Assembly: GCF_004010195.1 (NCBI RefSeq)
Contig: NC_057749.1
Coordinates: 5,869,339 to 5,918,160, forward strand
From: Chiloscyllium plagiosum
Lineage: Eukaryota
Direction: 5' to 3'
Length of the DNA stretch: 48,822 bases
Below the pieces are notes generated by a model, which was not told the origin of the DNA, made no database searches, and saw only the letters and a program-made list of their open reading frames with translations. Below are positions 1 through 48,822 of the stretch, in pieces (the first letter of the stretch is position 1; every line of letters starts with the position of its first letter). The translations under genes were made by a program, and so were the position numbers.

Positions 1-3000
1 ATTGCTTTTGTTGTATGCTTTATCCTGAGCACAGTGCCTCTAACAATGCAGCAATCCTTCAATGTGGTAAAGGCAGCACCCTTGCCATTTGTTAGCTTAG
101 CTCTGTTTATAGTATTCACCTTCTTTCACATAGGAGGTTACGAGTAACATTCCCACCTGTTACATACTTCTATTGTCTAATTTGACTCAGGGAAACGTAG
201 CGATGACACTAGTATCTAAGCATATTAGGGACTTTATTTACAGAATTTTAGACAATGTCTACGCCATCCTTCCTGCTCAGCTTCTAGTACATTCTGTGGT
301 GTCTGTTGCATGTCCTCTGGTACATTGCTTAACCAATCAATCACAGATAGTATCTGTTACTTACCAGTCTCACGCATCAAACACAGAACAATCATACCAT
401 TCAATACTCCACCAGCCCAAGATCTAATGTGAAATGTAGCCTGACATTTCAATACTTTCTTAAACGCTGGGGATGCTGTATTGCTGAAAATGCAGTCTTG
501 TCGATAAAATGTTAAATCGAGATTTCACCCCCGCCCCCACCATTCAAATTGACATAAGAGTCTGATTCACTATTTTTTATTTTCACCGACTTGAAATCCT
601 GAGACTTCCTAACTGACAGTACAAGCGATTCAAGATGAAGGGCCACCATCATCCTTTCAAGGGTAACTAGGGCACTAAATGCAAGCCTTGCCCACCTCCT
701 CAAAATGAAGCATGCAAAGAATGCAGTTATCTAATGAATTGACCAACTTTCCTCCCCTAGCTATTTGATCACTTAGTCCAAATGCTTCCAGTTGTTGAAG
801 TCTTGCCTGCTGCATTTGGCTCAGTATCAATAACAACTCCACTTCAGAAGTAATTAAGTCACCGTGAGGTATTTTGGAGTCCTGTGAGCTTATAGTAAAG
901 GCACTGTATGAATGCAAGTTCTTCCTTTCAAGAAAGAGACAGCACAGTTGGCTTTCATATGTCATTTTGACACCTTTGGAGTTGCATGGTTCTGCTCAGA
1001 GCTCCTTTTCATCTGCATTATAAGCAACATGGAACTGGCAATGCAGCTCAGTTGAATTGGCATAAAGGCAATATTATAGATCTCAATTGATGATTATAAA
1101 TTGTTCTGGATTGGTGTTAAATAAACAGCAGAGGGTGGTTGTACTTGCAATAGTAACCCACCAAGTGGTGTTATCATCTATTTGTTTCAATCACAAGTTG
1201 GATTATTTGTGTAGACAACAAGTAGAAAGCCATCTGTTCTTCTTCTGCCACACGCTGCTGAAGTGTTGGAAAAAGAAAGCAAACATATTAATCATCTAAG
1301 ATGTTAGCGGGTAAGCAGCATCCCATTTGAAGCATTAAAGCATGGTGCCATATAGTATTATTACATTTGCCAGAAGGTGACTTCTGATCTCAAGCTATCT
1401 TTCAGGCTGTCTTGTCTAGGTGTCCAGAATGGGAAATATCTTGTATATCAATAGCAACAGGGTAGGGAATTTGGTAGCTCTAATATCTTGCACAGAATCT
1501 GGCAAAATGGAAGCGTTATTGTCGGAAAAATATGGTCAGGTTGCAGAGATTCTGATGGATCACTTGCTCCCTCATATCCTCCATCATTTTGGTAATTTTC
1601 CACCACAACTGACAGACGTACAGCCTGTTTACTTACATTCTGTTGCATGTCCCTCTGCTACATTAGTGCCAGGAATTAGACATTGTTATTAAACATTGTT
1701 CAAATAATTAAGCCTAACTGACATGGAGCATCCAGAATGTTATTACATTTGGCACTGAGTAGTGCTCAGTCTAAATTTATTCCACTAAAATAAACAAAGA
1801 TGTTGGAAATCTGAAATAAAACAGAAACTTAGCTGGTCTAGCAGAATCTGTGGAGAAAGAAACAGTGTTAAAAGTTTTGAGTCTGGTAAGACGTATCTTT
1901 GGAACCTGTGACATTGGCAAGACAAGTATTTGCAGCCCATCCTGGATTGCCCAGGAGCTGAGTGGCTTCCTTGGCCATTTCATAGTCAATAATATTACTG
2001 CGGGCCTGGAGTCACATCTAGGCCAAACCAAGCAAGGACAACAGATTTTCTTTCCTATAGGACTCATTCCATCACTGAACATCCCATTTCCCTTGGAAAT
2101 GATACTAACAGTGAATGTGATGGGGTGAAGACAGACCCATATCAATCTGGCCAGCTGCTAGGCTCAGCTTTCTCCCCTTTGTTTCCTCACCAAATTTTAG
2201 GACAAAACAGATGTAAGCCCCCAGTGCTCAGAAGGTTACTCCCAAACCATTAGTCCTGCCTTGCCTATGTAACAGGCAACTACCAACCTAAACATACCGT
2301 TGGTGGTGTTAGAGATCACAGAGGGAGCCCGAGTGGCTGTGACAATATGAACCTTCAGATGCATGTTGTAGCCCAGAGCTACGGATTGTGTTGGTACAGG
2401 CTCCAATTTCTCCTCAGCACATGGCTGATAGGAATCTCTCTCACCCGTGCCATCTGCTATTGGCATGTGTTGGAAGGATTTGCAAGTTGTCACTCAACCA
2501 GTTTGGTTACTTTAGCCATCAATTGGGACTCAACTGCCGAGTGTCTGGCCAAGAGACAAGGAAACCATTCATTGTGTTACAAGATTTTCTCATCCTAATT
2601 ACACAACACTAGAAATTTTCAGCACACATTCAGAGCATTGTATATGTGCTTAACATTTGTGAGAGAATCTTGAAATGAGTCCCACTCTGCCATGTTTTCA
2701 TCCAATATACCGATGTCTTCTTAGCACTAAATATTTATCGAATTTTCAGCTAAGTTGTCTCTCCTTCATCTAACCCTTCTGACAAAGATGCCCACACTCT
2801 CACAAACCTTCTGTATGAAGAGTTAGCTCCACACTCTGTTTTTAGAAGCAGGGACATTATTGCAGTGCGACTTACTCTTCTTAAAAGCCCATCACTAAAT
2901 TACTGACTGAGCTGATTAAACAAATAACAAAGTTCAAGCATTGCACACCAAAGGTAGTGTCACAACAATACAAAAACAAAACCCAATAGAGCGTGGGATA

Positions 3001-3206
3001 AACAAGGGAGGGGACCAAATTAAATTTGTGTGGGAGGAGGTGATGATACACTCCAGACCCTATGGTAACATCAACCCTCTCTAAAGGCCTCAAAGATGCT
3101 GGTGGATACTGCATGCTCCTTCTGCAGGAACACTGGGGCAGGAACGTAGCCACAGAAGGGAGGTAGATTGTCAAGAATTTTGATCCTATCCAATCTCCTC
3201 ACAGCA

Positions 3207-3531
3207 GGGCGGCATGGTGGTTCAGTGGTTAGCAATGCTGCCTCACAGCACCAGGGACCCGGGTTCAGTTCCCACCTCAGGCAACTCTTTGTGTGGAGTT
3301 TGCACGTTCTCCCCGTGTCTGTGTGGGTTTCCGGGTGCCCCAGTTTCGTCCCACGTCCGAAGATGTGCAGGTTAGGTGAATTGGCCATGGTAAATTTCCT
3401 ATAGTGTTAGGTGCATTAGTCAGGGATAAATGTAGGGGAATGGGTCAGGGTGGGTTGCTCTTCAGAGGGTCAGTGTGGACTTGTTGGGCCAAAGGGCCTG
3501 TTTCCACACTGTAGGGAATCTAATCTAATCT
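3207..3531 (+). mobile_element. HE1-type tRNA-derived SINE (V-SINE), full length
   Basis: GGGCGGCATGGTGG head with A/B-box-like motifs, GTGTGGAGTTTGCAC...GGGTTTCC core, CR1-like tail GGGCCAAAGGGCCTGTTTCCACACTGTA and (AATCT)n end. Confidence 0.85.
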
Positions 3532-3733
3532 CATTTAAAGAAAAAGTCCCACCACAAAATCACCCAGATGACTTTTCATCAAACAAACCATTGCAAGTAT
3601 TTTTTATTGTGAAATGCCCACCTCCAAATAAACATACACTGTCTACCAGCGGAAGTGTAATCTTCCCACTTTTTCTGAAACAAAGGAGGTTTTTGATGAA
3701 CCAGCTCAGACATGCTATAACACACCTCTGGAG

Positions 3734-4377
3734 CATAGAGTCATAGAGTCATACAGATGTACAGCATGGAAACAGACCCTTTGGTCCAACCCGTCCATGC
3801 TGACCAGATATCCCAACCCAATCTAGTCCCACTTGCCAGTATCTGGCCCATATCCCTCCAAACCCTTCCTATTCATATACCCATCCAAATGCCTCTTAAA
3901 TGTTGCAATTGTACCAGCCTCCACCACATCCTCTGGCAGCTCATTCCATACACGCACCACCCTCTGCGTGAAAAAGTTGCCCCTTAGGTCTCTGGACTCT
4001 CCCAACCCCAGGGAAAAGACTTTGCCTATTTATCCTATCCAGGCCCCTCATAATTTTGTAAACCTCTATAAGGTCACCCCTCAGCCTCCGACGCTCCAAG
4101 GAAAATAGCCTCAGCCTGTTCAGCCTCTCCTTATAGCTCAAAACCTCCAAACCTGGCAACATCCTTGTAAAACTTTTCTGAACCCTTTCAAGTTTCACAA
4201 CATTGTTCCGATAAGAAGGAGACCAGAATTGCACGCAATATTCCAATGGTCTAACCAATGTCCTGTACAGCCGCAACATGACCTCCCAACTCTTGTTCTC
4301 AATACTCTGACCAATAAAGGAAAGCATACCAAACGCCTTCTTCACTATCCTATCTACCTGCGACTCCACTTTCAAGG
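3734..4377 (-). mobile_element. CR1/HER1-like LINE 3' fragment (RT C-terminus, 3' UTR, (TATGACTC)n tail)
   Basis: ORFs 3941-4375 and 3823-4005 give LYRTLVRPLEYCVQFWSP...LERRRLRGDLIEVYKIM...FFTQRVVRVWNELP, typical of the CR1 ORF2 end; frameshifted. Confidence 0.9.
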
Positions 4378-4775
4378 CAGCACTTGGCCCACAGGGGCCG
4401 ACCAGACGTCCCAGTCACCGCCCATTTCAATTCCCCTTCCCACTCTCTTTACGACATGACCATCTTTGGCCTCCTGCGTTGCCACAACAAACCAAACCAT
4501 AAATTGGAGGTACAACACCTGATCTTCTGCCTGGATGGCCTACAGCCCAGAGGACTCAACATTGAGTTCTCCAATTTCAAATAACCTCCCTTCCCTCCCA
4601 CTCCTCCCAGCCATGTACCAGATTCATTCATCCCATCAACCAAACAGGTCATACCCTCTACCTGTCTTCAGCTATCCTCATGTCACCATCCTGATCCCGC
4701 CACCCATTTTATCTGCAGCTCTCCTTACACCCACCCCCAGTCCTGAAGAAGGGTTACACCCGAAACGTTGACTTG
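4378..4775 (+). mobile_element. Penelope-like element 3' fragment: GIY-YIG endonuclease C-terminus, 3' UTR and hammerhead motif
   Basis: ORF 4384-4584 PVTAHFNSPSHS...KLEVQHLIFCLDGLQPRGLNIEF is homologous to the GIY-YIG ORF at 46731-47216; ends in a hammerhead core at 4739-4773. Confidence 0.8.
4739..4773 (+). ncRNA. Minimal type I hammerhead ribozyme motif (PLE-associated)
   Basis: agtc-CTGAAGA-A-gggt(tac)accc-GAAAC-GTT-gact: stem I agtc/gact, stem II gggt/accc, palindromic AACGTT stem III, GUU triplet. Confidence 0.8.
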
Positions 4776-6741
4776 ACCACATTCTGGTGCTGCAGGACTT
4801 GAACCCTGGCCTCCTAGCCCAGGACTTGAGGGACTCTATCACTGCATCTGAATAGCTTTCTATCCTTCCTTTCCTAAATCCCCAACAAATCACCTTTGCC
4901 ACTTTAATCAAGGAACAAAATACAAGCACTGTCTACTTGGGCAATGGAACTATATCAAAAATAAAGGAAAGGTAGGAAAACAGGGGAGGTTCTAAATCAA
5001 AATGGAGTTGGAGTCGCCTAAATCTTGTTTTCCTTCAAGTCAATATCCATTGAGAAATAAATGTTAGTAACAATACCTAAAGCAATCAAACATGTATTTA
5101 AAAAAACTCATAACACAGCCAGCTTTTACAAAGTTGACAATATCCTTGTTATTTTGAATGCCCACTGTCAAATCAAATCTCCTTGATTTTTCAAATAACC
5201 CACAACAAGTCACATGTTTCACCTGCTAAACGAACAAGTTAATCTCCTCACTCTTTCCAACATTTCCATTTTTTAATATTTTCTTCTCTTTTCAATTTTT
5301 GCATTTTTAAAAGTCTTCTCATTTTTTAATATCTAATTTTTAATAACTCCTCATTCTTACTTACAATCTTAAGTTCATCAATCCTTGTCCACAATCAAAC
5401 TGAATAGCCTTTGTCTATTCACCATAGTAAAACCCTTAATCTTTTATAAACCTGAATTGAGGCTGTAGTAGGAACAGCTTGATTATCTCAAAGACCATGG
5501 CTTCTGTTCAATTCTAGTGATGTCAAATGTGCTTGACTGGCAAAATGAAAGAAGGAAAGAACATCTATATAAGAGATAAGTATAATTCATTTTGACTCTC
5601 TTTGCCTGCACAGCAGTTTTAGACTGATTTTATTATATTACAGTCACTCACTTGCAATTTTTAAAAAAATTCACTTGTGGAATTATGGGCATCACTGGCT
5701 GGACCAACATTCGTGGATAACAATATTGTCCAGAAATCAGCAGGTTTGGTGACCCACTCCAATTTAACCATTGGGAGTGATACTGGGTTAAAGATGTTTT
5801 AAGGCCAAACTTGCATTTCCTAAGAATTTAAAATCTTCCTTTATGGCTGCCTATAATTTCTTTAGGAGCTTCACTTATTTTTAGTCACTTTTTCAGTCTG
5901 AACAGACTGTAAGTTTACTTTGAGGCAATCTGATGAATTAATTGTGAATCTTTCATTGGTGATGAAAGTTGAGACAATGTGTTGTGTTACTGGTTTAACC
6001 ACCCTGCTAAAGGAAGAGGGTTTCGATGTGTGAAACTGCTGGAATTTGTTAAAATATAAATAGATGTAACAGCCTGTTTACATATAACTGTTCTCAGAAT
6101 GTGCTATTGCAGAATATCACCACTGTTGTCATGGCTTCTTTTTCAAGCCTTAGTGATTAGGCCTCACTTTTTTTTTGTCTTGGAAAGTTTTAGTACTTTT
6201 TCATCTGTCAAAATCCATTTACTTGGTCCCACATCCTCATCTCTTCATTCTATCGTCACATTTTGAGATGTCTATTGGCGAAGATGCTATATAAAGACTG
6301 TATTCAATTCAATGGAAGCTGTAAGGTGCTATAAGGAAAGATGAGGCACTGAAATTTAAAATGAGATAATAGCTTCATTTGAACAATGGCACATCCACCT
6401 TCAAATTTTGTGTCTGCCTTGCAGGAAATATATAGACTTATAGGTGAGTGCACAAAGGATGCCTACATCCTTAAAGGATGGCTAATCCTTAAATTTAGAA
6501 AGCGATTTAATGCGAAAAATGTTTATATTGTGATTTCCTTTGAAGAAGAGAGAGATTGGACTGTGGAAGGGTGCTGCGGTTTTGCTTTATTCATTCATGG
6601 GATGAGGGTGTACCTGGCCAAGCTAACGTTTATTGCCCATCCCTAATTGCCCAGAGGGCAGTTAAGAATCAACCATGTTGCTGTGGGTCTGGAGTCACAC
6701 ATAGGCAACACCCAGGTAAGGATGGCAGTTTCCTCCCTAAA

Positions 6742-8410
6742 ATAGACAATAGACAATAGACAATAGGTGCAGGAGTAGGCCATTCAGCCCTTCGAGCCTG
6801 CACCGCCATTCAATATAATCATGGCTGATCATTCCTAATCAGTATCCTGTTCCTGCCTTATCTCCATAACCCTTGATTCCACTATCTTTGAGAGCTCTAT
6901 CCAACTCCTTCTTAAATGAATCCAGAGAGTGGGCCTCCACTGCCCTCTGGGGCAGAGCATTCCACACAGCCACCACTCTCTGGGTGAAGAAGTTTCTCCT
7001 GAGCTCTGTCCTAAATGGTCTACCCCGTATTTTTAAGCTGTGTCCTCTGGTTCGGCACTCACCCATCAGTGGAAATATGTTTCCTACTGCCACAGTGTCC
7101 AATCCTTTCATAATCTTACACGTCTCAATCTGTGAAACTCAAGGGTATACAAGCCCAGTCACTACAGTCTTTCAGTGTAAGATAATCCTGCCATTCCAGG
7201 AATTGANNNNNNNNNNNNNNNNNNNNNNNNNNNNNNNNNNNNNNNNNNNNNNNNNNNNNNNNNNNNNNNNNNNNNNNNNNNNNNNNNNNNNNNNNNNNNN
7301 NNNNNNNNNNNNNNNNNNNNNNNNNNNNNNNNNNNNNNNNNNNNNNNNNNNNNNNNNNNNNNNNNNNNNNNNNNNNNNNNNNNNNNNNNNNNNNNNNNNN
7401 NNNNNNNNNNNNNNNNNNNNNNNNNNNNNNNNNNNNNNNNNNNNNNNNNNNNNNNNNNNNNNNNNNNNNNNNNNNNNNNNNNNNNNNNNNNNNNNNNNNN
7501 NNNNNNNNNNNNNNNNNNNNNNNNNNNNNNNNNNNNNNNNNNNNNNNNNNNNNNNNNNNNNNNNNNNNNNNNNNNNNNNNNNNNNNNNNNNNNNNNNNNN
7601 NNNNNNNNNNNNNNNNNNNNNNNNNNNNNNNNNNNNNNNNNNNNNNNNNNNNNNNNNNNNNNNNNNNNNNNNNNNNNNNNNNNNNNNNNNNNNNNNNNNN
7701 NNNNNNNNNNNNNNNNNNNNNNNNNNNNNNNNNNNNNNNNNNNNNNNNNNNNNNNNNNNNNNNNNNNNNNNNNNNNNNNNNNNNNNNNNNNNNNNNNNNN
7801 NNNNNNNNNNNNNNNNNNNNNNNNNNNNNNNNNNNNNNNNNNNNNNNNNNNNNNNNNNNNNNNNNNNNNNNNNNNNNNNNNNNNNNNNNNNNNNNNNNNN
7901 NNNNNNNNNNNNNNNNNNNNNNNNNNNNTCTTTAAAAGCTTTCCAGTCCTCAGTTTTCCCACTTATCTTAGCTATGTTATACTTTTTCTCTTTTAACTTT
8001 ATATATTTCTTTACTTCCCTCGTCAGTCACGGCCGCCCATGTCTCCTCCTGGGATCTTTCTTCCTTTTAGGAATGAACTGATCCTGCAACTTCTGCATTA
8101 TACACAGAAATATCCGCCATTGTTCCTCCACGGTCATCCCTGCTAAGGTATTGCACTATTGAACTTTGGCCAGCTCCTCCCTCATAGCTCCATAATTCCC
8201 TTTTTTCAACATAAGTACTGTTACTTCCGACTGTACCCTCTCCCTCTCAAATTGCAGATTGAAGCTTATTGTATTATGGTCACTACTTCCCAATGGCTCC
8301 TTCACTTCGAGGTCTCTGACCAATTCTGGTTCGTTACACAATACCAGATCCAGAATTGCCTTCTCCCTGGTCGGCTCCAGCACCAGCTGCTCTAAGAATC
8401 CATCTCTGAG
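6742..8410 (-). mobile_element. CR1-clade LINE (5'-truncated) spanning the assembly gap
   Basis: (TAGACAA)n tail at 6743-6764; RT C-terminus in ORF 6839-7111 (RRNFFTQRVVAVWNALP); endonuclease end in ORF 8156-8383 (EPTREKAILDLVLCN...LGSSDHNTISF). Confidence 0.85.
7207..7928. other. Assembly gap (722 N)
   Basis: Run of N. Confidence 0.99.
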
Positions 8411-8973
8411 GCATTAGCAAACCTTCCAGTTCACCAAACATTAGTGACTCAGATGGGTTTTTCCAACAATCCACAATGGATTCATGGTCATCATTAAACC
8501 CTTACTTCCAAATTTTACTGAGTTCAAATTACACCATCTGCCACGGCAGGATTTGAACCCAGGCCCCCAGAACCTTACTTAGATCTCCGGATTAACAGTC
8601 TAGCAATAATACCACTAAGCCATTGCCTCCCCCATTTGTTCTTACAGATTTGCACAGATGTGGAGAATTGGATCCAGGAATTTTCTAATAACCACTTGTA
8701 ACTCTACTTGTGTTATTTTAATTGATCTAAAGCAATCAATCTAGTAACAATTGAGGAACAGTTTTGTAGACAGACACTGAGAATGCTGGAGAAACTCAGC
8801 AGGTCTGGCAGGAGAGAGAAACTGAATGAAAATTTCAAGTCCGTTATGATTCTTTGTCAGAACTGGAATTTTGTGAAAGTTGATTATGCTGACAGCTGGG
8901 CGGGCTTCCCTTTTGCGTGTGCTCCAGTCTTCTGGCCTCTAGTAAAGCTGAGGTGATTTGGATTGTACCGTTT

Positions 8974-9082
8974 GTGGTGCAGTAGTAGTGTCCCTGCCTC
9001 TGTATCAGGAGGCCCAGTTTTCAAGTCTCATCTGTTCCAAAGCAGTGTCATAACATCACTGAAGACATTGATTAGAAAAGAT
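8974..9082 (+). mobile_element. Very short (about 110 bp) tRNA-derived SINE-like repeat
   Basis: Similar copies at about 24489-24597 (+), 40843-40946 (+) and 9541-9628 (-); A-box-like and GTTCAAGTC-like motifs. Confidence 0.6.
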
Positions 9083-9229
9083 ATCGCTGATTTGCGATGT
9101 CATTTGGTAGAAGAGAAATCCATAGGTGTTCCTTTGTTGCTGACCTTGGGACAGTACTGCATTCTACACATAAACAATCTGATACTGTCTGGAGGATGCA
9201 AGGTTTGTAAATATTTCTAATCAACCTGT

Positions 9230-9541
9230 TCACAGAATCCCTACTGTGTGGAAGCAGACTATTCAGCCCACACAAACTTTCTGAAGAGCATCCCATTCAG
9301 ACCCACGCCGTACCTTATCCTTGTAACCCTTCACTCCCCATGGATGACCCACATAGCTTGTAAATTCCTAGATGCCTCAGACATAGCTAATCCACCTAAA
9401 CTGCACACCTTTGGACCGTGGGAAGAAACCCACACAGATAGGTGGAGAATGTGCAAACTCCACACAGACAGTCGCCTGAGGCTGGAATCGAACCCAGGTC
9501 CATAGCACCGTAGTGCTAACCACTGAGCCAACTTATCACCC
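9230..9541 (-). mobile_element. HE1-type SINE
   Basis: Reverse complement of the HE1 core: GAGAATGTGCAAACTCCACACAGACAGTCGCC...GGAATCGAACCC. Confidence 0.8.
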
Positions 9542-9810
9542 TATCTTCAGTTGTCACAGATGTCTAGAGCAGGTGAGACTTAGATTGTGCCTCTGGCTCA
9601 GGGAAAGGGACACTATCACTTCACCACACAAGCTAGTCAAGCACCGTTCACTTGCAAGGATTGTAAATTATATAAACTAGGCAGATCCTAAAAGTGTCTC
9701 CACCTCCTGATGCTGCCTGGCTTGCTGTAGTCTTTCAGCCTCCAGCGTCTACTTGGGATTCCTGCACCTGCAGTTTTTTTTGTCCTTAACCTAATATAGG
9801 TTGGTTTAGG

Positions 9811-9988
9811 ACATGATGTGGAGGTGCCGGAGTCGGATTGGAGTGGACAAAGTCAAAAATCACACAACACGAGATTATAGTCTAACAGGATTATATGAAA
9901 ATACAAGCTTTTGGACTGACACCTGATGAAGGTAAACTTTCAAATAAACCTGTTGGACTATAACCTGGTGTTGTGTGATTTTTAACCT
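9811..9988. mobile_element. PLE-derived fold-back remnant ('AAATAAACCTGTTGGACTATAACC' family) with a partly deleted hammerhead
   Basis: Inverted arms AAAAATCACACAACAC...TTATAGTC and GACTATAACCTGGTGTTGTGTGATTTTT; CACCTGATGAAGG at 9920. Confidence 0.65.
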
Positions 9989-11020
9989 GCTTTAGGCCAG
10001 CTTGATGAAGTTACTGGCATCCAGAAGGGAAGATCTGAAATCTAGCGGAAATACAAGTTTGGCCTTAAAGCACCTTTAACCCAGTATCACTCACATTGGT
10101 TACATTGGAGTGAGTCAGCAAACCTGTTGATTTCTGGACCATAACATTAGCTATAAATGTTGGCCCAGCCAATGATGCCCATATTCCATGAGAGAATAAA
10201 ACCAAATTGCAAGTGAGTGACTGGAATATGATAAAATCAGTTTAAAGCTGCTGTGCCGGCAAAGACAGTCAAAACCAATTACACTTATCTCTTACATTGA
10301 TGGTCTTTTTTTTCCTTCATATTGTTATAGTCAAGCACATTTAACAGAACTAGAATTGGACGCCAGTTATGGTCTTTGAAATAATTGTGTGATTCCCACT
10401 AAAGTTTCGTTTCAGCTTTATAAATGATGAAGGGCTTTAATAGGGTGAATGGACAAAGGCTATATGAGCTGATTGCAGAAAAGAGTTGATGAACTGAATT
10501 TTGTCACGAAGGATGAGGAGCCATTTAAAAAAAGGGAGGAGAGTTTAAAAAATGGAGAAGTTAAAAAGAGTAAGATTTTAAAAATGGAAAAATTAGAAAG
10601 GGTGAGGAGATGAGCTCCTTGTCAACAAGGATTTTTTCAGAAATTCAAATTAATGGTGTACGGCATATGATGGCTATAGGAAAAACGTTTTAGAACGAAG
10701 ATTTTGCTGCCATATGGATTAATTGAGGTGACTAGCATTAGCACTTTAAGGGATGCAAGGTACATAGCTAATTAACTTATTGAAAAATGATCATGGCTGC
10801 AGATGACAAATGGTGGTGAGGGTACAAATAAAACAAGTTATCATAATTTATAACAATTAATGACTATAATTTAAAAGAAAACTAACTTATAAAATAAGAG
10901 AAGGATGGAATAATTCTGTACATTTCCATACACAAGTTATTATAATATATTGCAAACTTAAGGTATCCTTAACTTAGAGAATAAAAATGAAATGTCCACT
11001 GGATATCCATTTGTATTTTA

Positions 11021-11605
11021 TCTTATTGACCAGACCAGACCAGAGCCCCTCAATATATCTTGAGAAGGTAACATTTTCTTATTTTAAAGGTAATTTTGGA
11101 GTGCTATGTTCCAGATGCAAGGCAATTGGTCAAACAACTCGATGTTAAGCAAAACACAATTTATTTAAACACTATAGTTACAATACAACCAAGGAAAGAG
11201 GAATTTAGAGTAACTTAACAGATTGGAAACTTAATAGAATAATAGATACAGTACCTATTACTAACTGTTCCAATATAGTAACATCCCATAGACACACTCC
11301 TTGGCAAAAGGCACATTCAGACACAGATTCCCACATGCAATTCTCCAATTCAGGAGGCAAAAAAACATAAGAGAAAGTATCAGCAAGGAGACATTCTAAC
11401 TCTTTTGAGACCCCAATGGCTTCTGCTTAAAACTAAACATAAAAGCTAAAAAAAAAACTAGGAAGCCTGGTCTATGAGAGCTGGTCTCACCTAGGCTGCT
11501 TCCATTGTTCCAACCTTAAAAAAAAAGCAAATTGTTCACTTTATCAGAGACAGTTTGGTGTCTCTGCCTTATAACCTCTTTTAAAAAAAGGGCAAAACAA
11601 GTGAT
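11021..11605 (-). mobile_element. Degenerate copy of the LTR-like repeat at 28057-28705
   Basis: Colinear similarity (TTTTCTTATTTTAAAGG, ATTGGTCAAAC, GTAACATCCCATAGACACAC, GGCTGCTTC). Confidence 0.7.
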
Positions 11606-11631
11606 AACATGACCACTGCATTAAACTACAT

Positions 11632-11826
11632 AGCTGGAAATGTGTTGCTGGAAAAGCGCAGCAGGTCAGGCAGCATCCAGGGAACAGGAGAATCGACGTT
11701 TCGGGCATGAGCCCTTCTTTAGGAACGTCGATTCTCCTGTTCCCTGGATGCTGCCTGACCTGCTGCGCTTTTCCAGCAACACATTTCCAGCTCTGATCTC
11801 CAGCATCTGCAGACCTCACTTTCTCC
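11632..11826. mobile_element. Non-autonomous PLE-derived fold-back element with a perfect 69-bp inverted repeat
   Basis: 11632-11700 is the exact reverse complement of 11724-11792; loop region holds a degenerate minus-strand hammerhead; flanked by cattaaact(a/c)catag at 11619-11633 and 11826-11840. Confidence 0.85.
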
Positions 11827-12507
11827 ATTAAACTCCATAGATCATGCAATAGCCAGGTTGACTTCAGTAAATCCTCAATCATTAGGCACACTTTGGAGGG
11901 AAAGGCGTAAAAGTGTATTGCTATTTGTATGTTAACTGAGGTGGTGAGCAATAACGGGACATTCTTCTGCGCTCCTATGTGTAAGAGCAAATTGAACTTG
12001 TAGTTGTTGGGTTGAAGGTACATGATTCAATTCTGTATCTCATGTCAGGATAATGGTCCAACAATCAACTCCTCATCAGGGATTGTTTAACTCTTTGGGT
12101 TGGTTTAGTTAAAACAGTAAAACACGTTATAAGTTGTGAAGCAGATATTACAGCAAACCATTTCTGTATTTGGAGCTTGCAGGCAACTCCAATCATGTTT
12201 ACACTTTTCATAAGAATTCCTTAAATGCAAGGTGGAGATAAAACTCTGGTTACTTTACAAGCATTTAATTACACACAGCATCAAGTGTATGTGAAGTTTG
12301 GTTCCAGTTCTATTCTGGGGGTCCCTGTCTATCAGGATTATAATAACTTTGTTAATAGCATTTTCTGAGGTACAAGTGTAAAAAAAAATTAGCATGAAGC
12401 ATAAATGCTGGTAAATACTAGTTGGATTGAAAAGTCTGTCTCTGTGCAATACATGTTGAACATTTCCATGCAATGTTCACTTTTCGAAAAGTAAAGATTG
12501 CGAATAA

Positions 12508-12972
<465 letters not shown>

Positions 12973-13335
12973 TAGCTCCAATGATTTCTTTGTGTGGAGG
13001 AGTCTAGCCATTTTTGTAATCTTAACAACAGAAAGTGCCTGAAAATGTGACTGAATTAGTGAATTAGTTTGGTTTGCGAAAGATGTACTGGGATTTGTCT
13101 TCATGATCAAGGCTAAAGGTGACAGGAAATTTAGGTCACAGAGCTTCCCAGATGGAATTTCACGATCCCTGCCCTATCTTTGCATGAAGATAATTGGTGA
13201 GGTTATGATTCCCACGCAATTGTTCCTGTATCCATCCTGTTTAAGGTCTCTTTTCAACCACGGTGAGGAAAGTGATGGTAGGCCCTGGAAAGTTTAGAAA
13301 AGGCCTTGATGTGTAGTCCACTTGACCTAACACCA

Positions 13336-13531
13336 GGAGAAAGTGAGGACTGCAGCTGCTGGAGATCAGAGTTGAAGTGTGTGGCGCTGGAAAAGCACAG
13401 CCAGTCAGGCAGCATCCGTGGAGCAGGAGAGGCGATGTTTCGAGCATAAGCTCTTCATCAGGGATCATTCCTGATGAAGAGCTTATGCTTGAAATGTTGA
13501 GTCTCCTGCTCTTCAGATGCTGCCTGACTGA
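13336..13531. mobile_element. Non-autonomous PLE-derived fold-back element with two back-to-back hammerhead cores
   Basis: Perfect 14-bp TSD ttgacctaacacca (13322-13335 and 13532-13545); arms 13402-13462 and 13470-13530; CTGATGA-A-gagc(ttat)gct(c/t)-GAAA on both strands. Confidence 0.85.
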
Positions 13532-13720
13532 TTGACCTAACACCACACAGGACAATGGCCAGTTGGTGACCTGTACTCCATCGATAATGACCCCAGCTGT
13601 TTGCATGTGGTCCTGATCTCGTGTTGAGGTCTCCAGGGTTGTAACCCCATCAGAACCAGCTCTGAACCATTGCTATAGCATCTCCTTTGGGCTCAATGCT
13701 CAGAGGCAGCTGAAGCAAGT

Positions 13721-14128
13721 CAGACTTGCCTTTACATAGCAACTTTTCAGGCCCTAAGGGTGTCCCCAAAGCACATTGCAGCTGCTGAAGTATTTTTGAC
13801 ACGGAGTCACTGTTGCAATGGAGGATATTGTTATTGCACAGTAGGATTCCACAAACACCAAATGCACAATGATCAGATAATCTGTTTTCAAGTTGTTGTT
13901 TGGGGAATAAGTACAACACGAGGACATTGGGGATAATTCCTTGGCGCTTCTTCCAACAGCATCCTTCACATTCATATGGATGTTTTACAATGCAGTAGGT
14001 GATCTCTCTTTCATATCATCCAAAAAGGCAGAAAGTCTGACCATGCAGCAGTGTGCCAGTCAGCCTAGAATTTGTGTGCTTGTTCCTGGACCTTCCCAAC
14101 CATAGCTGAGAGTGCTCTCTTTCTGCCA
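13721..14128 (-). mobile_element. Deu-domain SINE (SacSINE1/AmnSINE1-like), degenerate
   Basis: Reverse complement resembles the recalled Deu-domain/tail motifs (AAAACAGATTATCTGATCATT, CATTGCAACAGTGACT, GCTTTGGG...GCAAGTCT); second copy at 21562-21948. Confidence 0.6.
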
Positions 14129-14802
14129 CATCTCTGGAGGACAGAACATTGTATAGAAATCCAGATATACTTTGTAATAATTTTCAAATGCAGAACTAGG
14201 GCAGGGTTAGCAAGTGATGTAAAAGTCGACTCACTGTAATTTGCCTCAAAGCCACATAGTGACAGGCGTGGAATATTTTTCCTGGGTTTAAGGTACTCTT
14301 GTTTATTAGGTTAAATAAAATTTATGTCTTTAGAGGAAATTCTGAGTTCAGCATTATTTTTAGCATGCTGGCTAATGTGCTTGTGAACTGTTTTAACGAA
14401 GCCATTAATCCAATAAGACAGTTTTATTTGGTTTTAATTGTGCATATAAGATTAATTAGTGCACTGATCTTTAAGGGTAAAGGTAGAATGGTGAGTCACA
14501 CAGTATGAAAAGAAAGAAATGAAGCCTTGCATTTATATTGCACCTTTCATCACCCCTCATCTTCCCAAAGTACTTTATGGCAAATGGAGTACTTTTGATG
14601 TATAGACAGTGTTATAATGTAGGAAGCATACAGGGATTTAACCAGATTCTCCCCATCTTAAAAGCTGATTGTTTGAAATGCTGAGCAAGGTGAGACAGGA
14701 TAACTCCAAAGTTATTGTTCAGGATCACTTTGCATGAGGCATCTTTTTTTTTCCTTAGTCCCTCGGGATTGAGGGCAACTTGCTTCCTCTCCCACACAGT
14801 AG

Positions 14803-14930
14803 GTTCTGATGAAGGGCTCCGGCCCGAAATGTCGATTTTCCTGCTCCTCAGATGCTGCCTGACCTGCTGTGCTTTTCCAGCAAAACACTCTAAACTCCGA
14901 TCCCCAGCATCTGCAGAACTCGCTGTCTTC
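14803..14930 (+). mobile_element. PLE terminal-repeat fragment with hammerhead core
   Basis: CTGATGA-A-gggc(tccg)gccc-GAAAT-GTC at 14806-14833, followed by the same GATGCTGCCTGACCTGCTG...CCAGCATCTGCAG terminus as the 11724 and 47330 copies. Confidence 0.8.
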
Positions 14931-15584
14931 TAAGTTCTGAGATGGACCAAACGCAGGCAAAGGGGATTAGTTTAATTATGAAAACTGGGCAGGGTAGCCA
15001 GGTTGAGTCAAAGGGCTGTTTCCATGCTGTAGACCTCTATGACCCTGCGGTTGACATATCCACTGTACCATCAGCATCTCCAGAACAGCTGATGCCTAAA
15101 GGGTTGGCTGGATGAGGCAGGTCAAGGTTTGTGCATTCCCTCTGATGACTCAACTTGGACTCTGAATGTTTCTATTTTCTGTTTGGAGTCTTCCCAGATG
15201 TACCTTCTCCAATTTCACCAACCACAAAACTGGGTATCCCTGAGTTGGACCACTTCCAGAATGCTCTGAGGACCATTTCTAACATGTTTAGGCTCTGCTC
15301 CTGGGATTCTCCAGCTGAGTGACTGAGCCCCGAGTGGAAGAATTGCTTCCAGGAGGTTTGGCAATGGGCATATGCTTAACATGCCCCTCCCAAGGTTGAC
15401 ATTAGCAAATTTCAATTATATCAGCCCTTTAACATAACAAAAGAACTCAAGATGTTTCACAGTAGTGTTACCAAACAAAACCTGAATAGTAACAGAGGTG
15501 AACAATGGCTTGGTCAAAATGGAAGATTTTAATGATCACGTGAAAAGAGTCAAGAGAGGTAAATGATGTAAATTTTTGTAACAA

Positions 15585-15750
15585 AATCCTGTAATTCCCT
15601 CTCTAAAGGCATTGGGGGTTAACCCACATCAGGTGGACTGCAGCAGTTAAAGAAGGCAGCTCATCACCACCTTCTTAAGGGGCAACTAGGGACGGGCAAT
15701 AAATGCTGACCCAGCCAGTGACACCCCCATCCCACAAAGGAATGAAAGAA
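15585..15750 (+). mobile_element. CR1/L2-type LINE 3' end (old family)
   Basis: GGACTGCAGCAGTTAAAGAAGGCAGCTCATCACCACCTTC...GGGCAATAAATGCTG; minus-strand copies at about 17890-18110, 31205-31826 and 44700-45205. Confidence 0.6.
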
Positions 15751-16065
15751 ATCCCTGACAGTTTGTTTTACCTAATGAGGCAATGCTTATGTTCATTCCC
15801 TGAACATGAAAAAGAATGGTGGGCTTGGATATTGAGGCCAACTGGAAGGGCTCAAGGGAATTCCAACACTTGGTGGCTGAAGGCAAAGCTGGAAGGAGGG
15901 ATGAAAATCAGGGACACACAAGAAGTCACTACTAGAGTAGTGTAGTGATGTAAAGGCTGAAGAAGATTGCAGAGCAAGAAGGATCAATGAGTCAATATTT
16001 TCCAGTTAACTTCCAATTTCACAATGCACTGGAGATGCCTAATTGTGAAACAAAACAAAGAAATT

Positions 16066-16770
16066 AGAAACCAAAACAGAAATTTCTGGAACAGCTCAGC
16101 ATGTCTGGCAGCATCTGTGGAGTGACATTTGATTAATGTTTTGGGTCCAGTGACCCTTCTTCAGAACTGACGGGAGCTAGGAAAAAGTTTTTTTTTCTGC
16201 AGACGAAAGGGTGGAGGGAGGGGGTAAGGAATAAACAATAGACGAAGGTAGAGCCCAAAGAGAGATAAGAACAGTTGGACAGACAAAGGAGTGGATGACA
16301 ATCAGCCAAGGAGAATGAATAGCTACTAATGAGGCCTATTAATGGCTAACATTGGGTAATGTGTAATCACAGACCATGTGGTAATAAGGCAGAGGTGGGT
16401 ACTGCAGATGCTGGAGAGTAAAGTCAAGATTAGAGTGGTGCTGGAAAAGCACAGCAAGTCAGGCAGCATCCGAGGAGCAGGAAAATCGACGTTTTGGTCA
16501 AAACCACCTCATCAGGAGTAATAACAATTATAACATGTGATAATAAGGCCTGGCATGTGTGTAAGGACATGGGAGAAGGTTCCTCTAGCCCTAACTTTCT
16601 TGAATGCGATATTGAGTCCAGAGGATTGTAGGGTCCCCAAGTTGAAAATGAGATGTTGTTCTTTCAGCTTGCTCTGAGCTTCGCTGGAGCACTGCAGCAA
16701 GCCTGAGACAGAGATGTTGACCACGGGACAGGGTGGGGTGCCGAAGTGGCAGGCAATGGGAAGCTCATGG
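16066..16770 (-). mobile_element. Penelope-like element 3' part (GIY-YIG remnant, 3' UTR, hammerhead terminus) with a nested PLE terminus at 16391-16533
   Basis: ORF 16512-16724 contains KLKEQHLIFNLGTLQSSGLNIAF; degenerate hammerhead at 16133-16168; colinear with 37326-37935 in the opposite orientation. Confidence 0.8.
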
Positions 16771-17711
16771 CCTAATCATGGCTGAGCAAGAATCTCTCCT
16801 TCTGCCTGCCATTGGCGTTAATTGGAAGGTTTTGTAGGTTGTTTGTCCTCATCATGAGCACATCTGCCTTGGTTGTCAATCCCTGAGCTGGGCTCAAACT
16901 TGACGTTTCTGATTCAAAAGCAGCTGAGGCAACCCACTGGGCCACTTTGCAGGGATGTTTGGGCCCCTATTTACTTGTCCATCTTGAGCACAGCCTTCGC
17001 TTTTGTAATCATTTCGAATCCAGCACAATGTTACAAAGCATTTTCCTTCTGTTTTGGCTTCGCTCCAGAAGAAAATTAGGTCAGTCCGAGATACTGAACA
17101 AGTAATGAAATTTCAGCCCAACAGCTGTTAGTGTGTGTGTGTTTCTTTTAAAAATATACTTTCAATGGCCTTCCCCATTAGCATCAGCACATGAAACACA
17201 TGCAAATACACAAATGGAAAAAATTCGCAGGCCTTTGAAATACATGTCACATCAAAGTGTTTGAAGCGCTGAATTCTAAAGTACGATGTGAAAATAATAT
17301 TGCACACAATCAATACATTCGGAGAGATGTGGGAGGGCCAAAAACACAGCATATAACATGTGTAAGATAATAAAAAGAATGTCACAGAGTCTGCACTTGA
17401 CCTAAGGATTAGGAGATTTCCCCAATTGGGTTTCTCCTCCAGAATGTCATTAGCTACTTCAAGGAAGTTGAAAACAATTGCCTAAATGATTACCTGGCAT
17501 CACTTTGCAGTGACCGTGAGATAAATTAAGTCTTTCCGAGATGTTGCCTCGTGATGGGGAATATGTCTTCACTTACCTCTGTGATCTAAAGTGCTCTCTG
17601 GCAAACAAGGAAATCTGCATTACACTTTTCAATGACTCCATCAGTAAATTCAATCTTCCCTCCACTGGAGCTCCATTGCGCAGAAATTCTCCATCTGCAA
17701 ACAAAAAAAAT

Positions 17712-17834
17712 CCTGCTGATTCTGGAAATCAGAAACAAAAACAGAAATGACTGGAAAAACTCAGTAGGTCTGGCAGCATCCGTAGAGAGAAAGCAGAGTT
17801 AATGTTTTGGGTGTAGCGACCCTTCTTCAGAACT
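17712..17834 (-). mobile_element. PLE terminal-repeat fragment ('GGTCTGGCAGCATCTGTGGAG' family) with decayed hammerhead
   Basis: Ends GACCCTTCTTCAGAACT; related copies at about 1798-1886, 8775-8865, 18500-18600, 19715-19852, 21215-21305, 22505-22606, 33705-33888 and 40091-40192. Confidence 0.7.
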
Positions 17835-18179
17835 CAAGAGTCTTGCTGCAGCTGTACAGGACATTGCAATTGATGTCCCCCAACTTTTTTTTATTTACTC
17901 GTGGGACATGGACATCACAGCACTTATTGCCCATCCTAGTTGCCCTTGAGAAGGTGGTGGTGAGCTACCTTCTTGAACCGCTGGAGTCCATTTAGTGTGG
18001 GTAGACCCACAATACCGTTAGGGAGGGAATTCCAGGATTTTGACTGAATGGTACTAAAGGAATGCAGACATATTCGCAAGTCAGAATGTTGAGGGTTTGA
18101 CTGGGAACTTGAAGTGTTCTGTATAAGGTGGCAACATAGGTGCAGTGAGGGCAATTCAGTGGAACTGCATTAGGTTGAA

Positions 18180-18683
18180 GTCTTTGTCTTTGATAAGTTT
18201 AAGCAGGTTGTCCCTGTACTCAAAGAATGAGAGGTGATCTTATTGGAATATTGAGGATGTTTGACAGGGTAAATGCTGAGAGGGTGTTGTCCGTCACTGG
18301 AGGCATCTAGAGCTAGTTACCAGAACAGTTTCAGAATAAGAGATCTCATGCTTAGAACCAAGCTGAGGAAGAATTATTTTCTCTCCTGGTCATGAGTATT
18401 TTGAATTCTTTATCCCGGTGAGTTGAAGGTTATAGGGGACAGGCAGGAATGTAGATTGAAGCTACAATAGATCAGTCACAAGAAAACTCAAAGAACTACG
18501 GGCGCTGAAAATCAGAAATTGCTGGAAAAGCTCAACAGGTCAGGCAGCATCTGCAGGGAGAGAAAGCAGAGTTAAGGTTTTGGGTCCAGTCTTCAGAACT
18601 CAGTCCTGATCTTACAGATTGGTGGAGCAGGCTTGAGGAGCCAAATGGCCTACTCTCTTGCTCCTATTTCATATGGTCTTATG
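18180..18683 (+). mobile_element. Old CR1-type LINE 3' fragment with a nested PLE terminus (about 18480-18600)
   Basis: GAATGAGAGGTGATCTTATTG...AATGGCCTACTCTCTTGCTCCTATTTC tail. Confidence 0.65.
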
Positions 18684-18963
18684 CAAGTACAATTCTTCAT
18701 ACAGAATAAACCATTGCAGTACATATGTGAAAGAATGGAGTAGTGCTGATAGAGCCAATGTTTGCACCAGCTGTAGAACTCGCCCAGCTTCAACAGACTT
18801 CCAACATTGGCAAGATACGTTCGAATAAGGGAGGTGTTTCAGCCCATTTAGCTTTCACCATCTGGCATAGCAAGTGGCACATCCTGTAGCTGCTCTGTGA
18901 ATGATTTGATTACCATGTCCTCACCAATACATCCTGGTAACAGGTCTTGTTTGCTGCCAGCTT

Positions 18964-19350
18964 CATACAGTCATAGAGATGTACAGCATAGAAACAGATC
19001 CTTCGGACCAACCCGTCCGTGCCGACCAGATATCCCAACCCAATCTAGTCCCACCTGCCAGCACCCTGCCCATATCCCTCCAAACCCTTCCTATTCATAT
19101 ACCCATCCAGATGCCTCTTAAATGTTGCAATTGTACCAGCCTCCACCACTTCCTCTGGCAGCTCATTCCATACAAGCATCACCCTCTGTGTGAAAAAAGT
19201 GCCCCTTAGGTCTCTTTTATATCTTTCACCTCTCACCCTAAACCTATGCCCCTCTAGTTCTGGACTCCCCCACCCCAGGGAAAAGACTTTGTTTATCCTA
19301 TCTATGCCCCTCACAATTTTGTAAACCTCTATAATGTCCCCCCACAGCCT
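18964..19350 (-). mobile_element. CR1/HER1-like LINE 3' fragment
   Basis: Nearly identical to 3734-4085; ORF 19045-19314 contains FFTQRVMLVWNELP. Confidence 0.88.
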
Positions 19351-19959
19351 AAGGAATATACCCTGGTGTTGGAGCAGACTTCTTTTTCCTATGTTCCTAC
19401 CTCATCAAACATGCACCTTTCTCAACACTGAACCCTGCTTTTAGACATTGGGAGAAATGTAACTACACAGAAAATGAAAGTGTTTGGGCTCAGCGGGAGA
19501 GGTTAATATGCTAAAACTCCCAACATTCCACCCTCCTCTAACTTGTCGGCTTTAATGAGAGGCATGATGAAGGTTGCTTAACTCAGTCCGCAAGCCTTGG
19601 TTGATCTTTTGAGCTCTTTTTTAATGAGGCTACATGTTTTTTTTTAAAATGACCCACTTTGAATTTGACTCTGGAAGGGTTGATTTCTGGACTCGGAAAT
19701 CCTGACAATGATTAAAAATTAAAAAAGCATGACAGATGCTGGAAATCATAAACAAAAACAGAAATTGTTGGAATGGCTCAGTCGGTCCAGCAGCACCTGC
19801 AGAGAGAAATCAGAGTTCATATTTTTGGGTGCGGTGACCCTTCCTTAGAACTTGTGACAATGACAATGATTGTTGAGCTCAAGGAGCAAGTGCCTTTCTT
19901 TTTATCTGCTGGAGCTAACCAATGTCAAAACCGTTCATGAGGTCCTTCACATCAGTCCT

Positions 19960-20255
19960 CGGGGAGGGGAGTGGTGGGACAGGGTAGGGGCCGGGGGAGT
20001 GGGAAGTGATGGGACAGGGTGGGCAGGAGGTGGTGAGATGTTGGTGGGGCGGGAGGTGGGAGGGTTGTGGGAGGGGTAAGCGGGATGGGACATGCTGGGG
20101 AGGGGGAGAATTTTGGGATAGGGTGGTTTGGAGGGGAGTCATGGGACAGGGTGGGAGCAGGGGAGAGGGGGAAGTGATGGGACAAGGTGGGTTGGGTGGG
20201 TGGAGGCGTAGGTGATGAGATGTTGGTAGGGTGGGGAGGTGGGAGGAACTCCACA
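19960..20255 (+). repeat. G-rich imperfect tandem repeat (GTGATGGGACAGGGTGGG-like units)
   Basis: Repeated (A/G)TGGGACAGGG and many GGG runs. Confidence 0.75.
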
Positions 20256-21019
20256 TGGGTGATAAGTGCATGACGGTCATTGGGCGCCTGTGTTAGGCCA
20301 AAGATGTCTTTGAGCGGCAGTACCTGTGACTGAGCAGTGATTTCCCTGTGTGGGGAGGGGTGGTAAAGCTGACTTAAATGTAAAATGCCCCATTTCCTTC
20401 TGGCTGAGGGGTTGTACTCCGCGAGACCTCATCCCTGCAATCAAAGAAGAAAAGCTTTAAATGTTGCAACTTGTTATAACTCATATGGATAACCTCGAGA
20501 GTGAGTATCCAAAAAGAAGCTGAACACAAAAGGAGTGTCAGGACATTACTCAACTTCTTTCAGAGAAGAGAGGCCTTTAAAAATTGACAGAGGAAAAACA
20601 AGACATGCAAATGCCTTTTACTGAGATAGGTAGTGCTATCTTCTGGAACAGCAAGCTATAAATGTTAGATTCAAGCAGCACTTTGACAATGCACCAGACG
20701 CTATATTTAGTGATATATCCAGATGCTGATACTATTGTGCTAACCCAGTGTTTGCAAAAATAAGCCTGTGAGTGAATTGCTTTCTGTTGTTAAGATCTAA
20801 GCCAGATTAACGTCAGTTTTGTTTACACATTCATTTTGTGGAAATAAATATTTAGAGAGAGATTATTTTTTATTAGTTTTTTTTAAAGAAAATGAGATTG
20901 TTCTTATGAAAAGCAAAAAGATTTGAAGGAGATTTAACTGGGGTTCTCCGAATGATTGAGGTATTAGAACAGCTCTTCCCAGAACATTTTCCCACTGTTA
21001 TTCCAAATCAAGCCTTGAA

Positions 21020-21203
21020 AATTGAATTGAATTGAATTTATTGTCACATGTACCGAGGCACAGTGAAAAGTTTTGTCTTGTGAGCAATACAGGCAAATCA
21101 CAGTGTTAAGTAGCATAGATAGTAAATAATAGGTAAACAGTGGCAAAAACAAAAACACAGGTACAGGTGAATGTTAAGAGTTTGTGAGTCCATTCAGTAT
21201 TCT
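21020..21203 (-). mobile_element. Rex1/Babar-like LINE 3' UTR fragment with (CAATT)n tail
   Basis: Near-identical to 34537-34720. Confidence 0.8.
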
Positions 21204-21561
21204 GCCACTGGAAACAAAAAAAGCTGGAGATCACAGAGGGTCAGGTGGCATCCATGGAGGGAGAGCAAGCTAGCATTTTGAGTCCAGGTGACTGTCCCTC
21301 AGAGTTTGACAATCATCAACCTCTTGAGAGAGGACTGAGAGTAGAGCCAGGGGGCTGCTGGGAGAGCTGCAGCCTGTTAGAGTAAATTAAAAAAAAAGTC
21401 CTTTACCCTTTCCCAGTCCTTACTAGAAAATACAGGAAAATGGAGAGATTCTGTCGTTGCCGTAGAGAATGGAAGCGATGAATGAATTCAACACTGCCGT
21501 TATGCTGAAGAGTATGCCACGGAACAATACACTGTTGTAATTGAGCTTTCAACAACAAAAA

Positions 21562-21948
21562 GAAAGACCTGTATTTATGCAGCACCTATCATGATGAAAG
21601 GATGTTCCAAAATCATTTGAACAGCCAATTAAATAATTTTTGAAGTGTAGTTGCAGCTGTCATGTCGGAAACACAGCAATTTGTACACAGCAAGGTTCCA
21701 CAAAATGCAATGTGATAATGACCAGGCCATCTGTCTTTATGATGTTAATTGAGGATAAGTATTGGCCAGGACATCAGGGATAACTTTGCTACTTTTCTTC
21801 AAATTAATGCAGCGGGATCCTTTACATCCTGAAATGATTGAATAAGACATCATTTAAATGAGAAAGACAGCACCCCCAGTAGAGCAGCACTCCCTCAGTG
21901 TCCTCTTTGATCTTGTCCTGAAGTGGGACTTGAACCCAGAACCTTCTG
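21562..21948 (-). mobile_element. Deu-domain SINE, degenerate
   Basis: Same motifs as 13721-14128, plus GGGACTTGAACCC (B-box on the minus strand) at about 21926. Confidence 0.6.
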
Positions 21949-22864
21949 TGAAAGTAGTGATACTTAATATCCAACATTTTTGATCTCTGGCTGGAGATGG
22001 AAATGTCTGAAAAGGTGGCATCTGATCATGCTTACCGGCATTGTCTCGTTTTCATTACAGGAAGTGAGGGGCTAGGGAATGGTATCTGTCCACATGCAGT
22101 AAATAATTTATTGGGTGAAAAAGATTGTCAACAACAGAAACTGACTGCGAATATTAGGACTCCCAAAAAGGACTAAAGCACAGCCAGAACTTGGATGCAA
22201 CCTCTGGGTGACAGACTGGGGGGTGAGGCCTGTGCTGTGTCTTCCAGTGTACTGTTGCAGCCCCTTTTCATTCCTCTGTCACCTCCCCCCTCCAATCTGA
22301 CATTGATGGATTACAGGATGAAGAGTTGGAAATCCATTTTACATTCTGTTTCCAACCCAATGCATTGCAGATAGCACTAGTCCTTTGCTTCGAAAGGTGT
22401 TGAATGAAAAAAAAAGGCAAATTACCTTTCAGAAGAAGAGAAACTCGGAGATTTTAGTGGAACGAAATTGCCAGATATTAAACCACACTAAATCAAAGCC
22501 CAGTACTGTGGACGCTGGAAATCTGAAATAAAAGCAGAAAATGCTGGACAAAACTTAGCAAGTCTGGCAGCATCTGTGGAGAAACAGTGTGTATTTTGAG
22601 TCTTCAGCCCCCCCAGCTTTTGGGTGATTGAAAATGTTATACAGTGCCAGTCTAACTGTGCGTGCATTAGAGACAGAAAGGGATACAGGGATAGTGAAGG
22701 AAAACAGATTGGAGATCAAAATCTGAGCATGATTTTATTGAATGAAAGAGTGATACATCCAGTTCATGTCCATATTTTTTACACTATAAACTTGTAACAA
22801 TTTTGAGACAGATTGTTGGTCAATGTTTATTTTGTCTGTCTATGCCAAGAGTTTTGGGAGAAAT

Positions 22865-23226
22865 CATAGAATCTCTCCAGTGTTGAAGTAGGCCATTCGA
22901 TCCTTTGCGTCCACACTGACCTTCCAAACAGCATCACACCCAGATCCATCCCTACCCCCACACCAGTCCTGTAACCCTGTATTTCCCATGCCTAGTCCAC
23001 CGAGCCTGCACATCATTGGATGCTATGGACAATTGAGCATGGCCAACCCACTCTAACCTGCACATCTTTGGATTGTGGGAAGAAACTGGAGCAGCTGGAG
23101 GAAACCCACTCAGACACGGGGAGAATGTGTAAACTCCAAACAGACTATCCCCCAAGGCTGGAATTGAACCCGGGTCCCTGGTGGCATGAGGTAGCAGTGC
23201 TAACCAACAAGCCACCATGCCGCCCC
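22865..23226 (-). mobile_element. HE1-type SINE
   Basis: Reverse complement of the HE1 head, core and tail. Confidence 0.8.
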
Positions 23227-24924
23227 CACATCCTATCGTATCACAGCCAGAGGAGCTGAAATCAGAAAACCGGTTAATGTGGAATCTATACAGCGTGAGA
23301 GTTTGAAGCATGGCAATGGGCTTTCTCCAAGTTTTTATTTTAACTGCCCACATTTGTGTGTCGGTGCAGAGTAAATGATGGTTTTCTCAATTAAATGACA
23401 GTATTTAGACCATAAATGCCTGTTTCCAAGGAGTGTAATGAAGTGTTTGCTCTGTTTTCCCTCTATCAGCTTTCAAATCCACCTACTTATCTTTGAGAGG
23501 TCACAAAACTCAAACTGTGTGATGTACTGTACACTACTTGCAGTCACAGCTGTATAATGTCAGCAATCTGTGTCCAAAACTGTTACACATCCATTATGTA
23601 TTTGCAAAGTGATCATTTCTTCAGATGCAGCATTTGCTAACTCATTACTTTCATTCACCTTCTAAATTCTGATAGTCTACTGTCAAATCGTGCACAATAT
23701 TGATTAATAAAAAAGGCAATGTTCCTGTTTTGGATGGTTACTGAATATACTTATTATAGAACTGGACGAACAACCTGAACATTGTAAATTCAAGTGTGAT
23801 ATTTCAATCCTAAATCTGGTTATGAGAGATCCAAAACCAAAGGGAAAAAATATGATGTGGTGGTGCTGGTGTTGGACTGAGGTGAACAAAGTCAGAGGTC
23901 ACACGACACCAGGTTATAGTCCAACAAGTTTAATTAAAATCACAAGCCTAGTTTCGTGTGACTTCTCACAAAGGGTAAAAGACAATGAACAAGCCTTTCA
24001 GTCCGCATTAGCATATTAGGAAAGCATAGCTCCTGCCTGCACCTCACCAGGATATATGTGACTCCAATCCCACCATATAGAGCTCCGAGGCACACAAGAT
24101 CATTATGCCTATGATTTCTCCCAAAACTCATGGCATAGAGAGAGAAAGAAAAATGTTGACCAGGTACAAAGTTGTTACAAGTATGTAATGTAAGGAAAAC
24201 GGACATGACCCAGATATAGCTCCACCATTCTTTGGCCAATCTTTGATCTCCAGTCTGTCTTTCTTTGCTCCCCCTATATTCCTTCCTGTGGTTTAATATC
24301 TTGAACGTACTCTGCACAATGTACCTGAGATAGAGAAACCCAAGACTTGCTCTTGGGTGGAAAATTTCCTCTGAAAGACTGACTTTTTATCCTGAGGCCA
24401 TGACCTCAGTTTCATGACTTTCCAACCACGGGAAAAGCCTCTCAGCATCTAAAGTCATTAAGCTCTTTAGGAATCTATACCTTTTAATTGTGGAACAGTG
24501 GTAATGTCCTTACCCCTGGATCAGAAGGCCTGGGTTCAAGTCCCACCTGCGCCAGAGGTGTATAATAACATCTCTGAATCAAGTTGATTTGGAAAAACAG
24601 CTTAGACAAATAATTTCAACAGCCTCTTGTGGGGAAAATGTAATCTTGGAGATGTTTTGTGAGGGTTTGCATGCTTACGGTGTTCTGGGTCATGGGATGG
24701 ACCTATAACACTCAACGGATGAATGCAGCAGCATGTGCCTCATGTATACTATCACTGCTCATTTGCAGGTTTATCCTTTCAGAAATTTGACTATATATTT
24801 TGATTTTACTGAGTGAGTATATTCAGAAGATTCTGGATAAGGCTGTCTGATATTGTACTGAACTCCCAAGGAAATGCAATCTCTTAAAATTACCCTTTTA
24901 ATATATTCATAAGTGGGATTGGAA

Positions 24925-25392
24925 GTATAATAGAATGGTTGCAGCACAAAGGGAGGCCATTCTGCCTGCCGCATCTATCCTGGCTCCCTGCAACAATAAT
25001 TCACAGCTCTGCTTCCTGACCTTAGACCTCATGATCCTGCAATTTATTTTCTCTTCCAATTCCAAGAAGCAATGATTGAATCTGCCTCCACCATATCCTT
25101 TGACAGTACATTCCCAGCTCCTAAACACTTGATGCAGGAAAAATGGTTTTCCCTCACATTGCCTTTGCTTCTTTTGCCAGTCACCTTAAATGGGTGGTCT
25201 CTAGTTCTCAACCTTGCCACCAATTGCTTCCGATCTACTCATTTCCAGATCCCTCATTATTTTGAATGCCTCTATCCTCTTCCCTTGTGAGAACAACTCT
25301 AGCTTCGCCAACCTAACCATGCAACTTAGGTTCCTCATCCCTGGAAGCATTCCGATAAATCATCTTCTCTGTACTCTGTCTGAAACCATCAT
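24925..25392 (-). mobile_element. Old CR1-type LINE 3' fragment
   Basis: GGAGGCCATTCTGCC, GCCTCCACCA...CATTCCCAG and CATCCCTGG motifs typical of the CR1 ends in this window. Confidence 0.55.
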
Positions 25393-25394
25393 GT

Positions 25395-25690
25395 CATAGA
25401 CTTCCTATAGTGTGGAAACAGGCCAAAGAGCATCGCACCCATCCTTACCTACAATTCTCTGTTTCCTACAGTCAACCCATTTAGCCTGCACATCCCTGGG
25501 CACTATGGGGAATTAGCAATGACCAATCCAGCTAACCAGCACATTTTTGGACTGTGGGAGGAAACCGGAGCGCCCAGACACAGGGAGAATGTGCAAATTC
25601 CACACGGACAGTCGCTTGAAACTGGGATCGAAACTGGCTCCCTGGCACTTTGAGGTAGCAGTGCTAACCATTGAGCCACCACGTCATCCC
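25395..25690 (-). mobile_element. HE1-type SINE
   Basis: TTGGACTGTGGGAGGAAACCGGAG...GAGAATGTGCAAA core. Confidence 0.78.
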
Positions 25691-26889
25691 AATGTCTTTG
25701 CTGACCTAGGTGAAGTTATAAGAGGTCATGCAAGACCCATAAATATAAAGTGCAGTCTGGTACATTTGAGAAAGTGAAGTGTAACATTTTTGTTTTACAA
25801 TGTCTTTTTGACTATTCAACGCAAAAACCTGATTGGAAAGATTTGCGTAAGGTCCGCATTAATATTACTGCATAAAGCAATACACAAATGACCCAGTGTA
25901 GCAAATATATAACGTAATTCCCATTTACAGCAAGAAGTCTCTTCCTAGGACAATACATTTCAAGTTTAAATTGGAGTAATAATGAAACATGTTATGTCTT
26001 TTTATTAATCCCTAGTTATAATTTACACAGATTTCTAAGTGCAACAACTGTGTTTTTTTTTAGTCTCCAGTCATAATAAGCATTTAATACTGTTGATTTT
26101 TCATTATGTATGCAGTGAGCTGTTCTTCCTGTCGATTAGTTCTGCATTAAGGAAATGATGCTGAATCTGTTTACATTTTTAACAACGGTAAACTGTCAAA
26201 TTATTCAACTTTCCTTAAATATTCCACAAGAAGACATTAGGACGATTACCAATTCTCTGAAAGATTCTATTCCTTGACAGGAATACAAACGCTGTAGCAC
26301 TGAATGCGGCTGAATGCAACTTGTTAGCCTTTATTGTTAAGTGTCAAACACATTCCTGTGGATCACTTAGACTAGACTGGGTGAAGATGACAGACATCCT
26401 TCCCAAAAGGATATTAGCAAATCTGATGAGTTTTCATGATAACCAGGTTGACATGACAACCATGAAACTAATGCCAGCCAGATTTATTTAATTAAATGCA
26501 TTCAAATCCCCCAGCTACTATGGTCATATTTGGAGTTGGGATTTTGTCTCTCTATGGAGGTGTGAATCTAAACGCAAAGCACTGAACATAAATCATTTTT
26601 TGATGGCCTTCCTCGCTCTAACACCCCACAAGAGGATCACTAAAAAAGAAATTGCGTTTCTTCCAGCACGCATTTTTAATGTTCTGGTGTGGGTTTTGGA
26701 ATGACCCCCAAAACGAGTACTTCCTTGAAGAGTTTGTGACCGCTGAGAGAGGCTTGAGGGGTGAGGGAATCCATGCAAAATGTTTGCTACCTTGACATTA
26801 TCATTTTTAAATTGATGACTGGATGTGTTTTTAATACAATTATTCATTGTGGGGGTGAGTCCCAAAAAGATAGGTTGATACTTGTCACT

Positions 26890-27366
26890 GAGTCACAGAA
26901 TCATTCTTCATAGAAACAGGCCCTTCGGCCCACCATGTCTAAACTGATCAATAAACACCAAAGTACACTAATAACATTTACCTGCACCTTGTCTATCGCT
27001 GATGATGCCCTGGCATTTTAAGTGCTCATCCAGATGCTGCTTAGATATTGTGAGAGAACTTGCCTCCACCACCCTCTCAGACAGCACGTTCCATATTTCT
27101 ACCACCATCTGGGTCACAGAGTCATAGAGACATATAACATGGAGACAGGCCCTGCAGCCCAAGCTGGTCCATGCTGGTTCTCTGAACAACCAACCCCTCA
27201 CCTTAAACTTGGGCTATCTGGTCTTAGATCCACCTGCCCTGGGGAAAAGATCCTCACAATCTGCCCTGTCATAATTTTGTACACTCCAGTAAGATATCCC
27301 TTCAGTTTCCTGTGCTCCAAAGAAAACAAACCCAGTCTATCCAGTCTCTCCTTGTCACTGAGACCA
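26890..27366 (-). mobile_element. CR1-type LINE 3' fragments (two tails, nested or rearranged)
   Basis: GAAACAGGCCCTTCGGCCCACCATG tail and a second tail at about 27115-27175; ORF contains IWNVLSERVVEASSL. Confidence 0.65.
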
Positions 27367-27689
27367 TAATGATGGCATTGGGCACCATTTTCTAAGCGTT
27401 GTCATTTGTCACAATATTTTTTTCCCCATTGAAGGAAGTGTCATAATGTGTTAACATTTTAAAAAACCTAACAGTCTCTGCTGCAATATTTTGTGCAGTT
27501 ATTTAAATCAATTGTCAATTCTGTGTGTTTTCAACAAACAAAACTACTTTTGAAAGTTTTTTTTTTAAATCTATGCACCTGCTTCTTTCTATTGATGATA
27601 GGAACTCTGCTTTGAAATGGAAATGGTGTCTGTCAGTTTCGGACAACGTGGCTAGGATCTTTTGTTATGGCTGTTATAATCATTATGAA

Positions 27690-28748
27690 TACTTGGTGGG
27701 ACTATCATATGAAAAGAGACTTGTCAAGCTGTATTCTTAGAAGCATGAGGGGCTACCACACAGCTACCTATAAAATCCTAACCAGATTCTACAGAATAAA
27801 TGTAGGAAGATGTCTCTGATGACCAGGGAGTCCAGAACTAGGAGTCAGAGTCTAAGGATACAGGGTCAATCATTTAGAGCTTGGAGGAGGAGAAATTCTC
27901 TCACCCAGAAACTGATGAGCGTGTAAACTTCTGTACCGCAGAAAGATGTTGAAGCTAAAACGTTGGATATTTCCAAGAAGGACTTAAATATAGTTCTCAG
28001 GGCCTGAAGGAGAAACCTGGAACAGGGAAATGAGTAGGATAATCAGCTGTTGAAAGTGTTATGGAAGAAACCAAACCCCCTCAAAATGTATGAAGAAGGT
28101 AGCCGAGACCCTAACTCTTTCTTATTTTAAAGGCGAGTGTCAAGTGTAGTGTTCTAGATGCAATTTGATTGGTCAAACTACCAGATTTGAAGCAAAACAC
28201 ACATTGTTGATACACTATGGTTAAAATACAACAAAAGAAAGAATTGGAATAACACTCTATTGGAAAGCTTAACAGAATAATAGATTATTTAACTACTAAG
28301 CAATAACTGTTACAATACAGTAACATCCCATAGACACACCCTAGGCAAAGGCAAATTCAGTAAAATAGATTGTCTCACAGGCAGTTATCTAGTCCAGAAG
28401 GAAAGAAGATCAAGGGAATAATTTGAGAGAGAGAGAGAGAGTAGCAGGGAGAGATGTACTGTAGCTTCCAAACCCAGCTTCAAAACCCGGCAACTGCTAC
28501 TAAAAATCTAACACTAAAAACCCTAGTTCTGTGAGAGCTTGCCCCTTACTCATTCAGGCTGCTTCTATTACTCCAACTATTTTAAAAAAGCCTCACAAGT
28601 TGTTACCTTTATTGTATTTAAATAGAGAGCTCAGTACCTCTATCGCACCTCTTCATCAAAAAAAGCAGGACCAAGTACCCCTCTTAAAACCATAGCATCG
28701 TCACAAAAGGCAGAGCAGGTTCAAAGGGTCGAATGGCCTACCTCCTGT
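27690..28748 (+). mobile_element. Old CR1 3' fragment interrupted by a solo LTR
   Basis: CR1 motifs (AGGAGAAATTCTCTCACCCAG) upstream; tail GCAGAGCAGGTTCAAAGGGTCGAATGGCCTACC resumes after 28709. Confidence 0.65.
28057..28705 (-). mobile_element. Solo LTR (649 bp, TG...CA) with 4-bp TSD
   Basis: Starts TGTTATG, ends CGTCACA (imperfect terminal inverted repeat); AAAG on both sides (28053-28056 and 28706-28709); second copy at about 11021-11605; strand is tentative. Confidence 0.8.
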
Positions 28749-29140
28749 GTCAGTTTGGTGGAGTTTCAAAAGCCTTTTCAGATTCAGCTCAGCAATAGGT
28801 CTATTAATCCAAGAATGATTGTGCCTTTTTAAGAGGTTGTAACTACAGAATATGCCTAGTTGGTTTGTAAATTTATCAGGCGCCTAAAGGATTGATATTT
28901 ATTTTGGTATTCTATAGGCTGTTGCAGCTTTATTTCTATAGAATTCAACAGAATTCAAAATTAGACAGAGTTTACATAACAGTTACAATCTGTAACACAG
29001 TTTAAGTCAGGACAGTAGGTCGATGATATACCCTGGGTTTCCTAAAATGATCAAAGCTCCATTTCTACACTATTATCCCTCACATTGAATTCAATAATAT
29101 TACGGAAGTAAACTAAACTTAAATGCACTTAATCAACACA

Positions 29141-29309
29141 AGTTTGAGAGGATTTTTAGTTCAGGTTGAGGTTCTGGATGTAAGTTTGCTCACTGAGCTG
29201 GGAGGTTCATTTCCAGATGTTTCATCACCATACTAGGTAACATCTTCAGTGAGCCTCTGGATGAAGCACTGCTGATAATTCCTGCTCAGCGAGTAAACTT
29301 ATATCCAGT
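29141..29309. mobile_element. PLE-derived fold-back element (fourth terminal family) with a minus-strand hammerhead motif
   Basis: 14-bp TSD acttaatcaacaca (29127-29140 and 29310-29323); arms CTGGATGTAAGTTTGCTCACTGAGC and GCTCAGCGAGTAAACTTATATCCAG; minus strand reads ca-CTGAAGA-T-gttac...gtgat-GAAAC-ATC-tg. Confidence 0.75.
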
Positions 29310-29658
29310 ACTTAATCAACACATTAAAATTTATTGCATCTTCTGTTTCAACATTGATAGTGCCCAGCATTAGGGGTCTTGGTCAAGGCTACTAGTTTTT
29401 TAAGTAATGTGCTGCTCAAAAAGGTTTGACAATCTTTGGGTGGAAATCACCGCTGTCCAAATTATGACAGATCACGTACGCTTTCAACTCAGTTTCTCTC
29501 TTGTGTTCTCACTTTTCCCTTTGAAGTAAAGAATAATAATTTGATAGAAAGGATGGACATGAAAGTTTGTAGAATCATAGAATGCCAACGGTGCAGAACA
29601 ATACTATTCAGTCTACATCGACCCTCTCGTGGTTTTGCTTTTAAACCAAGGCTTAACC

Positions 29659-30381
29659 CACCTCACTGGATGCTACAGGGCAATTTTCAGCATGGCCAAT
29701 CCACCTAACCTGCGCATCACTTCACCGGATGCTACAGGGCAACTTTCAGCATGGCCAATCCACCTAACCTGCGCACCACCTCACTGGATGCTACAGGGCA
29801 ATTTTCAACATGGCCAATCCACCTAACCTGCGCTTCACCTCACTGGATGCTACAGGGCAATTTTCAGCATGGCCAATCCACCTAACCTGCGCACCACCTC
29901 ACTGGATGCTACAGGGCAATTTTCAGCATGGCCAATCCACCTAACCTGCGCACCACCTCACTGGATGCTACAGGGCAATTTTCAGCATGGCCAATCCACC
30001 TAACCTGCGCACCACCTCACTGGATGCTACAGGGCAATTTTCAGCATGGCCAATCCACCTAACCTGCGCACCTAAAGAATAATAATTTGATAGAAAGGAT
30101 GGACTTGAAAGTTTGTAGAATCATAGAATGCCAACGGTGCAGAACAATACTATTCAGTCTTCATCGACCCTCTCGTGGTTTTGCTTTTAAACCAAGGCTT
30201 AACCCACCTCACCGGATGCTACAGGGCAACTTTCAGCATGGCCAATCCACCTAACCTGAGCATCACCTCACCGGATGCTACAGGGCAATTTTCAGCATGG
30301 CCAATCCACCTAACCTGCGCACCACCTCACTGGATGCCACAGGGCAAGTTTCAGCATGGCCAATCCACCTAACCTGCGCAT
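29659..30381. repeat. 59-bp tandem array derived from an HE1 SINE: 7 units (29659-30071) plus 3 units (30205-30381)
   Basis: Unit CACCTCACTGGATGCTACAGGGCAATTTTCAGCATGGCCAATCCACCTAACCTGCGCAC starts at 29659, 29718, 29777, 29836, 29895, 29954, 30013, 30205, 30264 and 30323; the SINE head continues to about 30497. Confidence 0.95.
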
Positions 30382-33300
30382 CTTTGGACTGGGAGGAAGC
30401 CCATGCAGACAGAAGCAATCACACTGACAATCGCCTGGGGATGGAATTGAATTCAGATCCCTGGTGCTGTGAGGCATCAGTACCGACCATTGTGCCATCT
30501 AATCTTATCTGACGATAGCTTTTAAAATTAATTCTCATAATTGCTGCTCATGTGCTCTGACTCACCAGTTGTGCCACCAACCCAGAAGATTTAAATTAGC
30601 CGTGATCATATTGAATGGCTTGAAGGGCCAAATGGCCTACTCCTGTTCCTATTTTCTATGTCTCTATGTAATTCAGAAGTGTACAATCATTTTAAAGTTC
30701 TGGAAGAGAGATTCATGTTGCTGTTTCCCGGAAATGTCTGTACAGTGCACTCACTCTGACTGCAGCATTAAGGCAATTACATTAATTGTACACCCTGGCT
30801 TTTGACACAAGTTGTGGTATTTATGAAAAAAGGAGTCCCTGAGGGCGAAACGTTGGTTGAAGGACACTTGTGAAATTGCTTACAAGGAAAGTGTGGTGTC
30901 AAGGTGTGAATGGAAAATAAGACACTTTCTGTATCATACTTCTGCTGTTTAATGTAGCCTATGTGTGCCATACGTTTCAACAACACTGAAAGAATGAAAT
31001 GGCTGCTTTTCCAGCACCACTCTACTCCAGAATCTGGCTGATAACAGATATTGGTTCTGACCACTTCAGAAAATAATTTCCAACACTACCAAAGCATTAA
31101 GCAAAAGAACTAACATAATCGACAAAATCATCTTGATATTGGAATTAAGAAATATCGACAAAACAGTCCTACCCCTTGTGAGTCAATTTTCTTTCTAATT
31201 TATTGAAGGAAAGCTAGCTGGGACCATCCATTGGTGCTGCGCTGCTTTCTTGAATCATGCCAGTCTATTTTGTGTAGGTACAGCCACAGTGCTGTTCGTG
31301 AGGCACTGTCAGGATTATGACCCTGTGACATTGAAGGAATGGCAATATATTTCATAGTCAGAATGGTGAGTGCCTTAGTGGGGAGCTTGCATCTGGTGGT
31401 GTTCCTATATGTCTGTTTCCTTTGTTCTTCCAGATGGTATTTTGTTTGTAGATTTCAAAGTTGCCAACAAAGGAGCCTCTTTTTCAATGTATGTTGTAGA
31501 TGATACACATTGTAGATGCTGAGCATCAGTGGTGGAGTGAGTTAATGGGACCACATCCACAAACATTTACGTGGGCTGCTTTTTCTTTCGTCCTAGATGG
31601 TGTCAAGTTTTTTGAGTGCTGTCAAAGCTGTAATAATCCAGGCAAGACCTACAATCACATTTCCTTGCTTCTTCAAGCCTGTCCAAGACCGACAGTCACA
31701 TTGTAGGTCTTGGACAGGCTTTGGGGAGCAAGGAAATGAGTTACTTTCTGCAGGATTCTTAGCCTCTGACCTGGTCTTGTAGCCACAGCATTTACATGGC
31801 TGGGTCAATTCAGTTTCTGGTCAATAGCAATCACATTTCTTCTCATTTCAAATGGTAGATGACTAATAAGAGATCGAGAAGGATTTACTTTCACTCTGAT
31901 TTGAGAGTTCTAAGCCCAATGCACAATCTGCAGATCCTGCCCCCTGTTGCCCCCTGTAGCACCCCTCCCAAACACCTTGGCTTCATGTTTCTAATTCAAT
32001 CTCTTGATGTGTTCTGCACCTTCTGGAATAAACCTTCCCCATACTGGGTGATTACAAGCCAGAGGGTCCCACAAGGCAGAGAGATATTTGACGTGTTCGG
32101 AAGTGTGTTGAGAACATTCCTAAAACCTTTTGCCATAATTGAGTTCCAAGCAGAGGACTTAGTTCAACTTTTGGTGCCAGGCCTGCAAGCAACCAATCAG
32201 CAGAGTCGGTTTTGAGGATTGGGCAGCTTGGTGCTGGGCAGATTGGTTTAGGAGAGGCCACTGCTTTTGGATCTCCTTAACTGCTGCCCGATAAACTGGT
32301 AACATGTTTTGAAGAGCAGCCAATTTTGGAACAACGGTTCTCGAAGCTTTCTGTAACTGAGCCCTTGACTCCTGTCTGGGTTGGAGAGACACTAATCAAT
32401 AGGAGCTCATCACAACGCCATCGTTGTGTGATTGAACTAACAGGATGGTACGAGATGGAGATCAGTCTTTTATCAGTTACTGATTCCTATAGGTTGCTGT
32501 GTTCACTGCACATGGGAAGGGAGGAAATCTTGCCTCACACCCCACCCCCAGATATTCCTTTGCCCCAGTGATTCACAATGCAGAGGACATAGTACAGTCC
32601 CAATTGAGATAAAGTAACTGCTTACCAACACAGCATGGACTGGAAGGTTCCGTTTCTGGGCTATATGACTCTATGACATGATTAAATGAAATATTTCTGT
32701 GCCATAAATTTACATTGTGCAGCTGAATATTAATCAATTGCAGAAACTTAAAGAGCAACGGCCTATCCGTTGAGTCATGAGGCAAATTTAATCACCAAAT
32801 CTACACTCTCAATTATTTTTACAACTGAGCGGCTCAGAAGAATATTTTTATTTTCAAGGTGCATTGTCGTTTTATTGAAGATTCTGAGTGGGCTTAACAG
32901 GACAGATGCTAAGAAGACATTAGGGTTAGGGAGAATGTAGAACGAGCCAGCTTTAAAAAAAACACTCCCATTTCAGAAGGAGACAAGGAGGAAGATCTTC
33001 TTTCAGAGAATAGTGACTGTTGGCATTCTGTTCCACAGAGTTGAGGCCCAGTGATGATTTTGTCAAATGACAGATCTGATTATATGGCCTTCCCCCGCTT
33101 CATTTTCTTATCTTTCTCTGTTCCTTGCACTTCCATGGTTTTGGTATAAAACTTGCCTCTTTCCCCAACCTTCAGTCATCTGTCTTAATGGCTACGACAT
33201 GGCTGTATATCAAACTTTGCTTGATATCAGTCTTGTGAAGTGTCTTGGGACACTTTAACTACATTAAAGGTGCTATACCAATGCATGTTGCTGTTACCTA

Positions 33301-33948
33301 GCAGAGTGACTGCTCTGAATGGTGCTTTATGCTCCACAAGAGCTAATTCATGTTGCCCCACCCTCATTGAGTCAGCACTGAGGCCTGGAGTCCGAGTCTG
33401 CTCTGAGGCCGGGTGCTCAGGATGTCACCGAGAAGAAAGAAGAGAGGACAAGAAAAAAATCCACAAAAAGGAACAAAAAAGAAAAATAAATGGCGGATCT
33501 GATGAGCTCCAGCTGAAGGGTCTAGCTCCACTGCCCTCTTGGATCATTAATTTGCCATTGCAAATAATTCTACTTCGGTGCAGGGGCCACTCATTTCCCG
33601 AATGGTGACTGTGGAATATTCTTCTGACGTTGTTAGTAAAACCCACTAAAAGCAAGCAAGGGTGAGCAACCATAGAGTAAGGCAGAAACTAATTGAGTGA
33701 GACACAAACAGACGTTGCTGGAGAAACCCAGCAGGTCTGGCAACGCCTGTGAAGAGAGAAACAGAGTTAACGTTTTGAGTCCGTTGTGACTTTCTCAAGA
33801 GCTATATTCGCCTTCACCCTGCAGTCAGACCTGCTGAGTTTCTCCTGCACTTTCTGCACCTTTTTCAGATCTCTAGCATCCACAGCATTTAATATTTGTG
33901 CGTTAAAATGGAAGAAGGATCTTTGTATTTCAACAAATCTTCCATAAC

Positions 33949-34448
33949 NNNNNNNNNNNNNNNNNNNNNNNNNNNNNNNNNNNNNNNNNNNNNNNNNNNN
34001 NNNNNNNNNNNNNNNNNNNNNNNNNNNNNNNNNNNNNNNNNNNNNNNNNNNNNNNNNNNNNNNNNNNNNNNNNNNNNNNNNNNNNNNNNNNNNNNNNNNN
34101 NNNNNNNNNNNNNNNNNNNNNNNNNNNNNNNNNNNNNNNNNNNNNNNNNNNNNNNNNNNNNNNNNNNNNNNNNNNNNNNNNNNNNNNNNNNNNNNNNNNN
34201 NNNNNNNNNNNNNNNNNNNNNNNNNNNNNNNNNNNNNNNNNNNNNNNNNNNNNNNNNNNNNNNNNNNNNNNNNNNNNNNNNNNNNNNNNNNNNNNNNNNN
34301 NNNNNNNNNNNNNNNNNNNNNNNNNNNNNNNNNNNNNNNNNNNNNNNNNNNNNNNNNNNNNNNNNNNNNNNNNNNNNNNNNNNNNNNNNNNNNNNNNNNN
34401 NNNNNNNNNNNNNNNNNNNNNNNNNNNNNNNNNNNNNNNNNNNNNNNN
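33949..34448. other. Assembly gap (500 N, probably a placeholder size)
   Basis: Run of exactly 500 N. Confidence 0.99.
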
Positions 34449-34536
34449 TGTGAAATAACTAAATAATAAGTTTGACAATCGATACTCAATCACATCCACT
34501 GAAAGAACAATGTGTCCATGAGTTCTTGGGATCATA

Positions 34537-35400
34537 TTGAATTGAATTGAATTTATTATCAAGTGCCCACAGTGAAAAGTTTTGTCTTGCGAGCAATACA
34601 GGCAGATCACAGAGTTAAGTGGCATAGATAAGTAAATAATAGCTAAACAGCAGCAAAAACAAACACATGGGTACACTGTACAGGTGAATGTTAAGAGTTT
34701 GAGAGTCCATTCAGTATTCTATCAACAGTAGGGTAAACACTGTTAAGAAACCAGCTGGTGCATGTGTTCAGACTTCTGTACCTTCTCCCTGATGGTAGAG
34801 GTTGTAGAAAAACATTGCCAGGGTGGGATGGATCTTTGAGAATGCTGGCAGCCTTTCCTTGACAGTGGGCCTGGTAGCTGGATTCTATAGATGGGAGGTT
34901 GGTCTGATTGTCTGGGCCGAGTTCACCACTCTCTGTAACCGTCTCCGATCTTGAATGGTACAGTTGCCATATCAGGTACTGGTACATCCAGACAGAATGC
35001 TCTCGATGGTGCACCTATAAAGGTTAACAAGAGTATTTGCCGCCATGCCAAATTTCCACAGCTGCCTGAGAAAGAAGAGACATTGTTGGGCCTTTGTAAC
35101 CAGTGCGTCCACATGAAGAGTCCAAGAAAGCTTGTTGTGGATGACCACTCCCAGGAGCTTGACACTCTCCACTCGTTCCACCTCTGTGCTGTTAATGTGT
35201 AGGGGGGGGGCATGAGTAACATCCCGCTGAAAGTCAGTAATGAGTTCCTTGGTTTTGCCTGCATTGAGAGCTAGGTTGTTCTCAGTGCACCATTTTTCCA
35301 GGTCTTCCACCTCCCATCTGTAATCTGTTTCATCGCCATCTGAGATTCAACCGACTATGGTGGTGTCATAAGCGAACTTGTAAATGGCATTAGTCTGGTA
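34537..35400 (-). mobile_element. Rex1/Babar-like LINE 3' fragment (degenerate RT C-terminus)
   Basis: Minus strand reads IYKFAYDTTIVG*ISDGDE (FADD motif mutated, in-frame stop), then WCTENNLALNAGKTKELITDF...ERVESVKLLGV...LYRCTIESILSGC; (CAATT)n tail. Confidence 0.85.
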
Positions 35401-35593
35401 TTCTTCAGAGCAGCTCTGCCACTGGTTCTGTATTAGTTCGTGCCATGCACTTAGTACCTACTTCCACACCAGGATGTGCCTGCATCTGAGTATTTAAGTG
35501 CAGCTGCGGAATTTCTGAATTGCAGCTGCATGATCCCATAATGATATGGCTTGAATGCCATTTCATCAAAGTGTGTGGTTCAAAGCATAGTAG

Positions 35594-36293
35594 ATTATAG
35601 TCCAACAGGTTTATTTGGAAGTACTAGCTTTCCGAGCGCTGCTCCTTTGACAGATAGCTGGTGGGGCAGGATCATAAGACACAGAATTTACAGCACAAAA
35701 TCAGAGCAACTGATACGATATATTGAACAAACCTCGACTGTGGTTAATCTTTTAGGGGTTGCAGGTTTCGATTCATTAATATATAAATCCCAATTTATAA
35801 ATTATAAAATGTCACATTGATTGACTGGCTGCAGATTGTGTGCTTTTTGAGCAAAATAGAATGTATCTGCAAATACAATTCCTACTTTGGAAATAGAACC
35901 AGTCTGACTCAAGGTTGGAATACATACAGACTCTAACCTTACACCTTTAATGCATTGTCTGAGCTGAGATGTCACCTTTCTTTATAAAACCTTAAGTTAT
36001 CGCGAGAATGTGACTTGAAAGAAGTTCTGTGATTTACATATTAAGGAATCAAAACCTGCATCGCATTCTAAAAGATTAACCGCAATCTATGTTTGTTCAA
36101 TCTATCATATCAGTTGCATGACGTTATGATCTTGTGCTATGAATTCTGTGTCTTATGATCCTGCTCCACAGCCACCTGATGAAGGAGCAGCGCTCCGAAA
36201 GGTAGTGCTTCCAAATAAACCTGTTGGACTTTAACCTGGTGTTGTGTGATTTTTAACTATGTCCATCCCAGGCCAACACTGGCACCTCCTCAT
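35594..36293. mobile_element. PLE-derived fold-back element with about 200-bp inverted arms and a hammerhead motif in each arm
   Basis: Arm about 35594-35790 mirrors about 36030-36235; + strand cac-CTGATGA-A-ggagc(agc)gctcc-GAAAG-GTA-gtg at 36173-36207; catagtag flanks at 35586-35593 and 36294-36301. Confidence 0.8.
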
Positions 36294-36789
36294 CATAGTA
36301 GTAATTGCATACTCAGCACATTCAGACATATGTTAGACACAGGAGGACATCACAGGAGTATCGTGGAAATTATCCCTGAGAACGTAGCAGGAAAAAAATC
36401 AAATGTCAGAATGAATCAAATTGTTGAGCAGATGGAATTCTATGCAGGCTGTGCCTTTGCAGAACTTCTCAAAGTTATTTACATTTTAATTTAGCAATCA
36501 ACCGCAAAACCTGCCTAACAATAATGAGAATCATTGCACTGTTATAAACAGTGGAAATAAATGGAAAACATAGAAAGTTTCAGATTAAATAAAATGTAAT
36601 TTACACGAAAATTATTTCCACAGGGTGCTGCTGACAACATTGCCATGGCCAAGTTACATCTGAAAGCAACACTTAAAGTTAGTCATTTTAAGCCAGAATT
36701 TCTTTTGGTCTTCACAAACTCAAAGCAGATTGAGATAACCTTCAGTTGGTGGAGCAGCCCCATAAACCAGCTCATTCTAAGAGGAGTAA

Positions 36790-37935
36790 ACAAAACACAC
36801 AAGTTGCTGGAGAAACTCAGCGAGTTTGGTAGCATATGTGGAGAGAGAAACAGAGTCAACGTTTTGACTCCAGCACTCTTCTTCGGTTCAGTCCATTTAC
36901 CTCCTCCCTCCTCAGTATCCATTCCAGGTGAAGTAATGCTTTATCTGTGCTTTACTCAATCTAGCCTACCGTATGCGCTACTCACAATGTGGTCTCCTCT
37001 ATATTAGATTAGATTAGATTAGATTCCCTACAATGTGGAAACAGGCCTTTTGGCCTAACAACAAGTCCACACCGACCCTCCAAAGAGTAACCCGCCCTCA
37101 CCCATTGCCCTCTGACTAATGCACCTAACACTATGGGCAATTTAGCATGGCCAATTCATCTGACCCGCACATTTTTCGATTGTGGGAGGAAACCCACACA
37201 GACATGGGGAGAATGTGCAAACTCCACACAGACAAACAGTCACTTGAGGCAGGAATCGAACCCGGGTCCCTGGTGCTGTGAAGCAGCAGTGCTAACCACT
37301 GAGCCACCATGCCACCCCAAGGCAAGGAGAAACCAAGTGTAGATGGGATGGCTGCTTCACAAAACATCAACACTCCGCCCACGAAAAAGACCCTGAGCTT
37401 CCCGTCGCCTGCCACTTCAACACACTACCCTGCTCCCTGGCCACAATCTTTGTGTCAGGCAGTGCTCCAGTGAAGTGAAGCTCAAGCTGGAAGAATAACA
37501 CCTCTTGGGAACTCTACAACCTTCTGGACTGTATATAGTATTGAGTTCAATAATTTTAAGGCTTATTCACTCCTCCCCACATTTTCCCCCACCCCCATAT
37601 ACCAGGCCTTGTTACCACATGATTTGCTATTACACACAACCCGTTGTTAGCCATTAATAGTCCCCATTAGCAGCCATTCATTCTCCAAGGCTAACTGTTG
37701 TCTACTCTTTTGCCTGTCTAACTGTGTTTTTCTCTCTCTGAGCTCCATTTCCACCTACTGTTTACTCCTTGCCTCCTCCCCTCCACCCTACTTCTGCATA
37801 AAAAACAAGTTCTTCCCAGCTACCATCAGTTTTGAAGACGAGTTACCGGACCCCAAACGTTAGCTCTGATTTCTCTCCACAGATGCTGCCAGTTCTGCTG
37901 AGTTTTTCCAGCAATTTCTGTTTTTGTTTCTGCAA
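36790..37935 (+). mobile_element. Penelope-like element (inverted terminus, GIY-YIG remnant, 3' UTR, terminus), interrupted by an HE1 SINE
   Basis: SQCGLLYI (ends 37005) continues as GETK at 37326; decayed hammerheads at about 36853-36892 (-) and 37829-37864 (+). Confidence 0.75.
37006..37318 (-). mobile_element. HE1-type SINE
   Basis: (AGATT)n tail, core and head in reverse complement. Confidence 0.88.
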
Positions 37936-38402
37936 CATCGGTCCCTTGGCACCAGAAATAGACTTTTAAAACCATCCAGGAGATGGCAGATCACCAACGT
38001 CAGGTCCATTGCCTGGAAGAGGGTGAGATTGGAGAATGTACTTTTGGGATTTGGAGGAATGTCTGTGTAATAAACAGCCACAGCACACTGTTCCCATAAG
38101 AAATATAGCTGTCATTGTGTCATCAAATACACCCAACTTCCTTACCTTGACAACCGAATGCACACCAATAAGGTCACATATTCACACACAATAACTGGAC
38201 CCTCGCACACATGGTTCCATGTGTTAATAATATGGGTGTCAGTTTAGCTCAGTGGTGAAGTAGTGCGATGCCAACAGCATGGGTTCAATACCACAGCAGC
38301 TAACGTTATCATGAAGGACTCTCCTTCTCTATCTCACCGCTCATCTGAGGCATGGTAACCCTCAGCTTAAATCACCATTGGTCCTCTCTCTCCCTCTGTC
38401 TA

Positions 38403-38738
38403 AGGGGCAGCACAGTGACTCAGTGGTCAGCAGCGCTGCCTCTCGGTGCCAGGGACCCAAGTCTGATTCCAGCCTGGGCCCCTGTCTGTGTGGAGTTTGC
38501 ACATTCTCTGTGTGGGTTTCATCCAGGTGCTCCGGTTTCCTCCCGCAATCAAAGGATGGACAGGTTAGGTGAATTGGCCATGCTAAATTGCCCCATAGTG
38601 TGCAGGTTAGGTGCATTAATCAGGAATAAATGTAGCATAATACAGAAGGGGAATGGGTCTGGGTGGGTTACTCTTCAGAGGGGTCAGTGTGGACTTGTTG
38701 GGCTGAAGGGCCTGTGTCCACACTGTAGGGATTCTATG
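38403..38738 (+). mobile_element. HE1-type SINE
   Basis: Head, GTGTGGAGTTTGCACATTCTC core and CACACTGTAGGGATTCTATG tail. Confidence 0.85.
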
Positions 38739-39914
38739 AAGTCACAGTCCTATGATCTGGCAAGACTATGGCAACTTGAGATGCTTAACAGCATTCTGAT
38801 GTAGGAACTTCAGCCCGTGAGTTTTACTTGTGCTCCTTTATCTGGATACAAGCTGAAACTGTAGTTGTTGGGTTTGGGAAAGTCACCAAGATCCTACCAG
38901 GCTACAGGCTTACACTCCTTATGACCTCAGGTAAGGGGAGAGTCCTTTGTGATAACCTCAGCCGCTGATGGGTATTGAACCTATGCTGTTGGGGTTATTC
39001 TGTATTGCAAACCAGCCAATGACACTTGGAGGTGTTTGGAACCTGTGTCTGTGGGAGTAAAAACCCATAAGTGGATAAAGGTTAAGTTCCAGTCTATCAT
39101 TCACCAGCTGGCTAACTGGAATCGAACACCCTGCACAGCAGTTTTCAGGATAAATTGAACTTTTAGGGCATTCACTGTTTATATAATTTGGGAGGTTTTC
39201 TCCTATCTTTAACATATTTGATCTAATAAAGGGTCTCTAAAACAGACTGCACTCGGAAAAGACAAGCATTAATTGGGGATTTTCTTTTACCTCGATAGGA
39301 GGCCTTTACGTGATCAGTTTCGATGTTGAGTGAAGTAAATCCCAAACTGCATTGGATGCTAACCCCCTGCTCCTCTAGATTAAATTCTGAGATCACTAAA
39401 ACAGTTAAATTAATAGCAACGTGTCCCCCAATGCTTTGAAAGCTTCACTCAGTCTCAGCCTTGGAACCCTTAACATTCTAAATCAATATTCCATCTAACT
39501 ATTCAATACTTCAGTGCAAGTCTTCATTTTACTGTCTCAGAACTATGAAAAGCATTATGACCATTTCCACCTACTTTCGATTTTTAAAAATCAATGCATG
39601 CAGGATGTAAATTTAAAACAGTTTTAAATCAATATCTGGGAAAGACATTCTTTCCTCAAACCACATATGGGGAAGTAAAATTGAGAGGAATGTTGTATTA
39701 TCAGAGTTTCAATGTTTTCATCTGAAATGATCATGGTGACAATTTTCTCTCACTGCACGCTATGATGAGAGTTCACATTGTCTGGGTTTGTGAATGTGGG
39801 TTGCTTACTTTTAAAAGTGATTTAGAAGTGAAAGACAGAAGTGACTGCAGTTCAGAACTGAACAAAAACTTAAATAAAGTGACCAACACTCTGGACAGAC
39901 ATGGTATAAATTGA

Positions 39915-40702
39915 AAACGTTATAGGAAGGATGTTGTGAAACTTAAAAGCGTTCAGAAAATATTTACAAGGGTGTTGCCAGGGTTGGAGAGTTTCAGCTA
40001 TAGTGATCTTCCCCAAGATTTTCAATCCTGTTATTTATAAAACAAACAGCCATATTTCATATGATATTATACCCATGTAAGTTAAGAGTCAGCTTTGACA
40101 AAGGTCAGTTTGACCCGAAACATCAGCTCTTTTCTCTCCTTACAGATGCTGCCAAACCTGCTGAGATTTTCCAGCATTTTCTCTTTTTGTGTTAAGTTAA
40201 GAGTCTGACTTTCTTACAAGTTCATTATTCATTACCCAGGTTTCTTTTGTAATGTATGTTTGTGTTATTAAAAATATATTTATAATTTATAGTGAGAGGC
40301 TGAATAGACTGGGGCTATTTTCCCTGGAGAGTTGGAGGGTGATTTTATAGAGATTTATAAAATCATGAGGGATATGGATAGGATAAGTAGACAAGGACTT
40401 GTCCCCAGGGTAGGGGAGTCCAAAACTAGAGGGCATAGGTTTAAGGTGAAAGGGGAAAGATTTAAAAGGGACCGAAGGGACAATTTTTTTATGCAGAAGT
40501 GGTGCGTGTAGGGAATGACTTGCAAGAGGAGGAGATGTAGGCTGGTACAATTACATTTAAAATTATTTGGATGGGTATTTGAATAGGAAGAGATATGGGC
40601 CAAATGTTGGCAAATGGGTCTAGATTAATTTAGGATACCTGATGTCATGGATTAGTTGGACCAAAGGGTCTGTTTCCATGCTGTACATCTCTGTGGACTC
40701 TT
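39915..40702 (+). mobile_element. CR1/HER1-like LINE 3' fragment interrupted at 40007-40287
   Basis: GGATGTTGTGAAACTT...TTCAGAAAATATTTACAAGGGTGTTGCCAGG resumes as GAGAGGCTGAATAGACTGGGG; tail GGGTCTGTTTCCATGCTGTACATCTC. Confidence 0.8.
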
Positions 40703-41068
40703 TGATCCCAAGTTCAGGCCCCAGCACTGACCCCTGTGGCACATCACTCCTTACATCATTTCGAACAGAAAACAATCCATTTTTGCTTCTCACAATTTCC
40801 TGTTAGCTAGCCAATCTTCCATTGATGCCAATGAGGTCTCTTGTATGTAGTGGTAGTATCCTTACGTCTGGGTTAAAAGGCTGAATTCAAGTCCCTTCTG
40901 CTCCAGAAATGTATCGTAACATCTCCGAACAGATTGATAACAAAATAAACGTCTAAGCCGATGTGTTACCCGTTATGCCATGGGCTTTGATGTGACACTT
41001 CAACAAATGCATTCATGTGATCCAGTACCCCTTTATTCCATAACAGATGTTACTTCGTGAAAGATCGT

Positions 41069-41387
41069 GGGTGGCACAGTGCCTTAGTGGTTAGCACTGC
41101 TGCCTCAGGGTCCCAGGTTCGATTCCAAGCCTCGGGTGACTGTCTGTGTAGAGTTTGCACATTCTCCCCGTATCTGTGCGGGTTTCCTCCGGGTGCTCCG
41201 GTTTCCTCCCACTGTCCAAAGATGTGCAGATCAGATGAATTGGCCATGGGAAATTGCCCCATAGTGTTAAGTCAATTAGTCAGAGGGAAATGGGTCTAGG
41301 TGGGTTACTCTTCAGAGGGTTGGTGTGGACTGGTTGGGCCGAAGGGCCTGTTTCCACACTGTAGGGAATTTAATCGAATCAATCTAA
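41069..41387 (+). mobile_element. HE1-type SINE
   Basis: Head, core and tail all present. Confidence 0.85.
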
Positions 41388-41654
41388 ACTCCAATAACTA
41401 GGTTAATCATGATGTTCCCCTGCACACAATTATGTCAACTCTGCCTAATTATCTTGAGCATTTTTCCTGCTAAAAAATAATAGTTTAATATCTTTCCTAT
41501 GACTGATGTTAACCTAACTGGCCTTCCTGCCTTTTGTTTCCCCTTGTGAGCTGTTATGATAATGGTAAATATGGACTTTCACCCAGTTCACACGTTCATG
41601 GAAGATGAAGATTGGCGATAGGTTGGCTTTGGAGTATTCAATATGGCAAAATGA

Positions 41655-42093
41655 TGGATGGGTTAGATACACTCGGATTGTTTTCACTGGAAAGACAGAG
41701 ACTGAGGGATGACATGATAGAGGTCTACAAATTTATGACCGGCGTAAGTAGGGTGGATACTTAGATGCTATTTTCCAGGGTGGAAAGGTCAATTGTAAGA
41801 GGCCACAGGTCAAGGTGATAGAGGGAAAGTTTGGAGGTGAAGTGGTGTGAAAATGTTTCAAACATAGGGTGGTGGGTGCCTGGAATGCACTGCCAGTGGA
41901 GATGTTGGAAGCAGTCACACTAACAATGTTTAAGGCGTATTTTAGTAGACACATAAATGAAAGGTGAACAGAGGGCTAGAAACCGTGCATGGGCAATAAG
42001 TGGTGGGCCTAAATAAGGATTAGGAATTGGCGCAGACCTGGTGGGCCAAAGGGCCAGTTCCAGTGCTGTATTGTATTGTATTGTATTGTATTG
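41655..42093 (+). mobile_element. CR1-type LINE 3' fragment with (TTGTA)n tail
   Basis: GACTGAGGGATGACATGATAGAGGTCTACAAA...GCCTGGAATGCACTGCCAG; microsatellite tail at 42067-42093. Confidence 0.8.
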
Positions 42094-42427
42094 AATAATG
42101 AGCAGACTTGAAAATATACAAAGTGTTAGAGAAAAAATATACAAAGGAATCTCTCTCTGTCTCTCGCTCTTTCTCTCTCCCTCTCCTGCTCTACTTGCCA
42201 ACCCGGAACTCCAAGAATTTCCTGAGTATTACTTTCCTGGTAGTTAGAATTTTCTTCAGTTCATCGTTCTTTTCCGTTCCCATTAATTTGGAATGTTACT
42301 TACCTCCTTTATAGTGAAAACCAATGCAAATACCTGCTAAGTTCATATGCCATCTCCTTATGTTCCCTCATTAGTTCTTCAAATTCAGTTTCTATAAGGT
42401 CAACACAGCACCATAAGGTCAACAAAC

Positions 42428-42517
42428 ATCACCACCTGGTGAAGAAGCAGCTCTTCGAAAGTTGGTGATTTCAAATAAACCTGTTGGACTATAACCTGGT
42501 GTTGTGTGATTTTTACC
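42428..42517 (+). mobile_element. PLE terminus with degenerate hammerhead
   Basis: cac-CTGGTGA-A-gaag(cagct)cttc-GAAAG-TTG-gtg followed by AAATAAACCTGTTGGACTATAACC. Confidence 0.7.
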
Positions 42518-43451
42518 TTTATTTACAGCTTCTTTTCAAATATCGGTGGCATCTCTTCACTTCAGCTTGCTTCCAGCTTAGTTTATTTCTGAGACTCCAA
42601 TGACTCTCCCTATATGACTTGTCAATTATTAAAATTTTGTATCCCATCTTCTGACCTGCACCCATCTTTTAACAATTATGTACATTCTCTTAATGCTTGA
42701 TACTAACTTTAATTTTTTACTTAATCATTTATGGTGTGTGTTTCCCTTCCATTATTTTCTTACTTGTTTGAATATATATATATTTTGTAAATTCTGAACT
42801 ATCTGCCTTTATGTCTGCCACAATATCTCAATTGACCTAACTCTCAACCTAATTTACCATTTTTCATTTTAGCTAGATTTATTTTCATGCCCTCATAATT
42901 GTCCTTTTTCAGTCTAAAATACTCGTTTTGGAACTAATTTTCACTCCTTCAAACTAAATGTGAAATTCAGACATATTATGGTTGTGCTGCTTAGAGACAG
43001 CCTTCAGTATGAGGTTATTATGGACTAGTTTCTGGTTGGGTCCAGTTTGAGCTGTTTATTCTATGAACTATACTGGAAACACTATATGATCTCCTCACTT
43101 GGCTTCTATGCCCAGGCTTTTATATGTGAAATAAAATCACCCATTCTCACCATAGCTTTCTCCCAAGATCCCATGATTTCATCCATTATGCTCAATTCTA
43201 TGATGTAGTTGGGATTTGTGAACCTGAAAACCACTGCTATTCATGACTTGACTTTACCATTTCTCACGTTTACCCAAACCCTTGGTTTCCATCCTCCCTC
43301 TCCAACTTGCTAGTGCCATCACTAATTAACACTGCCACACCTTCACCTTTTCCTCAGCTTCCTCTCCTTCCAAAATGTCATGGACACTCCATTATGTTGT
43401 CCTCCAGCCACATTTCTGTAATTGTACTTAACTATTTGCACTATCATTTGT

Positions 43452-43759
43452 GGGCGGCACGGTGGCACAGTGGTTAGCACTGCTGCCTCACAGCGCCAGA
43501 GACCCGGGTTCAATTCCCGCCTCAGGCGACTGACTGTGTGGAGTTTGCACATTCTCCCCGTGTCTGCGCGGGTTTCCTCCGGGTGCTCCGGTTTCCTCCC
43601 ACAGTCCAAAGATGTGCAGGTTCAGGTGAATTGGCCGTGCTAAATTGCCCATAGTGTTAGGTAAGGGGTACATGTAGGGGTATGGGTGGGTTGCCCTTCG
43701 GCGGGGCGGTGTGGACTTGTTGGGCCGAAGGGTCTGTTTCCACACTAAGTAATCTAATC
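43452..43759 (+). mobile_element. HE1-type SINE, young copy with intact Pol III boxes
   Basis: A box TGGCACAGTGG at 43463-43473, B box GGTTCAATTCC at 43507-43517, many CpGs retained, (TAATC)n tail. Confidence 0.9.
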
Positions 43760-45892
43760 AGTTTTTTTGTTCCAAGTACCATGTGCATTCACTTGGAGAG
43801 CAGAAGCTTGAACACACACACACACACACACACAGCATGTTCAAGAACAGCTTGTTCCCTGCCATTATTAGACTGATGAGTGGACTCTCTAACTTCACAG
43901 ACTATTATCTGTATTCTACCAACATGTATTTTTATGAATGTGGTTACACTATGATAATAATCAGATAATATAATTTGTTTTTGCAAGATTGATTAAGGTT
44001 TCAAATATTGGCCTGTTCCTCGTCAAAGGAGTATCATGAAATCTTTTGTATCCATCTGAACAGATTGACAGGGCTTCACTTTACGGCATCTTTGACAGTG
44101 TTCTCAGAGTATGACATGGGTGTGATGTGCACTTAGGCTTGAGAGAGGGATTTGATTCAGGGACCTTTTGAAGCAGAGGCGAGAGTGTTATTAACTGAGC
44201 CACAGCTGATAGCTGCATAATGTCCATATAAAACCACAATAGCTTCCTTCTATTGAACTGTCTGTGGTGACCAGTGCTTATTGTGACATTTGAATAGTCT
44301 AAATTCAACTAAATTACCAAATTCCTGTATCAGAGCATGTGGCAGCACTATTACTTCGGAATCAGAACTTTGATGCTTCAAGCCCTGTTGTAACTTGCCT
44401 TCAGTGTCTTGCAATTTCTTTCACTTGAGATGTTAAGTCAAGTCCCCATCTATTCCCCATCTGTATCGTCACCATCCATTCAACTGGATAGAAATCTGTT
44501 GACAAGATGATATGTAGAAGAGCAGCAACAGTGTCTTGAGGTTATCAACCCCGCCCGTCATACCCAAAGTCTTCAAGAATTAAAGATTAAGGTTGCACAG
44601 CTAGAAGAAAATGATGAGACAAGTTGATGCTATTGATCACATAATTTGGTTATTAACTAACATTACATACTGGGTACAGTTATGTCTGCAACTCATTTTT
44701 ACTTGTTCATGCGTCAGCATTTATTGTCCATCCCTAGTTGCGCTGGAGAAGGTGGTGGTGAGAAGGAGGAGGAAGTTCTTGAACCGCTGCAGAGCTGATC
44801 ATCTAGGGACACACACAGTGTTGGTAAAGAGGAAGTTATAAGACATCGAGCCAGTGACAGTGATGGAACGATTATATATGTCCAAGTTAGGATGGTGAGC
44901 TGCTTGGAGGAGAAATAGCAGGTGGTGGCATTCCCATGTATCTGCTACCCTTTTAGATGGTAGAGATCAAGGGTTTGGATAGTGATGTTGAAGAAGTCTT
45001 GGTGAGTTGCTGCAATGCAACTTGGAGATGGTATGCACTGCTGCTACTGTGTGCTGGTGGTGATAGGAGTGAACGTTGAAAGAGGCGGATTGGATGCTCA
45101 TCAAGCAGGTGCTTTGACTCAACTAGAGTGTTGCTTGAACTGTGCCATCCAAGCAACTGGGAAGTAATCCATCCCATTCCTGACTTGTAGATGGAGTCAG
45201 GAGGTCTTCCTAGTCGACGTAAAAACAATGACTGCAGATGCTGGAAACCAGAGTCTAGATTAGAGTGGTGCTGGAAAAGCTTTCAAGGCATTGTTGAGAC
45301 TGCACTTGGAGCACTGTGCATTGTATATGGTTTCCATCTCCTTACTGAAGAAAGAATAGACCTTGCTTCAGGCTGGATCTGGGATGGTGTGATTGTCTTG
45401 AGAGGAAAGATTGAGCACTTTGGGCATAGGCTCTTTGGAGGAATGAGAAGTGAGCTTATTGAAACATTTAAGATTTTGTGGGAGTTTGACAGAGAAGATG
45501 TTGCGTGGGTATTTCCCCTCATGGTGGATTTCAACTCAGGAGCACAGTTTCAAAATATGGGGTCTCCCCACTGATAATTGGAAAATTTCGTAGGGGGTCG
45601 TTACTGTAAATGTTGTTCCTCTGAGTGGAAGCTGGGTCTTTGATTGAGAGAATGAGGACTGCAGATGCTGGAGATTGGTGAGGCCTTTACCGAAGACTGA
45701 TTGTTCATCCTCAGTGAGTGATAGGACTTGGGGGGTGGTAAAGACGAGGCCTTTACTGAAGACTAATTGTTCATCCTCACTGGTGAGGTGTGAATATATT
45801 CAAGATTAAGTTAGCCAGATTTTTGATCTACAAGTGAGTCAAGGCCACAATCAAATCAGTCATAATCATGATTGTATTGAATGGGGTGTCTT

Positions 45893-46140
45893 TCTGGTTA
45901 GCACTGCTGCCTCACAGCATAAGGGACCTGGGTTCAATACCAGCCTCGAGTGACTGTCTGTGTGGAATTTGCATATTCTCCTGCCACAGTACAAAGATTT
46001 GTAGGTTAGGTGGATTGGCCATGGGAAAGGCAAGGATAAGGGGATAAGGTAGGGGGTGGGTCTAGGTAAGATGCAGTTCGGAAGGTTAGTATGGGCTCAA
46101 TAGGCCAAATAGCCTGCTTCCATACTGTAGGGATTCTATG
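45893..46140 (+). mobile_element. HE1-type SINE (internally deleted)
   Basis: TGGTTAGCACTGCTGCCTCACAGC head and ACTGTAGGGATTCTATG tail. Confidence 0.75.
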
Positions 46141-46634
46141 GTCTTAAGAAGCCAAAGGTTCTTATTCTTTATGATTCTACATAGCCCCTGTGACAGAAAC
46201 AGACCATTCAGCCCAACTGATCTATGCTAGCTTTCTTTGTTCACATTCTAGGTAAAAATTTAATTTGCTTGTATTTATTAACTCAGTCTTCTTTCTCTAA
46301 CCAGGGCTGGGGTCATTTGATCTCATTGTTCCTTGTGAAAATAGACAAGCTCATTGAGGTCTGTGGAAGATGCCACTTTTAGGATATTTAAGTGGGAAAA
46401 TGTATCACAACCCATGGGGATAGCACTCTGGAAATTGAGTCCTACTATTCCCCGAGTCATCATGAATGTTAAAGATTCTAAAAGTATGCAAAGATTCCCC
46501 AATTTGCATTTTCTCCTCATTGCAGGTTGACAGAAAGCACAGAACATGTTTCTATACTTAACAAATACTGACGTCTAGATTAGAGTGGCGCTGGAAAATC
46601 ACACCAGTTCAGGCAACATCCGAGGAGCAGTAAA

Positions 46635-46668
46635 ATTGACGTTTCGGGCAAAAGCCCTTCATCAGGAA
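46635..46668 (-). ncRNA. Minimal hammerhead ribozyme motif
   Basis: Minus strand ttc-CTGATGA-A-gggc(tttt)gccc-GAAAC-GTC-aa; core intact, stem I weak. Confidence 0.7.
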
Positions 46669-47298
46669 TACAGGCAGAGAGTCTGAAGGGTGGAGAGATA
46701 AGTGAGAGGAGGGTGGGGGTTAGGGAGATATTAGCATAGAGTACAATAGGTGAGTGGGGGAGGGAATGGAGGTGATAGGTTAGGGGGAGGGGGGAGTTGG
46801 TAGGTGGAAAAGAAGATAGGCAGGTAGGACAAGTCATGGGGACGGTGCTGAGCTGGAAGTTTGGAACTGGGGTGAGGTGGGGGAGGGGAAATGAGGAAAC
46901 TGTTAAAGTCCACATTGATGCCCTGGGGTTGAAATGTTCCGAGGCGGAAGATGAGGCGTTCTTCCTCCAGGCGTCTGGTGGTGAGGGAGTGGCGGTGAAG
47001 GAGGCCCAGGACCTCCATGTCCTCGACAGAGTGGGAGGGGGAGTTGAAATGTTGGGCCACAGGGCGATAGGGTTGATTGGTGCGGGTGTCCCGGAGATAG
47101 TCCCTAAAGCTCTCTGCTAGGAGGTGTCCAGTCTCCCCAATGTAGAGGAGATCGCATCGGGAGCAACGGATACAATAAATAATATTGATGGATGTGGAAG
47201 GCTCCTTTAGGCCCACTCACCTATTGTACTCTATGCTACTTTCTCCCTACCCCACCCTCCTCTCACTTATCTCTCCACCCTTCAGGCTCTCTGCCTGT

Positions 47299-47334
47299 AT
47301 TCCTGATGAAGGGCTTTTGCCCGAAACGTCGATT
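47299..47334 (+). ncRNA. Minimal hammerhead ribozyme motif
   Basis: attc-CTGATGA-A-gggc(tttt)gccc-GAAAC-GTC-gatt; canonical core and GUC triplet. Confidence 0.8.
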
Positions 47335-48138
47335 TTACTGCTCCTCGGATGTTGCCTGAATTGCTGTGCTTTTCCAGCACTACTCTAATCTAGAATCTGG
47401 TTTCCAGCATCTGCAGTCATTGTTTTTACCTTAACAAATACTGCTACTTATTACATGTAAACAGTGTCCTACTATAGATGAAACGTTATGCACCATTGGA
47501 ATATAACTCTACCAATAAAAATATAATCCTCTTATATTCTGCCTTTTTTTATATACAGACACATATGACATGCGTGCAAACACACGCATACACACACTCA
47601 CTCAAAGATTGCTGAGTTTTTTTATGATTCTACTCCTGGTTCAATGGTCATCCTTCTCTAAATGCTTCCACTGGTTTGCAAAAGGCAGAGTGTGGCTGGT
47701 TCATTTATAAAGGTCTTTGACTTATCAATGAAGAATCAACAACTGTTGAATAAAACTATAACCTGTTTTTTTTCAGGTCTAAAGTGGTTTACTGCAGAGA
47801 ACTGAAAGAGAGCTGTTGGTGATTGGATGGTTTCTCCCAATCTTGTTCACAGACCCAGGTTGTTTAGTTACCTGAGAACTAATCCCATGACTGTTAGCAA
47901 ACAAAATTCAATGATCACTAGTTCACAGCCTGATCAGCTTCTTGTTTTTGATCAAGGCTTCAGCTGTGCACAAGTACTGTGTTCCAGCTTGTCTAGAAAC
48001 TACAATTCTGGAATAACTGCACAGAGGCCAGTCTCCTGTCACCAAGTCGCCCTGTATTTATATATGCACAGTACACTGGCTGCAACCGTCCAACTCAGAG
48101 TCTGCCCCTGAAGTGAGGAGACACAAATCCCCTGTTTA

Positions 48139-48578
48139 TTTTTTTCTTTTTTTTTTCTTCTTTTTTCTTTTTAAAATTTAACCCCCGCACTACCGCCTAA
48201 CTGCGGTAGTGCTTATTTTTCCCCAGCACCCATGGTGTGTGTGCGTAGGTGTGAGACACAGTGAGAGACACAAGGTGCACGAATCTTTATTCAATTTCCA
48301 CCACCAGGAAGATAGGAAAACACCCGGGTGGCCAGTGACAAACACTGCCCTTCACATCAAAGGGCAATGCTGTGTGATCAAAACAGTGAGGGGGAGGGTA
48401 GGGACTAAATCAAAATAGAGTTGGAGGGAGAAATGATGCACTCCACTCCCTGCGGCGCCCACCTCTCCCTGAACAACTCCAGGGTGTTGGTCGCCACCGC
48501 GTGCTCCTTCTCCAAGGAAACCCGGGCCCTAACGTAACCGTGGAAGAGGGGCAGGCAGTCAGCCCTAATGACCCCCTC
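48139..48578 (-). mobile_element. Tx1/L1-like LINE 3' end (ORF2 C-terminus, 3' UTR, poly(A))
   Basis: Minus frame EGVIRADCLPLFHGYVRARVSLEKEHAVATNTLELFRERWAPQGVECIISPSNSILI* (stop at 48405); AATAAA, terminal hairpin and poly(A); flanked by cacaaatcccctg(t/g)tta at 48122 and 48579. Confidence 0.7.
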
Positions 48579-48646
48579 CACAAATCCCCTGGTTATTTTT
48601 TTTTTTCTTTTTTTTTAGGGCCGGTGCCTGGACCTGAACACTCCTG

Positions 48647-48822
48647 TTTATTTATTTATTTATTTATTTATTTTTTTCCCTTTCTTTTTTAACCCCCACA
48701 CTACCACCTAAGTGCGGTAGTGCTTATTTTATCCCCAGCACCCATGGTGTGTGTGTATACGTGTGAGACACAGTGAAAGACACAAAATGCACAAATCTTT
48801 ATTCAATTTCCACCACCAAGAA
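48647..48822 (-). mobile_element. Second copy of the same LINE 3' end, running off the window
   Basis: 48688-48822 closely repeats 48178-48311; A-rich and (TAAA)n tail. Confidence 0.75.

Follow-up and report, generated by a model that had tools for sequence, protein, structure and literature searches.

Minimal hammerhead ribozymes located in pseudo-LTRs of Penelope-like elements (PLEs) from metazoans were described in 2014 by Cervera and De la Pena, being characterized by an extra nucleotide, a G10.1-C11.1 pair, a palindromic helix III and opposite-strand pairs 100 to 700 bp apart (PMC4209133). PLEs are further portrayed, in a second article (PMC8557442), as bearing a 30- to 40-bp tail at one end and an inverted 5'-truncated copy, and a C-x4-C-x2-C linker motif is there ascribed to the Neptune/Nematis clades. 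For PAc, the Poseidon element of the anole, Frangieh et al. (2024; PMC11167929) report two internal reverse transcriptase (RT) start sites, cutting and extension of both strands, and a hammerhead that is assisted by protein.

The stretch of DNA analysed here, 48,822 nt in length and referred to as the window, harbors hammerhead motifs which are very probably the 3'-terminal modules of several endonuclease (EN)-encoding PLE families, and which are predicted to be ribozymes; the hammerhead-PLE association itself has been in the literature since 2014, and the present families add to it. A descriptor consisting of CTGANGA, 0 or 1 nt, a stem II of at least 4 bp (loop of 3 to 10 nt) and GAAA matched the window at eight sites (4743+, 13461-, 13471+, 14806+, 29249-, 36176+, 46665- and 47303+), compared to a mean of 0.063 and a maximum of 1 in 300 dinucleotide shuffles, a count which overstates the number of events because repeat copies are not independent. 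A looser hammerhead pattern yielded 15 matches, with 5.0 expected, and a stricter descriptor, which added a palindromic 15.2/16.2, U16.1, H17 and at least three contiguous helix I pairs, retained a single site (4743+). Hammerhead models of Rfam expect a closed helix III. The search with these models, by which the initial annotation had suggested checking the motifs, produced no match at the gathering score, at E values of up to 10 over the entire window, or when two 66-nt stretches were searched. All eleven sites listed in that annotation were located at their positions, and their sequences read as described save for four corrections: the core at 11703- is CUAAAGA rather than CUGANGA, that at 42443 is CUGGUGA, the motif at 16143- carries A at G12, and stem II at 29223- does pair, with G-U pairs among its base pairs.

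The copies sort into families A, B and C, the last of which was assigned by structure only, and the singletons D and E. Seventeen copies could be separated into hammerhead parts, and all fractions given below refer to these. CUGANGA is intact in 11/17 and GAAA in 12/17; stem II pairs throughout in 15 copies, and G10.1-C11.1 is likewise present in 15, with G-U in A3 and E. U16.1 is found in every copy, and position 17 is other than G in 15/17. Every catalytic-core position (C3, U4, G5, A6, N7, G8, A9, G12, A13, A14, A15.1, U16.1 and H17) is present in eight copies, and in 3/17 together with a palindromic helix III, the remaining copies representing single changes; the same number, namely, 46665-, 47303+ and 4743+, passed all criteria. 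B6 and one other decayed B copy show a U3/A8 core variant. The extra nucleotide, which had been proposed to be common to all families, occurs in 16/17 copies (as A in 14) and in 8/8 descriptor matches, and represents an already published PLE hallmark (PMC4209133) rather than a local peculiarity. The proposal that stem III is reduced to a palindrome holds in part, positions 15.2/16.2 being self-complementary (CG or GC) in 7/17 copies, while the other ten are altered, eight by one transition, B4 by two and C1 by a transversion.

The proposed conservation of pairing in stem II despite its varying sequence was upheld, albeit by few independent events, as the copies are members of families. Among 14 model-aligned A, B and D copies, 90.7% of cells were paired, compared to 81.9% upon shuffling (a value reached in 0/500 shuffles), and five of eight pairs had changed on both sides, which was equalled by 18/500 shuffles; slid controls of the same alignment gave 11 to 48% pairing. 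Families C and E contribute further helix pair types. The best fold of family A is a hairpin other than the hammerhead, with UGAUG paired to the cleavage region, its helix I contains a U-U mismatch, and fold z-scores are weak (-0.35 to -2.96).

The link to PLEs, initially guessed from the motif, is supported by coding sequence. GIY-YIG endonuclease remnants are located at 4369-4581(+), 16584-16796(-) and 46803-47235(-), and the hammerheads of D (4743+), B1 (16164-) and A6 (46665-) lie 138 to 420 nt downstream of these on the same strand. The remnants match the C-terminal ends of proteins of approximately 900 aa in which an RT is followed by GIY-YIG, the best remnant sharing 76% identity with a database protein that contains an RT motif and GIY-YIG. 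The A6 remnant is 69% identical over 131 aa by tblastn (E value of 9e-47; 88 query matches), and identity to the same queries is 69% for A, 41 to 42% for B and 52% for D. The GIY-YIG profile scored an E value of 0.11 on the window's own fragment, and in relatives (76% identity, the next 45 to 52%) RVT_1 and GIY-YIG exceed or approach the Pfam cut-offs, and the RT-EN linker contains a C-x4-C-x2-C motif, which is located beyond the window's own fragment. Weak EN-like matches upstream of the B5 hammerhead (36895-37424; E values of 0.03 to 0.39) are not significant. Within the window, no RT-coding sequence, full-length element, or coding remnant of families C and E was seen, the coding sequence comprising EN C-terminal remnants at three loci. 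The earlier estimate of at least four terminal families is a fair one, since A, B and D possess coding remnants of unlike divergence and C is distinguished by structure.

All copies in the window are 5' truncated, and most are decayed. In family A, A6 (46573..47235, -) is a 5'-truncated PLE comprising the above EN remnant and a hammerhead at 46632-46671 (predicted cut after 46638), with a short, tailless 3' end at 46573 (model R1, 51.6 bits). Its inverted partner, A7 (47212..47429, +), is truncated 91 nt before a hammerhead at 47297-47336 (predicted cut after 47330) and ends at 47429 with a 34-nt tail (R1, 54.4 bits); the two arms are 94% identical and are flanked by a 14-nt target duplication (46557-46570 and 47430-47443). 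A second head-to-head pair (13336..13531) consists of A2 (-; hammerhead 13428-13467), which has a tail, and A3 (+; 13465-13504), which ends early; both arms begin at the core, 7 nt apart, and the 14-nt target duplication occupies 13322-13335 and 13532-13545. In a third pair (11629..11825), A1 (-; hammerhead 11689-11728) has the core CUAAAGA and a short 3' end, its partner A1b (+) begins inside helix III and has a tail, and the flanks have 9 identical nt in common (15 if one mismatch is allowed). Solitary units with tails are A4 (14800..14931, +), a short unit whose hammerhead is at 14800-14839, and A5 (16395..16521, -), whose decayed hammerhead (16482-16521) forms part of an insertion into the longer B1. 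A8 (45219..45280, -) is a 3' fragment limited to the tail region, devoid of a hammerhead and 97% identical to 47368-47429.

In family B, B1 (16060..16796, -) is a 5'-truncated PLE, interrupted by A5, with its EN remnant and a hammerhead at 16129-16170 carrying A at G12. The same substitution is present in B2 (17725..17836, -; hammerhead 17795-17836), a short unit with a tail that starts 4 to 5 nt before the core. B3 (18508..18602, -) is a short unit with an internal deletion in the hammerhead, and B4 (19721..19854, -), a unit with a tail, has the decayed core CUAAGGA and an 11-nt target duplication 12 nt before it. The long copy B5 (37388..37932, +; hammerhead 37826-37867) has U at C3 and C at G12. 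B6 (40091..40192, +) is a complete 102-nt short unit with the core UUGACAA, in which U3 occurs with A8; its first base is the start of helix I, directly abutted by a 13-nt target duplication (40078-40090 and 40193-40205).

In family C, C1 (36028..36296, +; hammerhead 36170-36210) has stem II GGAGC/GCUCC and a 39-nt AC-rich tail, and C3 (35592-35792, -) is its probable head-to-head partner. C2 (42432..42518, +; hammerhead 42430-42470) is a short unit with core CUGGUGA, stem II GAAG/CUUC and a short 3' end, and C4 (-, with a tail) and C5 (+, without) form a head-to-head pair (9813..10003) truncated inside or after the hammerhead. In D (4369..4775, +), the EN remnant precedes a minimal hammerhead that is intact (4737-4775), with cleavage predicted after 4769. 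E is a single insert of approximately 170 nt (29131..29305, -) with a hammerhead-like motif at 29210-29255, and its flanks repeat 10 nt exactly, or 13 by eye.

A discrete 3' end is located 52 to 99 nt from the hammerhead, with two alternative ends that are 34 nt (A) or 39 nt (C) apart and the same pattern in B. Where inverted pairs are clear, the tail is on a single arm in 4/4, one more pair being probable, and a target duplication of 14 to 15 nt surrounds three of these four; the solitary B6, B4 and A5 have exact flank repeats of 9 to 13 nt. When 15001-23500 and the full set of copies were compared with themselves, arrangements were dispersed or inverted only, with no head-to-tail tandem array or tandem pLTR. 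Copies in the window are mostly short, and short units starting exactly at helix I are seen genome-wide: in DNA run X1, summed depth on the element amounts to millions compared to 16 to 65 in the flanks, likeness ceases immediately before 47299 in 723 contigs and immediately after 47431 in 348, and 46669 is joined to 47299 in 49.

As deduced from the copies, these elements run from the end of an RT-EN frame through approximately 140 to 270 nt that are non-coding and a minimal type I hammerhead to the 3' end, with 52 to 68 nt between the hammerhead and the first end and 92 to 99 nt to the second. The hammerhead comprises a helix I of 4 bp, CUGANGA, a single nucleotide that is unpaired, a helix II of 4 to 6 bp, GAAA and a 4-nt palindrome as helix III. 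Based on published PLE biochemistry, the PLE protein is presumed to nick the target with a stagger of approximately 9 to 16 bp, reverse transcription would begin inside the RNA at either of two sites, producing the optional 34- to 39-nt tail, and copying would run toward the RNA 5' end; both target strands may often prime, which would generate head-to-head pairs within one target duplication. The ribozyme is predicted to cut after position 17, probably weakly, as a dimer or with the help of protein. The many short units starting exactly at helix I suggest that the template RNA has its 5' end there. It is tentatively proposed, as a possibility somewhat short of an even chance, that the main product of these elements in the genome is a short "run-off" unit of approximately 96 or 131 nt, extending from the first base of helix I to either internal RT start site and often present as a head-to-head pair in one target duplication. 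If so, the template RNA starts at the ribozyme, through a transcription start or processing that the hammerhead's own cut does not explain, and two-strand priming, so far seen only in vitro, occurs in vivo.

The short units (approximately 96 to 131 nt, helix I to 3' end) could instead represent a separate, non-autonomous SINE-like or retrozyme-like retroposon family which borrowed the PLE recognition module and is copied in trans. Both edges are indeed discrete in a repeat that is very abundant in run X1, B6 is complete between its target duplications, short copies predominate in the window, and a 2026 preprint makes the case that animal retrozymes originated from PLE pLTRs (10.64898/2026.07.22.740005). 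This is nonetheless deemed unlikely, as long copies of the same families extend upstream to include EN coding sequence, the tandem units that define retrozymes form no head-to-tail array in the window, and helix III is not of the canonical retrozyme type.

It is equally doubtful that the motif is a conserved, hammerhead-like but non-cleaving structure of the PLE 3' RNA, serving protein binding or RT initiation. Published minimal PLE hammerheads are poor cleavers in vitro (PMC4209133), family A favours another fold, and no read-end pile-up is listed for the RNA reads, which derive from a poly-A single-cell library with little power here. For the anole, PMC11167929 reports that insertion was unaffected in hammerhead mutants and that no RNA-seq ends fell at the cut site; it also reports that the hammerhead cleaves with protein and that a compensatory C3G/G8C mutant rescues it. 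Against a non-cleaving structure, moreover, families otherwise unlike in sequence retain every catalytic-core position, including U16.1 (17/17) and a non-G at position 17 (15/17). Chance matches within repeats of unrelated kinds, for instance the tails of LINEs or SINEs, are already disfavoured and barely credible: LINE remnants do occur in the window and repeat copies are not independent, but at least four sequence-unrelated families share one architecture, against 0.063 matches expected per window, and the copies lack a poly-A or microsatellite tail and are preceded by GIY-YIG remnants, not LINE ORFs.

As very probable 3'-terminal modules of PLEs, these hammerheads extend the known ribozyme-retroelement association by several families and, going by the closest proteins, a probable cartilaginous-fish host, and leave the overall picture unchanged. 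The genome is of value as material, offering very many short units with sharp ends, as well as pairs in a single target duplication, which are natural footprints of the unusual steps by which PLEs integrate (RT starting internally, the tail, and priming of both strands), steps that have so far been examined largely in vitro, with a single lizard element. The sharp 5' boundary at helix I provides a concrete, testable clue to the start of the PLE template RNA and bears on the role of the hammerhead.

In comparison to the minimal PLE hammerheads of PMC4209133, the present copies have the same type I layout, helix I being short, a nucleotide left unpaired between A9 and 10.1, G10.1-C11.1 (15/17), and a helix III formed by palindromic 15.2/16.2 without loop 3. 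They also share compensatory helix changes across families (here through few independent events), many sequence families per genome, mostly as solitary truncated copies, opposite-strand pairs 100 to 700 bp apart, and the U3/A8 core variant. Helix II is 4 to 6 bp here, as opposed to 7 to 8 bp in the Schistosoma families, and cartilaginous fish are not named in the main text or supplementary file 2 of that article. Animal non-LTR retrozymes (10.64898/2026.07.22.740005) similarly have type I hammerheads in which helix III is short and palindromic, and have been proposed to originate from PLEs; they form head-to-tail tandem arrays thought to yield circular RNAs, whereas the present copies lie scattered or head to head, with no tandem among them. 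A tail on one arm with an adjoining inverted 5'-truncated copy agrees with PLEs as outlined in PMC8557442, and the linker motif of the relatives, in a difference from PAc, is one ascribed there to the Neptune/Nematis clades. According to PMC11167929, the PAc frame starts at helix II, whereas the AUG inside CUGAUGA here opens a frame which, by eye, closes after 18 codons in A7, and thus the Poseidon layout as given there does not apply. PAc of Anolis carolinensis resembles the present elements (PMC11167929), with a hammerhead that precedes the RT start sites by some 65 to 100 nt and two adjacent start sites giving an optional 30- to 40-nt tail, and the cutting and extension of both target strands there fits the pairs found within one target duplication here.

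The core motifs named in the initial annotation were all found at their respective places in the window, which is eukaryotic. Eight sites matched a descriptor in which CTGANGA is followed, with or without one additional base, by a stem II (≥4 bp; loop of 3 to 10 nt) and GAAA; matches in 300 dinucleotide-preserving shuffles averaged 0.063 and never exceeded 1. The extra base was present in all eight, and represents a published hallmark of the minimal hammerhead of Penelope-like elements (PLEs) (PMC4209133), a kind of motif known since 2014. When the descriptor was tightened to demand a palindromic 15.2/16.2, U16.1, a base other than G at position 17, and a helix I with three pairs in a row, the sole surviving site in the window was 4743+ (hammerheads being named by core site and strand). 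Rfam, which had been suggested as a check, returned no hammerhead match, either for the window at the gathering score and at E values up to 10 or for 66-nt stretches. A weak hit at positions 9857 to 9981 (-) to MIR8643, a family of plant microRNAs, scoring 30 bits against a cut-off of 135, corresponds to the hairpin formed by a head-to-head PLE pair (C4/C5).

Seventeen copies could be split into hammerhead parts, among which U16.1 was universal, the extra nucleotide was present in 16, stem II was paired throughout in 15, and a non-G base occupied position 17 in 15. GAAA was kept in 12 copies, CUGANGA in 11, and a CG or GC at 15.2/16.2 in 7, with every criterion intact in three (46665-, 47303+, and 4743+). 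Much of the hammerhead damage is located at CpG sites, and G12, which is preceded by C, was kept in just 2 of the 10 family B copies examined. Two decayed family B copies, at 40095 to 40101 (UUGACAA) and at 33798 (-) (UUGAGAA), carry U at position 3 and A at position 8. An identical swap of this core pair has been reported for the Cercyon elements of Schistosoma (PMC4209133); alternatively, two independent transitions could account for these bases.

Self-comparison and alignments within the window grouped the copies into family A (seven hammerhead-bearing copies, plus two fragments), family B (six copies whose core is recognizable and four that are badly decayed), family C (three core-bearing copies and three truncated ones), and D (4743+) and E (29249-), which are singletons. 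A 59-bp-period tandem array with a 300-nt copy that is 97% identical and 546 bp off (positions 29527 to 30372) neighbors hammerhead E, to which it is unrelated. A covariance model built from the A, B, and D copies and run with filters off recovered 14 copies at an E value of <0.001 and no family in the window beyond those already grouped; as C1, a family C copy, scores a mere 11 bits, this model reads mostly primary sequence.

In the alignment of these 14 copies, which was itself fitted to the hammerhead structure, 90.7% of cells were paired versus 81.9% upon shuffling, a value reached by none of 500 shuffles, and slid controls were 11 to 48% paired. Double-sided changes were apparent at five of eight pairs, which was matched by 18 of 500 shuffles. 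Because the copies represent families, these changes correspond to few events, namely, A versus B and D at two pairs and GGGC versus GAGC inside family A. The helix sequences of C and E are unrelated to those of A, B, and D, and their layout is identical. The covariation of stems I and II described in the initial annotation is thus right in substance, but the number of independent changes behind it is small. The family A motif had no match in a metagenome scan, a sequence-string search of papers matched primers from unrelated papers only, and no description of the families was found in the papers searched, including those on sharks, or in one supplement.

The proposed association with PLEs is supported by remnants of the GIY-YIG endonuclease located upstream of three hammerheads, each on the strand of its own hammerhead. 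These remnants were missed by a Pfam scan (E value, 0.01) of the 121 open reading frames of at least 75 amino acids in the window, which identified neither a reverse transcriptase nor a GIY-YIG domain, and were shown only by tblastn with related proteins. A 161-amino-acid frame upstream of the hammerhead of A6 (46573 to 47235 [-]) is endonuclease-like on reading, with a Pfam GIY-YIG E value of 0.11. Two database proteins align with the first 110 residues of this frame, at 76% and 73% identity (E values of 7e-40 and 1e-38, respectively); one harbors a partial RVT_1 match and a GIY-YIG domain, and the other shows a YIDD motif in the alignment. The longer of the two has 93 relatives of at least 852 amino acids, and both of the relatives scanned display a central RVT_1 domain, with GIY-YIG located at the C terminus. 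A PDB search with query P0003 gave no match.

When 95 proteins were compared to the window by tblastn, significant matches occurred at three places, each corresponding to the C-terminal end of the queries: 4369 to 4581 (+), 162 nt upstream of hammerhead D; 16584 to 16796 (-), 420 nt upstream of that of B1 (16060 to 16796 [-]); and 46803 to 47235 (-), 138 nt upstream of that of A6. The B1 spacing takes in the inserted copy A5 (16395 to 16521 [-]), without which it is roughly 270 nt. As a reverse transcriptase remnant is absent from the window, every copy must be truncated inside or after the endonuclease domain. Other retroelement remnants comprise a weak Exo_endo_phos_2 match at 8159 to 8413 (-) and an ALKBH8_N-type match, common in LINE reverse transcriptase frames, at 34975 to 35346 (-). 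The segment from 3150 to 3400 (+) resembles the head of a tRNA-derived SINE; ARAGORN called no tRNA in the window, which contains two runs of N.

D and B2 adopt the hammerhead layout in their minimum-energy folds, and family A favors a hairpin in which the core and the cleavage region pair with each other. Dimer co-folding yields trivial swapped duplexes without an extended helix III, and is therefore uninformative regarding dimer action. In one RNA raw-read run, the two strands were approximately equally represented, 93% of reads continued into unlike sequence, and no pile-ups of read beginnings or ends were observed in a library ill suited to reveal them; such reads represent read-through from other copies and do not bear on element expression or cleavage. 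Published work ascribes to such motifs a weak activity which depends on dimers or proteins (PMC4209133, PMC11167929).

Many copies start 0 to 8 nt from the core. The opening base of B6 (40091 to 40192 [+]) is the first base of helix I and immediately follows the target duplication of this copy, and both arms of the 13.4-kb pair start at the core. Contigs of a DNA run from the same organism, compared to positions 46400 to 47600, show that the helix I start of short units holds genome-wide: likeness is lost immediately ahead of 47299, a point four bases short of the core of A7 (47212 to 47429 [+]), in 723 contigs and directly past 47431 in 348, and 49 contigs fuse 46669 to 47299, giving a head-to-head junction placed at -4 in each arm. 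Summed depth, which is not a copy number, reached millions on the element versus 16 to 65 in the flanks. Such an end cannot be generated by hammerhead cleavage after position 17; it would be generated if transcription started at helix I or if some other processing step took place there. Long B and D copies bear YCAGTY at the helix I start, which we take to resemble an initiator.

Families A, B, and C each possess two alternative 3′ ends, located 65 and 99 nt past the predicted cut in family A (spacing of 34 nt) and approximately 52 and 92 nt past it in family C (spacing of 39 nt, the extra piece being AC-rich). In all four clear head-to-head pairs (9.8 to 10.0, 11.7, 13.4, and 46.6/47.3 kb), this optional tail is confined to one arm. 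Three pairs are bounded by a single direct repeat of 14 to 15 nt, so that each represents one insertion event; a fifth pair is probably formed by C1/C3, whose flanking repeat is short and ambiguous. Solitary units are flanked by repeats of 13 nt (B6), 11 nt (B4), 9 nt exact or 16 nt by eye with one mismatch (A5), and 10 nt exact (E). Between the pairs at 11.7 and 13.4 kb lies a 155-amino-acid open frame (12508 to 12972 [+]; Pfam Ion_trans E value, 5e-16), which an ion-channel gene probably contains as an exon.

Seven hammerhead-tail copies (B1, A5, B2, B3, B4, B10, and B7) occupy 6.6 kb of one strand at 16060 to 22622 (-), with A5 nested in B1. Because these copies share the modules alone, bar repeats at 15582 to 15708 and 17918 to 18042 and a local one at 19963 to 20246, they are considered to have inserted separately rather than to form a tandem array. 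The copies in the window match PLE hallmarks set out in PMC8557442, namely, frequent 5′ truncation, an inverted truncated neighbor copy, and a tail of 30 to 40 bp at one end. The insertions likewise agree with the in vitro behavior of an anole element described in PMC11167929, in which reverse transcription initiates from two internal positions and cutting and extension affect both strands.
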